The position numbers and the translations under genes were made by a program. The notes beneath the pieces were generated by a model. It ran no database searches and had not been told where the DNA came from. It saw nothing but the letters and a program-made list of their open reading frames with translations. Positions 1 to 55,246 of a stretch of 55,246 nt of DNA are shown here, one piece after another. Within the stretch, counting starts at the first letter, position 1. Every line of letters starts with the position of its first letter. Location of the stretch: the IMG/VR virus record IMGVR_UViG_3300037424_001305, positions 1 to 55,246 of that record. One strand, written 5' to 3'. The stretch comes from a virus. Its lineage: Duplodnaviria > Caudoviricetes.

Positions 1-3000
1 GGCCTCAGGCACCGCCTGGAGCTTTTCCAGGACCTGCTGCAACTGATGCCCGGTGGCGTTCTTGTTCCGGGGGACTGCGCGTTCGATGGGCCCCGGGGGA
101 GCCCCGGGGTCCTGTCGACCCAGTACGGACTCGATATCCCGATGGTCAGTCAGCTGGCTCTGGGACAAAAGATGGGCCTGGAGATCCGGATTGGGAATCT
201 TCAACATCTCCCGGAACTGCTCCCGGTAGGGGCTCTCCGTGGCACGATCGTAGTTAACCAGATGGGAGACGAGCTTCGCCTGGATGATGGGGTTTTCGCC
301 TCGCTCATGGACAACCTGCATCAGCTCCGGGTAGACTGAGGAAGTCGTATCGGCAGCGCGCCAGTCGAAGAGGCGAGAAAGAGCTGCCGGGGTCTGAATC
401 TCCCGAGCCAGGGAGGTGATGTCTTCAGGCTGGAGCAAATCGAGAACAGTAGAGCCAGTCTCGTTCCGGAACAGATTCCGGCGGTCCTCGGGCGTGAATC
501 GATTGCTGGGGATGTAGCTAACTGCCCTCGCGCGGACATTCTCGTCCGGGTGCGTGGCTGCTCGGTGGACCAAGTCGGGGTGGGCGCTGAACCCCAGATG
601 AGCATTCTCGATCAGATTCCTGGCTCCCGTTTCGCCGACGACCTCCTGATTAAGGACCTCATGAGCAATCTTCGGGGTTACTTTACCCCCCCTGAGAATC
701 ATCCCCTGGAGACTCGGATCATTGAAGAAGATGTGCTCGCTGGCCTCCTCGGGCAGCGCGTTGTGGTAGGCAACGAACGCTCTGGTGCCAGGATTCTTCG
801 CCGCCTCCCAGAGTAGATCCTCTGGGGCATCGTCTCGCTGGAGAGCAGCCTTCTGGAGTTTAGGGTCATCGCCAAAGGCATGACGCCTTAGAATGTCCTG
901 GGGGACCTTCTTTGCACTCTCCAGGATCATCTTGGTCATGGAGATATCTCCGCGTTTCTCGACATGGTCCAGGGCTGCCCGGACATGACGCTCCGAGCCA
1001 TGGCGGGCAAGTGTGAGGGCCCGCAGGCTCTGTTTGTTCACTCCTTGGAGCTTCTCCTGGATGGCGTCCAGAGCCCGTTCACTGTAGTTACTGTGGGGAT
1101 TGTAGACCAGCGAGTCCAGCTCATGCACCCGCCCATTGGCCAGCACGGACTCCACCAGCTCAGGCTTTCTCAGCAGGGGGATGAGTTTCTCGCGAAGGTA
1201 GGGGTTGTCGAAGGCCTGGTCCTCATGCTCGGGATTCTTCTCAAAGTGAGGATGGTCGAGCAGTTGTCCCTTGCTGTATTCGGGGGTCGCGGCGTTGACG
1301 GCTTTGAGCGCGGCCCCAAGGTGCTCGGAGGAGAAGTTTTCGTGGCCAAGGAGGCCGCCGAACTGGAGCGGCTGCGCGCACGTCAACCGATCCACGACCT
1401 CATCGCGAACCGCCTCACGGACCCTGGGGTGCGGGTCCTTGGCCATACCCATCAGTGGATAAGAGCCGATCGAGCTGGGCCTATTCTTGACGGCACTGTA
1501 CCTGATGGCCGGATTCTCGTGACTGACGGCCTCCGCGGTACCCATGTCGCCGATGTCCATGGGGACAAGGTCGTCATGCTCATCCTTCTGGAGGCTGTCC
1601 GGCTTCAAGACCAGGGGCTCGGTCTTTTGGACTTCCTGAATCTCGTAGGCATCCAGGGTCTTGATGCCGTGCCGCTGAGCCGCCGCGTACCGGTGATTAC
1701 CATCGACCAGATGGTAGCGGTCCCCGAGGCGACGCACCACCACAGGCGGCAGCCGGTCGCCACCGCGGGCCATGCGCCGGTACAGGTCGAGGCGCTCCCC
1801 GTTGACGGGCAGGTTGCCCGGATCCAGGGCGTCCGTGCTGACAGTAATAGACTTCAGGCGGTTCGGGTCACCGCGGCCGAATACCTGGACCAGCTGGGCT
1901 TGGAACTTGCGGTCCCAGTCCTCGCGGGCCGGCGTTCCCTTGGCAGGGATACTGATACCGTCCTTTGACCTCCAGGGCTTCGGCTCCTTCGCCTTCTTCT
2001 CCAGCTCAGCCTTCAGGGTCTCCTCGTAGTCACCGCGGGTAGCTGCTGCCCCGTGACCAAACCCCGGGGGACTACCAGGCCCCGCCATGGGCTTGTAGCC
2101 GAGTCCGTGCTTTTGGCTGAGCTTCTCGTGAAGGTGGCCGGCGGCCTCACTGTGAGAACCGCCTCGGACGCTTTTGATGCCCAGGTGTTTCAGGGCGTGC
2201 GTGTACAGGGCCTCGTAGGCCTTCTCACCGAGACCGAACCCACGGTGGTCTCTATGGATGAGGGCATGCGGAGTCAGCGCGCCATCCTTCAGGTCGCTGC
2301 GAACCACGCCAACATAGTCCGGCCCCCGATGGACCACGACCTGGGGACCGGGCATATACTCAACTCCAGGCATCCCAAAGCCAGCCGCGTTTCCTGTCAA
2401 CTCTTGCACTACATGCAGTCGATACCCGGCCTGTCGCTGCTCCGGAGTCAGCATGTGGCCGTAGTCGAAGTACTCCGGGTCTTCCAGGGGAAAGCCCTCG
2501 GGACGGGGGACCCTCTTGCCGGGCTTGAGGTCACCGATGGCCATCTTGGCCAGCTCCGACTTCTGTACCGGCGGCGTCCAGGGCTGCCAGCCGTGCCGAG
2601 GATGGAAGGTCTTGTAGACGTTATCGGGGTGCAGCCTGCCGATGGCTTCCGGAACGGTTTTTGGATGACCAGCCAAGGGGGGTCCCACAGGCTTTGGAGT
2701 GGGCGTCCAGCCATGCTGGGGGTGAAAAATGGCCGTGGGCTCCAAGGTCACCACGGCGTGAACCGGGGTCCAGGCGCTCTTAGTGGCTCGGTCGTGGACG
2801 TAGCCCACGCCCGGAACCTGGCGGACGCCCTTCACCTGAAACTCGCCAGCAGTGATGGCCTCGGAGTGGCGGTAGCAGAATTGCTTCGCGTCCTCGGGCC
2901 TCCACTGGCCGTAACTGTGGATTGGCGTGTTGGAAGGGAACTCGAAGATGGTGGGCACCCCGGTCTGCTGGTCGGCGTCCAGTCGGACACCGTAGCCGGT

Positions 3001-3717
3001 ATCTGCACTGCCGCCCGTGGCGGTCAAAGGCAGCTTGATCTTGCTGCCGACCTTCCAGTTAGTACCCTTGCGGTCCTCGAAGGTGTGGTAGAGGGGCTCA
3101 CCGGCGGAAACACCCTTCGCAATGCTGGTGAGAAAGCGGTTGGCCAGGTGCTGGTGGAGGGGGTCTTCCCAGCGGGGCTCGTAGCCTGAGATGCCCATCT
3201 GCTTTGCTGCATGGCCGGTGATGTTCTGGCTGTTATCATGACTGTAGCCCCAGTGCCAGTCATTGGTCTGGCGCTTGTCGCCGGCCTTCTCCAGGTCGTC
3301 CTTCACCGGGAACTTGACGCCCAGGAGGTCCAGGGTCACGTCCTGGGGGTTGTGCCAGCGGAGGGAGGAGTCTTCCAGCTGGCTCGGAGTCAGCCACCGG
3401 AAGCGGACGATTTCCTGGTCGGGGTCATTCTCGGCCGTGGGCTCGGCGTCAGGGCCGACCTCGGCGCGGTAGCAGTGGACCCTGACCTTGCCGCCAACGG
3501 TCTCCGTGCCCAGGTGCTCCAGGGAGGTGGGCTCCAGGCCCGTCTCTTCGAGCATCTCCCGGACGGCAGCCTTCTCGGGGCGCTCATTCGGCTCTAGGTG
3601 CCCACCTGGCAAATTCCAGGTACTGTCATCGGAGCGAAGCCCGACCAGGAGCTTGTCGCCCCGGAAGATGGCCACAGAGGCCACCTCGGTCGGGTTCTTT
3701 TTTCTCTTAGAGGCCAT
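1..3717 (-). CDS. Large polyvalent protein (3' end beyond window): NUDIX hydrolase + ART-like + GNAT + ParB/Srx-like + HEAT-like helical repeats
   Basis: Hand-translated from ATG at 3717; frame stays open to position 1 (>=1239 codons). Nudix box GGHLEPNERPEKAAVREMLEETGL; GNAT motif HRGFGLGEKAYEALY; ParB-like PPVVVRRLGDRYHLVDGNHRYAAA; HEAT-like DPHPRVREAV and HPDENVRARAV. Confidence 0.85.
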   Translation of the reverse strand, partial: MASKRKKNPTEVASVAIFRGDKLLVGLRSDDSTWNLPGGHLEPNERPEKAAVREMLEETGLEPTSLEHLGTETVGGKVRVHCYRAEVGPDAEPTAENDPDQEIVRFRWLTPSQLEDSSLRWHNPQDVTLDLLGVKFPVKDDLEKAGDKRQTNDWHWGYSHDNSQNITGHAAKQMGISGYEPRWEDPLHQHLANRFLTSIAKGVSAGEPLYHTFEDRKGTNWKVGSKIKLPLTATGGSADTGYGVRLDADQQTGVPTIFEFPSNTPIHSYGQWRPEDAKQFCYRHSEAITAGEFQVKGVRQVPGVGYVHDRATKSAWTPVHAVVTLEPTAIFHPQHGWTPTPKPVGPPLAGHPKTVPEAIGRLHPDNVYKTFHPRHGWQPWTPPVQKSELAKMAIGDLKPGKRVPRPEGFPLEDPEYFDYGHMLTPEQRQAGYRLHVVQELTGNAAGFGMPGVEYMPGPQVVVHRGPDYVGVVRSDLKDGALTPHALIHRDHRGFGLGEKAYEALYTHALKHLGIKSVRGGSHSEAAGHLHEKLSQKHGLGYKPMAGPGSPPGFGHGAAATRGDYEETLKAELEKKAKEPKPWRSKDGISIPAKGTPAREDWDRKFQAQLVQVFGRGDPNRLKSITVSTDALDPGNLPVNGERLDLYRRMARGGDRLPPVVVRRLGDRYHLVDGNHRYAAAQRHGIKTLDAYEIQEVQKTEPLVLKPDSLQKDEHDDLVPMDIGDMGTAEAVSHENPAIRYSAVKNRPSSIGSYPLMGMAKDPHPRVREAVRDEVVDRLTCAQPLQFGGLLGHENFSSEHLGAALKAVNAATPEYSKGQLLDHPHFEKNPEHEDQAFDNPYLREKLIPLLRKPELVESVLANGRVHELDSLVYNPHSNYSERALDAIQEKLQGVNKQSLRALTLARHGSERHVRAALDHVEKRGDISMTKMILESAKKVPQDILRRHAFGDDPKLQKAALQRDDAPEDLLWEAAKNPGTRAFVAYHNALPEEASEHIFFNDPSLQGMILRGGKVTPKIAHEVLNQEVVGETGARNLIENAHLGFSAHPDLVHRAATHPDENVRARAVSYIPSNRFTPEDRRNLFRNETGSTVLDLLQPEDITSLAREIQTPAALSRLFDWRAADTTSSVYPELMQVVHERGENPIIQAKLVSHLVNYDRATESPYREQFREMLKIPNPDLQAHLLSQSQLTDHRDIESVLGRQDPGAPPGPIERAVPRNKNATGHQLQQVLEKLQAVPEA

Positions 3718-4290
3718 CTAAACTCTCGCCCCCTTACGGAGGTTTTCTTCAGCCCACAGCGGCTGCTGGTTGCTGAAATGACAAGCAGCGACTAGCTGCT
3801 CTGGATCCGCTAGATCAAAACTAGCCATCGGCTTTATGTGGTCGATGTGCCATTTTCCGATCCCCAAGCCCCAATTCTCCCAATTCATACCAGGCTGGAA
3901 CTGTGATTCCAAATGGGCCCTTAGGGCTAGACGTACCCTTGTCCGTAGATTCCCAGACACTCTCCGATTAAAACCGGCCAACCAATGGCGCCGATCCGCA
4001 TCAAGTCTTTCAACCCTATGACGCTTGTAATATCGGCTCTGTATCTTGCGAACGGCATCTCGATTCTTTTGTTTCCACAGCTTGCTGTTGTTCCTGGTCC
4101 TTTCCAGATTTGCGGCATGCCAGACTTTTGCTCTTGATTTACTGGCTTCCGGATTTTTAGCGTACCTATTTTTGTCGTAACGGCTCATACAGGCCCTGCA
4201 CCATGACTGAAGTCCGTCAGACCTGCTGGAATTCTTTCCGAATTCACCCGGCTCCCTGCATTTAGGACAGATCTTTTGATTCATGGGCAC
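3718..4290 (-). CDS. HNH endonuclease (homing-endonuclease-like) with N-terminal Zn finger
   Basis: CPKC...CRAC Zn finger; WHIDHIKP...CHFSNQQPLWAEENLRKG HNH motif. Confidence 0.8.
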   Translation of the reverse strand: MPMNQKICPKCREPGEFGKNSSRSDGLQSWCRACMSRYDKNRYAKNPEASKSRAKVWHAANLERTRNNSKLWKQKNRDAVRKIQSRYYKRHRVERLDADRRHWLAGFNRRVSGNLRTRVRLALRAHLESQFQPGMNWENWGLGIGKWHIDHIKPMASFDLADPEQLVAACHFSNQQPLWAEENLRKGARV

Positions 4291-4306
4291 GAGCCTAAGA
4301 TTCCGT

Positions 4307-4807
4307 CTACTTCCTCTTGATAACGACGCCCAGCTGCTCGTAGGGTTCGTCCTCGCCGTCCTGGTCGTGCCAGCGCTGACGCAGGGTCTTCCAGCTCATG
4401 TTCATCTCGGTACCAGGGACCGGATCCAGGATCCGGACGCCCTTTCGGTCAGCCCCGACCACTACCACGTAGTGCCCGTTATCATCCGTGGTGGCGTAGT
4501 TGGGGCGCGAACGGTCGGCCCAGGCCTGGATGGCGATGATGACCGGGTGACCAGCCTTCACGGCCTTGGACAGGCGCCGTTGGCCCATCTTCTCGAAGCT
4601 CAGGGCCGTGAATCCGTACTCGCGGGCCACCCTGATGATGTCCCTGGGGAGGGTGCCGTCCGCGGGCGTGCAGTTCAGCTCCCTGGCGAGGGTACTCTCA
4701 GCCCTGGTAATGCCGAAATGTCTCAGGACGGCCCGGAGGCAGGCGGGGCCGCAGGTGTAGTCCGTCTCCTGGACCACCGGGGGGACCATGACGTCAGCAG
4801 CCGCCAT
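4307..4807 (-). CDS. C39-family cysteine peptidase
   Basis: QETDYTCGPACL (Q..C), GHYVVVVG (H), ILDP (D). Confidence 0.8.
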   Translation of the reverse strand: MAAADVMVPPVVQETDYTCGPACLRAVLRHFGITRAESTLARELNCTPADGTLPRDIIRVAREYGFTALSFEKMGQRRLSKAVKAGHPVIIAIQAWADRSRPNYATTDDNGHYVVVVGADRKGVRILDPVPGTEMNMSWKTLRQRWHDQDGEDEPYEQLGVVIKRK

Positions 4808-4822
4808 ACTTTCGTCTCCAGA

Positions 4823-5662
4823 CTACACACTGCCGGTCATGAGCGATTGCCCGTAGTAGACCTTCACCTTCTTGATGAACTTGTCCCTCTTGAGCTGAAG
4901 CTCGTCCATGCGGACCTTGAAAATCTGCGGACCCGGGGTGCTAATGGACTGGCTCAGGCCGTCAATGCCCAGGCTGTGGCCGCTGGACTTACCATAGGTG
5001 GCTGCCAGCTGGGACAGGACCTCCATGGCCGCAATGACGCCAATCAGCTCGTTGACGATCTTCGGAACCAGGCCATCGGGGTAGCCGCTCGTGTACCTGA
5101 TATTCCAGAAGGCCGGCGTCCAGGGCTGCTGGCCAAAGATGCTCAAGAACAGGGCGCCGCCACTGCCCACCTGGGCCACGTTGCTGTACGCGACAGCGTT
5201 ACCCAGGGGAATGAGGTTGATCTGCCCCCAGCGGAGGTAGCTGGTCTCCACCCACTGCAAGGGGACCTCGTAGATGTGCTCGTTCGTGGGAGGCACGATG
5301 GCCAGGGACTCGATGCTGGCCACGGGCCGGCTCCGGGTCTTAAAATACCCAAACTGCTGATATTCCGCGCGGTCGAAGGCCGCCTTCTCGTCCCTCTGGA
5401 CCGGAAAGACGTCGATATGGGCCTCGGACTCCAGCTGGGCGACTGCACGGTCGATGGTGTCCTTGATGAGGTCGTCCGTGTAGACCTGTGGCTTGTTGGT
5501 CAGCGGGTCTCTCATGGCCGACACCATGGGGATGCCGAACAGGTGCCGGCCCCGGACCTGCTGGGGAGTGACTAGGGGCTCGACATGCTTCCAGCTGGTA
5601 TCCAGGGCCCGCTCGGGCACCATGACCCCTGGACCGGCTTTGGTCTCGGTGTAATCGGCCAT
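4823..5662 (-). CDS. Putative head-tail adaptor/neck protein
   Basis: 279 aa in structural context; YTSGYP and C-terminal GIDGLSQSIS motif recall neck proteins of large myoviruses. Confidence 0.55.
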   Translation of the reverse strand: MADYTETKAGPGVMVPERALDTSWKHVEPLVTPQQVRGRHLFGIPMVSAMRDPLTNKPQVYTDDLIKDTIDRAVAQLESEAHIDVFPVQRDEKAAFDRAEYQQFGYFKTRSRPVASIESLAIVPPTNEHIYEVPLQWVETSYLRWGQINLIPLGNAVAYSNVAQVGSGGALFLSIFGQQPWTPAFWNIRYTSGYPDGLVPKIVNELIGVIAAMEVLSQLAATYGKSSGHSLGIDGLSQSISTPGPQIFKVRMDELQLKRDKFIKKVKVYYGQSLMTGSV

Positions 5663-6078
5663 TACAGTCTCGACATCCCATCCAGGCCCTGGACCCCGAT
5701 GGCGTTGCTCAGTAGCCCTTTGGTGACCTTAGAGCCCTCCGTGAGGGTCAGGATAGCGTTCACGGTGCCCCTGATGGTGTCGGAGCTGCTGATGCTGAAC
5801 TTCCAGATGCTGGGGTCCTGGCTGTAGGGCTGGGTGGCAGTCTTGGTGACCTTCCGGGCGTCGTCGATGTTCTGGAGGACGACGGTCAGCGTGGCGGCCG
5901 CCGCGGGAACGTAGCGCCGGCCCTCGGGCACAAATCCATCTACGGCCCGGTCCCTGGAAAGGTCAACGAGCTGAAAGTAGACGTCGAGGGAATCCCCCTC
6001 AGTCATTTCCTGGCGTTCGGTGTAAGACCAGGTATTGACGTCCGCAATTGTATTTAGGATTCGGCAACTGAGCAGCAC
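5662..6078 (-). CDS. Putative virion structural protein (beta-rich)
   Basis: 138 aa, coupled to the neck gene, preceded by the AATCT late-type motif. Confidence 0.45.
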   Translation of the reverse strand: MLLSCRILNTIADVNTWSYTERQEMTEGDSLDVYFQLVDLSRDRAVDGFVPEGRRYVPAAAATLTVVLQNIDDARKVTKTATQPYSQDPSIWKFSISSSDTIRGTVNAILTLTEGSKVTKGLLSNAIGVQGLDGMSRL

Positions 6079-6110
6079 GGTTCACCCTGGGGTCAAGATT
6101 ACGGTCCTAG

Positions 6111-6515
6111 CTAGGTGAGCAACCGCCAGATGCCCTCGGGGACCTGCTCCTCGCGCACCTTGAGAATCCGCTCCGGGAACTCCAGAAAGCCCGGCTTCAG
6201 AAGCCGGGGTTCGTCGCCCCGGTCGGAGTCCACGCCCTGGACCCGGAGCTTGATCTTCTCCTCGTCACGTCGGCGGCTTACCACGACCCGGACCTCCAAG
6301 ACCCGGCCATACTGCAAGCCGGCGCAGCGACCCAGGGCGTGGCCGTAGACGATGATATCGCCGGCCTTCAAGGGCACGCCAGCCTTGTCCTTAAATTCCG
6401 ATTCGACTACCACTACGTGAACAGGGCAGTGTTCACAGACCTTGGTGTCGCAGTAGCTACTATGTCCATCTGCCCCTACAAGCTGGGCCATGCAGCAGGC
6501 GCAGTCCGGGGTCAT
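6111..6515 (-). CDS. Hypothetical protein
   Basis: ORF in an ATGA-coupled array of small genes. Confidence 0.6.
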   Translation of the reverse strand: MTPDCACCMAQLVGADGHSSYCDTKVCEHCPVHVVVVESEFKDKAGVPLKAGDIIVYGHALGRCAGLQYGRVLEVRVVVSRRRDEEKIKLRVQGVDSDRGDEPRLLKPGFLEFPERILKVREEQVPEGIWRLLT

Positions 6516-6862
6516 CGGTTCTTCCTCGTCAGGGGTGCAAGAGCCCGGTTCCGGTCCACGACCTCCTGCCTCTCCTTAAAGTACTCGCCCATCTCCAGGA
6601 CACTGCTCGCCAGCCTGGACTGCCTGTTGCCGATGGTCGTCAGGTTATCAACCACCAGGCGCTGCTCCTCGGCGACCCGCCGCTGCTCCTGGGCGAGGAC
6701 CGAGACCTGTACCTGCTGGACCCGCATGGCCTTCACGAGGGCAGCCTCCCAACAGCCGAAGCCAGCACTTACTGCGGCGATAACCCAGCCCAGGACCCAG
6801 AGCTTGCGGAGGCGGCGGAGCTGAGCTACCTCGGCAGTGGACATGAAGGTGACTTCGCTCAT
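6512..6862 (-). CDS. Hypothetical membrane protein with coiled coil
   Basis: TM segment LWVLGWVIAAVSAGFGCW followed by a Q/E-rich helix; 4-bp overlaps on both sides. Confidence 0.6.
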   Translation of the reverse strand: MSEVTFMSTAEVAQLRRLRKLWVLGWVIAAVSAGFGCWEAALVKAMRVQQVQVSVLAQEQRRVAEEQRLVVDNLTTIGNRQSRLASSVLEMGEYFKERQEVVDRNRALAPLTRKNR

Positions 6863-7182
6863 GGCTTCACCAGCAACGCCTCAGCGGCCGCCCACGCCTT
6901 GCGCTCGGCTTCCGCCTCCTCGAACTGATGTACGCTGTCGTAGTTGAGGATGGTGTGCTCAGGGTCAATGCTTGGCTTCCACTCCAGCAAGCCGCGCAAG
7001 GCGGCCTCCAGATCCATCACGCGAGCTTCGGCCTTCTCTTGGGCCTCTATCCTGTCTTCGAGTTGCTGATTCAGGTGCATGACCAGCCCGGGTTTGTCGA
7101 GCGTGCCCACGTAGATGCGCTGTAGGTCTGCCAACTCGGCCTCCAACTCGGCCTCCGGCGTGGCCTGCTTCGGCTCAGTCAT
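6859..7182 (-). CDS. Hypothetical coiled-coil protein
   Basis: ATGA-coupled ORF. Confidence 0.6.
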   Translation of the reverse strand: MTEPKQATPEAELEAELADLQRIYVGTLDKPGLVMHLNQQLEDRIEAQEKAEARVMDLEAALRGLLEWKPSIDPEHTILNYDSVHQFEEAEAERKAWAAAEALLVKP

Positions 7183-7556
7183 GCTTCTCCTTCCTCGCGC
7201 CCCTTCGTGTACAACAGGGCCATATCAGCATCACAGGTGTCGCAAGGGCCGCCTGGGCTCCATCCCAGGTCACGCCGCGTCCGGGCGGCACAACAGTCAC
7301 AGAAGGCCACGCGAGTCCTGAGACTCTCCCGTAGCTGCTCCACCATTGTTTCCAGCTCCTTCACGCGGGCCTGCGCCGCAGTCAGCCGGGCCTCCAGGGC
7401 TTCACTCACCTGCGCCTCGGTGGCGTCGAGGATGGCGAGAGCGGCGGCCCTACCTGAATCCCATCGCTCTTCTGCCGGGCTGGGCTCCGCGGGGTGGAAC
7501 GCCGGACACGGTGCGGCCAATGCCTCTCGCACCTGTTGAATCTGCTCGTCTGTCAT
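7179..7556 (-). CDS. Hypothetical protein (coiled coil + Cys cluster)
   Basis: Likely start MTDEQ at 7556, overlapping the upstream stop (ATGA). Confidence 0.6.
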   Translation of the reverse strand: MTDEQIQQVREALAAPCPAFHPAEPSPAEERWDSGRAAALAILDATEAQVSEALEARLTAAQARVKELETMVEQLRESLRTRVAFCDCCAARTRRDLGWSPGGPCDTCDADMALLYTKGREEGEA

Positions 7557-7750
7557 GGCTTCCTCCGGGCGTCTGCAATGTAGTGCATGGTGCCCATCAG
7601 AGAGAAGATGGCGGCCCAGAAGCAGGCGCTCCAGACCTGAGGTTCGTTGCCGGTCGCCAGAGCCAAGATGAGGATCCCCAGATTCAGCACCGCGCCAACC
7701 ACGCAGACCCAGAACATGACGGCGTGTTTGATGACCGGAGGTGGCTTCAA
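7553..7750 (-). CDS. Small membrane protein (2 TM)
   Basis: Two hydrophobic stretches; coupled ORF. Confidence 0.55.
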   Translation of the reverse strand: MKPPPVIKHAVMFWVCVVGAVLNLGILILALATGNEPQVWSACFWAAIFSLMGTMHYIADARRKP

Positions 7751-8151
7751 AGCACGGTCTCCCCAAAGGGGGTCTGTCCGGGAAAGGCCGGCCCCAGACC
7801 GACGTCCAGGGACAGAATGGTGATCTTGTTTATGTCGGAGACGGGCGCCGACGACTCCAGTGGGTCGCTGGACTCGAAGGGGGCGCTGCCCAGCTCGATA
7901 ACCCCCTGGGGCCGGAGGTAGTACTTGTCTCCATTCTCCAGGTTCAGTCGAGCCGGCGAGGCGTACAGAAGAACCACGTCAGCCAGTAGCCGGGGCCCCT
8001 GCCAGTACAGGCTCGCCCAGCCGACGACGGAGCCCATCTGCTTGACCTCAATGGGGTTTAGGAACTCGATCTCGATCCACGGCCTTGGGGGGCTGCTGGA
8101 GCTGCTCGGGTCGAGCACTTCCGCCTTGAGTCTGTAGAGTCTATCTCCCAT
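7747..8151 (-). CDS. Hypothetical protein
   Basis: Preceded by the AGCCGTTATAG motif 8 nt upstream. Confidence 0.6.
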   Translation of the reverse strand: MGDRLYRLKAEVLDPSSSSSPPRPWIEIEFLNPIEVKQMGSVVGWASLYWQGPRLLADVVLLYASPARLNLENGDKYYLRPQGVIELGSAPFESSDPLESSAPVSDINKITILSLDVGLGPAFPGQTPFGETVL

Positions 8152-8169
8152 GACATCTTCCTATAACGG

Positions 8170-8382
8170 CTAGCGCCGGCCGTGGAACTTCTCAGAAGCC
8201 AAGGAGAAAGCGTAAGCCCACGCAATGACAACGAAAGTTCCGACGCCGAGCCAGAGGCCGGAGAGGAGGCCGGAGTCGGCGCCCATGGCCAAGAGCAAGA
8301 AGAGAAGAGCATCTACAATAGCCGCCATGGCGGCGACCATACCCATCGTGAACCAGAAGGTCCGAAGGAGTTGAGTCTTCAT
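8170..8382 (-). CDS. Small membrane protein (2 TM)
   Basis: Start MKTQLL at 8382 overlapping the upstream stop; hydrophobic. Confidence 0.55.
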   Translation of the reverse strand: MKTQLLRTFWFTMGMVAAMAAIVDALLFLLLAMGADSGLLSGLWLGVGTFVVIAWAYAFSLASEKFHGRR

Positions 8383-8711
8383 GCTACCCCCGGGGGGACG
8401 TTGGTTACCGGATTCGAGCCCATGTGGATGTAGCCGTTCTTGACCAAAGCCAGGGCCAGACTGTAGGACACGTAGGCGAAATTCCCGTCCTGTATCATCT
8501 GGTCGGGCTGCACCTGCTGAAAGTACCCCAGGGGGATCTCCTGTACGATGCCGTAGGCTCGCAGGTGCTCGCCGAGCATCACGTACTCGTAGGCCGTGGC
8601 GACCATGCCCTTGAAGTAATCGTCGGCGGCGATCTGCTGATTCCGCCGGAGGTCGCCTAGGGCCTTGATGATGGACTGGAGGTTCTTGTGCTTGTGGTCG
8701 TCGGGGCTCAC
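8379..8711 (-). CDS. Hypothetical protein
   Basis: ATGA-coupled ORF. Confidence 0.6.
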   Translation of the reverse strand: MSPDDHKHKNLQSIIKALGDLRRNQQIAADDYFKGMVATAYEYVMLGEHLRAYGIVQEIPLGYFQQVQPDQMIQDGNFAYVSYSLALALVKNGYIHMGSNPVTNVPPGVA

Positions 8712-9289
8712 ATCTCCTCCTTGTCCTGGACCGGTGGTGCGGAGAGAGCGGCGTTGACCGCACTCCTTCCGTTGTAGAGCAGTTGCAGGAAATCATCCGG
8801 CAGACTCTCAAGGTACCGGGACTGCTGAACCGCGTTCTCCACGTCGTTCAGGAGCGTATCGAACTCGCGCCATGCCTCCACCAGCGCCTTCGCGCGGGCC
8901 GCGAGGGCGGCGTTCTCTCGCGTCCAGTAACCGACGGGGCCCTGGCGCAGGGCCTTCATCTCCGCACGTAGGGCGTCGTAGTCATTCAGGCGCTGGACGC
9001 CACCGTGTTCAGAAGCCAGGGCGCTGTACTCGGCCTCGGAGATCAGCTCTTCCGTGAACAGTTCTATGCGCATCTGCCGCACGAGGTCGTGCTCCCGCTG
9101 GTTCTTGTCGTTCTCCCGGATGAACTTCGGAAGGGCTTGGCCGTCTCCGGCCTCAGTCGGGTTACCACCCTTGGGGTTGTTCTTCTGTTTCCGAATCCAG
9201 GCCGCGAGATTGGGGTGCCCACTGCGTTCCGCGGCCACCGCAGCCCGCTCGAAGGCCGAATCCTCAGACCACACGGTGTCATGGCTCAC
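8708..9289 (-). CDS. Hypothetical protein
   Basis: Coupled ORF, 193 aa. Confidence 0.6.
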   Translation of the reverse strand: MSHDTVWSEDSAFERAAVAAERSGHPNLAAWIRKQKNNPKGGNPTEAGDGQALPKFIRENDKNQREHDLVRQMRIELFTEELISEAEYSALASEHGGVQRLNDYDALRAEMKALRQGPVGYWTRENAALAARAKALVEAWREFDTLLNDVENAVQQSRYLESLPDDFLQLLYNGRSAVNAALSAPPVQDKEEM

Positions 9290-9546
9290 CGGTATTCCTC
9301 CATGGCCTGCCGGAGGGCCGATGCCAGGTCGCCACCGTAGCCGACGATGAGCCGGCCCTGGTCGATGACCCTGTAGACGTAGGTAACCCCGTTCTCGACC
9401 AGGGAACGGAGGTGGTCGGGGTCACTCTCGGGGAGGTTCAGCCGGTCCTTGGGGCTGAGTACTGGAAGCACATCCTCCAGGGTCTGGCTCTGCGGCGGCA
9501 TCGGAAATGGAATCAGTTGGCCCATATGGCTCCTTTGTAGCATCAC
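9286..9546 (-). CDS. Hypothetical protein
   Basis: ORF; true start may be MGQLIPFP after a GGAG SD. Confidence 0.5.
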   Translation of the reverse strand: MMLQRSHMGQLIPFPMPPQSQTLEDVLPVLSPKDRLNLPESDPDHLRSLVENGVTYVYRVIDQGRLIVGYGGDLASALRQAMEEYR

Positions 9547-9922
9547 AGGGACTGGCTGTCAAGTCGATCGTGACAGCATCGACATCCGGCAGGACCTCGA
9601 AGCTGGCATCCTCAAAGGCCTCTACCTCTTGACTATTGATGTAGAGTCTGAGCCCGGTGCCGCGGACAATACCTAGGAGCTTGTCCCGGCACTCCTCAGA
9701 GCAACAAGGAGCCTCCTGGATCTCCTTTGCCTCACTGCTGACTCGCCAGCCCGTGGTCACCTGCCGACAGGCGTCACAGGTATAGACCCGGCCGCAGTAG
9801 GTGAGGCCAGGCTCGGGCTCCGGGTCAGGGAAGTCGACCACCTGGCCACGGCGTCCCATGGGGATGCTGAATCTGTACCAGACCTCCTGGACAACCTGCG
9901 GGTACTTGTCGTTGTAGTTCAC
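9422..9922 (-). CDS. Hypothetical Cys-rich protein
   Basis: CDAC and CCSEEC motifs; its 3' end overlaps the next gene. Confidence 0.5.
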   Translation of the reverse strand: MNYNDKYPQVVQEVWYRFSIPMGRRGQVVDFPDPEPEPGLTYCGRVYTCDACRQVTTGWRVSSEAKEIQEAPCCSEECRDKLLGIVRGTGLRLYINSQEVEAFEDASFEVLPDVDAVTIDLTASPCDATKEPYGPTDSISDAAAEPDPGGCASSTQPQGPAEPPRE

Positions 9923-10077
9923 GGGGTCTTCTTCTTGCGGCGCGGCTTCCTGGGTTCCGGCTCAGGTTCCGGCCAGGGAATCAACCGACCAGCCAGCTCT
10001 TCCCCGATGGTGGTAGCGGCCCCGATGACCACAGCCACCACGGCCGTAGCCGCCAGCTGAAGCAAGAACTCCTTCAT
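9919..10077 (-). CDS. Small membrane peptide
   Basis: Hand-read MKEFLLQLAATAVVAVVIG...RRKKKTP; 4-bp overlaps on both ends. Confidence 0.5.
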   Translation of the reverse strand: MKEFLLQLAATAVVAVVIGAATTIGEELAGRLIPWPEPEPEPRKPRRKKKTP

Positions 10078-10247
10078 CGGCGACTCCGTTCCCAGGCCTC
10101 TGCCCCCTCATCGTCCTGCTTCTTCAGGGCCGTACCGAGCAGGTCGTCCAGCTCCTTCTGGAGTTTGTCGACACGGAACTGGTTCTGGGGCTTCTCCTTC
10201 AGGGCCTCAGCCAGCTGGCTCATGGCGGTCTTGATCTTCTCGTTCAC
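10074..10247 (-). CDS. Small hypothetical protein
   Basis: Hand-read MNEKIKTAMSQLAEAL...; overlaps the thyX stop. Confidence 0.5.
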   Translation of the reverse strand: MNEKIKTAMSQLAEALKEKPQNQFRVDKLQKELDDLLGTALKKQDDEGAEAWERSRR

Positions 10248-11158
10248 TTGGCTTCCTCCTGGTAGTAGATGGGCATGTTCTCGCCCAAGATTTCCTTCCT
10301 GAACTGTTTCCAGCCCTTCAGATTGCCGGTAAGGTCGGGGGTATCGTAGAGGGCGGGCGTGGCCTGGTGCTCAGTAGGGCTGCTGTGCTTCATCTTGCCG
10401 CCCATGAGCCGGTCGAAGAGGTCCATGTCCTCCGTCCAGGTGGGCTCCTTCCCCTCGTGGTTGAGGTAGCTGACCCGAGCACAGCGAGCCGCGGACATAC
10501 GCTTGATAACCTCAAGCCCCTGGGGGCCCACACAGCGCCTACTGTAGTCCTCTGGGGTGATGTACGGTAGGTGCCATTCCCCGTAGTCAAGCCGCTTCGG
10601 CACGGAAGCCCGCATGGCCTCGTACACGGCACGGGCTAGGGCCTGCATCTCCGGCTGGGCGTCGGGGTGAATGCGGAGGCTGAAGAAGTTGCCCCACTCC
10701 GTGGCCGTGCAGACCACATTGATGTGCATCCAGGGCTCCAGGATACGGTTGGCGATCTGCTTGTGGAGGTCGAGCGCCACCAGGGCTCGGACGTGCTTCA
10801 CGGCCTCGTCACGGGCCTGGAGCCAACAGGTTTTCGCCACGAAACGGGGCGAGGGGGCATGCGCCGGAGGACCGGAGATGCCGTCCGGGAAGAACTCCTG
10901 GGGCTCAGCACTCAGCTCCTCAACCGCTTGCATTCCCCGCTGATTCTTGCCCCAGAAGACAGGCATCGCCGGGTCGTCAAGCACCCGCTGGATCATCTTC
11001 TCCACGGGGATGGCTCGGCTACTGCTGGCGTTCCTGCTGAAGACCCGGTGGGTCATCATTTCCGAATGGATGAACCGTGGGTACATTAAGGACAGCGTGG
11101 TAATACGCTTGTCCGTGGGGCTGATGCTGTCGGCGATGACGGTGGCTCGGATGGTCAC
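10244..11158 (-). CDS. thyX: Flavin-dependent thymidylate synthase (phage Thy1/ThyX-like)
   Basis: RFIHSEMMTHRVFSRNASSSRAIP, HKQIANRILEP, SAARCARVSY, HSSPTEHQA. Confidence 0.9.
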   Translation of the reverse strand: MTIRATVIADSISPTDKRITTLSLMYPRFIHSEMMTHRVFSRNASSSRAIPVEKMIQRVLDDPAMPVFWGKNQRGMQAVEELSAEPQEFFPDGISGPPAHAPSPRFVAKTCWLQARDEAVKHVRALVALDLHKQIANRILEPWMHINVVCTATEWGNFFSLRIHPDAQPEMQALARAVYEAMRASVPKRLDYGEWHLPYITPEDYSRRCVGPQGLEVIKRMSAARCARVSYLNHEGKEPTWTEDMDLFDRLMGGKMKHSSPTEHQATPALYDTPDLTGNLKGWKQFRKEILGENMPIYYQEEAK

Positions 11159-11287
11159 TTGCGGTCTCCGTAGACGGCCATGAAGGCGAAGTAGGCGACA
11201 CTGAGAATGAGGACGAGGCCCATAGGCACGGGGTCCATCAGCGTATCCACGATCCCGTCCAGGAACTCGTCAGGGGAGGACATTGTC

Positions 11288-11413
11288 TTAGTCTCCGGAG
11301 AAAAAGAAGAACAACCACTCGTGGACGAGAAACCACCAGATAGGAGCTGTCATCAGGAGCACGGTCCCAAGGGTCAGGAGGTCGAAGAGGAGGCTGATTG
11401 TTTTTGTCTTCAC
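11288..11413 (-). CDS. Small membrane peptide
   Basis: GTG start 7 nt after the CCGTTATAG motif; hydrophobic. Confidence 0.45.
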   Translation of the reverse strand: MKTKTISLLFDLLTLGTVLLMTAPIWWFLVHEWLFFFFSGD

Positions 11414-11420
11414 ACCAGTC

Positions 11421-11600
11421 CTATAACGGCTGGCAGCGACAGGCCTTCTCGGCAACTGCCATGGCTTCATATTCCGCAGCTGCATGGAGCCTGGTTCCTA
11501 TCAAGCAGCTCGGGCCATCCTCCAGAATCAACTGTGCGGCGATCCGGAGCCGGTAGGCCATGTCCAGGAAGAAGCAGTACCTACAGAGGCGCAGGCCCAC
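11421..11600 (-). CDS. Small hypothetical protein
   Basis: Hand-read MGLRLCRYC...CRCQPL*; GTG exactly 7 nt after the AATCT motif. Confidence 0.45.
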   Translation of the reverse strand: MGLRLCRYCFFLDMAYRLRIAAQLILEDGPSCLIGTRLHAAAEYEAMAVAEKACRCQPL

Positions 11601-11613
11601 GTAGACTAGATTG

Positions 11614-11826
11614 CTAGCGCTTCTGACCGGGCTTCAGGTCGAGGACCATCTCCTCAAACTTCCTCTTGGCCTCATTGAAGTCAGAGAAGACGATGTCCTT
11701 ACAGCCTTCAACTTCAATCCGGTACTCCCAGTGCCGAACCGGGTTAGCGTCCGTGGCTTCGTAAGCAAATACGAACCAAGCATAGCGACCATCAGCGAGG
11801 ATTTGAGTGTCCAAGAGATTCGTCAT
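11614..11826 (-). CDS. Hypothetical protein
   Basis: ORF, probable start MTNLLD. Confidence 0.5.
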   Translation of the reverse strand: MTNLLDTQILADGRYAWFVFAYEATDANPVRHWEYRIEVEGCKDIVFSDFNEAKRKFEEMVLDLKPGQKR

Positions 11827-12328
11827 CGAGCCCCTCACCGGGCATCAGCTGCCCTTTCCTTTCTTCGCCGCTGTCATCCCCCAGGTAGTTCACCGGTGCA
11901 TGACCCCGCAGCCACTGTCTCAGGGATTTTATAACGGCAAACTCAGCGATACCCAGGGCCTCCAGGTGCTCTTCCCAGTTGGGGCGTGGCACCACCCCGA
12001 AACCCTTGGGGTTCGGGTCCGCAATGACCACACAAGGCGGGTCACTGTAGAGCAGCTGCCCCTGTTTCCCCGCGGTAACGCAAAACCAGGCTTCCGTGGG
12101 CCGGCCTGCGCAGGTGGTGCAGTTTTCCATGGCGATCATGGAGACGGACCCGTTCACCTTCGGTGAACAGAAGATGGGGTCTCCTTGGCAGTCGAGGTCC
12201 AATCTGGTATCAGGATGGTCCTGCATGAAAACCTCCAGGTCCATGTCCTGGCCCCACTCGAAGAACAACTGCACGGCCAGTTCTTCTTGCTCGGCTTGCT
12301 CTTCGGGGGTCAGCGGCTCAGTGTCCAT
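11792..12328 (-). CDS. Hypothetical protein
   Basis: Start MDTEP with a GGAGG SD, downstream of the AATCT motif. Confidence 0.55.
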   Translation of the reverse strand: MDTEPLTPEEQAEQEELAVQLFFEWGQDMDLEVFMQDHPDTRLDLDCQGDPIFCSPKVNGSVSMIAMENCTTCAGRPTEAWFCVTAGKQGQLLYSDPPCVVIADPNPKGFGVVPRPNWEEHLEALGIAEFAVIKSLRQWLRGHAPVNYLGDDSGEERKGQLMPGEGLDDESLGHSNPR

Positions 12329-12353
12329 GGGGCCTCCATAGACTAGATTGCTG

Positions 12354-12956
12354 TCAGCTGTTGGTACAGGTGAAGGCATGGGCGAGTACTCGGTCGACGA
12401 TGGAGCCCCAGCCCTCCCTGAGGCCCTCCCTGGTCATGGCCCCGGTTTCCGGGGCCAACAGATGGAAGGCGTCCTGGTGGTCTCGGTTGTAAGGATACTT
12501 GAGGCCGAGGATGAGAGCCTGGGGGTTGTGGTGCCTGTACTCCCGGGCATTCAGCTGATAATCGTCGATGAGGACGTCCCCGCGGATCCGGTACTTCTGG
12601 CGGCAGAAATACACGTTGTCCCGGCTCAACCAGGGCAGGTGCTCGCTCAGCCACTCGTACTTTTCCCCCGGAGCCGAGGTGTTGGTGGCGCTGGATACGA
12701 TGAGGACCGTGTGGCCGGCATCGTGGATCTCCTTCAGGGACTCCAGGGCCCCGGGGACGGGCTTCAGGTCCCGGAAGAAGCCCGGGACCGTGAAGTAGTT
12801 GTAGCAGGTCTTCCCGTTGGGAAACTCGAAGTCCCAGCTGGAGATCAGGTCCCAGGGAGGGTTCGTGCCCGTGTCGGCCCCGTAGGCTTCCAGGCAGGCC
12901 CCGTAGAAGTCCGCGACGATGCTGTCCAGGTCGCAGAGAATAGTGAGCTTTCTCAT
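12354..12956 (-). CDS. 5'(3')-deoxyribonucleotidase (HAD, NT5C family)
   Basis: ILCDLDSIV HAD motif I; FFRDLKPVPGA, EKYEWL, GDVLIDDY. Confidence 0.85.
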   Translation of the reverse strand: MRKLTILCDLDSIVADFYGACLEAYGADTGTNPPWDLISSWDFEFPNGKTCYNYFTVPGFFRDLKPVPGALESLKEIHDAGHTVLIVSSATNTSAPGEKYEWLSEHLPWLSRDNVYFCRQKYRIRGDVLIDDYQLNAREYRHHNPQALILGLKYPYNRDHQDAFHLLAPETGAMTREGLREGWGSIVDRVLAHAFTCTNS

Positions 12957-13399
12957 CGGTTTGCTTCCTCGATAGCCGCCCACCTCCAGGTGTCCCAGCC
13001 GGTGTGGTCGACGTTTTCCCGGGGGCAATCCAGGAGGTGCAGAATCTCATGACTCAAGGCCGTATCTCTCCAGTCCCGTTGATCCAGGACGTAAATGCGC
13101 CCGAGGCAGAACGTCAGGCCCGCGACCTCCCGACCCCAGGAGACCCAGGACCCGGCATCCGTGGTGACTCTGCTGGTGGACCAGCCCCGGAGTCGCTCAC
13201 AGGCTGTCCGGGGGTCGGCGGGATTTTCACTGACCCAGGGCCTGAAGGCAGCCAGAGCCCGACCCTCGGCGGCCTGAAAATCGGAGCAGCTGTCGTTGAT
13301 TCCCTGACCCAGGAGCCGGAACCCGCAGACACTAGTACAGGTGCTGGCCTCCGGGGGTTGGCAAGCCGACAGTAGCAGCATCAGAATCCAGGGCTTCAT
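12953..13399 (-). CDS. Lipoprotein with HExxH zinc-metallopeptidase-like motif
   Basis: Lipobox LLLSAC; ALSHEILHLL. Confidence 0.6.
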   Translation of the reverse strand: MKPWILMLLLSACQPPEASTCTSVCGFRLLGQGINDSCSDFQAAEGRALAAFRPWVSENPADPRTACERLRGWSTSRVTTDAGSWVSWGREVAGLTFCLGRIYVLDQRDWRDTALSHEILHLLDCPRENVDHTGWDTWRWAAIEEANR

Positions 13400-13614
13400 T
13401 CCCTGTCTTCCTCAATCCAGGCATCCTGCTCGATTGCCATGACAGTAGCTAGAGCTACCTTGAGCCTGACTTTCAGCTCCGGGGACAACACATAGCTAGC
13501 GGTCCCGGCAGCCAAGAGGGCTGCCTGCGCGACCTCAAGGCCAGCCAGGACTCGGCCCCAGGCGATACCGCGGCGACGGTGCTGGAGGGCGGTAGGTCTC
13601 TTTGTAGTTGCCAT
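13396..13614 (-). CDS. Hypothetical protein
   Basis: ATG 7 nt after CCGTTATAG. Confidence 0.5.
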   Translation of the reverse strand: MATTKRPTALQHRRRGIAWGRVLAGLEVAQAALLAAGTASYVLSPELKVRLKVALATVMAIEQDAWIEEDRE

Positions 13615-13621
13615 ACAGATC

Positions 13622-13915
13622 CTATAACGGCTGGTCATCCTCCAGGAGCACGAGCGGGGGCCTAGTCTTCCCGCCGTTCCTGAACACCGCCAGACCCAAC
13701 TCGGAAACTGCGTAGCTATTATAGGGATTTGGGATACCGTCAGGCTGGGGCTTCTTCACCGCAATCCCCTTTTCTACCAGCTCTTCCCATTCCCGATCGT
13801 CAGGGCTGTTAGCGGTCGCGCAGAACCGGTTTCGGTAGTAAGGGTTCTTGGACCGGAAACCGAGCGCGTGCTCCATGAGTATCAGCTGGTAGGGGCTGAT
13901 GGCGAAGACGGTCAC
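13622..13915 (-). CDS. Hypothetical protein (possible winged helix)
   Basis: GTGA-coupled start; ends YAVSELGLAV. Confidence 0.5.
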   Translation of the reverse strand: MTVFAISPYQLILMEHALGFRSKNPYYRNRFCATANSPDDREWEELVEKGIAVKKPQPDGIPNPYNSYAVSELGLAVFRNGGKTRPPLVLLEDDQPL

Positions 13916-14133
13916 ATGACCTCCAATTTGTCTACAGGAGCCTGGAAGCAAGCCTTCACCTGAGTCGTCACCTTCAGGACCCTGGAATTACCCCAACGGC
14001 GGGCCAGTTGCTTCGCCTTCTTGGAGGCGGCCTCGATGTCCCGAAAGTCCCTGTCCCACTCGCTCCGCTGGGCGTAATTGTACGACCAGAACTCGACGAT
14101 GTACTTGGTGTCCTTGGAATTTCTTTTACTCAT
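13912..14133 (-). CDS. Hypothetical protein
   Basis: ATG 7 nt after CCGTTATAG. Confidence 0.5.
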   Translation of the reverse strand: MSKRNSKDTKYIVEFWSYNYAQRSEWDRDFRDIEAASKKAKQLARRWGNSRVLKVTTQVKACFQAPVDKLEVM

Positions 14134-14149
14134 ACCGACTCTATAACGG

Positions 14150-14800
14150 CTAGAGGCGATACTTCCGGATCCACTTCCGGTGTCCATAATCCTCGACCCG
14201 GAACAGGCGCCGGTCCCTGGCTAGCTTCTCCATCAGGCCCTGGAAAGAGGAGACCCCGTACCTTCTCTGAGCCCAGGCGTCCCTGTTCTTGTTTCGGGCC
14301 GCGTGTGCGTGCTCTTGCCTGATAGCCGGGTCCAGGGTCTTCTTTGCTTTGGCCAGGACGGTCTTGACGAAGGAGACCTTGACGCCAAGGCGGGCCGCGA
14401 TCTCCACCCGAGTCAGGGCCTTGTCTCGGAGGTCAAGAATCCGGTCCCGGATACTGTCGTCGACCTGACGCTGATTTGCCCTGACTTGGTCCGGGGACAG
14501 GCGGGCCCCCGCGAGGGTCAGCTGATACTCGACTACCTTCTTCTTCAGGGAGAGGGCCTCGGAGATTTCCTCCAGACTCTTGCCGGCTTGCCTTAGGGCA
14601 ATCAGCTCCTGCCTTATAGTTTCGGGAACAGGGACCCGGGACCTCGGGCTGACAAAGCCCCGGGACTTCAACAGAGAGCAGACACTGCTACCTGTGACCC
14701 CAAAGGCCCTACCGATGCTACGATAGGATTCCCCGGCATGGGCACGGACCAGGACGGCCTCTATCTGAGGCGCCGTCAGCTTGTGAGTGGCTTTCTCCAT
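14150..14800 (-). CDS. Triple helix-turn-helix protein (possibly truncated homing endonuclease)
   Basis: Three HTH repeats (SYRSIGRAFGVT, SLEEISEALSL, TRVEIAARLGVK); no nuclease motif seen. Confidence 0.6.
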   Translation of the reverse strand: MEKATHKLTAPQIEAVLVRAHAGESYRSIGRAFGVTGSSVCSLLKSRGFVSPRSRVPVPETIRQELIALRQAGKSLEEISEALSLKKKVVEYQLTLAGARLSPDQVRANQRQVDDSIRDRILDLRDKALTRVEIAARLGVKVSFVKTVLAKAKKTLDPAIRQEHAHAARNKNRDAWAQRRYGVSSFQGLMEKLARDRRLFRVEDYGHRKWIRKYRL

Positions 14801-14881
14801 CTAGTGCATCTATAACGCCACTCCCCGAATGCACGACCCCCAGGAGCCGGGGCTCGACCAATTGAAATGAATGAGACTCAT

Positions 14882-14923
14882 TCAAATTGATGGATAGGGC
14901 CCTCAAATTGATGGATAGGGCCC
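14882..14923. repeat. 21-bp tandem duplication TCAAATTGATGGATAGGGCCC x2, next to palindrome TGAATGAG-A-CTCATTCA (14868-14884)
   Basis: Read directly. Confidence 0.9.
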
Positions 14924-14934
14924 TGCTGAGCGGG

Positions 14935-16095
14935 CTAAGGCGCAGGCTGAACCACGGTGACGGCGTCGATGTTGACCGCGGTCTGCGCCAGGAGCCGGCC
15001 GTTGACCGTCGCGCCTGTTCGCAACGTGATGCCGGTCTGGCAGAGGACGACGCCCTCGACGTGCGCCGTGGTACCGACTTCGACCAGGCCGGAGACCTGC
15101 CAGAACACGTTCTTCGGGACTGCACCGCCGGTCAGGTGAACCTGCACGCCGCTGCTCAGGGTGAGGTCCTGGGCGATCTGGAAGATCCAGACGTCCGTGG
15201 CGCTCCCGTTGAGCGTCACGTCGGTGGGGATCAGCAGGCCGGTGCCCCACTTGTAGACGCCCGGGGCCAGGGTCATGCCGCCGATGTTCCCGGCGCCCAG
15301 CTCCGTGACGTCTGGCGCGCGCCCCGCCGCCTCGGTAAAGGCCGTCTCCATGTCACCGACCGCGGTGGTCAGGTTGGAAGGCGTCGGCACCGCGTAATCG
15401 GCCGCGTACACCTTCCCCGTCACCTGCGGGGAGGTGGAGAAGACATTCGTCGCGTCCGCCGTCAGCGAGAAGCCGGTGATGTAGCTCGCGGCCGCCGGGC
15501 TCAGCCCCAGGTTACCCGTTACGGCCGAGGTGGGAACGGTGTCGATACCGCTCTTGGCGAGGATGACAAAGGTGCCGGCTGTCCCCAGGTCCACCGGGAA
15601 GCCGGGGACCTCGGTGGTGCCGGTGCTGAAGGTCCAGGTGCGCGGCGCCGCCAGCGGCTTGCCGTAGGTGCTGGTGGCGCCGGTCGTCACCGTGGCCGTG
15701 AAGGTCGTGTTCGGCGCGAGGTGGGCCGCTGGCCACAGGTTCGCCACCGAGTTGGAGGACGTCACCGTCGCCGCGACGGGCACCGCCGGGTTCCCCGACG
15801 TCAGGGTGAAGGTCGCCGCCGTGAGGGAGGCGGGGCTCATCGCCTCGCTGAAGGTCGCGCTGATCCGCGCGTTGATGGCGACGTCGGTCGCGCTGTTCGC
15901 AGGCAGAGTGGAGAGCACCGTCGGCGTAGTCCCTGCGTCGGGTTGCGGGCCTGCATCCGGCAGCGTACCCGCGTCGGGTTGCGGGCCTGCATCCGTCGTG
16001 GATGCCGGCGGGCCGCAGTTGCACGCAGCCGCGAGAGACAGCATCAGTACGGCGACTGCTAGACGCAACAGCGTCGGGTTCGAGATCATTTTCAT
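14935..16095 (-). CDS. Ice-binding-like protein (DUF3494) with Ig-like domain, lipoprotein
   Basis: Lipobox LAAAC; DAGPQP/DAGT repeats; Ig-like PTVLSTLPAN..ISATFSEAM; DUF3494 motifs VDLGTAGTFVILAKSGI, TLAPGVYKW, DVWIFQI, KNVFWQV, GRLLAQTAV. Confidence 0.9.
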   Translation of the reverse strand: MKMISNPTLLRLAVAVLMLSLAAACNCGPPASTTDAGPQPDAGTLPDAGPQPDAGTTPTVLSTLPANSATDVAINARISATFSEAMSPASLTAATFTLTSGNPAVPVAATVTSSNSVANLWPAAHLAPNTTFTATVTTGATSTYGKPLAAPRTWTFSTGTTEVPGFPVDLGTAGTFVILAKSGIDTVPTSAVTGNLGLSPAAASYITGFSLTADATNVFSTSPQVTGKVYAADYAVPTPSNLTTAVGDMETAFTEAAGRAPDVTELGAGNIGGMTLAPGVYKWGTGLLIPTDVTLNGSATDVWIFQIAQDLTLSSGVQVHLTGGAVPKNVFWQVSGLVEVGTTAHVEGVVLCQTGITLRTGATVNGRLLAQTAVNIDAVTVVQPAP

Positions 16096-16161
16096 CGGTT
16101 CTCCCAGGTCGGGACGGCCTGGCGGGAACCGGGGGCGCCTGTTGTTTCTGTAAATCTAGGA

Positions 16162-16226
16162 ATTTACAGGTACTTCTAGTGGAGATTGTCCACTATTTAC
16201 AGGTGCTTCTAGCGGAGATTGTCCAC
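16162..16226. repeat. 32-bp imperfect tandem duplication of the capsid gene 3' end
   Basis: ATTTACAGGTACTTCTAGTGGAGATTGTCCAC and ATTTACAGGTGCTTCTAGCGGAGATTGTCCAC (2 mismatches, period 33). Confidence 0.9.
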
Positions 16227-17606
16227 GAGGACATTCTTGCGGGGCTGAAGGGCGCCGAGCGTCAGGAAGCGGAAGTACGCCTCCGGCTGGCTCAGCTCAG
16301 TCACCGCCAGCTTGAGCCGGCTGAAGGGGGCCAGCTCCTTCACCAGCAGGGTGTCGGTCTCCAGGAGGAAGCCGGTCACGAAGCCAGGCTGCTTGTTGCC
16401 GATGTCGATGAAGCTGGTGCTCGAAGTGCCCAGCTTCACGCGGCCGATGAACTTCAGGACGGTGGTTGAACCCGCGGCACCGCGGTACACGTTGAAGTGC
16501 GTCACGTTCGACAGGCCGGCGTGCGAGATCGCCAGGGTCACGCCGTGACCAGCGGTCACGATGGTCGCCGTCTGGACACCCGAAGCCGCCGACTCACCCA
16601 CCTCGTTGACCGCGGTCACCTTGTAGGTGTACGCCTGGCCGGCCAGGAAGCCGGTGGTCACGCCCGAGATGGCACCCGGGGTCGCCGAGGTCAGGGTCGG
16701 GGTCGCGGGACCGTTCGACCGCTGGCGACGGACGCCAGTCTTGCCGGACAGGAAGCGGCTCGCCTCCAGCTTGACCTCGCCACCCGAGGTCCACTGACGC
16801 TCCAGGTCGGCGCCGGACGCACCCTGAGCAGAACCCGCGAGGATGATGCGCTCTTTGGCGAAGCTGATCTTGTTGTGGTTCGACAGCACCAGGGGGTCGA
16901 CGAACAGGCGGTCGGCCTGGCCGTGGTTCATCTGGCTGCGAACCCAGGCATCCTCGACGTTCTCCTGGGTCAGGGTCGAGCCACCGGCAATCACGACCGA
17001 CTCGTCGCTGCCGTACTCGTTGAACATCAGGTCCTGGGCGTTCGCCATGAAGTCCGACTGGCGGATCTGCACGTCAACACCGAGCATGTTCGGCAGGTTG
17101 GGGATTGCACCCATGTTGCCGTCGAAGACACCCGAGTTCGAGAAGTCCGCCTTGCCGCGGAAGAGGTCGAACTCCACGTCACCGGCCAGGAGCTTGGCGG
17201 CGTCACCAGCAGCTCGCTCGTCAGCCTTCTTGCCGTCCACGGTCTGCACCAGCATACTGGGCAAGGTGGTGCGGCGGTGATGCGCGTAGTAGCACATCGG
17301 GAAGGTGATGCGCCGGTAGTCGCTGTCCTCGTTCTGACCGACCTGGCCTTCGAGGGCCGCCGAGGCACCGAAGATGCCGTAGCTGATCTGACGGTCGAAC
17401 TGAGCCAGGGTCGACTTGCAGCTCTCGCTCTTGATGACCTTCTGGAGCTTGATGTGCTTGTCGTCGTAGGTCGTGACCTCGATCGCCGAGGACAGATCCT
17501 CGACCATGAGGGCCGCGCCCTGCACGAGCCGCGAGGGCTGAGCATCATAGTTGCCGGCTTCCAGCGCCTTCACCAGCTGCGAAATGGTTTCGATTGCTTG
17601 AGACAT
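16209..17606 (-). CDS. Major capsid protein (SPO1/Twort-like, with FN3/Ig-like insertion)
   Basis: 465 aa; GAALMVEDLS...STLAQFDRQISYG, LFRG, YTYKVTAVNEVGES insertion; follows protease and scaffold. Confidence 0.9.
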   Translation of the reverse strand: MSQAIETISQLVKALEAGNYDAQPSRLVQGAALMVEDLSSAIEVTTYDDKHIKLQKVIKSESCKSTLAQFDRQISYGIFGASAALEGQVGQNEDSDYRRITFPMCYYAHHRRTTLPSMLVQTVDGKKADERAAGDAAKLLAGDVEFDLFRGKADFSNSGVFDGNMGAIPNLPNMLGVDVQIRQSDFMANAQDLMFNEYGSDESVVIAGGSTLTQENVEDAWVRSQMNHGQADRLFVDPLVLSNHNKISFAKERIILAGSAQGASGADLERQWTSGGEVKLEASRFLSGKTGVRRQRSNGPATPTLTSATPGAISGVTTGFLAGQAYTYKVTAVNEVGESAASGVQTATIVTAGHGVTLAISHAGLSNVTHFNVYRGAAGSTTVLKFIGRVKLGTSSTSFIDIGNKQPGFVTGFLLETDTLLVKELAPFSRLKLAVTELSQPEAYFRFLTLGALQPRKNVLVDNLR

Positions 17607-17636
17607 TTTCTCTCCCTTGTGTTCTTTCCTCGGGCC

Positions 17637-18545
17637 TTACTTCTCCAGGAGGCCCTCGATGTCCTTGAACTCGGTGTTGCCGAGCGTGTAGCTGAAGAGC
17701 TGATCCTTCTGGCTCTTGTTCAGCTTGTTGCTCTTCATGGTCTTGCTGATGCGGACCTTGATCTCGGCCGCCGTCGGGGGACCCCTGCGGGTATCCTCGC
17801 TCTTAGCCACCGGCTCCACGCCAGTGACAGCCTTGCGGATCGGGGTACCCAGCTGAATCTCGACGGCTCGGGTCAGCAGCTCAATCTGCTTCGCCTGGTC
17901 CTCGATCTGCGCCTTGAACGTAGCCTCAGACTTCTTGACGTCGTCCGGCACGGCGGGCTTCTGGTCCTTGAGAGCGTTGCCGCTCGCGGGAACAGGCTCC
18001 ATCTCACCCTTCATGGCCGGGGGCGGCATAGCGCTCGCGCTTGCCTCAGGACCCGGAGGCGCTCCGGCCTCAGGACCTGCCGGGGGAGCCATAGGAGGCG
18101 CACTGGCCTCAGGGCCACCCTGGCCGGCGCCCATCTTCTCGAAGAGGGCCTGCTTGACCGCCATGTAGTAGACCTTCAGGGTCTCGGGATCCATCTGGGC
18201 AAACTCTGCCTTCAGGGCCTCGGGGTCCATGGGACCACTCTCCTCCGCGGGAGCCGCACTGGCCTCCGGGGAAGCGCTCATCTCCGGGCTGCCTTCGGGA
18301 GCAGGTGATGCGCTGGGGTCGGTTGCACTAGCTTCAGGAGCACCCTCAGTAGCCGGAGGAGGCGGACTGCCGGCCTCGGCACCACTGGCCTCCGGGGGTC
18401 CGCCCGCGGCTGCACTGCCTTCGGGCTCACCCGGCGACTCCTCGGCCGCCTTCTTCAGGGCGCCCTGCTCGGACTTCAGAAGGTCCGTGAGTTCCTTCTG
18501 CGCCTCTGCGAGAATCGCCTTCAGTTCGGAATCCTTGAGCTTCAT
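17637..18545 (-). CDS. Putative scaffold protein
   Basis: Acidic Pro/Ala-rich low-complexity protein with coiled coil, immediately upstream of the MCP; many x-K-S/A sites. Confidence 0.7.
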   Translation of the reverse strand: MKLKDSELKAILAEAQKELTDLLKSEQGALKKAAEESPGEPEGSAAAGGPPEASGAEAGSPPPPATEGAPEASATDPSASPAPEGSPEMSASPEASAAPAEESGPMDPEALKAEFAQMDPETLKVYYMAVKQALFEKMGAGQGGPEASAPPMAPPAGPEAGAPPGPEASASAMPPPAMKGEMEPVPASGNALKDQKPAVPDDVKKSEATFKAQIEDQAKQIELLTRAVEIQLGTPIRKAVTGVEPVAKSEDTRRGPPTAAEIKVRISKTMKSNKLNKSQKDQLFSYTLGNTEFKDIEGLLEK

Positions 18546-18578
18546 AATCTCAGTTCCAGTCCAGGTGCACTCCCGAGC

Positions 18579-19031
18579 TTACTGGCTCGACAGCATGCCC
18601 CACTGCGCACTGGGCTCGAAGGTAGCAGCCCACTTGGCGGTGTTTGCGATGTCGGTGACGTTCGGGGCCGTGCCATTGGTGCTCTCCACGAGGACCACCC
18701 GAGCCGCCCGGGCCAGAACGACCGCCAGGGGAAGCAGCTTCTGGGCCGTGGTGTTCACGTCACCGGGGGTGCTGTCCTTCTCGAAGTTGATGAGCAGCAT
18801 GTGCGGAGTGTAGACATTCTGAGTCAGGCCCAGGATGTCCTTCGCCAGGGGCTGGCTGATGGGCATCACCTTGATGATGCAACCGGGGTCGCCGGCACCG
18901 TTGTCACCGAGGGTGATGAGAGGGTTCTCATCGGTGTCGAAGCTCTTCGCGACGGTGAGAGCGCTCTGGCGCTGGCTCAGCTCTTCGGCGATGTCATCAC
19001 GGAGGGCGATTGCCTTCTTGCTAGTGGCCAT
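18579..19031 (-). CDS. Putative virion/head protein
   Basis: 150 aa, first gene of the scaffold-MCP unit, AATCT motif upstream. Confidence 0.5.
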   Translation of the reverse strand: MATSKKAIALRDDIAEELSQRQSALTVAKSFDTDENPLITLGDNGAGDPGCIIKVMPISQPLAKDILGLTQNVYTPHMLLINFEKDSTPGDVNTTAQKLLPLAVVLARAARVVLVESTNGTAPNVTDIANTAKWAATFEPSAQWGMLSSQ

Positions 19032-19126
19032 GTTCTTTTGCTCCTTGGAAGTTAGTGATCAGTTCGATCTAATCAGATTGATTAACTGCGACACATAGGC
19101 GGTACTTGCGACACAATCTACCTCCC

Positions 19127-20233
19127 ATGACGAATCTGTTCTGCCTCGGCTGCCAAACCAATAGACCCGAAACCGACTTCAGAGAAATGCCAACCCCCAT
19201 GTACAACAGAACCCGTCAATGGGACTGTATCTCCTGCGAACAGGCCGGCCAGGACAAAGCAACCCAGGCGCTTATTGCGTTAGATCAGAAATTCAAGGGA
19301 GTTAGATGTGGTAGTTGCGGGTGTCCATCGAAACTGGATCCTGAAGGTCTTTGCGCCAAATGCCAGAAGGAAAGGGGATTCAGATTCTGTGCTATCTGCA
19401 ACCGAAAACGCCTACTCCTCATGGACTACTACCCAGGCCGGAGTGAGTGCACTGATTGCTCAGGGGCCAGGCGGCGCATGGACTACACTCAATGTCTGGG
19501 GTGCAAAATCCGGCACCACAAAAACGCTACCTGCTCCAGGATTTCAACCTGCCCAGTCGCCAGAGCTGCGCATCCCAAAAAGTGTATCCGCTGCAAGAAC
19601 CCCAAAGGGGGTGGGGGGTCTGCTGCAATCTGCGCGGCTTGCATCAAGGCCGCCTCAAGGCCCTTCAAGTGCCGCTGGTGTAAGCGCATCGAGTCCCTAG
19701 ATGTCCCATTCTTTTCCTACAGGGTCTGCGTAACCTGCAATGAAACGCCGACAGATAAACTCCTGCGGATCAAAAAATTAAATACGGACATGCGTAAGTA
19801 CGGTCTAAGTGCGGAGCAGTATCAGGGGCTACTCGCGGGCCAAGAAGAAAAATGCAAGATCTGCCACAAGTCGGATAGTCGTCGACTCGGAGTCGACCAC
19901 AATCATGTAACGGGCTTGGTCCGAGGTCTTCTCTGCACGAACTGTAACCTAGGACTTGGTAATTTCAAAGATAACCCAGCCTTACTTAGGACCGCGGCCA
20001 AATACCTGGAAAGTCACGCTACGACTTTACGGTCTCCATCGGAGCCACAGAGCCCATTGCCGGGGCAGAAGCTGACGGCGTGTGCACGACCGGCTCAGGA
20101 GCCGGAGGGCGGGGCTCAGGGGCCGGAGGTGGCTTCAAGGGAAGCTGGCTGCTCTCCAGGGGAATCGGGCCCTCAAAACCTGGCACCAGAGAATGGGCCA
20201 TCGAGGGAGCCTTCCCGGGTTGGAACTTGCTGA
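19127..20233 (+). CDS. Endonuclease VII-family homing endonuclease with multiple Zn fingers
   Basis: KYGLSAEQY...CKIC...VDHNHVTGLVRGLLCTNCNLGLG; many CxxC pairs; ATG 19127 lies 7 nt after AATCT. Confidence 0.8.
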   Translation: MTNLFCLGCQTNRPETDFREMPTPMYNRTRQWDCISCEQAGQDKATQALIALDQKFKGVRCGSCGCPSKLDPEGLCAKCQKERGFRFCAICNRKRLLLMDYYPGRSECTDCSGARRRMDYTQCLGCKIRHHKNATCSRISTCPVARAAHPKKCIRCKNPKGGGGSAAICAACIKAASRPFKCRWCKRIESLDVPFFSYRVCVTCNETPTDKLLRIKKLNTDMRKYGLSAEQYQGLLAGQEEKCKICHKSDSRRLGVDHNHVTGLVRGLLCTNCNLGLGNFKDNPALLRTAAKYLESHATTLRSPSEPQSPLPGQKLTACARPAQEPEGGAQGPEVASREAGCSPGESGPQNLAPENGPSREPSRVGTC

Positions 20234-23200
20234 TCCACTTCCGGCTGTCCAACCCTACCATTCCCGCGGGATCATACTTCTGCTTCTTAGCCTCGTAAAG
20301 AGCTTGGTCCGCGATCTGAGGGCTAGTCCCGAAACCGAGACCCATACTGAGCTTGTGCACGCCGGCCACCGGAGGCACAGCCTCCAGATGTTGACGCAGT
20401 GTCCTGGCGAAGCGGGCCGCGTGCTCATGGGTCGGGAAGTGAGCCACGAATTCATCACCACCGACCCGGAAGAGCTTCCCCTCCTTGGGGGCCGCTTCAT
20501 CTACCGCGGCCCGAAGGGCTCCGCCCATTGCCCGAATAGCCCGATCCCCGGTCTCATGGCCGAAGCGGTCATTCACGGCCTTGAAGTCATTGGCGTCCAA
20601 GGCGACATGAATGCCACCCTTGCTTTCAGCCCTGGTCTTGAAATCCGTGTGCGCGAACTTGTTGCCCATCACATGCCCGGTCATCGGGTCCTTGAAGGCG
20701 TGGGCCCGCAGAGCCTCCGCATGCTTGGGGTCCAGGTGGCCCTGAGCCACCAACTGGTCAAGACGCCCCAGGGCCTCGTGCACCGACTGGGCAGCCTGGG
20801 GGTCACCGGGGTCAGCCTTCAGTAGCGTCTCCAGGACGAACTCCATGTCCCGGACCACGGCTTCCTGCTTCTCCAGGTGCCGGATCCGAGCATGTCCGTT
20901 CTTCACCTGGTGAAGGAGCTGCTGAGCCTGGCTGTCATCCAGAGCCTGGCCGTTGAGGTGCGGGTTCCCGGCCCGAAACTCCAGGAAGTCGTGGCCGTCT
21001 TGATTGGGGTGCTGGATACTGAACCCCCGGCGGACGGGAATCGGGGCCGACGGCATGGGCCAGAGGCCGGTGTCCGGATAATGCGCCAGCTCATGGAGGC
21101 TATAGACCTCGTGCCTGGGGCTGTCCTTCAAGTCCTGGGCCTGTTGCTGCCGGACCTCATCCAGAGGCCCTTCGGTGAGGTGGCGCCCCAGGTCCCCATG
21201 GTAGTCCTCCAGGATATGGACGTGATTGCCGGCAGTTGTGAAGCGGCCGGCGGAGTGCCGGCGGATCTTCAGGTCAGGGCCGGGCCTATACACGTAGGCG
21301 TGGTGAATGTAGGGGGCAATCTCCCGGAGGCCGGCGGTGGCCAGTCGGTCATCTGCGATGGACTTCCGGAGGCCGATGACCAGGGCCTGGGTCTTGGCCA
21401 AAATGGGGTTGTAGGCCGGATGCGGAGCGCTCACCACCGGCGGCACCGGGACCTCGGCCTTGTTCATAATCGGGAGGATGTGGGAGAAGAAGGCCATCAG
21501 GGCCGGGGTCTCGCCCCAGCGCTGCCTGAGGGCTTCCACGGCGCCGGCAGCCTTCACCCAGACAGGGGTGTCGAGGTGATTCTGGTGCCGCGGCCAGGGG
21601 TCCTCGGACTTCCCGAAGTCGAAGCTGTCATCCTCGGGGACATGCTGATTGTGGATAGGGTGCGGGTGCAGCCCATGCTTGATCATCTCGTCCTTGACGC
21701 TGTCCCAGAAGACACGATGGTCGGTGTCGCCGTTGAAGGTCATGGACGGACGGCCGCGCATCTGGTCGTAGTGACCGACAGTCAACCAGTGCAGCCAAAA
21801 TGCCGGAAACACGGACTGTTGCTCGCGGCCCCGGAAGTGTTTAGGGAAGGTCTCCAGGACGTGCTTGACAGCCGGATGCCTGGTGAAGAAGTTGTGGTCG
21901 ATGGCCCGGAGCAGCTTCTCGTTCTGGGGCTTGCTCATGACCTGGGTTTGGAGCTTCTCCAGCATGGGCTCACCCCGGAACTTGTGCGGGCGATTCGGGT
22001 CGGGCTCCAGCTGTAGGTCGAAGGTGGAGCGAATCATGTGCCGGTCGGGGACAATCATGTTGCCGCCACCGTACATGGCCAGGAGGTATCGGGTCAGCTT
22101 CGGGCCATAACCGGAGAACCCGCCGTGCTCTGGCACCGTGGCCCCGGCTTCACGGCCGGCCCGGGAGGCGACCCTATTGGCGCCCTTGGCCCGGAAGGCC
22201 TCGGCCTTCAGGTCCATCAGCTCAGCGGCAATGCCCTGGGTGTCGTCCTTGTGGGTAGCCGTCAGGTGCTCCAGGTACGGGAACAGGAGGTGTGCGTTCC
22301 GGAGCCCGCGGACCTGCGGCAGCTCGCCGACGTCACGCTCACCGGGCCCCATGCCGGCGCCAGTGTCTGGCTGTTTAAAGGCGGAGGTCTCATAATGCTC
22401 ACGGTTCCACTTCGGCACCTCGCCGCCTGTGGCCCTGGCCTGGAACTCCTGGAGAGCGTCCTCGCTGATGGGCTGCATGGGGTCGACCTGGCCCTCGTGC
22501 ATCATGTCCATGTAGTGGCCGTAGTACAGCTCCTGAAGGCTGACGGGTGTGTTGCCGGTGACAAAAACCTGTCCCAGACGACGAGCCACAAAAAAGGTGT
22601 TCTCCACGATAGGACACCAGACCCGGGTCTTAGCTCTGTAGCGACGGATGTGGTCCTTGTTGACCCGGTAATTTTGCCGGCCCAACTTTGACACGTACCA
22701 ACAAGTAGTCATCTTCGGGATGTTCTTGAGCTTCTCGGACTTCGGCTCATATTTGCTCATGTCCCGATTGACAGCATTGGAGGGATTCCCAGTCATCAAG
22801 AGCAGGGCCTGGAAGGCTCCGGCCTGCTCCTCTCGTCCCGTTGCCAGGACCTGACGGTCAGCCTGTCCTTCATGGGTTTCCGTCGACCCGTCTCCCAGGA
22901 ACATGGCATCTCGGAGCCGGACCAGGGCCTCAGCACCCAGGGTCAAGAGTACGGGGACCGTCAGGGTCCGGTCAGGGCACAGGGCCGTTAGTAGGTCGGT
23001 GAGCCTTTTGCCGACATACCAGTTGCACTTGTTCTCGTTGTACTGGTAGCGACCGAACTCTCCCGGGGCCAGGCGCTCCAGGAGGGCCTGGATGCGGGCA
23101 CACTTCGCGGGATTCCCTGACGGGCTCTGGACCAGGAATGCCCGGAGTCTCTTGGTTGTGTCGCTGGGGCTCGGCTTCCTGATGAAGCCGTCCGTGACGA

Positions 23201-24908
23201 ACCAGCCCAGAAGCTCGGCCTCATCTGGAGTCAGGGAGCTGTTCTCTGGGGCGACGTAGTCCCCGGACCGGTGAATCCTCTCGGCATGGGCCAAGGTCGC
23301 CGAGGTCTTTTCGGCTACGTGGCCTCGTTGCGTCGTAACGAGCCACCGGTGATCGGGGGTTGTAACGACCTTCAAGCTGCGGCTGTCGATCTCGACCAGG
23401 TCCCCCTCGTAGTCAGGGAAGCGCCGCAGGTCGAGCATGGACTGCCATTCCAAAGCCATAGTGACTGGATTCTTGGTCAAGAGAACATCGTTCTTCTTGA
23501 GGTCGAAGCCCTTGACCCAGCCACGCTGCGTCAAGGCCTCAGTCTTGTCATCGAGGCAGTTGGGGCTCATGGCCGCGAAGATGACCGATTTCGCGATGAT
23601 ACCGTTCGGCACCTTACCCTCAGACAGGGCCTTGTTGAGGGGCATCCAGTTGGACATGGCTCGCTGCCAGGGTTCGTGCACCGTCCTGATGATGTTGTTG
23701 TACTGCTCTTCGTTGATGGTGCCGTCCTGGAGCCCCTCATCAGGGCGCAGGAGTGCGCGGTAGACCTTGTCGTCGGGGTAGTGCTGCTTGATACCGACCC
23801 TGGTGGCCCCCCGGCCGGCTCCCGGGGCCGTCATCAGCAACTTGCCGCCGGGCTTCATCTCGACGCCGCCCCTGGTACTGGGCTTCATGGCACCCTTGGG
23901 CTCGGACTCACGGTCAACCCGGGGTTCCGTGGGCATGCTGGGATTGGCCTTGGGGAGGTCTCCGGCTTCAGCCTTCCTAAGCTTCAGTCGATAATCGTCG
24001 GCGATGCCAGCAAAATGGTCCAGGAAGTCGTCACTGGCCTCAGGCAGCTCGGCCTTCAGGGCGGCGCGGGCCTCTTCCTTGGTGAAGTCCCAGTTCTTGT
24101 CCAGGAAGGACTTCATGACGCTGTAGACCTTCTTCTTGACGTCCTCACGCTGGAGGGCGGCGCCACCACTGAGGGTCGACGGAGCCCCGGAAGGCATGCC
24201 GGCCGCCATGGCCTTCTTCAGCCGCTTGAAGACCTTCAGGGCCATCAGGGACTTCACGAGGTCCGAGTGGTCCTTCTCGCCGAAGTCCTGGTACTCGGTC
24301 TCCACGGTGCCGCCCAACCGCCGGAAGAGGCTGTGTTCATTTTTCTCCGCGAGATCCGCAAGCACGTCCCCAACCTTCTGGATGGGCTTCTTGTCGAAGC
24401 CCTTGGGGGCGTTGGGGTCCTCCAGGAGCCCAGAAGCCGCAGTCTTGTTGGCAGGCTTCAGGGTCAGGGCGACCTTCCGGACCGCGGTCCGCTTGAGGAT
24501 ATTTCCGTCCCGCTCCAAGGTGCTACCCTCGACACTGAACCGAATCAGGATGGGCTCGTGGTTTGCATGGTGGTCACGAATCTGGGCCGCGATGGCCAGC
24601 GCGCCTGCGTGGCCGGCGCCGTCATAGAGCCGGCTGATACCGTAGATGAAGGGGTGCTTGACCTTCTTCCAGAACTCCCGCTGGCGGGCGTTCTCGCAAT
24701 CGGACTCCCGGAAGATCTTCTTCACGGAGATAATGCGACCCACAGACTCCTGGCCCCGGGCCGTATCCCCGTTTTCGTGCTCCCAATTCAAGGTGCCGTC
24801 GCCGGCTTCCAGACTGGAGATGTCTGCGCCATCGACATCCAGGATCTCTCCCGAACTGTCGATAACCTCGGACCCGAAGATTCCGTCGATGGTCATCCCA
24901 GTAGACAT
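20019..24908 (-). CDS. Prohead protease polyprotein: HK97-type protease + capsid N-arm copy + HhH glycosylase-like domain (with intein) + GGDEF domain
   Basis: Protease IDSSGE/NWEH/FSVEG/VALTLKPAN; HhH GYGPKLTRYLL..IVPDRHMIR; GGDEF DPMTG, DANDFKAVNDRFGHETGD, FRVGGDEF, ADQALYEAK; start taken as MSTG at 24908. Confidence 0.85.
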   Translation of the reverse strand: MSTGMTIDGIFGSEVIDSSGEILDVDGADISSLEAGDGTLNWEHENGDTARGQESVGRIISVKKIFRESDCENARQREFWKKVKHPFIYGISRLYDGAGHAGALAIAAQIRDHHANHEPILIRFSVEGSTLERDGNILKRTAVRKVALTLKPANKTAASGLLEDPNAPKGFDKKPIQKVGDVLADLAEKNEHSLFRRLGGTVETEYQDFGEKDHSDLVKSLMALKVFKRLKKAMAAGMPSGAPSTLSGGAALQREDVKKKVYSVMKSFLDKNWDFTKEEARAALKAELPEASDDFLDHFAGIADDYRLKLRKAEAGDLPKANPSMPTEPRVDRESEPKGAMKPSTRGGVEMKPGGKLLMTAPGAGRGATRVGIKQHYPDDKVYRALLRPDEGLQDGTINEEQYNNIIRTVHEPWQRAMSNWMPLNKALSEGKVPNGIIAKSVIFAAMSPNCLDDKTEALTQRGWVKGFDLKKNDVLLTKNPVTMALEWQSMLDLRRFPDYEGDLVEIDSRSLKVVTTPDHRWLVTTQRGHVAEKTSATLAHAERIHRSGDYVAPENSSLTPDEAELLGWFVTDGFIRKPSPSDTTKRLRAFLVQSPSGNPAKCARIQALLERLAPGEFGRYQYNENKCNWYVGKRLTDLLTALCPDRTLTVPVLLTLGAEALVRLRDAMFLGDGSTETHEGQADRQVLATGREEQAGAFQALLLMTGNPSNAVNRDMSKYEPKSEKLKNIPKMTTCWYVSKLGRQNYRVNKDHIRRYRAKTRVWCPIVENTFFVARRLGQVFVTGNTPVSLQELYYGHYMDMMHEGQVDPMQPISEDALQEFQARATGGEVPKWNREHYETSAFKQPDTGAGMGPGERDVGELPQVRGLRNAHLLFPYLEHLTATHKDDTQGIAAELMDLKAEAFRAKGANRVASRAGREAGATVPEHGGFSGYGPKLTRYLLAMYGGGNMIVPDRHMIRSTFDLQLEPDPNRPHKFRGEPMLEKLQTQVMSKPQNEKLLRAIDHNFFTRHPAVKHVLETFPKHFRGREQQSVFPAFWLHWLTVGHYDQMRGRPSMTFNGDTDHRVFWDSVKDEMIKHGLHPHPIHNQHVPEDDSFDFGKSEDPWPRHQNHLDTPVWVKAAGAVEALRQRWGETPALMAFFSHILPIMNKAEVPVPPVVSAPHPAYNPILAKTQALVIGLRKSIADDRLATAGLREIAPYIHHAYVYRPGPDLKIRRHSAGRFTTAGNHVHILEDYHGDLGRHLTEGPLDEVRQQQAQDLKDSPRHEVYSLHELAHYPDTGLWPMPSAPIPVRRGFSIQHPNQDGHDFLEFRAGNPHLNGQALDDSQAQQLLHQVKNGHARIRHLEKQEAVVRDMEFVLETLLKADPGDPQAAQSVHEALGRLDQLVAQGHLDPKHAEALRAHAFKDPMTGHVMGNKFAHTDFKTRAESKGGIHVALDANDFKAVNDRFGHETGDRAIRAMGGALRAAVDEAAPKEGKLFRVGGDEFVAHFPTHEHAARFARTLRQHLEAVPPVAGVHKLSMGLGFGTSPQIADQALYEAKKQKYDPAGMVGLDSRKWISKFQPGKAPSMAHSLVPGFEGPIPLESSQLPLKPPPAPEPRPPAPEPVVHTPSASAPAMGSVAPMETVKS
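22551..23558 (-). mobile_element. Intein (336 aa, LAGLIDADG) in the glycosylase-like domain of the protease polyprotein
   Basis: SPN|CLDDKTEALTQRGW; TPDHRW; LLGWFVTDG and AMFLGDG; VFVTGN|T. Confidence 0.9.
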
Positions 24909-24915
24909 GCCGCAA

Positions 24916-24920
24916 AGATT
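24916..24920 (-). promoter_or_regulatory. Putative late promoter core AATCT (class also at 4298, 6096, 11608, 12345, 19075, 37808 minus; 19115, 52657 plus)
   Basis: AATCT followed by exactly 7 nt and then a start codon at five genes. Confidence 0.65.
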
Positions 24921-24925
24921 GCCTC

Positions 24926-24954
24926 TTGACACGGGCACCTACATCCTGTAGAAA
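24926..24954 (+). promoter_or_regulatory. Sigma70-type early promoter TTGACA-N17-TAGAAA
   Basis: Read directly; GTG 6 nt downstream. Confidence 0.75.
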
Positions 24955-24960
24955 GGCGCA

Positions 24961-25176
24961 GTGAACACCTATACGACCCTGAAGACCAAGTACCCTTGCT
25001 GTAAGGGACGGGCCCGGTTCAAGGCCGTGCACGACGTGCCAACCCAGATTTACGACCGCCGGTGCCCCTTCTGCGGCAAAGCTTGGATGGTCACCCGGAC
25101 CTCCCTGGCTCCCATAAGCTACGGCCGAGTTGACGAACTGGTCTGGGAAGAAGTCGGTGTTGACAAGCGGTTCTAG
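24961..25176 (+). CDS. Small Zn-ribbon hypothetical protein
   Basis: PCC...CPFC; own promoter. Confidence 0.6.
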   Translation: MNTYTTLKTKYPCCKGRARFKAVHDVPTQIYDRRCPFCGKAWMVTRTSLAPISYGRVDELVWEEVGVDKRF

Positions 25177-25188
25177 GCCTGGTATAAA
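25160..25188 (+). promoter_or_regulatory. Sigma70-type early promoter TTGACA-N17-TATAAA
   Basis: Read directly; ATG 6 nt downstream. Confidence 0.75.
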
Positions 25189-25194
25189 ACAACC

Positions 25195-25543
25195 ATGCAC
25201 TTCCAAGACTTCGACGACATCGTGCAGGCCCTGAACGAGACGAGCCCGGAAGCCGGGGACCTGTTCCGGCTTGCTGCCCGCCAGGAGGCCGAGCGTCGCT
25301 GGCGGCGGCGGGGCGCGCGCCCGGACGGCGAGGTCGCTGGAGGGCCTGTTCGATACCGTGGAGACAGACTTCTGGGACGCGGTCAACAAGAGCCTGGACC
25401 AGACGGACATCGTCCCCGACCCCGTAAAGCTCCTGGAGGACGACAGCTACCCCGCCATTCTGGCGGCAGCGCTGCTGCTGTCCCAGACCAGGCACTCCAA
25501 CGGCTGCGGCCCCAGGGAGGCCCCGTGGTCCTCGAACACCTAA
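25195..25543 (+). pseudogene. Hypothetical gene with an apparent +1 frameshift near 25335
   Basis: Protein-like sequence switches frames (...PDGEVA to EGLFDTVETDFWDAV...). Confidence 0.5.
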
Positions 25544-25551
25544 GCGGGAAC

Positions 25552-25854
25552 ATGCGGTGCACGCTCTTCACCCTGAAGGCCTTCGGGGTCGATATCCGGG
25601 GCCTGACACCAACCCACACCCAGGACGTCCTGTCGACCCTCCGTCGTGAGGGCTTCACCTGGGACATTCTCCCAGACAACACCAACCTCGTGGGGAGGCC
25701 CCTCCTCAAAGTCCTGGAACAACTCCCTCCCGGGGACTACGTCATCGGCACCCGGGAGCACAGCATGGCCTTCCGGTACAACCGCTACCTCTACGACACC
25801 GAGCAGGGAAGCATGAACCGTCGCGTGGAGGAAGTCTTCAGGATCAGCAAATGA
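25552..25854 (+). CDS. Hypothetical protein, possible miniature papain-fold (C..H..D)
   Basis: MRCTLF...YVIGTREHSMAF...LYDT. Confidence 0.45.
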   Translation: MRCTLFTLKAFGVDIRGLTPTHTQDVLSTLRREGFTWDILPDNTNLVGRPLLKVLEQLPPGDYVIGTREHSMAFRYNRYLYDTEQGSMNRRVEEVFRISK

Positions 25855-26261
25855 ATACCTGCCTGGAGGACGACCGGTCCTTCGACGACCTCTGGGACCG
25901 GGTCTACCACCCCTTCCGACTAAAGCTCATAAGCCGCGGAGCCAAGTTTCTGGGAAAGGGACGGGGTCGCACCGTGTACCGGCTTGGCAACCTGGTCTGG
26001 AAAATTCCCCACAACTGGCAGGGGGTCGAGCACAACGAGACGGAAGCTCGCAGCCGGGAAAACCCCGACGACACCGACATCCCCCTGGCTCGATGCCGGC
26101 TCCTGAAGGACTTCATTCTGGCCATGGAGTACGTCAAACCCAGGGTTTGCCGGCATCGCCGCATCTGCAAGTGCTTTCCCGAGTGGACCGATTGGGTCGA
26201 CTGCACCCAGGTGGGGGTGACCAGGAAAGGAGCCCTGGTGGCCTACGATTACGGAGGATAA
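25851..26261 (+). CDS. Miniature protein-kinase-like protein
   Basis: LGKGRGRTVY Gly loop, VWKIP Lys, NETE, C-terminal LVAYDYG. Confidence 0.55.
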   Translation: MNTCLEDDRSFDDLWDRVYHPFRLKLISRGAKFLGKGRGRTVYRLGNLVWKIPHNWQGVEHNETEARSRENPDDTDIPLARCRLLKDFILAMEYVKPRVCRHRRICKCFPEWTDWVDCTQVGVTRKGALVAYDYGG

Positions 26262-26304
26262 TCAAGAGCTTGAGCGACTAAGCCGTACTTTTTCTCCGCA
26301 GAAC

Positions 26305-26334
26305 TTGACAGCCTCAAGCCGAGAATGGTAGAAC
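26305..26334 (+). promoter_or_regulatory. Sigma70-type early promoter TTGACA-N18-TAGAAC
   Basis: Read directly; ATG 7 nt downstream. Confidence 0.7.
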
Positions 26335-26341
26335 TCCGGGC

Positions 26342-26743
26342 ATGGACATCGAACTTCTCAGGCAGCCGACCAAGACCACCTGTGGGGAAACCTGCGTGGC
26401 GATGTTGACCGGGGTCTCTGTGCAGGAAGTCCGAGACATCACCAAGTCAAAGAGGGGCACCCAGGCGCGCGACCTCGTGGGGGCAATCTCCACTATCGGC
26501 GGTTTCACGGTTGAGCCCGAGGTCAAGAAGGCGGGCCAGGACCTGCCTATGACGGCCATCTGTCGCGTGTACTGGCACCGGCGCTCCAAGAAGTCGCCGA
26601 CCGGCTTCGGGGCCGGCCTCAGCCGAAACTGGCACTGGGTCCTCTACCACAACGGCACCTTCTACGACCCCACCTTCGGCATCGTTGAAGGCTGGGGCGG
26701 CCGCGGCAAGCTCACCCACTTCATGGCCGTGAAGAAGGCTTGA
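26342..26743 (+). CDS. C39-like cysteine peptidase
   Basis: QPTKTTCGETCVAML, HWVLY, FYDP. Confidence 0.7.
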   Translation: MDIELLRQPTKTTCGETCVAMLTGVSVQEVRDITKSKRGTQARDLVGAISTIGGFTVEPEVKKAGQDLPMTAICRVYWHRRSKKSPTGFGAGLSRNWHWVLYHNGTFYDPTFGIVEGWGGRGKLTHFMAVKKA

Positions 26744-26792
26744 GACAAAATGCCAGCGCCTTCGCTGGGTTTGCAGACATCGGTTCCTCCAC

Positions 26793-26821
26793 TTGACAGG
26801 TTCTTCGGGGTCCTGTAGAAG
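26793..26821 (+). promoter_or_regulatory. Sigma70-type early promoter TTGACA-N17-TAGAAG
   Basis: Read directly; ATG 7 nt downstream. Confidence 0.75.
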
Positions 26822-26828
26822 ACTACCC

Positions 26829-27674
26829 ATGAACACGAACTTCCTCAACTGGTACAGCGGCAAGTCGGCGGAGAAGCTCCAGGCTCTGATGCCGGGCTTC
26901 CTGACGTCGGTCGAGCAGGGCTACTGGGAGCCGGGTCTGAGCCGGAGCTTCAGGTCCGCGCTCACCAAGCACAACGTGGCCACCAAAGCCGTCCGTCCCC
27001 TCCGCCGGGAGATGGAGCGCCTCGGCACTCCGGCCGGCGCCTCGGAGTACGACAAGCAGTACCGGCGCGTAGCCTGGATGGGCCGGGACGCGGCTACCGT
27101 GATGATCTACGGCCCGGCCCTCACTCAGATGGCCGGCCTCGACCTCGACGCCATGGATGCGGCCGCAAGTGACAAACTCAAGCCCCTGATGGCCCAGGTC
27201 CGCCGCTACGTCGCCGACTTCACCCCCGTCATGGAGGCCGTCCGGCGCCTGGACGCCACGAGGCCGGCGCCGGTGTTCACGAGCCTGGGCATCAGCCCCA
27301 CCGTGACCGCAACCCTGGGCGCTGCCTGGCTGAATCTCAATCTGGCCACCATCCGGCCCTGCCCCTACCACATCGAAGTGAGGGAGTCGACCGACTCCAA
27401 GGGGAAAGCGGTGTTCGAGGCCGTCATGGTCCTGGACTTCCCCGCGAACACCGTTCACGATGCCAGTCGCTTCGCCAGTGCGCAGCACTGTCATGCCTGT
27501 GGTCACCGAATCAGCAACTGCTTTAACTGGGTCTGCATCCTGGCCAATGACGACAACGGCCAAACCTACAGCATGTGGGTGGGTCGGGACTGCGCCAAGT
27601 CCATCTTCGGCATCGACGTCAAGGGCGAGTGCGAGTACAAGGGAATCCCCTTCCCTGGTAGAAGGTGGTTATGA
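26829..27674 (+). CDS. Hypothetical early protein with C-terminal Zn finger
   Basis: CHACGH...VGRDCAK. Confidence 0.65.
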   Translation: MNTNFLNWYSGKSAEKLQALMPGFLTSVEQGYWEPGLSRSFRSALTKHNVATKAVRPLRREMERLGTPAGASEYDKQYRRVAWMGRDAATVMIYGPALTQMAGLDLDAMDAAASDKLKPLMAQVRRYVADFTPVMEAVRRLDATRPAPVFTSLGISPTVTATLGAAWLNLNLATIRPCPYHIEVRESTDSKGKAVFEAVMVLDFPANTVHDASRFASAQHCHACGHRISNCFNWVCILANDDNGQTYSMWVGRDCAKSIFGIDVKGECEYKGIPFPGRRWL

Positions 27675-27889
27675 CCCTGAGCGAACAAATGTCGAGGCTG
27701 TGCAGTTGCCCGCACAAGTACGAGGTAGCCGAGACCCGCACCAGCGGTCCGCTCCAGATCACGGACGACGCGGAGGTCGCGCACCGCATCGCCCTGAGAA
27801 CCGAGCGCGCCATGGCCCGGAAGCGCTCCAAGGCCGCTGAAGTCCGGGAGATCAACCGCTGCATCGCCGAGAGGAGGTCGATGTCATGA
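27665..27889 (+). CDS. Hypothetical protein
   Basis: Coupled ORF. Confidence 0.5.
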   Translation: MVMTLSEQMSRLCSCPHKYEVAETRTSGPLQITDDAEVAHRIALRTERAMARKRSKAAEVREINRCIAERRSMS

Positions 27890-28095
27890 ACACGAACATC
27901 AAGCAGACGACAGCGGCAGCGAAGCGGGTGTCGGCCTGGATGGCGGCGAAGCAGGGCCGAGCCGTGCACATCGAGTGCCCCGAATGCGACCACCAGGGCC
28001 CTCACGACAGCAATGGGGACCGACTGGACCCGCAGGCCCTCTGCACAGGCTGCGGTATGGTGTTCAACGTCAATCCGCCGGAGATGGAGTCATGA
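27886..28095 (+). CDS. Zn-ribbon hypothetical protein
   Basis: CPEC...CTGC. Confidence 0.55.
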   Translation: MNTNIKQTTAAAKRVSAWMAAKQGRAVHIECPECDHQGPHDSNGDRLDPQALCTGCGMVFNVNPPEMES

Positions 28096-28253
28096 ACTGC
28101 CGCGAAGCCCAACGCCGTCTCAGCCAAGCCATCAAGGCCGTGAACGAGGCCTGTAGCGACGGCCAGAAGAGCCTTGGCGCTGTAGTGGCTATCAAGGCCT
28201 TGGTGGCCGTCTACAACGAGACCAAGAGCATCCTGGAGGTCCCATGTCAGTAA
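28092..28253 (+). CDS. Small hypothetical protein
   Basis: MNCREAQRRL..., ATGA-coupled. Confidence 0.45.
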   Translation: MNCREAQRRLSQAIKAVNEACSDGQKSLGAVVAIKALVAVYNETKSILEVPCQ

Positions 28254-28615
28254 GCCCGCGCAAGAAGCTGGCAAAGGAGAAGGCGAAGCAGGACCGCAAG
28301 CGCACCAAATGGGAGACCAGGGCCCTGAGCGTCGCCACGGACTACGCGGGTGCGCTCAACTACCTCTTGGCTGAGTCCGGGCACCAGCCAGACGCCGACC
28401 CCCTGAACCGGGACCAGCTCCTCCGCATCAACCCTCATAGCCTGGCCCTGGCGGCAGTGACCTGCGAGGTCGACGGGGTCAAGCTGATGGCAGACGGGAC
28501 CGCGGAGATCGACGGCCAGCTACTTGACCTGAGAGACTGGGGCTTCGACATGGACCAGCAGCTGGCCGCGGAGAGATACAATAGCGGTACCCTGGAGTTC
28601 TTCATCAAGCAGTAG
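28244..28615 (+). CDS. Hypothetical protein
   Basis: ORF with GGAGG SD. Confidence 0.55.
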   Translation: MSVSPRKKLAKEKAKQDRKRTKWETRALSVATDYAGALNYLLAESGHQPDADPLNRDQLLRINPHSLALAAVTCEVDGVKLMADGTAEIDGQLLDLRDWGFDMDQQLAAERYNSGTLEFFIKQ

Positions 28616-28636
28616 TTTCTTTCATGCTGTGGGCGC

Positions 28637-28665
28637 TTGACCTACCGAGAGGTTCCCGGTATAAC
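28637..28665 (+). promoter_or_regulatory. Sigma70-type early promoter TTGACC-N17-TATAAC
   Basis: Read directly; ATG 7 nt downstream. Confidence 0.75.
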
Positions 28666-28672
28666 TGCACCC

Positions 28673-29467
28673 ATGAACGCGATCGACCTTACCAGCTACG
28701 ACGTCATCCTGGTGAACAGCAGCGCCGGCAAGGACAGCCAGGCGATGCTGGACTACGTGGTCGGCCTGGCCCGCGAGGCCGGCGTCCTGGAGCGGGTGAC
28801 CGTCGTCCACGCCGACCTGGGCCGCGTCGAGTGGCAGGGCACCCGCGAGCTGGCCGCCAAGCAGGCTGCGGCCTACGATGTCCGCTTCGAGGTGGTGCGC
28901 CGCGAGAAGGGCGACCTTCTGGACCAAATCGAGGCCCGGGGCATGTTCCCGGACAACAAGAACCGCTACTGCACCAGCGACCAGAAGCGCGACCAGGTTG
29001 CCAAGCTGATGACCAAGCTGGCCGGCGAGCGCGCTGAGGCCACCCAGGGCCCCTGCCGCATCCTGAACTGCATGGGCCTGCGCGCGGCGGAGAGCCCGGC
29101 CCGTGGCAAGAAGGTCGCCTTCGAGGCCAACAAGCGGGCTACCAGCGGTCGCCGCACCGTCGACAACTGGCTGCCTATCCACAGCTGGACCCAGGACCAG
29201 GTTTGGGCCACCATCAAGGCCTCGGGCGTGCCCCACCACCCCGCCTACGACCTGGGCATGCCCCGCCTGTCCTGTGTGTTCTGCGTGTTCAGCAGCCGCG
29301 CTGCCCTGATGCTGGCCGGCAAGCACAACCCCGAGCTGCTGGCCAAGTACGTTGAGGTGGAGGCCAAAATCGGCCACCGCTTCACGAAGGCCAACAGTAT
29401 GGCTGAGATCAAGGCCGCCCTGGATGCAGGCGAGCAGCCCGGCGAGGTGACCACCTGGGAAATGTGA
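28673..29467 (+). CDS. PAPS-reductase-family (PP-loop) protein with Fe-S-type cysteines
   Basis: SSAGKDS PP-loop, RYCTSDQK, GLRAAESPAR, HPAYDLGMPRLSCVFC. Confidence 0.85.
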   Translation: MNAIDLTSYDVILVNSSAGKDSQAMLDYVVGLAREAGVLERVTVVHADLGRVEWQGTRELAAKQAAAYDVRFEVVRREKGDLLDQIEARGMFPDNKNRYCTSDQKRDQVAKLMTKLAGERAEATQGPCRILNCMGLRAAESPARGKKVAFEANKRATSGRRTVDNWLPIHSWTQDQVWATIKASGVPHHPAYDLGMPRLSCVFCVFSSRAALMLAGKHNPELLAKYVEVEAKIGHRFTKANSMAEIKAALDAGEQPGEVTTWEM

Positions 29468-29472
29468 AGGGC

Positions 29473-29501
29473 TTGACAAGGGCCCCGGAGTCCTGTAGAA
29501 G
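29473..29501 (+). promoter_or_regulatory. Sigma70-type early promoter TTGACA-N17-TAGAAG
   Basis: Read directly; ATG of a 14-aa ORF 7 nt downstream. Confidence 0.75.
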
Positions 29502-29612
29502 GATACCTATGAAGCTCACGACCAAGACTATCAGACACGGACTTCTAGATTGACAGACGTCGGCGGTATCAAGCCCGCCACCGGCGCCTAGTAGCACACA
29601 GGCAAGGGGACA

Positions 29613-29660
29613 GGCTCCCACCAGCAGGTAGGTCAACCAACGAACCCGCTGGTGGGAGCC
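29613..29660 (+). other. Perfect 13-bp RNA stem in non-coding leader
   Basis: GGCTCCCACCAGC...GCTGGTGGGAGCC, no U-tract. Confidence 0.7.
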
Positions 29661-29881
29661 GCAGCAGTACCCAAGGAGATGACACCGTATGAAGACCAAG
29701 ACCACCACCGCCCTCTTATCTACCTTCGAGGAAGCCAAGGAGAAGTACCGCCGGTGGCTGGTGGAGGTGGTTGAGGCTCCGTGTATTTGACGACGCCAAA
29801 AGCCGGGACCCAACATCATCGCCAGAAAGACACCATGACTACCCACAACGCCGCTGATACCCCGGAAGTCGAGACCATATC

Positions 29882-30295
29882 ATGAAGACCGTCGACGCCT
29901 GCCTGCTCAACAAAACCTTCTGGGACGAGGTCCTCCGGACCGCGATCGACGTCGGCTGGGAACGGCACATCAGCCGCTGCGAGGGGGAGTGCCTGTTCTG
30001 CTTCTGCTCACATTCCCCGGGATGCAGCTGTGGGCCCATCAAGCTCATGGGACACGGCTGCACCGACGAGGACCACGAGTACGTGCCCATCAAGCGGGAG
30101 CACGGCAACTGCTTCACGCCCCGCGCGGACGAGCCCTACCTGGTAGGTGGCTGGATCCAGCTGCCGGCCGGTGGCTACGTGGTCGACGACAGCTCGGACT
30201 TCGCGGCCATCTCGGCCGGGGATGAGGTGACCGTCCTTCACAGCAAAGCCCCGGACTTCGACCTGCCGACGAAGTACTACCTGGAGAACCGATAA
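29882..30295 (+). CDS. Hypothetical Cys-rich protein
   Basis: ORF. Confidence 0.55.
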   Translation: MKTVDACLLNKTFWDEVLRTAIDVGWERHISRCEGECLFCFCSHSPGCSCGPIKLMGHGCTDEDHEYVPIKREHGNCFTPRADEPYLVGGWIQLPAGGYVVDDSSDFAAISAGDEVTVLHSKAPDFDLPTKYYLENR

Positions 30296-30296
30296 C

Positions 30297-30665
30297 ATGG
30301 GAATCCACAAACAGAACCTGGACCTGGACGGGCTGCCGATCCTTGTAGACAGGAAGTGTCCTCATGGCCTCCGACAGGACCGCAGAGGAAACTCCAACTG
30401 TGAGTCGTGCTTCGACGACTCAATGACGGAGCACTACCTCCTGGGCATCAGTGTCGGCTGGGAACAGATTCAGAAATGGCTCAAGAAGAAGGCCGGGGAT
30501 GCCTTCGCGGACAGAAACGATGAAAGAGCCCATCTGTACCGGACCCTCGCCGACGAGGCCGAAGAGCGCCACAAGGGTACCCGGGCAGAGTATGAAAAGC
30601 ACCGCGCCGGGGCTAGTGGCCCCGCTGAGCCCGAAACTCGTCGTGCTCCAGGTCCCGGAAGGTGA
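30297..30665 (+). CDS. Hypothetical protein
   Basis: ORF, converges on the Mu-F-like gene. Confidence 0.55.
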   Translation: MGIHKQNLDLDGLPILVDRKCPHGLRQDRRGNSNCESCFDDSMTEHYLLGISVGWEQIQKWLKKKAGDAFADRNDERAHLYRTLADEAEERHKGTRAEYEKHRAGASGPAEPETRRAPGPGR

Positions 30666-31992
30666 CCGTACCGTCGGTGTTGAAGCCATAGCCAGGCAAC
30701 AGCGTCACCATAGTGCAGTTGTGCGACACCACACCGGACACCACGAACGACTCATCGTCCTCGACGGTAATGTCGTAGAGGCGTGCCCCCTTTGACATCT
30801 TCGCCCTGGGGACGCAGACGACCCGGTCGATGGTGACAGGCCGGAAAGAGTACCCGCCGGAGCTATTCAGACCTACTCGGCGGCGCTCCCTTTCTTCTTG
30901 TGGCTGCTTGCGCCCCAGGGTGGGGCCTGGTTTCCCGACCTTGCCTACACCTACGCAAGGGGCCGAACAAAATCGCGTACCGGGCTTCTTGATGTTGTGC
31001 GGAAACGGATGTCCGCATGCCTCACAGTCCTTGAACAGATATTGGAGCGTATCTTCACCTGGGCGCAGGCCGTCCGCCCTGACCCATCCCCGACCCGTCG
31101 ACATCAGGTGGTCGGCAGTCATCCGGAGGCTGTGGGTCGTCCCTTGCGGAGAAGTAAACTCGACCCGGTACAGGACGTCGTCCGGTGCCGGGACCTTGCC
31201 CTCTTCGCTGAATGTCGACAGCACGGATTTGAATTTTCCCGTATGTGTGAGGACACGGTCTCCGACTTTCACTTCATGTAGTGGCTTTGTCCCAGATTCG
31301 GTGATGACGGGCGCGTTCCTGTCGTATAAACACCTACAGTTCGGGTGCAGTCCCCCGACCTTCGGGTCAGGTTGGCCTCGTTTGTGGTAACCGTGGCCCA
31401 CCTCACTGAGATGGTAGACTCGTGGAGTCGTCCCGTCGTCAAGGAGGTGGAGTCGATGGCATTCGGCACATAGATGCTCGTCGCGTACAACGACCCAGTA
31501 GACCAGTGGATCCTCAACACCCTCGGCCGTATTGACCGCGATGATGCCATCGAGGGCTCCCATGTTGCGGGCGACCGTGGCTTCAGTGTCGACGAGACGC
31601 CGGATGTCCCGGGTCGTCTTGCCCCAGACTTCGGCAAGCTGACCCCCGAGAACGGTGGGGAGGTCGGTGGTAACGCCCCGAAACTCAGCTTCCTGGAGGA
31701 AGGCCTGGACTCGCCTGACAACTTCAGCCTTGGCCTTCGCCTCGTAAGCATCCATGTAGTTGCCAGCATTGTGGATGAGCCTCCGGAGAATGTCCTGGTC
31801 AGGAACGGCGCCCTCTTCCCGGCTGGCGCTGATGAAGAGGCCAGGCAGGGTGTGCACCATCGAATGCACAATGTGAATACGCTTCGGGAGCACCTGCGGA
31901 CCCAGGAACCGGACCCGGGCACGGTCGAAGAGCTTGGCGACCTCGGCTTCGATGATTTTGATAGCTGCCAGACTGAGCAGGTGGTCGACCAT
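30613..31992 (-). CDS. Minor head morphogenesis protein (Mu gpF/SPP1 gp7-like) with intein
   Basis: RRLVDTEA...N, VRDEHLCAEC, LHPNCR|C signature. Confidence 0.8.
   Translation of the reverse strand: MVDHLLSLAAIKIIEAEVAKLFDRARVRFLGPQVLPKRIHIVHSMVHTLPGLFISASREEGAVPDQDILRRLIHNAGNYMDAYEAKAKAEVVRRVQAFLQEAEFRGVTTDLPTVLGGQLAEVWGKTTRDIRRLVDTEATVARNMGALDGIIAVNTAEGVEDPLVYWVVVRDEHLCAECHRLHLLDDGTTPRVYHLSEVGHGYHKRGQPDPKVGGLHPNCRCLYDRNAPVITESGTKPLHEVKVGDRVLTHTGKFKSVLSTFSEEGKVPAPDDVLYRVEFTSPQGTTHSLRMTADHLMSTGRGWVRADGLRPGEDTLQYLFKDCEACGHPFPHNIKKPGTRFCSAPCVGVGKVGKPGPTLGRKQPQEERERRRVGLNSSGGYSFRPVTIDRVVCVPRAKMSKGARLYDITVEDDESFVVSGVVSHNCTMVTLLPGYGFNTDGTVTFRDLEHDEFRAQRGH
30718..31332 (-). mobile_element. Mini-intein (205 aa) with Zn-finger insert and no LAGLIDADG
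   Basis: HPNCR|CLYDRNAPVIT; TADH; LYDITVEDDESFVVSGVVSHN|C. Confidence 0.9.
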
Positions 31993-31995
31993 GGT

Positions 31996-33435
31996 CTAAT
32001 TCTTCCAGGAGAGGCAAAAGGACAGCTGCCCCACGTCAAAGATTCGGTGCCATCCTTGGCTCCGTCTCCACTGAACCTCGGTCAGACCGACCGGGCAGTC
32101 CGGGGTCTTCCTGAGCCCGAAACGATGCCGTCGGATGTGAAAGTCCGTGTACCAGTATCCCGGCGGGGTACTGCCTAGGAACTCAAATCCAGCAGCCACG
32201 TAGCTCCTCCCGGTACTGTATCGTCGGTCTGCAAAGGTCCAGAGCCTATCCACACCCTTCTCTCGGAGCCAAGTCTTGGCTCTGGAGACCAATCGAGAGA
32301 GCCCCCCGACCACCAAGTGGCCTAGCCGGGTCGCAACCCTGGCTATCTCCCACCTCGGGGTCCCGCCCAGATAACCGGCAACCCTCAGCGAGAGGACCTG
32401 AAGCAGATCGCCGCCGAGATATAGCCCCCAGCAAACGCTGGCCCGGGTATCTCCCTGGAGATGATTCAGATCCAGGAACTTCCGCCTCGTGACTACGTCA
32501 ATCTCCTTCAGACTGCACTTTCTGGCCATGGCCTTCTTGCCGATAGGAACCCCTAAGGCCTGGGCGATCAACGACTGGACGACGGCGGGCTTTTGTCGCC
32601 ACTCATCCTCAAAAAACTGGAGGAGCCGTAACCCCTTCCCTTCCGCGGCCTCTCGCTTCCTCAGATGGTAATTCCGGTCCGGCCGGCGAACCTCACTGTG
32701 CCAATAGAGGCCGTCGAATTCAATCGCCACAGACCTGGAGGCCACAAGAATATCGATTTCGTGTCTGTTGCCGAGAATCTGCCTGTCCGGACCGGCCGCA
32801 AAGCCAAGACCCCTTACAAACTCCAGGACCTCAAGTTCTCCCCTAGAGGCAGAATTGCAGCTACAGCTCGGGCAACGGCCTCCGGACCTGAAGCCATTCA
32901 CGGTGACTGAATATGGCCGATGACCGGGCTCGGGACAAGATACCTGAATCTTATCGTGGGCTTCACGATAATTAGCTAGCCCGTCAAGAACCTCATAGCC
33001 CGCACCCTCCACACTAGTCCTAATGTCCTCAGCTGTCAGTCTGCGGTAGTCACCCCTGGCCGCTCTCGCACAATGAGGACAGCCACGCCCCTTCCCAAGG
33101 TTCTTGACACTTACCTCATAATACGGATGGGTACCACAACTGACCTGGACTCGGTCGACGCCCCTAAGGGGTTTGTCCGGGTTCGAGACGAACCGATATC
33201 CGGGCCGCAGGAGAGCCTGGAGTTCGCCGGGTTGGATATTCCTACACTGGCGGCAACGGCGCCCGGCTCGGAAGTGATTTACGGTCACCTTGTAGGGGGT
33301 GTGGCCGACCGGGCACTGGACTTCGACACGGTCCTTTGTCGAGAGATATCCGTTAGAGGACACCAGCCGATAGCCGTGGGTCCTAAGTTCGGAATCTACT
33401 CCAGACAGGGAGATCGGCGATGGGCCTCGACTCAT
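31996..33435 (-). CDS. Hef-like homing endonuclease: Zn-ribbon repeats + PD-(D/E)xK nuclease + Mom/GNAT-like domain
   Basis: Three C..H...G.RC..C repeats; EIDI..VAIEFDGLYWH; NHLQG...VVGGLSRL...TFADRRYSTGRSY. Confidence 0.75.
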   Translation of the reverse strand: MSRGPSPISLSGVDSELRTHGYRLVSSNGYLSTKDRVEVQCPVGHTPYKVTVNHFRAGRRCRQCRNIQPGELQALLRPGYRFVSNPDKPLRGVDRVQVSCGTHPYYEVSVKNLGKGRGCPHCARAARGDYRRLTAEDIRTSVEGAGYEVLDGLANYREAHDKIQVSCPEPGHRPYSVTVNGFRSGGRCPSCSCNSASRGELEVLEFVRGLGFAAGPDRQILGNRHEIDILVASRSVAIEFDGLYWHSEVRRPDRNYHLRKREAAEGKGLRLLQFFEDEWRQKPAVVQSLIAQALGVPIGKKAMARKCSLKEIDVVTRRKFLDLNHLQGDTRASVCWGLYLGGDLLQVLSLRVAGYLGGTPRWEIARVATRLGHLVVGGLSRLVSRAKTWLREKGVDRLWTFADRRYSTGRSYVAAGFEFLGSTPPGYWYTDFHIRRHRFGLRKTPDCPVGLTEVQWRRSQGWHRIFDVGQLSFCLSWKN

Positions 33436-33465
33436 GTCTTCCTATAACGCCACGACCGTAACCGA

Positions 33466-36400
33466 CTACTTGCCCTTAGGGGCCTTGGTCTTGGCGACCC
33501 GTATGATAGCCTTCGTGGCCTCCGCGATGTCCTCTTCCCAGCCGCGAATGAAGTTGTCGACCGTGGCACGGTGCTGAGCCAGGAGGCGACGCTTGGAGGC
33601 CGGCAACTGCGCCTCGGACTTCGTCAACAGACCCAGGGCCTGGTTGATGCTTCTGGTGAGGTCACTGTCCTCAGTCTTACTGGTAGGCTGACCGTTCTCG
33701 TCTTGACCGCCTGGCGGCTGCTGCGGCTGCTGAGCCTGCGCCTGCATCTGTTGCTGCTGGAGCAGAAGGTTCTGGAACTGGAACCACAACGGATCTCGGA
33801 CGTATTGCAGGTCCGGCCGGTCCTTGAGGTCCTTCCGACCCAGAAAGTGGGCCGCGATCTCACCAACGGTGAGGCCCGTGTGATTGTCCAAAATCTGCTG
33901 GAACTGGGGATTGAGCGAGAACTCGCCGCCCCACTCCTTGCCGATGGGGTCCTTTTCGACCTTGTCGAGGATCTCATCGTAGGTCATGTGGACCGGGGCG
34001 TCCTGCTGGATCCGAATAGACTCCTTCTCCGCGGTCTCCGCGTCCAGACCCCGGAACTCAATCACCACCAGCTTGGCCAGCGTGGGGTCAATGATGGGCA
34101 GGATGTGGGCGTTGATGAAATCTTCCCACTGCTTGATGAGAGGCTTCAGGCCGACGTCGCGGGCTGCTTGAAGCTTATATTCGTTGTTGCTGTTATGTAC
34201 TTGAAATCCCTGAAGAATTTGTGCATGCTGGGAGTCGAAGACCTCCACGTCAACCATCGGGACCCGAGTTTGATGGACCACCAAATCGGTTACGGGCTCC
34301 AGGTGGTAGTCAGTCATCCAGGTGGGGAGCGGAACGCCCGCGTCTTCCATCGCCCGCCGGAGCCTGTTAAAGCTTACCTTGGGCTTCCCGGAGGAAATCG
34401 CCGTCAGATGGTCACGAACACCTTTGCTCCAGGTAGAATATGCGGCCGAAGCCCTGACGAGATTCGAGAGCTTTGCCGCAAGGCCAGCCGGAACCTCGCC
34501 GAGGCTCCACTTCTGGTCCCGACGCCGGGCCTGTTTGTGGGCCTGAAGAAAACCGATCTGCCCCCAGAAGCTGTTCTTGTCTTTGATGAACAGCTGCTTC
34601 TGGATGTCGCCACCCAAGGTGTTTTCCCCCCGGACGATGCCCTCGCAACCCAGCGTCCGGATCCCAAGTCCCAAGAGCATCTGTCGGACCTGCTCGCGGG
34701 TTCGATCGTCCTGAATCGTCAGAACGACTGCCCCGGTCTTGGTGGCATGGCCATCGGCCGAGAACAAGCCCCGAAGGAACGCGCGCCTATACTCCAACGG
34801 CAAGACATTGAACACCGGCGGAATAGTCTTACCCTCCGACGAATGAGAAAACCCAAGCCCCGCCAGAAACGAATTGAATTTGGAATTGTAAACGATATTG
34901 GTGATTCGAGAAGAAGCGATGGACTTGAAGCCGTACCGTTCCTTCAGGGCCTGTTCCTCTTGCTCGGACACCAACCGCTCGTGGTGCTTGACGCTAAATC
35001 CGAAATCGCAAAGAACCCGATTGTGCTCTTCCCAGATATCCCGTTCCTTGGCTTGATGATAGAAGAGCTTCATGGCGCCGCCGTGAATTCCGGGCCTGGC
35101 CGAAACCAGTGTCCCATCACCGGTCAGCCAGCCCAGGACCTCCATCAGTTCGGGGGTCAGTTCCCTCCCCTCAAAGTCGGGAATCAGGGCCTTGTCGCCG
35201 GCTACCGGGAGGGCGTTGACCACCAGCAGGTCCCCAAGGGCCAACTGCTCCTGACGTCGCCAGACCAGTTCACCGTCCTCGGTCAAGACCCGAAATCTGT
35301 GGTCCGGGGAAGTCTTCAGGCACTGGCCCCCGGCTCGGGTTTCGACCAACTGCTTCTCACCAGTCTCGAAAAGTCGGGCCGGAGCAAATTCCCGACCGGT
35401 CCACACCCGGACGGGAACCTCTTTCCTGCCGTCGAGCAGCTCGGTCGCAGTGGAAAAGCCCTTGTCGGTCCAGAGACAAGACCCCCTGTCAAAACACTCC
35501 GACAGGGCCTGGCTGTTGGTGCCGCGGCTGAGATGCGAGTACCCGGGCAGTTCGTCGGGGCTCATCTGGTAGGCGCTGAGGATAGTCCTGGCGTTGCTGT
35601 CACTCAGGTACTGGAACTCGGCATCACGCTGCCCCTGGTCGATGGACTGGTAGGTGACCTGGGCATCCTGGCCAACACCAAAGACGGGCATGCGCCAGGC
35701 GTTGTTCACACTGTTGATACTGGCGTTGAACTGCTGCCTGATGCGAGAGACGACCGTCTCATCGATGTCGTCCGACTGGATGACCAGCATGCCACGGCTG
35801 GCCCGACCTGACTGGAAGTACATCTTGTTGTGGGTCGTGATGTTGATATGCGTGAGGACCGCGGACAGAATGGTGTCGATGGGAGTCAGGGGGTAGCCCG
35901 ACAGCTCGACATTCGTCACCGGGTAGAAGTTGTGAACCACGCATTCCTGGGCCGTAAAGGCCTGCACGGGCCGACCCTCCACCACCTGCACCCAAGCGTA
36001 CTCGTCCTTCTCGAACCTCTCAGGGATAAGCTTCTTGTTCTTGATCTGCTCGATGAGACCCCGGGCCTGGTCACGAACCGCCTGAGCCGCGGTCTTCTGC
36101 GGCGCCGCCCGATAGACGGTGCCAGCGTCGATGGGCCGGAAGCTGTGCGGCTTACTATTGCCAGCCTGGTCCTGGATTTGGACGATTTCCGTGGCGATAC
36201 GCCCGAAGGTCAGGGCGTCACGGGTGGACATGTATAGGTACTGGGTGAACGACATCCGGTCGTTGTCACCCCAGCCCCGGGTCTCACCGCAGGTGATTAG
36301 CTTGTCGCACATCTTATCGATGCGGTTCTGGAGGTCCTCCTGCTGCTCTGGGGTGGCATTGTCCATGACACCGGGACGCGGCTCAACAACAAAGCCGAAA

Positions 36401-36813
36401 CTGAAGCGATCCGGGCGGCGGCGCCCGAAGACGCCGACGTGGCTGCCGCGGGCCTGATGGATAGCAGCTACCAGGTCGTTCTGGATGGCGACCCGCTTGA
36501 GGATGCTATCCGGGGTAAGCCGGAGCTTCGCCATGTACAAGCCGCTGTACTGGTTGTTGGCTGCCGGGTCGATCTCGAAGGCGAGGCGCTCAATATTCTT
36601 GCCGCCACCATCAAGGATGTTGACCAAGCTCTTGCTCAGCGAGTTTTCGACGACCTGGCCGCCGGAGTCCAGGGGGTCCGTGAAGACCACGTCCATGCTG
36701 CGCGACTGCTGCTTCCTTCGGTCGTCAGAGGCCTTGGTCTTGACAACACCCTGGAGAGCCTTCTCTAGAAGAGAGGGCTCACGGGTCACCTGGCTTTTCT
36801 TCGGGGGCGCCAT
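33466..36813 (-). CDS. Portal protein with intein
   Basis: RDALTFG, FRPIDAGT, GYPLTPID, NKMYFQSG, DAEFQY, GLKPLIKQWEDFIN. Confidence 0.9.
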   Translation of the reverse strand: MAPPKKSQVTREPSLLEKALQGVVKTKASDDRRKQQSRSMDVVFTDPLDSGGQVVENSLSKSLVNILDGGGKNIERLAFEIDPAANNQYSGLYMAKLRLTPDSILKRVAIQNDLVAAIHQARGSHVGVFGRRRPDRFSFGFVVEPRPGVMDNATPEQQEDLQNRIDKMCDKLITCGETRGWGDNDRMSFTQYLYMSTRDALTFGRIATEIVQIQDQAGNSKPHSFRPIDAGTVYRAAPQKTAAQAVRDQARGLIEQIKNKKLIPERFEKDEYAWVQVVEGRPVQAFTAQECVVHNFYPVTNVELSGYPLTPIDTILSAVLTHINITTHNKMYFQSGRASRGMLVIQSDDIDETVVSRIRQQFNASINSVNNAWRMPVFGVGQDAQVTYQSIDQGQRDAEFQYLSDSNARTILSAYQMSPDELPGYSHLSRGTNSQALSECFDRGSCLWTDKGFSTATELLDGRKEVPVRVWTGREFAPARLFETGEKQLVETRAGGQCLKTSPDHRFRVLTEDGELVWRRQEQLALGDLLVVNALPVAGDKALIPDFEGRELTPELMEVLGWLTGDGTLVSARPGIHGGAMKLFYHQAKERDIWEEHNRVLCDFGFSVKHHERLVSEQEEQALKERYGFKSIASSRITNIVYNSKFNSFLAGLGFSHSSEGKTIPPVFNVLPLEYRRAFLRGLFSADGHATKTGAVVLTIQDDRTREQVRQMLLGLGIRTLGCEGIVRGENTLGGDIQKQLFIKDKNSFWGQIGFLQAHKQARRRDQKWSLGEVPAGLAAKLSNLVRASAAYSTWSKGVRDHLTAISSGKPKVSFNRLRRAMEDAGVPLPTWMTDYHLEPVTDLVVHQTRVPMVDVEVFDSQHAQILQGFQVHNSNNEYKLQAARDVGLKPLIKQWEDFINAHILPIIDPTLAKLVVIEFRGLDAETAEKESIRIQQDAPVHMTYDEILDKVEKDPIGKEWGGEFSLNPQFQQILDNHTGLTVGEIAAHFLGRKDLKDRPDLQYVRDPLWFQFQNLLLQQQQMQAQAQQPQQPPGGQDENGQPTSKTEDSDLTRSINQALGLLTKSEAQLPASKRRLLAQHRATVDNFIRGWEEDIAEATKAIIRVAKTKAPKGK
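34192..35496 (-). mobile_element. Intein (435 aa, LAGLIDADG) in portal
   Basis: LSE|CFDRG; SPDHRF; VLGWLTGDG and FLRGLFSADG; FQVHN|S. Confidence 0.9.
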
Positions 36814-36816
36814 CTT

Positions 36817-37800
36817 TTACTCCGCAGTGACCACGAGCAAATTGAGGTTCTGCTGGCTCCGATTCAGGACCGACAGACTCCAGACGGGACCCACCTTCTG
36901 GAAGGCCGCGACCTGCTCACGATTCCCAGCTTCCCAGGGTTCCAGACGATTCCTGGAGCTAGTATCCCCGTTGATGCGGACCACACACTCCTGATCGGCC
37001 TCCATGTACAGGAGGCGCTTGACGTCCGTGTAGATGCTGAGCCCGGCGACGCCCGGGACGATACCGCTTTCCTCGGCCAACGGGGACGTGGAGACGAACT
37101 CCACCCACTTGCTGGTGACGGCAACGAGGTTGTAGGTCTTCTGAGCCGTGGACGCAAAGCCGGCACTGACATCCATCTCATCGTCTTCCTGGACGCCGGC
37201 CGAGCTGTAGACCAAAAGGTCCCCGGAGGCCGCGGGCGTCACGGACTCGGAGGCACCATCGAAGTCGACCCCAGTAGGGCGGACAAGCTGCAAGACCGTC
37301 GAACTAGCCGCCAGGACCGACCAGAGGCCCTCGTTGGTGGCAGTAAAGGGGCCGGCCGCATCACCGGTACTAGTACCCGGAACGAAGACATGGTCACCGA
37401 CCTGAACCGCCGAGAACGGGGTCCCGGTGCCGGCGGTCACTTGGAGGACCCCGTTAACGGACGCGACCAGAGTCAGTTCGATGCCCGTGGTATCGACACC
37501 ACGGTCCACCCGAAACCCTGGGTCAGTACCCCCGCTGTAGGTCATCCGATATCGGCTCGGATTCAGGGGGCTGAGGGCGAGATCCAATTCCGTGGTCCCA
37601 TCCAAGTCCAGGGCCCGGCTCCCATCCAGGATGGTGACTTCTTGACCGGCGGGAATCGTATACCCCCGACTAAGGGGATTCGAGACCGCCAGGCCCTGCT
37701 GGTTACGGTTCCAATCCACGTACTTCAGGGCCGGATTGCTGCTATTCGCGGCATCTCCGAAGGCGAGGCAGAGGTTGTAAAGGTTCAGGGTCGCGTTCAT
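36817..37800 (-). CDS. Putative virion structural protein
   Basis: 327 aa, G/T/S/V-rich, between TerL and portal; ATG 7 nt after AATCT. Confidence 0.55.
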   Translation of the reverse strand: MNATLNLYNLCLAFGDAANSSNPALKYVDWNRNQQGLAVSNPLSRGYTIPAGQEVTILDGSRALDLDGTTELDLALSPLNPSRYRMTYSGGTDPGFRVDRGVDTTGIELTLVASVNGVLQVTAGTGTPFSAVQVGDHVFVPGTSTGDAAGPFTATNEGLWSVLAASSTVLQLVRPTGVDFDGASESVTPAASGDLLVYSSAGVQEDDEMDVSAGFASTAQKTYNLVAVTSKWVEFVSTSPLAEESGIVPGVAGLSIYTDVKRLLYMEADQECVVRINGDTSSRNRLEPWEAGNREQVAAFQKVGPVWSLSVLNRSQQNLNLLVVTAE

Positions 37801-37818
37801 GGCTTCAAGATTGCCTCA

Positions 37819-40800
37819 CTACAGGTCGAAGACGAAAGAGCCTTTCCGACCCTTCCTCTGGGGAGCTTCCTCCTGGGACTGCTCCAGGGGGTCCTGCTGC
37901 CCGCCCATGGCGTGTTCCAGCATCTGCTTAGCCCAGGTCTCGTTAAGGGTCCTGGCGCCCTGCTGCGCGGTCTCCACAGCCCTGGGGCCGGGAACCCGGA
38001 CAAGGTCGTCGTCACTGACGATCAACCCCTGAGTGCGAGCCTTAAAGGCGTTCATAATCGAATATCTGATGGCATCACATTCGTCATCCCCGATGATATC
38101 GCCATCATCCGTCCGAACCACCACCTCATCGGGCTCGTCCGTGGGCTTGCCGTCCTGTCCCAGAGCCCAGTGATATAGACTCAAGACCCGGAAGTTGGCT
38201 TCCACGTCAGGGCCCCCTGCAACCCAATAGAGCTGGGGGTCGCCACCCAGGGTGGGGTTCATCTTCCAGCGAACGGTCTCGATGCCGCCCAACACAGAGC
38301 CTGGACCCTTCTTCCAGGTCTGACACCGGTACCCGAACTTCTTCATGAATTTGATCATGTCGGGCTGCTCGGGGTCAGCGTAAATGGTGGGGTCAAACTC
38401 CTTGATGGTTCGGTCCAGGAGGTCGATCTTCTCCGCGGGGTCTAGCTCGCCCCGGTTCCAACGGCCCATCACGTAGGCGTTCTGGTCGTCCACGAAGATC
38501 AGGACCACGGAGAACATGTGCGTGAAGCCGAAGTCTACGCCGGCAATCCAGCGCCCCGAGCAGCCGCCTGGGTCGTTGCTCCTGGACCGGATGAGAGCCA
38601 GGAGGTCCTGGAAGCCGAAGCTATCCTGGTACTCCTCGCCGGTGATCTTCCTGGCTACCTGGGCCGGCGTCAGCAGGTGCCGGCTCCGGTCCAGCATCGG
38701 GTAGATGAGGCCCTCCTGGCTGGCCTTCCAGCACATCAGCTGGGCCTTAGCCATGTCGAGGACCAGCTCTCTGGCCTTCTTGGTCGTAAAAGCGATGGTC
38801 TTCAAGAGAGGGCGCGGCTGTTCGATGTACCTCCCCTTCTCATCCCTGGGGTGCTCCTTCTGCCTGGTGGCCAGGTTGCCCCGACAAAGGGAGAAGACCT
38901 TGCAATTCTTCAGACAACCGGTATAACCCTCTTCCTTGACGTAGTGCTGCTGCTCGTCAGGCATCAGCTGTTGATACTGCTCCTCACCGATAGCCAGGAG
39001 CCTTCCCCGGCTCATATAGATGGGGATCTTAGGCTCGTCCGGGAGGTGTCTCTTGGGCGGGCACGTCTCCGTGACATCAATGATGTTCCAGTGCCTGGAC
39101 AGAAGGCCGGTCTTGTCGGCGCTGTCCAGTTCACGTTGCACGTTGCCGAAGGCGAACTTCCGGGTGCTGATGAGCAGGGTGACGGGCTGCTTGTCTTCGA
39201 ACTGGGCAGGAATCGCCTTCGCCTCTTCATAGGCAGCCTGATTCTGCTTGGGAACGACGTCTACTTCGTCCACGACGAAGAAGCTGACGTGGTCAGAATT
39301 GTGCAACAAAACCAAGGAGTTAGCGATGAAGTTCCTCAACTCTTCTTTGTCCGTATCGATAGACACATCGACGAAGGTACGCTCGCCGAGAAACTCAATC
39401 GACTCAAGTTCATTGGAAAACGAAGAGGAAAATTTCTTCTGCCCCTTGCGGTAAGCTCGATCTGCGCTTCTATAGGGATGCAGCGGGCATCGAGTAAAGC
39501 CATTCCCCTTGATGAGCTTTGAGTCCGCACCGCACTCAATGCACCGCCCCATCGTGTATCCACTTGGCGCAACAAGTTTGTACCGCATGGACGCCGCCAC
39601 GAACTTCTGAATCATCCCCGTCAATTTCCGTGATGCTTCGAGTGTGAAACGGATGATCGGGTAAATCACACCGGTCGAATTCGTGACCGTCCCAACGCTT
39701 GCATCCAACCCCCACCGGTCCTTGAACCATTCGACAATCAGCTCGTTCTCCCTCAAAGAAAATCCACAAGTGGCCAACCCGTAAGTTTGATCCTTTCTGG
39801 CACCGACATCCAATCCATTCCCTTGGCCATCGTCCATGAACCAGTAGGCGACGGCTTCTTCGTTTAGAGTGTTCAGATAGTCTCTGGTGACAGTCTTTTT
39901 GCCATCGACCATAAGCTGGTCGTAAATCTCGGCTAGCCTGGGCTCGACCTTCGTCTGATAGATCGTAAACTCAGACTTCTCGATCCGCTCATGACGTGGA
40001 TTTTCAACAATGGCAGAGAAATCGATCCCGAGTTTCTTCAGGGCTGTGGACTTCTGACCCAAGTACTCATATTGGGCCTTGGAATGACCAAAACGCAGAC
40101 GCGGACCACAGCCATATCGTCCGTTTTTCCCGGATGGCCAGGTGAGGCTCGCGTCGCCAAGGAGAGAACCACGAATGACCATCCAGGGATCGACAATGGG
40201 GAGGCAAGACGGCACAAGCTCCGTTGATTCAACGGCCTCCACAGCCTTGGCGCCAGGGTAGCTTGGGTTGAAGAACCTATAGTACTTTTTCAGGGCCCAG
40301 GCCCTCACCCAGCCCTTCGTAGTCATGACAGGGTGGTCGTCTGAAACTACCACACTACCGCCACCTTTGAAGGCAAGCCTGACCCCCTGCTTGCTGACAA
40401 ACCCAATACCAGCAACACAGGTTACTTCCCACTGCCTGGTCTTCAGGTTAAAAGACTTGATCCCATCTCCTTTTTTGAGATCGATAGCCTGAGCAGTAGT
40501 CCCGTCCCCTCTGGTCACGAGCGTAGTCGGAGAAACACAGTTGGCCCCTTGGAGGGTGCAGATGACGATCTTGATGTAGTGCTCGTGCTCATCGTACTTG
40601 AGCTGCTCGCCAGGCGGTAGGGCCTGAAATTGGGCCTTGCTGATGTAGTCGCCGGTGGACTCGTTACTGTACCAGACCAGGTCCGTCTGCTCGGTGTTCT
40701 TCGTGGTCACGAAGTCCCGAAGGTAGGGCAACCGGAAAAAGCGCTTCACGTAGGACTGGGCCTTCTTAGCCTGGGACTTCACAGCCGCCATGTGGGCGAC

Positions 40801-41091
40801 GTCGCGCCTCAGATGGAAGATAGCGAGGACTTCCAGGATGGCGGCGCCAAGGGTCTTGAAACTGTCCCGGGCCGCGTAGGCCATGACACGAGAGAAGTCG
40901 GGGTCGTCGTTTCTCCGAGCCTGGTTATAGACCTCCCAGATGAGGTCCATGGGACTGCTGTTCGATTCCGGATCGACGACGGTGTCCGGGAGATTGAGCC
41001 CCAGGTAGACGCAGATCCACCGATGCAGGTCCTCCTTCGTGTCACAGGGGACAAAAAGGGCTCGGCGAAGGAGGTCTTCCTCGGGCTTCAT
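37819..41091 (-). CDS. terL: Terminase large subunit with intein
   Basis: AARDSFKT Walker-A-like, FFVVDEVD Walker B, GVDFG and DECDAIRY nuclease motifs. Confidence 0.9.
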   Translation of the reverse strand: MKPEEDLLRRALFVPCDTKEDLHRWICVYLGLNLPDTVVDPESNSSPMDLIWEVYNQARRNDDPDFSRVMAYAARDSFKTLGAAILEVLAIFHLRRDVAHMAAVKSQAKKAQSYVKRFFRLPYLRDFVTTKNTEQTDLVWYSNESTGDYISKAQFQALPPGEQLKYDEHEHYIKIVICTLQGANCVSPTTLVTRGDGTTAQAIDLKKGDGIKSFNLKTRQWEVTCVAGIGFVSKQGVRLAFKGGGSVVVSDDHPVMTTKGWVRAWALKKYYRFFNPSYPGAKAVEAVESTELVPSCLPIVDPWMVIRGSLLGDASLTWPSGKNGRYGCGPRLRFGHSKAQYEYLGQKSTALKKLGIDFSAIVENPRHERIEKSEFTIYQTKVEPRLAEIYDQLMVDGKKTVTRDYLNTLNEEAVAYWFMDDGQGNGLDVGARKDQTYGLATCGFSLRENELIVEWFKDRWGLDASVGTVTNSTGVIYPIIRFTLEASRKLTGMIQKFVAASMRYKLVAPSGYTMGRCIECGADSKLIKGNGFTRCPLHPYRSADRAYRKGQKKFSSSFSNELESIEFLGERTFVDVSIDTDKEELRNFIANSLVLLHNSDHVSFFVVDEVDVVPKQNQAAYEEAKAIPAQFEDKQPVTLLISTRKFAFGNVQRELDSADKTGLLSRHWNIIDVTETCPPKRHLPDEPKIPIYMSRGRLLAIGEEQYQQLMPDEQQHYVKEEGYTGCLKNCKVFSLCRGNLATRQKEHPRDEKGRYIEQPRPLLKTIAFTTKKARELVLDMAKAQLMCWKASQEGLIYPMLDRSRHLLTPAQVARKITGEEYQDSFGFQDLLALIRSRSNDPGGCSGRWIAGVDFGFTHMFSVVLIFVDDQNAYVMGRWNRGELDPAEKIDLLDRTIKEFDPTIYADPEQPDMIKFMKKFGYRCQTWKKGPGSVLGGIETVRWKMNPTLGGDPQLYWVAGGPDVEANFRVLSLYHWALGQDGKPTDEPDEVVVRTDDGDIIGDDECDAIRYSIMNAFKARTQGLIVSDDDLVRVPGPRAVETAQQGARTLNETWAKQMLEHAMGGQQDPLEQSQEEAPQRKGRKGSFVFDL
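39298..40539 (-). mobile_element. Intein (414 aa, LAGLIDADG) in TerL just before Walker B
   Basis: GAN|CVSPTT; SDDHPV; GSLLGDA and YWFMDDG; VLLHN|S. Confidence 0.9.
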
Positions 41092-41777
41092 TACCTACCC
41101 CCACGATTCCTGTGGATGACAGCCAGTGCCGAGGCCGCGGCAGTGGCCGACAGGGGCTTGTTCCGCTCCAGGGTGGGGAGGACCTCGCCCTCGATCTCGT
41201 CACCGGCATCACTGTCGGCGACCTCCACGCGGTGGTTGTGCTGAATGGTCGCTGCCTCCTTACAGGTCAACTGCTTCAGGAGACCAACCAGGGTGCGGAG
41301 ATGGTGCGCGGAACCTACGGTCTCCGGAAGCCCAGACTCGTCACCAGTCCGCAGGTAACCCAGGAGCTTGTCGTTCGCCACCTTGTTGGCGACCGCGATC
41401 TCGTTGGCAACCCGCTCCACAGACTCCATGGTCACCTGCTCCAGACGGTCCTGGACTTTCTTGTAGAGGTTCAACCGATACTCTTCCCGAAGCAGGTCCC
41501 AGTTGTTCTCGATGCGGGCCCTGACGACGGCGCCGAGGCTGAAGCTGTTCGGGAACTGGCGGACCATCTCTCCACAGCTGACGCCCTGGAGGAACAGGTC
41601 GTAGTACCGGGCTTGCGTACTGGGCGCCATGGGGGGCTGACCCAGGCCTGCGTAGGCTCGGTAGGCATTCAGCTCCCGGTCGGTGAGCTGAGACAGAGCC
41701 AGTTCACTCGGTGTCGATTCGATAGCCGCCACAGTACGTCTTCTTCCCAGCTTGGATGCCGATGACCCACTCTCCAC
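41091..41777 (-). CDS. Putative terminase small subunit
   Basis: Overlaps the TerL start; HTH-like N-region followed by helices (positional inference). Confidence 0.5.
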   Translation of the reverse strand: MESGSSASKLGRRRTVAAIESTPSELALSQLTDRELNAYRAYAGLGQPPMAPSTQARYYDLFLQGVSCGEMVRQFPNSFSLGAVVRARIENNWDLLREEYRLNLYKKVQDRLEQVTMESVERVANEIAVANKVANDKLLGYLRTGDESGLPETVGSAHHLRTLVGLLKQLTCKEAATIQHNHRVEVADSDAGDEIEGEVLPTLERNKPLSATAAASALAVIHRNRGGR

Positions 41778-42066
41778 CCAGAAGTTCGTGAACCCAGGAC
41801 TGGAGGATCTCCACGCCCTGCTCCCAGTACTTCCGTGGTTTCCGGAGCTTAGGAGGAAGATTAAGGGTGAAGCCGAGGGTCTTTCCCTCGGGATCCCAGG
41901 TAAAGCTGGAGCCGGTGGCTTCCGGGAAGATGAGCCTGGGCCAGATCTTCAGCTGTAGGACCTGGGCCTCGTGGAGACCGCCGGTCATCTGGGTCTGGAA
42001 CTTGAGGAGCTTGAGCTGCTCCAGCTGAGACAGCGAGGCGACGTCACTGCTGTCCACTGGGCTCAT
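41704..42066 (-). CDS. Hypothetical protein
   Basis: ORF. Confidence 0.55.
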   Translation of the reverse strand: MSPVDSSDVASLSQLEQLKLLKFQTQMTGGLHEAQVLQLKIWPRLIFPEATGSSFTWDPEGKTLGFTLNLPPKLRKPRKYWEQGVEILQSWVHELLGGEWVIGIQAGKKTYCGGYRIDTE

Positions 42067-42346
42067 CCTTCGTCACGGAGCCGTCCTCGTCGATCCTGTA
42101 AACACCCCTGGCGATAGCCCGCTTGGCGTAGTCGCTCATGTCCTGGGGCGAGAGCCGCAGCTCCTGAAGGTCGACGCCGCAGGCGAGGTCATCGAGGGTC
42201 ACCAGAAGAAAACCCGCCCATAGCTCTTCGACCATCTCCTGGGTGAGCCCGTTGAGGAGCGGAAACTTCACGACCGCCAGACACTCACCGGGCTTGAGGT
42301 TCTGGTCCGCACTGATGGGGATGGATTCCGGCGATTCTCTCATCAC
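42044..42346 (-). CDS. Hypothetical protein
   Basis: ORF coupled to sbcD. Confidence 0.55.
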   Translation of the reverse strand: MMRESPESIPISADQNLKPGECLAVVKFPLLNGLTQEMVEELWAGFLLVTLDDLACGVDLQELRLSPQDMSDYAKRAIARGVYRIDEDGSVTKDEPSGQQ

Positions 42347-43368
42347 AGCCTCTTTCCCACGAGCCCCTGAAGCACGTCGGCGGGGGTGCCGAGCGGGGCC
42401 ACGAAGACCTTCTGATACTCCCTGAATGCGACGTCGATGCCCTGGCTCTCACGAACCCGGCCGACAGTGCTCACCTGGTCGGGCAGGGTGCGGACTCGGG
42501 CGCCGGCTGCCTGAAGCTCAACCTTCCGGCGATTGCACCAGTCCAGGGGCCCCCGGACGGTGACATGCCACTGATGGCGGGCCTCCAGAGGCAGCTCCAC
42601 GGGCTTGTCTGGGGTGTCTTCCAGGGCCCGGATCTGCCGACACACGGCCCCGGTGTCGAATGGGATCCGATTCTTCACCACCGTCTCCCCAGGCTCCCCA
42701 GGCTCCACGCCCAGCTCCACGCCCAGCTCCAAGAGCCAGACACTCCGCTCCACGTTGGCGTCGGAGAGAGTCCGCCACCGCGGAGCCCCGATATACCAGA
42801 CCTTGCCCCACTCCTGGGGAGTATGGATATGGCCGCTGATGACCAGGCGCTGTGGAATCCGGTCCACAGAGAACCCATCCTTAGCAAGGAACCCGTTCTC
42901 GTAGGTGCTGCCGTTAAAAGTCTGGTGGCAGAACACGGTGGAGGCCTCAGGGTACGCCTGACAGGCAGCCTGAAAGCTGCTCTCCTCGTGGTAGTAGGGC
43001 AGCAGAAGAACGCCGCGGTGTAGGGTCGGCTTGTCCGCCACGAGGACACCCTGCATGTCCCGGTAGATGATCATGGCGTTCAGGTCGGAGCCCGGAAACT
43101 CCTGGTCGTGGTTGCCGGGAATGAAGACAAGGCGAATGCCTTGATCCCGGAAGGCTTTGATTGTGGCCATCCACCAGTTGATGACCTCAAGACGAACCAC
43201 GTTGTTGGTGTGGTGCTGATCGCCCGAGAACCAGACCTCAAAGACCTCTTCGCTGCGGCAGATGCCCAGGATGCGGTCGATGAGAGCTGAACAGTCCTTC
43301 AGCTCCTCGGGGACCGGGTGAAGGTCCCCCACCAGAAGAATCTTGTTGTTGTCGGGCCGGCTCAGCAT
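42343..43368 (-). CDS. sbcD: SbcD/Mre11-like metallophosphoesterase nuclease
   Basis: GDLH, GDQHH, GNHD, FCHQ, SGHIH. Confidence 0.85.
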   Translation of the reverse strand: MLSRPDNNKILLVGDLHPVPEELKDCSALIDRILGICRSEEVFEVWFSGDQHHTNNVVRLEVINWWMATIKAFRDQGIRLVFIPGNHDQEFPGSDLNAMIIYRDMQGVLVADKPTLHRGVLLLPYYHEESSFQAACQAYPEASTVFCHQTFNGSTYENGFLAKDGFSVDRIPQRLVISGHIHTPQEWGKVWYIGAPRWRTLSDANVERSVWLLELGVELGVEPGEPGETVVKNRIPFDTGAVCRQIRALEDTPDKPVELPLEARHQWHVTVRGPLDWCNRRKVELQAAGARVRTLPDQVSTVGRVRESQGIDVAFREYQKVFVAPLGTPADVLQGLVGKRL

Positions 43369-43370
43369 AC

Positions 43371-43730
43371 TCAGGCCCCCGGGGGCGTCGCCTGGCTGTC
43401 GGCGCTTTCGGCCTGGGTGTCGACGAGAACAACCTCTTCCTCGGGGACGAGAATGAAGGGCTGGCCGCCGGCCTCGAAGACCTCCTTGCCAATGAGGCTA
43501 CTGTCACGGAGCTTGGTGCGGACATAGACCGTCCAACCGGGGGCAAATTCCCCGCTCTGGAACACGACCTTGAGGGGCACCAAAACAGACTGGTTCATGG
43601 GCTGAACCACTCCCTTGACAACCCTCGCCTGCTGCCCGGCGGCGGGGAAAGGCTCAGCGGCCACCTTCTTGTTCGGAACCAGGAACCGAGGCCGAGGAAC
43701 CTCGGGGGAAAGCATGTACCGGTAGGTCAT
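43371..43730 (-). CDS. Divergent GroES-like co-chaperonin (candidate)
   Basis: P..KV, mobile-loop-like KGVVQP, PGWTVYV, GQPFILVPEEEVVLV resemble the Cpn10 pattern. Confidence 0.5.
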   Translation of the reverse strand: MTYRYMLSPEVPRPRFLVPNKKVAAEPFPAAGQQARVVKGVVQPMNQSVLVPLKVVFQSGEFAPGWTVYVRTKLRDSSLIGKEVFEAGGQPFILVPEEEVVLVDTQAESADSQATPPGA

Positions 43731-43792
43731 TGACGTTCTTCCTCCACTACTATATAACGCTAAGTCCCTCGGTGAAGGGCGGCTTCGACTAT

Positions 43793-44830
43793 TTAAAGAG
43801 CAACACCCTTCAGGCGCAACAGCTTCCGGTCCACGAGAGGCAGCTGGACCACCGCCGAGGCCAAGCTATCCATAGCCTCCCGGTGTTCAAACTGAACGTC
43901 AGGCTGGCTGTCCTCCCTGGCCTGGAAGCTGTCCAGGACGGTGACCTCCTGGCGCTCCTCCTCCGTCCCCAGGGGGACATCGGCACTGACCGTGGAGGCT
44001 GCCGCCAAGAGACTGGCGATCTCTGTGGGCGTGGTTCTATGGGCTGCTTCTGCGTCTCTATTAACGGCAAAGGCAATACGCTCGTAGTCGCCCCCGTACC
44101 TGGCGACAGCCTTATTGGCCCGATAAATCTTCCGCTTGTCCCCGGGGAAGAAGTGAACCAGGGTGTCACTGTAGGACTCGATCAAGTTCCCCAGCATGCG
44201 ACCGATGAGCACGGCCCGGAAAGCCGGCGTATACGGGAGCACGAATTTGTCGACCCCGGACATCAGGCCCTCGGCGGTGATCTGAACCAGGTCCATGTAG
44301 CTCAACTGCGCCTTGGGGGTCCTGGACCAGAAGATACGGGCCCGACTGATAGCCAGGGGCAGATTCATCTCCACCAGCTCGGTACGGGCCTGGTGGATCT
44401 GCTTCGCCAGGAAGACGATGCGGGACCCGATGCGATTACCGGTCCAGTTTCTGGCGCCGAGCACGAACCGAATAAAGTTGAAGTTGAAATGAAACCGGAA
44501 CAGCCCCTTCTCGGCACGGCGCTTCAAAACCCGAGAGATTTTCGACGTAAAGACCGACTGCCGCTCTCGAAAGTAGGGTCTCGCGGACAAGATGTTCTTC
44601 TTCCCGTCACAAATCATCTTGATGAAGTCCCGGTAGACGCTCGGCCCCCAGGGGTGTCTGATGAGGGTACGCCGGAATTCCTTCTCCAAGGCAACCAGGT
44701 TCTCGACCTGCTGGCGCTGGCGGACCAGGAGCTGATCCTGGGGGATGTCCCCATAGGCCGCGATGGCCTTCTCCAGGTTCTGGGCGAAGACCCGGAAGTG
44801 CTGATGGTCATCGATGGGTCTACGGGACAT
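43793..44830 (-). CDS. Phage RNA polymerase sigma factor (sigma70 family)
   Basis: Region 2: ARTELVEMNLPLAISRA...YMDLVQITAEGLMSGVDKF. Confidence 0.8.
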   Translation of the reverse strand: MSRRPIDDHQHFRVFAQNLEKAIAAYGDIPQDQLLVRQRQQVENLVALEKEFRRTLIRHPWGPSVYRDFIKMICDGKKNILSARPYFRERQSVFTSKISRVLKRRAEKGLFRFHFNFNFIRFVLGARNWTGNRIGSRIVFLAKQIHQARTELVEMNLPLAISRARIFWSRTPKAQLSYMDLVQITAEGLMSGVDKFVLPYTPAFRAVLIGRMLGNLIESYSDTLVHFFPGDKRKIYRANKAVARYGGDYERIAFAVNRDAEAAHRTTPTEIASLLAAASTVSADVPLGTEEERQEVTVLDSFQAREDSQPDVQFEHREAMDSLASAVVQLPLVDRKLLRLKGVAL

Positions 44831-44863
44831 GTGCAGCCTCGGAGTCGTAAGTCATCACGGTTG

Positions 44864-46333
44864 TCACAGGCTTACCTCTTCAAAGTCAGGGTAAATGTTG
44901 CGGTAGATCTCAGCACGTTCCAAGGCATGGCGATGGACATCGTCAACATTTTTGACATCGAAGTCCACGATCCAGCAGTCATCCTTCCCGGGGACCTTCC
45001 TGGTCCCGCGGCCCACGGCTTGGCGTACCTGAATCTCGGACTTGCCTCCACACAGAAAGATGATTGCCCCCACGCTCTGGAGGTCTGTACCCGTGGTGAT
45101 GCAGCTGGTTCCTACCAGGACCTTGATCTTGCCGGCGTTGAAGTCCTTCACGAGAGCCTGCGGATCTGACTCCCAATAGGCCTCAGGAACGTACTTCTTG
45201 TTGTCCTTGGTGACGCCGCCGTGGGCGAAAAAGGCCTGGTGCCGAAGGTAGGGGAGGACCCACTGGAACTGCTCCAGCTCCTTGATGAGGATGACCACCT
45301 GACGGTCCAGCTCTTCCACCATGAGGTTCGCCAGCTCGCCGGCCTTCTGGCAGACGTCAGGCACGTAGTACAGATGGGCCCTAGTCATCTCCTGGGGGTC
45401 CTTGCTCTGGTACTTAACAGGAGAGTTGACGGGGACCATCTTGAATCGAGGCTTAGCCAGCCACCCCTGGTCGACACCCTCCTTCACGGACATCCGGAAA
45501 ACGACGGGACCTGTAATAGCTTCCAGGAGAAGGCCCAGGCCGTCATTCCGGAGCTGAGTCCCGGAGAAGAAGAACCGGTAGGGGGCTTGGTCAAAGAGTC
45601 CCAGGCAGACCCTACTGAGGGTCTTCGCTGGACAGAGGTGTGACTCGTCTGCAATGAAGACCTTCACGGACCTGAAGTCCCCATAGGCGGGGTGATTGCC
45701 GTCGACCTTCACCAGGGAGTCATCGACGGCAATGGTGAAGAGCTTCTTGGATTCCTTTTTGCCGTCGTAGAACCTACCTACGTACTTGGTACCGAAGGCA
45801 GTCATGAACTCCTCGTACATCTGGGAGGCGATGCTGAGGCTAGGGGTCATGATTACGGTCTTCAGGGCCAGCTCCTTGGCCAGAAGAAGGGCTGTCAGGC
45901 TCTTTCCGAGTCCTGTGCCGACTTCCACGGCTCCATGCCTGGCCCGAAGGAGAGCTTCTTTCATCTCCAGCTGATAAGGACGAGGAATCTTTACAGGTGG
46001 CTTCGCCCAGGGAATTAGATCCTCTTCGGGATACTGGACCTGGTTCACTGCCTCATGACGTAGTTTCTTGGTCAGGAGACCTTCCAAACCAGAGTACGTC
46101 CAGAAACCCTTCTCGTCTTCGAAAAGCAGACAGTTCTTGACTTTGTCCTTCAGGCCCTGGAGATGGTCCTCGTACTCTTCAGGGGTTAGTTTCTGACGGA
46201 GCCATTTACTGTGCTTCGCCTTCCTCAGCTCGTATTCAGCTGACTTGTCAACATAGGTCAGTAGGAGCTTCAGGTAAGTTGGATCCTCAGGAGCTTGAAT
46301 CCTGAGTTTGACCGGTGATTCCCTAGTGAGCAC
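44864..46333 (-). CDS. SF2 DEAD/DEAH-like DNA helicase (UvsW-like)
   Basis: PRPYQ, GTGLGKS, IADESH, FSGT, TGTD, QAVGRGTR. Confidence 0.9.
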   Translation of the reverse strand: MLTRESPVKLRIQAPEDPTYLKLLLTYVDKSAEYELRKAKHSKWLRQKLTPEEYEDHLQGLKDKVKNCLLFEDEKGFWTYSGLEGLLTKKLRHEAVNQVQYPEEDLIPWAKPPVKIPRPYQLEMKEALLRARHGAVEVGTGLGKSLTALLLAKELALKTVIMTPSLSIASQMYEEFMTAFGTKYVGRFYDGKKESKKLFTIAVDDSLVKVDGNHPAYGDFRSVKVFIADESHLCPAKTLSRVCLGLFDQAPYRFFFSGTQLRNDGLGLLLEAITGPVVFRMSVKEGVDQGWLAKPRFKMVPVNSPVKYQSKDPQEMTRAHLYYVPDVCQKAGELANLMVEELDRQVVILIKELEQFQWVLPYLRHQAFFAHGGVTKDNKKYVPEAYWESDPQALVKDFNAGKIKVLVGTSCITTGTDLQSVGAIIFLCGGKSEIQVRQAVGRGTRKVPGKDDCWIVDFDVKNVDDVHRHALERAEIYRNIYPDFEEVSL

Positions 46334-46889
46334 TGAGGTGCTCCAACAGCTTTCCCAGGGCCTGCTGGTATCTGGTCTGAGTGTTTCCCGTCAACATGAG
46401 GGGAGAGATACCGAATTCCTCAAAGGAATCAGTCAACATCTTGTCGATTGCCAGGCCCTGCTCATGGTCATGAATCCGATTTGGATCCGGGACTCCGAAA
46501 CCGGAAGTTGGAGGACAGTAAAACAGGAGGTCGTATCTCTTCAGGACTTCGTTCGAGAGCATAACCTTTCTGAGACCTTCCTGACCCTTAAGGTACATCA
46601 GCGTGTTCAGGACGCAGGAGTCTGTGATGATGAGACTCTTCGGAGTTGAGGTTCTGAGGATATTCTCCCAGCTTAGCTGTGTGTAGTAAATCTCTGTCTG
46701 GTCGATGTCATCCAGCTCTACCTGAGAACCAGGAGGCAGACCCTGATTAAGTCTCTCTTCGGCAATATGCCAACGGGCTTGTTCGGGGATGAACTCCGTG
46801 GCAAGACCCACATCCTTGAAGTGGGCAAACAGACGAGCTGCTGTAGTCGTCTTCCCTGATGCTGGACAGCCGATGAAACCGATGAGCAT
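46323..46889 (-). CDS. P-loop kinase/ATPase (AAA_28/NadR-like)
   Basis: GCPASGKTT, FIPEQAR, IITDS, YDLLFY, DPNR. Confidence 0.75.
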   Translation of the reverse strand: MLIGFIGCPASGKTTTAARLFAHFKDVGLATEFIPEQARWHIAEERLNQGLPPGSQVELDDIDQTEIYYTQLSWENILRTSTPKSLIITDSCVLNTLMYLKGQEGLRKVMLSNEVLKRYDLLFYCPPTSGFGVPDPNRIHDHEQGLAIDKMLTDSFEEFGISPLMLTGNTQTRYQQALGKLLEHLSAH

Positions 46890-47147
46890 TCTTCACATCC
46901 TCCACTACTATGTAACGGCTACTGGCACTGGAAGAGCCCATCTGAATAACGGCTACGGGTACTTGGGTCGTGATTTAGTCGGGAGGGGGTCAGTTGAGTC
47001 AGATTCTGTAAGTGGTCTAGCGGGCAAAGAAGCTCGCTGAAGCGTTGGTAAAAGTCGGATAGCGCTGCTTAGTGTAGTTTCATTTCACCTTGTGAGATTT
47101 ATCTTAACTACCTAAGATTCACTGTATCTAAAACTTATTAGACCGTT

Positions 47148-47214
47148 GCTTAGTGGCTTAGGAGGACATCCGGGGCCGGCTCTCGCTTAGTGGCTTAGGA
47201 GGACATCCGGGGCC
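47148..47214. repeat. 30-bp direct repeat GCTTAGTGGCTTAGGAGGACATCCGGGGCC x2 (period 37)
   Basis: Read directly. Confidence 0.9.
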
Positions 47215-47225
47215 AGCCGTTATAG
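47214..47225 (+). promoter_or_regulatory. Putative phage-sigma promoter AGCCGTTATAG (class also at 8161, 11421, 13622, 14141, 14810, 33442, 43752, 46911 minus; 49868, 52326 plus)
   Basis: Recurrent motif, always in sense orientation just upstream of a gene. Confidence 0.75.
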
Positions 47226-47444
47226 ATGAAGTGCATGCCCACCACTGACATCGAACTCCTGAGCTTCATCTCCCCCAACGCCAAAAACGAGGACCTGGCC
47301 CAGCGCCTGGGGGTCAGCGTCAGGCAGGTCCGGCGTCGACTAGCTGACTTGAAGGCGCGGGGGCTCGTCCACTCCAAGGTGGCCACCTGCAAGGTCGGCG
47401 GGCGGTACTACACGAAGCGCACCCTCCTGAAGGAGATCGACTGA
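47226..47444 (+). CDS. Winged-HTH DNA-binding protein
   Basis: NEDLAQRLGVSVRQVRRRLADLKARGLV. Confidence 0.75.
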   Translation: MKCMPTTDIELLSFISPNAKNEDLAQRLGVSVRQVRRRLADLKARGLVHSKVATCKVGGRYYTKRTLLKEID

Positions 47445-49291
47445 TGGAATATCACAAGGTGAAGTCCGTAGCAAAAACCGTCCTGCCCCAGGGAAGTAAC
47501 CTGACGCAAACCATCCTGTCGACCATGGAGGTCATCTCTACCTTGGTGGGAGGCACCCTGGGGCCCGGGGGTCGGCCCGTGCTTATCGAGCGTCAGGAGC
47601 ACAACCTGCCGCCGGTGGTCACCAAGGACGGCGTTACCGTGTTCCGGAGCCTGGGCTTCCAAAACAGCGCCGCTCAGTGCATCATGGAGTCGGCCCGAGA
47701 CAGTGCAGCCAGGACTGCATCTGAGGCCGGTGATGGCACTACGACGGCTACCATCCTCAGCGAGGCCATTATTCGCCGGACCCTGAAGTACAGCGAGGGG
47801 AATCCCAAGGTAAGCCCGCAGCGGATTGTCCGCCGCCTGGAGACCGTTTTCCGGGATGAGATTGAGCCCCTGGTGAAGGACCTGAGTCGGCCTGCCAACA
47901 TGGCCACGGAGGAAGGGCGTCGGCTCCTCCGGAAGGTAGCCACCGTGAGCGCCAACGGGGATACCGAGCTGGCCGACGCTGTCATGGAGTGCTTCCGGGT
48001 GGTTGGCGACGACGGTAACGTGACCATCACGGAGTCGAACGGTAAGTCCCACTACGAGGTGGAGCAGATCGACGGCTATCCAATCCCTATGGGCTACGAG
48101 GACAGCTGCACGAAGTTCTACCCGAAGTTCGTGAACGACGTCGCCAACCAGCGGGTTCTCTTGGAGAACCCCAATTTCGTCCTCTACCACGGGCGCTTCC
48201 AGGACCCGCAGTCTCTGTTTCTGCTGCTGAGCAAGCTCGGAAACGCCTTTGACCAGGGCCAGATCGGCCCCAATGTGGTTCTCGTGGGTACGGGTTTCAG
48301 CGAGAACGTCCTCGGTTACCTGGCCATGATGTTCCCTGAAGCTGGGGCTCTGAATGTATTCCCCCTGCTGGCCCCAGTCTCCCCGGTGCCGAATGCGCAG
48401 TTCGAGTTCCTCCAGGACCTGGCGGCCGTAACAGGCGCTGTCATCGCGGACCAGCTGAATACGCCCTTGGAGACAGTGGACCTGAGCTTTCTCGGCAAGG
48501 CCAAGACGTTCGAGGCCACCAGATTCCGCTCCAATGTCATCGGACTCCCGGAAGACGAGACCATCGAAGAGGGGCTTGTCCTCCGTGTCGACCAGTTGAA
48601 GGCCAACATGAACCGCAGCGAGTCCAAGCTGGAGACTACACTCCTGGAGGAGCGCATCGGGAAGCTCACCGGAGGCATCGCCCGTCTGAAGGTCATCGGG
48701 GCCAGCAACGGAGAGATGAAGGAGAAGCGGGACCGGGCGGAGGACGCTGTCTGTGCGGTCCGCGGGGCCATCAAGAGCGGCTGCCTGCCGGGCGGCGGCT
48801 GGGCGCTACTGCGTATCGCCAAGCGGTTCGAGGACAGCGAGGACCCTGTCTTGACGGAGATCCTGGTGCCGGCCCTCTGGGAGCCCTTCAACAGGTTGCT
48901 GGAGAACCTGGGTATCGACAAGAAGAGGAACGCCGACGAATACAAGGCCATCGTGGACCCCATCCTGGAGAACCTACTGCCGGTCAGGAAGGTCAGCTCC
49001 GTATTCGACGAAGACGCAGAAATCAGGCACTCGGACTTTATCCGTGTCAAACCCGTGGTCTACGACTGCCTGGCCGGCAAGCATGTCGACCCCTACGAGG
49101 GCGGCATCTTGGACAGCACGCCCGCGGTCCTGGAGGCCATCCGGAACAGCCTCTCTATCGCTAGCCTGCTGGCCATCCTGGGTGGTATCGTGGTCTTCGG
49201 CCGCGATGCAGAGCTGGAGCGCTCAGAAGCTAGCCATATCGCGGACTTCATTCGGAACTCCACCATCAACGAGGCTAACGAGAGGGACTGA
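47444..49291 (+). CDS. groEL: Phage chaperonin GroEL-like
   Basis: TLGPGGR, VTKDGVTV, AGDGTTTATI, ERIGKLTGG, EKRDRAEDA, PGGG. Confidence 0.95.
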   Translation: MEYHKVKSVAKTVLPQGSNLTQTILSTMEVISTLVGGTLGPGGRPVLIERQEHNLPPVVTKDGVTVFRSLGFQNSAAQCIMESARDSAARTASEAGDGTTTATILSEAIIRRTLKYSEGNPKVSPQRIVRRLETVFRDEIEPLVKDLSRPANMATEEGRRLLRKVATVSANGDTELADAVMECFRVVGDDGNVTITESNGKSHYEVEQIDGYPIPMGYEDSCTKFYPKFVNDVANQRVLLENPNFVLYHGRFQDPQSLFLLLSKLGNAFDQGQIGPNVVLVGTGFSENVLGYLAMMFPEAGALNVFPLLAPVSPVPNAQFEFLQDLAAVTGAVIADQLNTPLETVDLSFLGKAKTFEATRFRSNVIGLPEDETIEEGLVLRVDQLKANMNRSESKLETTLLEERIGKLTGGIARLKVIGASNGEMKEKRDRAEDAVCAVRGAIKSGCLPGGGWALLRIAKRFEDSEDPVLTEILVPALWEPFNRLLENLGIDKKRNADEYKAIVDPILENLLPVRKVSSVFDEDAEIRHSDFIRVKPVVYDCLAGKHVDPYEGGILDSTPAVLEAIRNSLSIASLLAILGGIVVFGRDAELERSEASHIADFIRNSTINEANERD

Positions 49292-49603
49292 ATGAACATG
49301 AGTATGAACTTGATGCTGCTCATTATCACCGGCCTTGTTCTCCTGGACGTCATCATTCAGTGCTTTCGCTGGTGGGAGGATCGCCAGGCCCGAAAGCTCC
49401 AGGAGGTCGGGCTTGGCAACATGAACTCCGTTTTTACGGCCCTGAAGAACCTGGAGGCCTCGATTCAGCGGCGCCTCCTGGAGACCATGGGCAAGATGAA
49501 CGAAGTTCTTGTCGCGGACCAGAAATTCCTAGAGCAGTTGCTCAACATGGAGCGCGAGCGTATCATGGCCTCGCTGCCCGTGAAGAAGCGCCGGAGGAGC
49601 TAA
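49292..49603 (+). CDS. Membrane-anchored coiled-coil protein
   Basis: N-terminal TM segment. Confidence 0.55.
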   Translation: MNMSMNLMLLIITGLVLLDVIIQCFRWWEDRQARKLQEVGLGNMNSVFTALKNLEASIQRRLLETMGKMNEVLVADQKFLEQLLNMERERIMASLPVKKRRRS

Positions 49604-49605
49604 GG

Positions 49606-49911
49606 GTGCCCCTCTACCACTTCAAGTGTAGCGGCTGCGGGGAAATAATGCGCCGGCTCTGGGACGTAAAGCGCTTCGAAGACCGGGAACCGTGGTTCTG
49701 CGGGGGCTGCGGTGGCGAGGTAGTGTACGATCCGCGACCGCCCACAAGTCGTACCACGGAGGTGTTAGACAATGGTGTCATGGTGCGCCAGGTCGAGCGC
49801 CTGGTGGACGCCCCCCAGCTCTTCAGGGACCGGAATGCAGCTACAGAACAAGGAAGGCGAGATTTTCCCGTTATAGGTAGACATGGCACAGATTCGTCTG
49901 AAGAGACTTAG
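49606..49911 (+). CDS. FmdB-like Zn-ribbon protein
   Basis: GTG start; MPLYHFKCSGCG...CGGCG. Confidence 0.6.
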   Translation: MPLYHFKCSGCGEIMRRLWDVKRFEDREPWFCGGCGGEVVYDPRPPTSRTTEVLDNGVMVRQVERLVDAPQLFRDRNAATEQGRRDFPVIGRHGTDSSEET

Positions 49912-52048
49912 CCTCCGCGCCTTCCGTAGCTTCATTGACGAGGCGGCTGTCGAGTTCCCGGAGTCCGGTCTGGTCCTCTTCCGGGGCTTCAATGAGGACA
50001 CCGGAGGCAGTAGTGGGGCAGGAAAGTCCACGATCCTGCTGGCTCTGACCTACCTCCTGGGCTTCTGTAAGTACCCCCGGACGGCACTCCAGAGTTGGCT
50101 CACCGAAGACCCCCTCCAGGTGGTGGGCGTCTTCGAGACCAGCGAGGGCGAACTCCAGGTCACTCGCGGTCAGGGCTTGAAGCTCAGTCTCAATGGCGTA
50201 GGTGTCGAGGGTTCTGTGAAACAGCTGGAGACAAAGCTCCAACAAGCCCTCGGCTTGGGCCCCGACCTCATGGCGGCCCTCACGTACCGCGGTCAGAAGA
50301 GTCCGGGACTCTTTCTGTCGAAGACCGACAGTGAACGCAAGGAGTTTCTTACCCAGCTCCTCGGTCTGGAGCGCTTTGAGACCGCCCAGGAAGTCAGCCA
50401 GAAGAAAGCCAAAGACCTGGAGCCCGCCGTTACCGTGGCGAAGGCCCTGCTGGGGAATCTAGCTAAGGAGCTGGAGTCGGCTAAGCAGATCAATCCCCCC
50501 GCCCTGAAGGATGAGATGCCCCTCAAGGAAACCCTAGATAGGGCCTCCGGGGAGGCTGAGGGAATCCGCAGCCAGGTCTTCGAAATCCGGCACCAGATCA
50601 AGGAACGCGAACTCGGAATCGAAGCCGAAGCCCAGCGTCGGTACAAGGCCGCCAAGCCCGAGCAGGAGAAGCTCGAAGAGGCCATTGAGGTCCTCAAGAA
50701 GGACCAGCACCTTCAAGCCATCAGTCTGGAATCCCCGGAGCTTACTCAAATGCGGGCCAATAGCCTCCAGGCCGAACAATTCCTGGTGGAGATCAAAGCC
50801 GAAGACGCCAACCGGAAGGCGACCCAGGCCCGCGAGGCCGCAGGCGTTCTTCGGGAGATTATCTCTATCGAGCAGGAGCTGAGCGTGCTGCCGTCGATGA
50901 TGAATAGCCAGGAGGCTGCGTGTCTGGAGATTCACGCCCTGGAACGGTCGACTTGTCCGACCTGTGACCGTGAGTGGATCGACAGTAAGGCCACGCTGGC
51001 CCTGGAGAAGGCTCAGGGGGACGTGCTTAATCTCGGGGAGCAGATTGAGACCTTCGAGGCCCTGAAGCCTGAGCGAGACGCTCTCCGGGCGCGGCACCAG
51101 CAACTCCAGGCGTTCATCCCAAACCCTCAGTTGGAGCAGTTCCAGGCGATTGTCACCGACCTTCAGAAGAAGGTGGCGGTCGAGATCCAGAATCTCAAGG
51201 GACAGCGGGAACTGGTACAGGCTAACGCGCAGAAGCTCGTCGCTGAAGCCGAGGCCCGGCTTCAGTCCAATCGGGCCGCGGTAGCGCACGACATCGAGAT
51301 GTATCGGCACGACAGCAAAGAAGGGATGCTGGGCCTGCATGACAGGCTAGAGAATCTCAGCCACCACCTGACGGCTGCTGACTCCGCAGTTAAGGGCTGC
51401 CAGAACGCCCTGCACATGGCCAAGGTGGACAATGCCCGCGAGCAGGAGCGCCACCGAGCCGCCCAGGAACGCCTGGAGAGACTTCAGAAGAGCTGCCTGG
51501 AGGCCGAGGAGCAGGCCAAGAAGGCTGAGACCGAGCTGGCGGCCGAGCTGGACTTCCAGCGCCTCATCGGCCGCGAGGGCTTCCTGGGGTCCATTTTCGA
51601 TGAAGTACTCGCGGAGATCAGCCAGGAGACCAACTGCTTCCTGGCTCGGTTCCCGAACACCGCCCACGTCAGCCTGCACTGGCGTTCCGAGTCCACGACC
51701 CAGAAAGGCGCCATCAAGAAGAATATCATCCCCGTGGTCAGCATCGGCGGTTTCGAGGCGCCGCTGGCTGCCGGCCTGAGCGGTGGCATGGAGTCCGCGG
51801 TGGAGCTGGCTGTCGACCTGGCTGTGGCTACTGTGGTCAGTCGTCGCACCGGCACTATGCCCAACTGGATGGTTCTGGACGAGAGTTTTACGGGCCTCGG
51901 TCCGGTAGAGTCGGAAGGCTGCATGGAGATGCTTCAGGCCATCTCCGCGGACAGGCTCATCCTCGTGGTCGACCACGCCAGCGAGACCAAGTCGATGTTC
52001 ACGCAGTTCGTGGACGTGAAGTACAAGAATGGGAGGAGTACACTATGA
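49883..52048 (+). CDS. sbcC: SbcC/Rad50-like ATPase
   Basis: GAGKST, CPTC zinc hook, LSGG, VLDE, VDH. Confidence 0.9.
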   Translation: MAQIRLKRLSLRAFRSFIDEAAVEFPESGLVLFRGFNEDTGGSSGAGKSTILLALTYLLGFCKYPRTALQSWLTEDPLQVVGVFETSEGELQVTRGQGLKLSLNGVGVEGSVKQLETKLQQALGLGPDLMAALTYRGQKSPGLFLSKTDSERKEFLTQLLGLERFETAQEVSQKKAKDLEPAVTVAKALLGNLAKELESAKQINPPALKDEMPLKETLDRASGEAEGIRSQVFEIRHQIKERELGIEAEAQRRYKAAKPEQEKLEEAIEVLKKDQHLQAISLESPELTQMRANSLQAEQFLVEIKAEDANRKATQAREAAGVLREIISIEQELSVLPSMMNSQEAACLEIHALERSTCPTCDREWIDSKATLALEKAQGDVLNLGEQIETFEALKPERDALRARHQQLQAFIPNPQLEQFQAIVTDLQKKVAVEIQNLKGQRELVQANAQKLVAEAEARLQSNRAAVAHDIEMYRHDSKEGMLGLHDRLENLSHHLTAADSAVKGCQNALHMAKVDNAREQERHRAAQERLERLQKSCLEAEEQAKKAETELAAELDFQRLIGREGFLGSIFDEVLAEISQETNCFLARFPNTAHVSLHWRSESTTQKGAIKKNIIPVVSIGGFEAPLAAGLSGGMESAVELAVDLAVATVVSRRTGTMPNWMVLDESFTGLGPVESEGCMEMLQAISADRLILVVDHASETKSMFTQFVDVKYKNGRSTL

Positions 52049-52328
52049 TGAAGAGGATTTTCTGCCTTTTTCTGGGGCACCGGTGAAATTCGCTGATCTG
52101 TCCAGGATTCAGGTAGAGGCAGGTCGTCTCTTCTCGGAGATTCCACTTCCGGCGCAGCTCCTGGACATGACCCGGGACCTAACCGTCGAGGAGACCCTGA
52201 ACATCTGCCGGTATCTGTCCTTTCTGAGGTGGCTCAACAAGCAGGGCCTCCTGGTTGAGGGGGCCCTGGAGAAGGCGACGCCGGAATTCCGGCTCTATCC
52301 GGATTCCGAACCTGCTGTCGACGAGTAG
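52029..52328 (+). CDS. Hypothetical protein
   Basis: ORF; start uncertain. Confidence 0.5.
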   Translation: MGGVHYDEEDFLPFSGAPVKFADLSRIQVEAGRLFSEIPLPAQLLDMTRDLTVEETLNICRYLSFLRWLNKQGLLVEGALEKATPEFRLYPDSEPAVDE

Positions 52329-52373
52329 CCGTTATAGAATAGTGTAAGCTGAGAACACAACCAGGAGAACATT

Positions 52374-52652
52374 ATGCCCCGTGGCCGCCCGAAGAAAGCC
52401 CCTTTTTCCGACCTCGACTTGGAGTTCAAGTCGACGGTTGAGAGCATGACCGACGACGAGATCCGTCGTAAGGTTGCCGACACCAACCTGGACCTTCAGC
52501 AGCTGCTGAACGCCCGCGATCTAGACCAGGACTTCCAGGAGAAGAAGGCGGCCTACGGCGAGGCCGGCGCCGTCTACCGCGACGGCCAGAAAGCGGCCAA
52601 GCTGAAGACCAAGTTCGCTCTCATGGTGCTCGAAGGTCGGGGAAAGGCCTAG
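52374..52652 (+). CDS. Small basic/helical protein with AT-hook-like N-terminus
   Basis: MPRGRPKK; AGGAG SD; own promoter. Confidence 0.6.
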   Translation: MPRGRPKKAPFSDLDLEFKSTVESMTDDEIRRKVADTNLDLQQLLNARDLDQDFQEKKAAYGEAGAVYRDGQKAAKLKTKFALMVLEGRGKA

Positions 52653-52710
52653 AACCAATCTTCAGGTCACGCTCTAGGACGGCTGTGTCGGGTCCGTGGG
52701 CGTGAACCGG

Positions 52711-52741
52711 AGCCCCGGTGCAATGTCGGCCGGGGCTTTTT
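52711..52741 (+). terminator. Intrinsic terminator
   Basis: AGCCCCGG...CCGGGGCT followed by TTTT. Confidence 0.7.
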
Positions 52742-52745
52742 ACTG

Positions 52746-53372
52746 ATGCGAGTTCTCGCCATAGACGCTTCGACGCATGCGGGTTGGGCTCTCCTAGAGG
52801 GTGAGCCCGGCGACCTGAAGCCACAGTTGGTCGCTCAGGGGCTCATCGAGAACAGCCAGCCCATCCAGGCATACGGCGACTATCCTGCTTGTTATCTAGC
52901 AGCTACTGCCGCTATCGTGGAGCGACTTTCCGAGTTGGTGAAGGCCTATGACCCCAACGTGGTTGTCGTCGAGGAGGTGAACCTGGGGAAGAGCCGTTAC
53001 GCCCAGCGTGCACTCGAATGGATTCACTGCCAGCTCATGGAGATGCTTCTCCCGCTGGGCTGGAGTGTGGTTTACATCTCGTCCTCTAGCTGGCGCCAGG
53101 CCCTCGGTCTGGTGATGTCCAAAGAGGACAAGAAGAACAACAGTAAGCTCAGCAAGGCCCGGAAGATCGCCGCCAGCACGGCCATGAGCATCCACGAAGC
53201 AAAGAAGCGGGTCGGTGTCAGGGGCCGTATCAACAAGAAGCACCTGGCCGTCCGATTTGTCAACGAGCTTTACGGCCTGAACTTCAAGGTCAAGGACAAC
53301 GACAGGGCAGACGCAATCTGCCTGGGACTCGCATACCTCCGCGGCGCTGAACCAGCCGACGGGGTCCTGTAA
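52746..53372 (+). CDS. RuvC-like Holliday junction resolvase
   Basis: RVLAIDAST, VVVEE, DRADAICLG. Confidence 0.8.
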   Translation: MRVLAIDASTHAGWALLEGEPGDLKPQLVAQGLIENSQPIQAYGDYPACYLAATAAIVERLSELVKAYDPNVVVVEEVNLGKSRYAQRALEWIHCQLMEMLLPLGWSVVYISSSSWRQALGLVMSKEDKKNNSKLSKARKIAASTAMSIHEAKKRVGVRGRINKKHLAVRFVNELYGLNFKVKDNDRADAICLGLAYLRGAEPADGVL

Positions 53373-53383
53373 AGAGGGGATAT

Positions 53384-55246
53384 ATGAGCGATTGGTCTAA
53401 TCTGGCCCGCTGCATTTACAAAAGGACATACGCCAGGAAGGATACTGGACATCTGGAGATTTGGGCAGAAACAGTTGACCGTGTCATCGAGGGCAACACA
53501 CGGGGGATAAAGGTCTCTCAGAAGGAAAAGGATAGGCTTCGCTTTTTTCTCCTAAACCGTAAGGCTGGGCCGGCAGGTCGCGGTCTATGGTTCAGTGGTG
53601 CTCCAGCCCAGGACCGGATTGGTGGAGCCGCCCTGAACAACTGTTGGTTCACTACTACGGCTGACTGGAACAACTTCGTCCTGGCCCAGGATCTGCTGAT
53701 GCTTGGTGGGGGTGTAGGCCTGAGCGTAGAGCATAGATTTTGTTCAAAACTATCACGAGTCAGAAAGGACGTGAGGATCGTTCACCGGCCCACTAAGGAC
53801 GCAGACTTCATCGTCCCCGATAGCCGTGAGGGTTGGAACGAGTTGACCCGACGGGTCCTGGAGTCGTTCTTTGTGACCGGAAAGAGTTTTTCGTACTCTA
53901 CCGTCTGTGTTCGAGGTGTTGGTGAAGCAATCGCCGGGTTTGGTGGTACAGCCAGCGGGCCGGGCCCTCTCATCGAGCTTGTCCGGACTATCTCTACTGT
54001 TCTCTCCCATAGGGAAGGCAAATCCATTCGCCCTATCGATGCCGCCGACATCATGTGCGCCATCGGGGACATGGTGGTGGCGGGCAATGTCCGTAGATCA
54101 GCGATCATCATCATAGGCGACCCTTTCGACAAGGAATACTTGAAGGCGAAGCGATGGGATTTGTTTCAGATCCCGGGCCATCGAGCTAGAGCAAATTTTA
54201 GTGTAGCTGTTTCGGACACTGAAGACCTTCACCCGCTCTTTTGGAAGACTTACGAGCACGGAGAGCCATTCGGACTCGTCAATAGAGAGAACATGCGCGC
54301 CTATGGTCGGATGGGCGAGAAGAAACGGGACACTGCGATTGGTGTAAATCCATGCGCAGAGGCTATGTTGGAGGACGGCGAACCCTGCAACCTCCAGGAA
54401 CTAGCTTTACCGAATCTAGCTTCCAAGGAGGAGTTTGTAGAAGCAGCCAGGCTAATGCACCGCTGGGGCAAGCGGGTAGCCATGAGGCCCTATCACCACC
54501 CCAAAACGGAAGAGGTTGTCAGAAGGAATATGCGAATCGGAACCGGCATCACCGGCTGCCTCCGTAGTCCCCTTTTTGTACCTGTTGTCCTTGACGAGGT
54601 CTACGCGGCCATTCAGATGGAGAACGTTTCCAGTGCCAAGGAGTACGGCACCAATGAATCTATCCGCACCACTGTAGTGAAGCCCAGCGGTACCTGGTCG
54701 AAGCTCATGGACATGGATGGTTACGAGGGAATTCATGCGGCACTCAGCGAGTACCTGATCCAGCGTGTCCGTTTCGGTGCATCCGACGATCTTCTTCCTA
54801 GGCTTAGGGCCGCAGGTCACTATGTAGAACCCGAGATTCGTCTTGACGGAACCCTCGATCATCGAACCATGGTCGTCGACTTTCCCGTCCAAGCTCCTCC
54901 TGGATTCCCGGTGGTCGATCAAGGATTCGACACCTGGAAGCAGCTGGATGTCTTGAGGATGGCCCAGGCCCACTGGGCTGACCAGGCGGTGAGTGTCACA
55001 GTTTACTACAAACGAGAAGAGGTCCCGCAGATCAGGTCCTGGCTGAACGAGAACCTCAAGTACCTGAAGACGATCAGCTTTCTCCCTCAGCAGGACCATG
55101 GGTTCGCTCAGGCTCCTAAGGAGCCGATCTCTAAGGAGAGGTTTTGGGAGATGAGCAGTAAGATCAAGCCTCTTGATGACCACAACCTAGGTACTGGCCC
55201 GGAGCTTGCCGGGACTGAATGCGAGAGCGGGGCATGCCCGATCAAG
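53384..55246 (+). CDS. nrdJ: Class II (B12-dependent) ribonucleotide reductase; stop codon just outside the window
   Basis: Hand-translated: YKRTYAR, PAGRGLW, LNNC, LMLGGGVG, VAGNVRRSA, GVNPCAE, CNL, TVVKPSGT, C-terminal CESGACPIK. Confidence 0.9.
   Translation, partial: MSDWSNLARCIYKRTYARKDTGHLEIWAETVDRVIEGNTRGIKVSQKEKDRLRFFLLNRKAGPAGRGLWFSGAPAQDRIGGAALNNCWFTTTADWNNFVLAQDLLMLGGGVGLSVEHRFCSKLSRVRKDVRIVHRPTKDADFIVPDSREGWNELTRRVLESFFVTGKSFSYSTVCVRGVGEAIAGFGGTASGPGPLIELVRTISTVLSHREGKSIRPIDAADIMCAIGDMVVAGNVRRSAIIIIGDPFDKEYLKAKRWDLFQIPGHRARANFSVAVSDTEDLHPLFWKTYEHGEPFGLVNRENMRAYGRMGEKKRDTAIGVNPCAEAMLEDGEPCNLQELALPNLASKEEFVEAARLMHRWGKRVAMRPYHHPKTEEVVRRNMRIGTGITGCLRSPLFVPVVLDEVYAAIQMENVSSAKEYGTNESIRTTVVKPSGTWSKLMDMDGYEGIHAALSEYLIQRVRFGASDDLLPRLRAAGHYVEPEIRLDGTLDHRTMVVDFPVQAPPGFPVVDQGFDTWKQLDVLRMAQAHWADQAVSVTVYYKREEVPQIRSWLNENLKYLKTISFLPQQDHGFAQAPKEPISKERFWEMSSKIKPLDDHNLGTGPELAGTECESGACPIK

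Follow-up and report, generated by a model that had tools for sequence, protein, structure and literature searches.

Lysine-centred motifs as candidate prohead-protease sites in two giant multi-enzyme polyproteins of an Mx1-like phage of Myxococcota

The prohead protease of phage T4, gp21, cuts after Glu in an L/I-x-E motif and its cargo carries an N-terminal capsid-targeting sequence. The phiKZ-type cleavage motif is A/S/G-x-E, and the HK97 site is K103|S104. For the HK97-like phage phi12, cleavage is described with Lys or Arg at the residue preceding the cut (the P1 position in protease nomenclature). The maturation proteases gp175 of phiKZ and gp245 of SPN3US are described as processing many internal head proteins at a short motif, with some of these proteins being ejected (PMC10052503). 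T4 Alt is listed as an ADP-ribosyltransferase (PMC5512222). The same paper describes polyvalent proteins, chains of unrelated effector domains (ART, ParB-like, NUDIX/GNAT and GGDEF) that lie among late genes and shuffle rapidly; their packaging and delivery are predicted, and some are reported to include an assemblin-like peptidase (Iyer et al. 2017, PMC5512222).

We analysed a 55,246-nucleotide stretch of DNA, the window, which is a 55-kb fragment of a large (~160 kb), uncultured Mx1-like phage of Myxococcota. Its portal, protease, scaffold and major capsid protein (MCP) genes indicate that an SPO1/Herelleviridae-type module builds the head. Two giant multi-enzyme ORFs, P1 (1..3717) and P2 (20019..24908), are present, as a sequence-only reading of this DNA had reported, and both are read on the minus strand. 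That reading treated positions 1-24908 as one head module, which the gene layout contradicts: some 10 kb of sequence, at roughly 6.1-16.1 kb, separates the MCP gene from the adaptor/P1 genes and contains small ORFs together with ThyX and an ice-binding-like lipoprotein, and the portal is outside, at 33466..36813 on the minus strand (Pfam Phage_portal; the gene also carries an intein). A Peptidase_C39-like gene is found at 4307-4807, just upstream of P1. The features whose coordinates follow are all on the minus strand. Between P2 and the scaffold sits a conserved 150-aa protein (18579..19031) lacking the motif discussed below; it has 22 tblastn matches in loci, and a search for a family match to it returned none. 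The explanation that we favour, with reasonable rather than strong confidence, is that P1 and P2 are capsid-loaded cargo polyproteins, punctuated by sites at which the prohead protease would cut after Lys.

Two forms of the motif were considered, a loose form [LVIMF]-x-K-[SAT] and a tight form h-x-K-[SATG]-[ED], where h is hydrophobic. The MCP (16209..17606) is of the SPO1/Herelleviridae type (phrog_752, E 2e-45; 53% identity to the Mx1 MCP). Its N-terminal LVK|A (17565..17576) is a predicted maturation cut that would remove 13 residues. L-x-K is present here in 40/40 MCP sequences, followed by Ala in 38 and Thr in 2, and these sequences are variable before the conserved Lys and conserved after it. 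The SPO1 MCP reads LNK|ALEAG and that of P100 ALK|SFTTG. The 302-aa scaffold candidate (17637..18545), assigned by synteny with the SPO1 order protease-scaffold-MCP, has tight sites at 22 (LLKSE), 203 (VKKSE) and 246 (VAKSE), with further h-x-K-[SAT] matches at 30, 236, 266 and 275; the SPO1 counterpart contains 11 copies of h-x-K-S over 244 aa. The portal carries LEK|AL at 16, LSK|SL at 59 and LTK|SE at 1063. A C-terminal hot spot for the motif is found in 41 of 58 aligned portal sequences, and a position in the portal body in 34 of the 58.

Chance expectation within the window was obtained from 300 composition shuffles per protein. The loose motif was above chance in the scaffold (7 observed, 1.5 expected) and in P2 (12 and 4.8; reversed motif 2). 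It was not above chance in P1 (5 and 2.6; reversed 6), the MCP (2 and 1.6) or the portal (5 and 3.0) taken singly, and the other 56 gene calls gave 36 against 33.1. Counts of the tight motif were 3 against 0.27 in the scaffold (p=0.003), 4 against 0.92 in P2 (p=0.017), 2 against 0.55 in P1 (p=0.11, not significant) and 3 against 5.5 in all other genes. Enrichment in head proteins, as proposed from the sequence, was therefore borne out in the window for the scaffold and P2 and was lacking, with the loose form, for P1, MCP and portal; with the tight form it was seen across relatives.

The relatives, whose counts are not independent, gave 174 tight sites against 12.7 expected in 39 scaffold ORFs (reversed 8 against 12.6), with at least one site in 39/39. 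The 119 P2 homologues have 324 against 92.1 (reversed 113 against 94.9), and the version with Arg in place of Lys is depleted (45 against 71.1). Portal ORFs, 58 in number, gave 101 against 22.7 (reversed 9 against 23.8). P1-type chains gave 22 against 6.2 in 9 proteins and 27 against 5.5 in 12 ORFs, values reached by 0/200 shuffles in either set, with reversed counts of 9 against 6.7 and 6 against 5.5 respectively; pooled, the 21 P1-type proteins have 49 tight sites against ~12 expected. The control families were TerL, 34 against 21.5 (reversed 36 against 22.6, a mild excess in both orientations and no directional one), G327 (1 against 4.0), G459 (13 against 14.0) and G279 (1 against 2.5). Shuffling in 20-aa blocks reproduced the picture. 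An unbiased inspection of the context of Lys in scaffolds found Leu at -2 enriched 3.4-fold, Ser at +1 2.1-fold and Glu at +2 2.3-fold, Ser being dominant at +1; TerL showed none of this.

It could be argued that Leu, Lys, Ala, Ser and Glu are simply common in helical, charged linkers and that the motif is meaningless, the more so as the loose form is expected 2.6-4.8 times per giant ORF and is not significant in the window P1, MCP or portal. The 3.5- to 14-fold excess over both global and local shuffles, together with the flat reversed motif and control families, contradicts this reading, to which we give hardly any credence. Within Mx1, of which 38 CDS were considered, neither the 7 early genes that precede TerL nor the four reverse-strand genes have the motif, which is concentrated in the scaffold, portal, NUDIX chain, kinase and late genes nearby. 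In the Mx1 protease chain the count is 1 tight site against 0.71 expected. The computation supports the Lys-centred motif as the best candidate for the cutting signal of the maturation protease, enrichment being confined to scaffold and portal, the N-terminus of the MCP and the two polyprotein families.

P2 is a prohead-protease-led polyprotein whose length, set by the choice of start codon, is 1625-1639 aa. From stop to first start it spans 20019-24938; an ATG in frame lies at 24908, and the gene as called in the database (1625 aa) begins at 24896. Among 202 homologues of 900-2000 aa the N-terminal ~450 aa are conserved and the C-termini variable. Residues 15-190 (24369..24896) include the His of NWEH and the Ser of FSVEG and align with SPO1 gp3.2 (BLASTP, 29% identity over 163 aa, E 1e-10); a match to phrog_1028 was also obtained (E 1.6e-5). 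Pfam and NCBIfam protease models gave no match to P2. H40, S121, E123 and G124 (P0001 numbering) of the protease are invariant in 24 homologues, and its gene position is between the portal and the scaffold/MCP. The structural evidence for P2 comes from an AF2 model of P0030, an intein-less homologue 42% identical over the N-terminal region (pLDDT 82.8). This model resembles the herpesvirus proteases 4v07, 1o6e and 2wpo in Foldseek (probability 0.93-0.97, TM by target 0.33-0.38). These comparisons confirm the N-terminal module as an SPO1 gp3.2-type prohead serine protease of assemblin fold, whose cleavage activity is predicted.

The protease domain is followed by AEKNE (24336..24350), a conserved K-x-E site with Lys in 115/119 homologues and Glu at +2 in 111/119. 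Then comes a segment that mimics the N-arm of the coat protein, preceded by an L-x-K|A site (RLKK|AMAAG...GGAALQREDV, 24138..24224), which we regard as a candidate capsid-targeting segment. An HMM of MCP residues 9-42 matches P2 239-267 with E 4.6e-8 and also matches 118 of 120 P2 family members; the Lys of the site is invariant in 71 sequences, and the SPO1 and P100 proteases have a comparable mimic. The protease module ends at LRK|AE (23967..23981; Leu in 95/120 homologues, Lys in 115/120), after which comes a Pro-rich linker. The protease-only ORFs of relatives stop near this position, for example L039 (305 aa) and L054 (328 aa). P2 must be located in the prohead, because no prohead protease other than its own is present and it also copies the coat N-arm.

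Beyond the linker is a domain, denoted X, in two parts (23559..23801 and 21624..22550) separated by a 336-aa insertion with LAGLIDADG motifs (22551..23558) at SPN|TPV. The insertion has the characteristics of an intein: Cys is its first residue, Asn its last with Thr following, it has a homing-endonuclease core and the host protein is intact in relatives, which read ...MSPNTPVP... unbroken. It is an insertion relative to Mx1 and has a weak Pfam Intein_splicing match. The sequence-only reading had overlooked this intein, which splits what it called a glycosylase-like domain. The model of P0030 has pLDDT above 90 throughout residues 370-760 (domain X) and resembles archaeal Ogg (3fhg, probability 0.60; 3fhf, probability 0.41). 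Eight of ten Atlas structure rows were EndoIII/HhH-GPD clusters, with TM by row of 0.53-0.61, all under the Atlas bar; DUF7178-like clusters also occurred among the Atlas matches. The PF00730 (HhH-GPD) profile did not match the window at E<=10, with all 14 control genomes matching, nor any of 24 homologues; an alignment profile (A2) found nothing among PDB sequences. We therefore treat an endonuclease-III/HhH-GPD-like identity as a lead at the level of the modelled fold only.

Domain X is followed by FGK|SE (21603..21617), a conserved site with variable flanks: across 115 aligned homologues a hydrophobic residue occupies -2 in 108, Lys is found in 104 and Glu at +2 in 95. The middle region (20826..21602) is in part a separate 150-aa gene in Mx1. 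It ends at LLK|AD (20811..20825), where Lys is present in 83/115 homologues and followed by Ala or Ser in 66. The last module is a GGDEF (diguanylate-cyclase-type) domain (20277..20615) with an intact RVGGDEF, found by Pfam (E 4.7e-14, 52.9 bits against a cut-off of 23.8) and above cut-off by NCBIfam TIGR00254 (48.6 bits). The GGDEF protein of Mx1 is a separate gene that aligns from ~12 residues upstream of LLK|AD. It and the Mx1 150-aa protein are without the motif, thus the status of GGDEF as cargo is not universal.

Positional conservation with variable flanks is seen at four or five sites in P2. In the P0030 model the sites lie in or beside the disordered stretches 181-222, 239-257, 337-368 and 764-770. 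The equivalent of AEKNE is inside the first of these, that of LRK|AE (LKKAE) is at a helix end ahead of the third, and that of FGK|SE (MKKSE, 762) abuts the last. Other conserved copies are found in predicted helices (P2 near residue 1180) or in the portal body, so the presence of the motif is no proof of a cut. The disordered linkers expected around the sites are seen in the P0030 and P1 models, except at the copies in helices. The helical and portal-body copies are what one would expect if the motif were a docking or structural signal, binding the procapsid interior or portal or capping helices of flexible linkers, with the polyproteins staying intact. The N4 virion RNA polymerase is indeed described as packaged unprocessed (PMC5512222). 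We consider such a role improbable, as the motif is directional with its Arg version depleted, Ser dominates at +1 in scaffolds, and each scaffold, a protein needing removal, holds 3-10 copies. The MCP, variable before Lys and conserved after it, and the cutting by an HK97-like phage protease with Lys or Arg at the residue before the scissile bond also argue against docking. We infer that the cut would fall after Lys because the sites are consistent with one another on this point and with the HK97 site. A cleavage code and autoprocessing of P2 are well supported by the computation.

P1 is a NUDIX-led polyvalent protein, with 1239 aa in the window and its C-terminus beyond the contig edge. The NUDIX domain (3358..3684; Pfam E 4e-19) ends ahead of the junction LEK|AG (3280..3294); in 9 of the 21 P1-type chains a tight site occurs at residues 137-163. 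A NUDIX domain fused to a portal is found in another PHROG family, phrog_15528. An ADP-ribosyltransferase (ART)-fold module follows (2686..3258; AF2 pLDDT 85.8). Its Foldseek matches in the PDB were, among those listed, mostly ARTs, including all 16 with E<=0.001 (probability 0.97-1.0, best E ~1e-4); an anthrax lethal-factor domain and lymphostatin were lower among them. LYHG, LTAT and an invariant Glu occur in the family consensus and may correspond to the catalytic triad (R/H - S-T-S - E); 111 representative homologues lie in proteins of 76-7334 aa. Both sites flanking this module are in low-pLDDT ends of the AF2 model (P1 145-385), the first five residues after LEK|AG being disordered. VQK|SE (2554..2568) lies in the low-pLDDT stretch 345-385, where the homology block 383-550 begins, ahead of a GNAT-like block (2068..2565; Pfam weak, E 0.005); GNAT Pfam domains are present in relatives. 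TLK|AE (2005..2019), off-motif with Thr at -2, precedes a ParB-N-like block (1564..1974; Pfam ParB_N E 5.8e-5, under the Pfam cut-off), at the end of which are VQK|TE (1618-1632) and LQKDE (1579-1593). The rest, 1..1560, is a HEAT-like helical region with weak HEAT matches, for which no homologues were found among proteins of 681-2169 aa. The homology blocks 1-159, 383-550 and 582-718 have starts or ends that coincide with sites; the domain order of the Mx1 homologue differs.

All the motif strings listed in the sequence-only reading are present, although LAKM, TLKAE and LQKDE depart from its own motif and 3/5 P1 junction strings deviate. Of the domains that it named, NUDIX, GGDEF and the protease were recovered, ART at the level of fold, ParB_N and GNAT weakly, and the glycosylase-like domain as a fold lead that sequence profiles did not support.

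A search of P1 for an N-arm mimic or other recognised targeting signal found none, the chain opening directly with NUDIX. Together with the non-significant enrichment in the window P1, this suits a narrower reading in which the substrates are head-assembly proteins and P2 only, and P1 is cytoplasmic or tail-/baseplate-associated, its motifs hitch-hiking on swapped modules or being cut outside the head. The neighbouring C39-like peptidase could then process P1 instead, but C39 peptidases cleave after Gly-Gly, which differs from the junction pattern. The P1-type class as a whole is enriched with the reversed motif flat, the post-NUDIX site recurs, the P1 gene is among late head-completion genes and NUDIX is fused to a portal in phrog_15528. 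We judge the narrower reading unlikely. P1 and P2 chain types also exchange modules in relatives: the protease polyproteins of L031, L032 and L035 contain the ParB block, and PI3_PI4_kinase occurs in both types. The proposed cargo-polyprotein system keeps the Lys motif as a candidate cutting signal and P2 as a probable prohead component, and is left with a P1 that has neither a targeting signal nor a significant motif count of its own.

In the favoured explanation, the segment resembling the MCP N-arm probably docks the 1625-aa P2 chain in the assembling procapsid. The protease would most likely cut after Lys in L/V/M-x-K|S/A-(E/D), the site in the MCP and the N-arm mimic being L-x-K|A-L/M. 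Once assembly is complete it would break down the scaffold at 3-8 sites, remove 13 residues from the MCP and process its own chain at about five conserved positions. The endonuclease-III-like module (its intein spliced out), the middle module and the GGDEF cyclase would thereby be set free within the head. P1, with its NUDIX, ART-fold, GNAT-like, ParB-like and HEAT-like parts, would belong to this system as a polyvalent protein carrying the same punctuation, and is probably packaged, cut and delivered with the DNA as well. EndoIII-like, GGDEF cyclase, PI3/PI4-kinase-like and ParB-like nuclease modules are all seen behind the protease module. A more speculative extension, which we hold only tentatively, is that the protease module and N-arm mimic form a general loading platform, such that any enzyme fused behind L-x-K|S/A-E is carried in, freed and injected. 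On infecting Myxococcus, these myxophages would then deliver a ready-made cyclic-nucleotide synthase and, via P1, a ParB-like module, an ART and a NUDIX hydrolase, which could rewire host c-di-GMP signalling or jam nucleotide-based defence before phage gene expression.

In the portions of the literature consulted, we found no statement of a Leu-x-Lys|Ser/Ala code for SPO1/Herelleviridae-type proteases. If the cuts are real, Leu-x-Lys|Ser/Ala (often then Glu) is the cleavage code of this branch of prohead proteases, and could permit the prediction of mature virion proteomes for Mx1 and at least 200 uncultured large phages. The protease-first architecture would mean that a maturation enzyme also serves to carry exchangeable enzyme cargo. 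Orphan modules such as the EndoIII-like domain X and the ART-fold module, which is widespread, would gain a first functional context. Both Mx1 and its host M. xanthus are available in culture.

SPO1 has a comparable head module: its gp3.2 (protease), gp3.3 (scaffold) and gp6.1 (MCP) have the same gene order as here, with a homologous protease and MCP (phrog_752). SPO1 shares with the contig the MCP L-x-K|A-L-E-A-G, a K-S-rich scaffold and an N-arm mimic on the protease; its protease is, unlike P2, a stand-alone protein of 256 aa without enzyme cargo. HK97, with its gp4 protease and gp5 delta domain, and the herpesvirus UL26 protease-scaffold fusion have the assemblin fold in common with P2, and a fused assembly segment carries the protease into the shell, but the fused partner there is scaffold and in P2 enzymes. 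T4 IPI-III and Alt with gp21 are like the proposal made here in that enzymes, an ART among them, are loaded in the prohead, trimmed at a short motif and injected. T4 uses separate small cargo proteins, whereas here the cargo would be 1200-1600-aa polyproteins, one of them protease-headed, with a Lys-centred motif. We rejected membership of the T4-type capsid-targeting cargo family, given the Lys-centred motif and a P1 that starts with NUDIX and lacks an N-arm mimic. The phiKZ/SPN3US proteases differ in lineage and in cleavage motif, and their cuts are described as mostly removing N-terminal propeptides (PMC10052503), whereas those proposed here would separate enzyme modules. The traits of polyvalent proteins are present: at least two unrelated effector domains per chain, a late/virion gene setting and rapid shuffling among orthologues. 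The sections of PMC5512222 consulted describe no prohead-protease inter-domain cleavage code for them; here the protease is N-terminal and followed by the coat N-arm mimic. By analogy, the system is best viewed as a probable variation on T4/phiKZ-type cargo processing and on polyvalent proteins.

The NUDIX-led giant chain P1 (1-3717, minus strand) and the protease-led polyprotein P2 (20019-24908, minus strand) had been read from sequence as capsid cargo cut at shared hydrophobic-x-K-[S/A/T] linkers. Both giant ORFs and every motif string listed in that sequence-only reading are present and the motif is not random; in the loose form originally proposed, [LVIMF]-x-K-[SAT], and in the window alone, the case holds only in part. 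Enrichment is real only once the motif is tightened and relatives are added. Motif statistics, placement and conservation make a Lys-centred cleavage code and self-processing of P2 likely; loading of P1 into the capsid and its ejection are what we infer beyond this.

The loose motif occurs 5 times in P1 (2.6 expected from composition), 12 times in P2 (4.8) and 7 times in the scaffold (1.5), with the major capsid protein (MCP), the portal and the remaining 56 gene calls of the window at expectation. The form that recurs in homologues is hydrophobic-x-K-[S/A/T/G]-[E/D], for which expectations were taken from composition shuffles. In 39 scaffold ORFs, each taken as the one upstream of an MCP homologue, there are 174 such sites against 12.7 expected, and 8 when the motif is reversed. 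For 119 P2 homologues the count is 324 against 92.1 (reversed 113 against 94.9), for nine database P1-type proteins 22 against 6.2 (reversed 9 against 6.7) and for 58 portal ORFs 101 against 22.7 (reversed 9). A further 12 P1-type ORFs from the relatives' loci, left from 17 after removal of three that lie within protease polyproteins and two of under 400 aa, hold 27 against 5.5 (reversed 6 against 5.5); the window's own P1 count is not significant. An Arg version is depleted in P2 homologues (45 against 71.1). The terminase control TerL is symmetric (34 against 21.5, reversed 36); homologue counts are non-independent events and this mild two-way excess gives the size of that effect. Flat controls were the G327 family (1 against 4.0), the MuF-like gene (13 against 14.0) and the adaptor-like gene (1 against 2.5). 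Shuffling in 20-residue blocks, which keeps local composition, left the motif results unchanged, and the motif-free context of Lys in scaffolds is L at −2, S or A at +1 and E at +2.

In Mx1, the protease chain carries a single tight site (0.71 expected) together with looser L-x-K-[SA] sites. None of the seven early Mx1 genes before TerL, and none of four reverse-strand genes, carries the tight motif; Mx1 TerL has two sites (p 0.067). Within 24404-39282 of the Mx1 locus, tight sites are found in the NUDIX chain (three) and a ‘kinase’ (two). They also occur in several late hypothetical proteins encoded ahead of the sheath, for example 33963-35369 (two, p 0.003), which suggests that the protease may have a larger substrate set in Mx1.

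In the P2 alignment (120 sequences) the motif piles up at few columns. The site after the protease has K in 115/119 and E at +2 in 111/119. At LRK|AE (bar, predicted cut) L is found in 95/120 and K in 115/120. FGK|SE after domain X is hydrophobic in 108/115, with K in 104/115 and E in 95/115, and its variable flanks are acidic or Gly/Pro; the site before the last domain has K in 83/115. A fifth pile, near P2 residue 1180, seems to belong to a conserved helix. Structural evidence for the P2 sites comes from the AF2 model of an intein-less homologue, P0030 (923 aa, 71-sequence alignment, pLDDT 82.8), in which the sites lie in or abut exactly the low-confidence stretches 181-222, 239-257, 337-368 and 764-770. 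A model of P1 145-385 is folded over its residues 10-200, and its low-confidence ends carry LEK|AG and VQK|SE. Both models agree with sites in predicted disordered linkers, as had been anticipated, but some conserved positions are helical or lie in the portal body. The P1 BLAST blocks 1-159, 383-550 and 582-718 end or start within about 15 residues of five junction strings, and a tight site directly follows NUDIX in 9 of 21 P1-type proteins.

The coat protein carries the same signature. L-x-K is found at the N-terminus of all 40 MCPs (the window's and those of 39 loci), followed by A (38) or T (2) and then L/M-E-A-G. The roughly ten residues before the Lys vary and those after it are highly conserved, which is the pattern that would be expected of a short propeptide. 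VIKSE at MCP residue 57 was considered as a maturation cut and dropped, as it is not conserved in relatives. SPO1 MCP has LNK|ALEAG at residues 21-27 and P100 MCP has ALK|SFTTG at 22-29; h-x-K-S sites number 11 in the 244-aa SPO1 scaffold, and the portal and protease N-termini of both phages also carry such sites. MCPs of the A511/P100 type lose about 23 residues, and HK97 gp5 is cut at K103|S104. In the HK97-like phage phi12, K or R is reported immediately before the cleavage site (PMC8569155), a precedent for a basic residue there. Nothing usable was found in the literature on measured cleavage sites of Herelleviridae, SPO1 or A511. A cut after Lys is the reading that would give equal residues at cleavage positions P3, P1 and P1′ across MCP, scaffold and polyprotein sites.

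The N-terminus of P2 is, as proposed, a protease: it is a homologue of gp3.2, which matures the SPO1 head, with 29% identity over 163 aa (E 1e-10), and its His, Ser, Glu and Gly are invariant among homologues. The GGDEF domain is firm, its signature intact. No Pfam or NCBIfam match was obtained for the protease, domain X, middle region, scaffold or 150-aa protein. Domain X, previously called glycosylase-like, is conserved and spans about 390 aa; its sole similarities are structural and weak, sequence profiles being blank. It is modelled with pLDDT >90 in a homologue and matches archaeal Ogg structures (probability 0.60 and 0.41); EndoIII/HhH-GPD clusters make up 8/10 Atlas structure rows, all under the tool's bar. 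The A2 alignment profile had no match among PDB sequences, and PF00730 (HhH-GPD) is absent from the window. A LAGLIDADG intein of 336 aa (22551-23558) interrupts the domain; relatives lack it, and the earlier description had missed it. A scan of viral contigs with P2 1-450 as a single sequence found no relative; an alignment query found 63 loci.

P2 would be in the prohead because it contains the protease. An HMM built on MCP residues 9-42, the N-arm, matches P2 239-267 (E 4.6e-8) and 118/120 P2 homologues, and zero P1-type proteins. The SPO1 and P100 proteases likewise have, after a K|S site, a copy of about 25 residues of their own MCP N-arm: LDKSLEAGYEV...GGDVFRKESL in the SPO1 protease (4416-5186 of its locus) against LNKALEAGHTV...GGGAFRVESL in its MCP (5950-7356), and MKSWTTGHGTTPDTQVNAGALRRESL in the P100 protease (4055-4849) against LKSFTTGYGITPDTQTDAGALRREFL in its MCP (5914-7320). 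We read P2 239-267 as a candidate capsid-address segment, and the N-arm copy may be a general capsid-address device of the SPO1/P100-type protease lineage. No address segment was recognised in P1.

Some relatives encode the protease module alone, as in two ORFs (305 and 328 aa) that stop at the LRK|AE position; in most, domain X follows. The C-terminal domain differs between chains: of 24 scanned, 12 end in GGDEF and 7 in PI3_PI4_kinase, and a precomputed list of P2-type chains adds ParB, HipA-like and other domains. Mx1 encodes the 150-aa and GGDEF parts as genes of their own. In three relatives' loci (L031, L032 and L035) the protease chain contains the ParB block of P1, and a kinase domain is common to both chain types, so P1 and P2 chains draw on a single module pool, joined at the motif.

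In P1 the NUDIX match is firm, and the ART-like domain was borne out at fold level. One module, residues 152-339, has 111 representative homologues, and the proteins that contain these range from 76 to 7334 aa; all 16 PDB matches of its AF2 model (pLDDT 85.8) with E<=0.001 are ADP-ribosyltransferases (probability 0.97-1.0), with an anthrax lethal-factor domain and lymphostatin ranked lower. An Atlas feature search with the segment gave scores of 0.78 only, which is noise. In proteins P0130-P0239, we note, PRD-x-x-GRW/F-type linker strings often precede the module; we take them to be of the kind found in MuF-type phage toxin chains. The Lys motif is missing from these proteins, so the joints in other lineages presumably differ. 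GNAT and ParB_N had been assigned to P1; their Pfam matches here are weak, but both domains are present in relatives. A weak likeness to HEAT repeats extends over the last 520 residues, and 720-1239 has zero homologues among proteins of 681-2169 aa. Only nine proteins came from the full-length search because NUDIX words dominate the candidate list. The P1 C-terminus is missing from the contig. Just upstream of P1 lies a Peptidase_C39-like gene (166 aa, 4307-4807, minus strand, E 3e-16), unmatched in the 41-kb Mx1 locus compared; its product could be a second processing enzyme or cargo.

CheckV puts completeness at 34% for the 55,246 bases, which are the entire record. MCP, portal, terminase, helicase, sigma factor and other genes are 36-53% identical to, and collinear with, those of Myxococcus phage Mx1 (169.6 kb), and the MCP family is that of SPO1/Herelleviridae (phrog_752, E 2e-45). 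The minus strand runs TerL, a 327-aa gene, portal, a nuclease-like insert and the MuF-like gene, then, beyond four plus-strand genes, P2, the 150-aa gene, scaffold and MCP. Small ORFs, ThyX and an ice-binding-like lipoprotein occupy the next 10 kb or so, and beyond these come two head-completion genes, the C39-like peptidase, an HNH endonuclease and P1. Given this order, positions 1-24908 are not the single head module once supposed: the small ORFs intervene and the portal lies outside the range. The lipoprotein-like gene directly downstream of MCP (14935-16095, minus strand; Big_5 and Ice_binding, PF11999, E 2e-72) encodes a signal peptide with a lipobox-like Cys and DAGPQP repeats and has third-position GC of 0.89; such a gene next to MCP is unusual in phage. 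The plus strand encodes a PAPS-reductase-like protein (28637-29467), a phage-encoded Cpn60/GroEL-like chaperonin (47444-49291, E 4e-37) and, at the contig end, a class II ribonucleotide reductase fragment (53384-55246).

Four head-assembly genes of this one fragment contain inteins, none of which is in the Mx1 homologues. Besides that of P2, they are in TerL (37819-41091; LAGLIDADG_2 core at E 7.6e-27, insertion point ahead of the FFVVDEVD motif), portal (33466-36813; C...VHN|S with LAGLIDADG_3) and the MuF-like gene (30613-31992; a mini-intein of about 195 aa inside the HPNCR|C motif). Two free-standing HNH/endonuclease VII-like genes, both of low third-position GC, abut the P1 start (3718-4290, minus strand) and overlap the P2 3′ end on the opposite strand (19106-20233, plus strand), respectively, and a 479-aa CapR/REase-like gene (31996-33435, minus strand) lies between the MuF-like gene and portal. 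Taken together, these elements mean that the head region is heavily colonised by selfish elements.

The logic is that of T4, where Alt and internal proteins are cut by gp21, and of phiKZ/SPN3US. The chains also match the ‘polyvalent proteins’ described by Iyer et al. 2017 (PMC5512222), who give ART, ParB-like, NUDIX/GNAT and GGDEF modules and report assemblin-like peptidases as rare and ‘always’ C-terminal. Literature searches returned no description of such a Lys code, protease-first chain or motif joints, although the architecture supplements of PMC5512222 may list protease-first chains. For ‘prohead protease’ with ‘diguanylate cyclase’ only that paper seemed relevant, judged by title, and a 2026 myxophage preprint does not mention protease, GGDEF, intein, polyprotein or NUDIX. 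Our system differs from T4, phiKZ/SPN3US and the polyvalent proteins in its predicted Lys-centred code shared with the SPO1-type head module, in its protease-first chain with a mimic of the coat N-arm, and in having the maturation protease's own predicted motif at the module joints.
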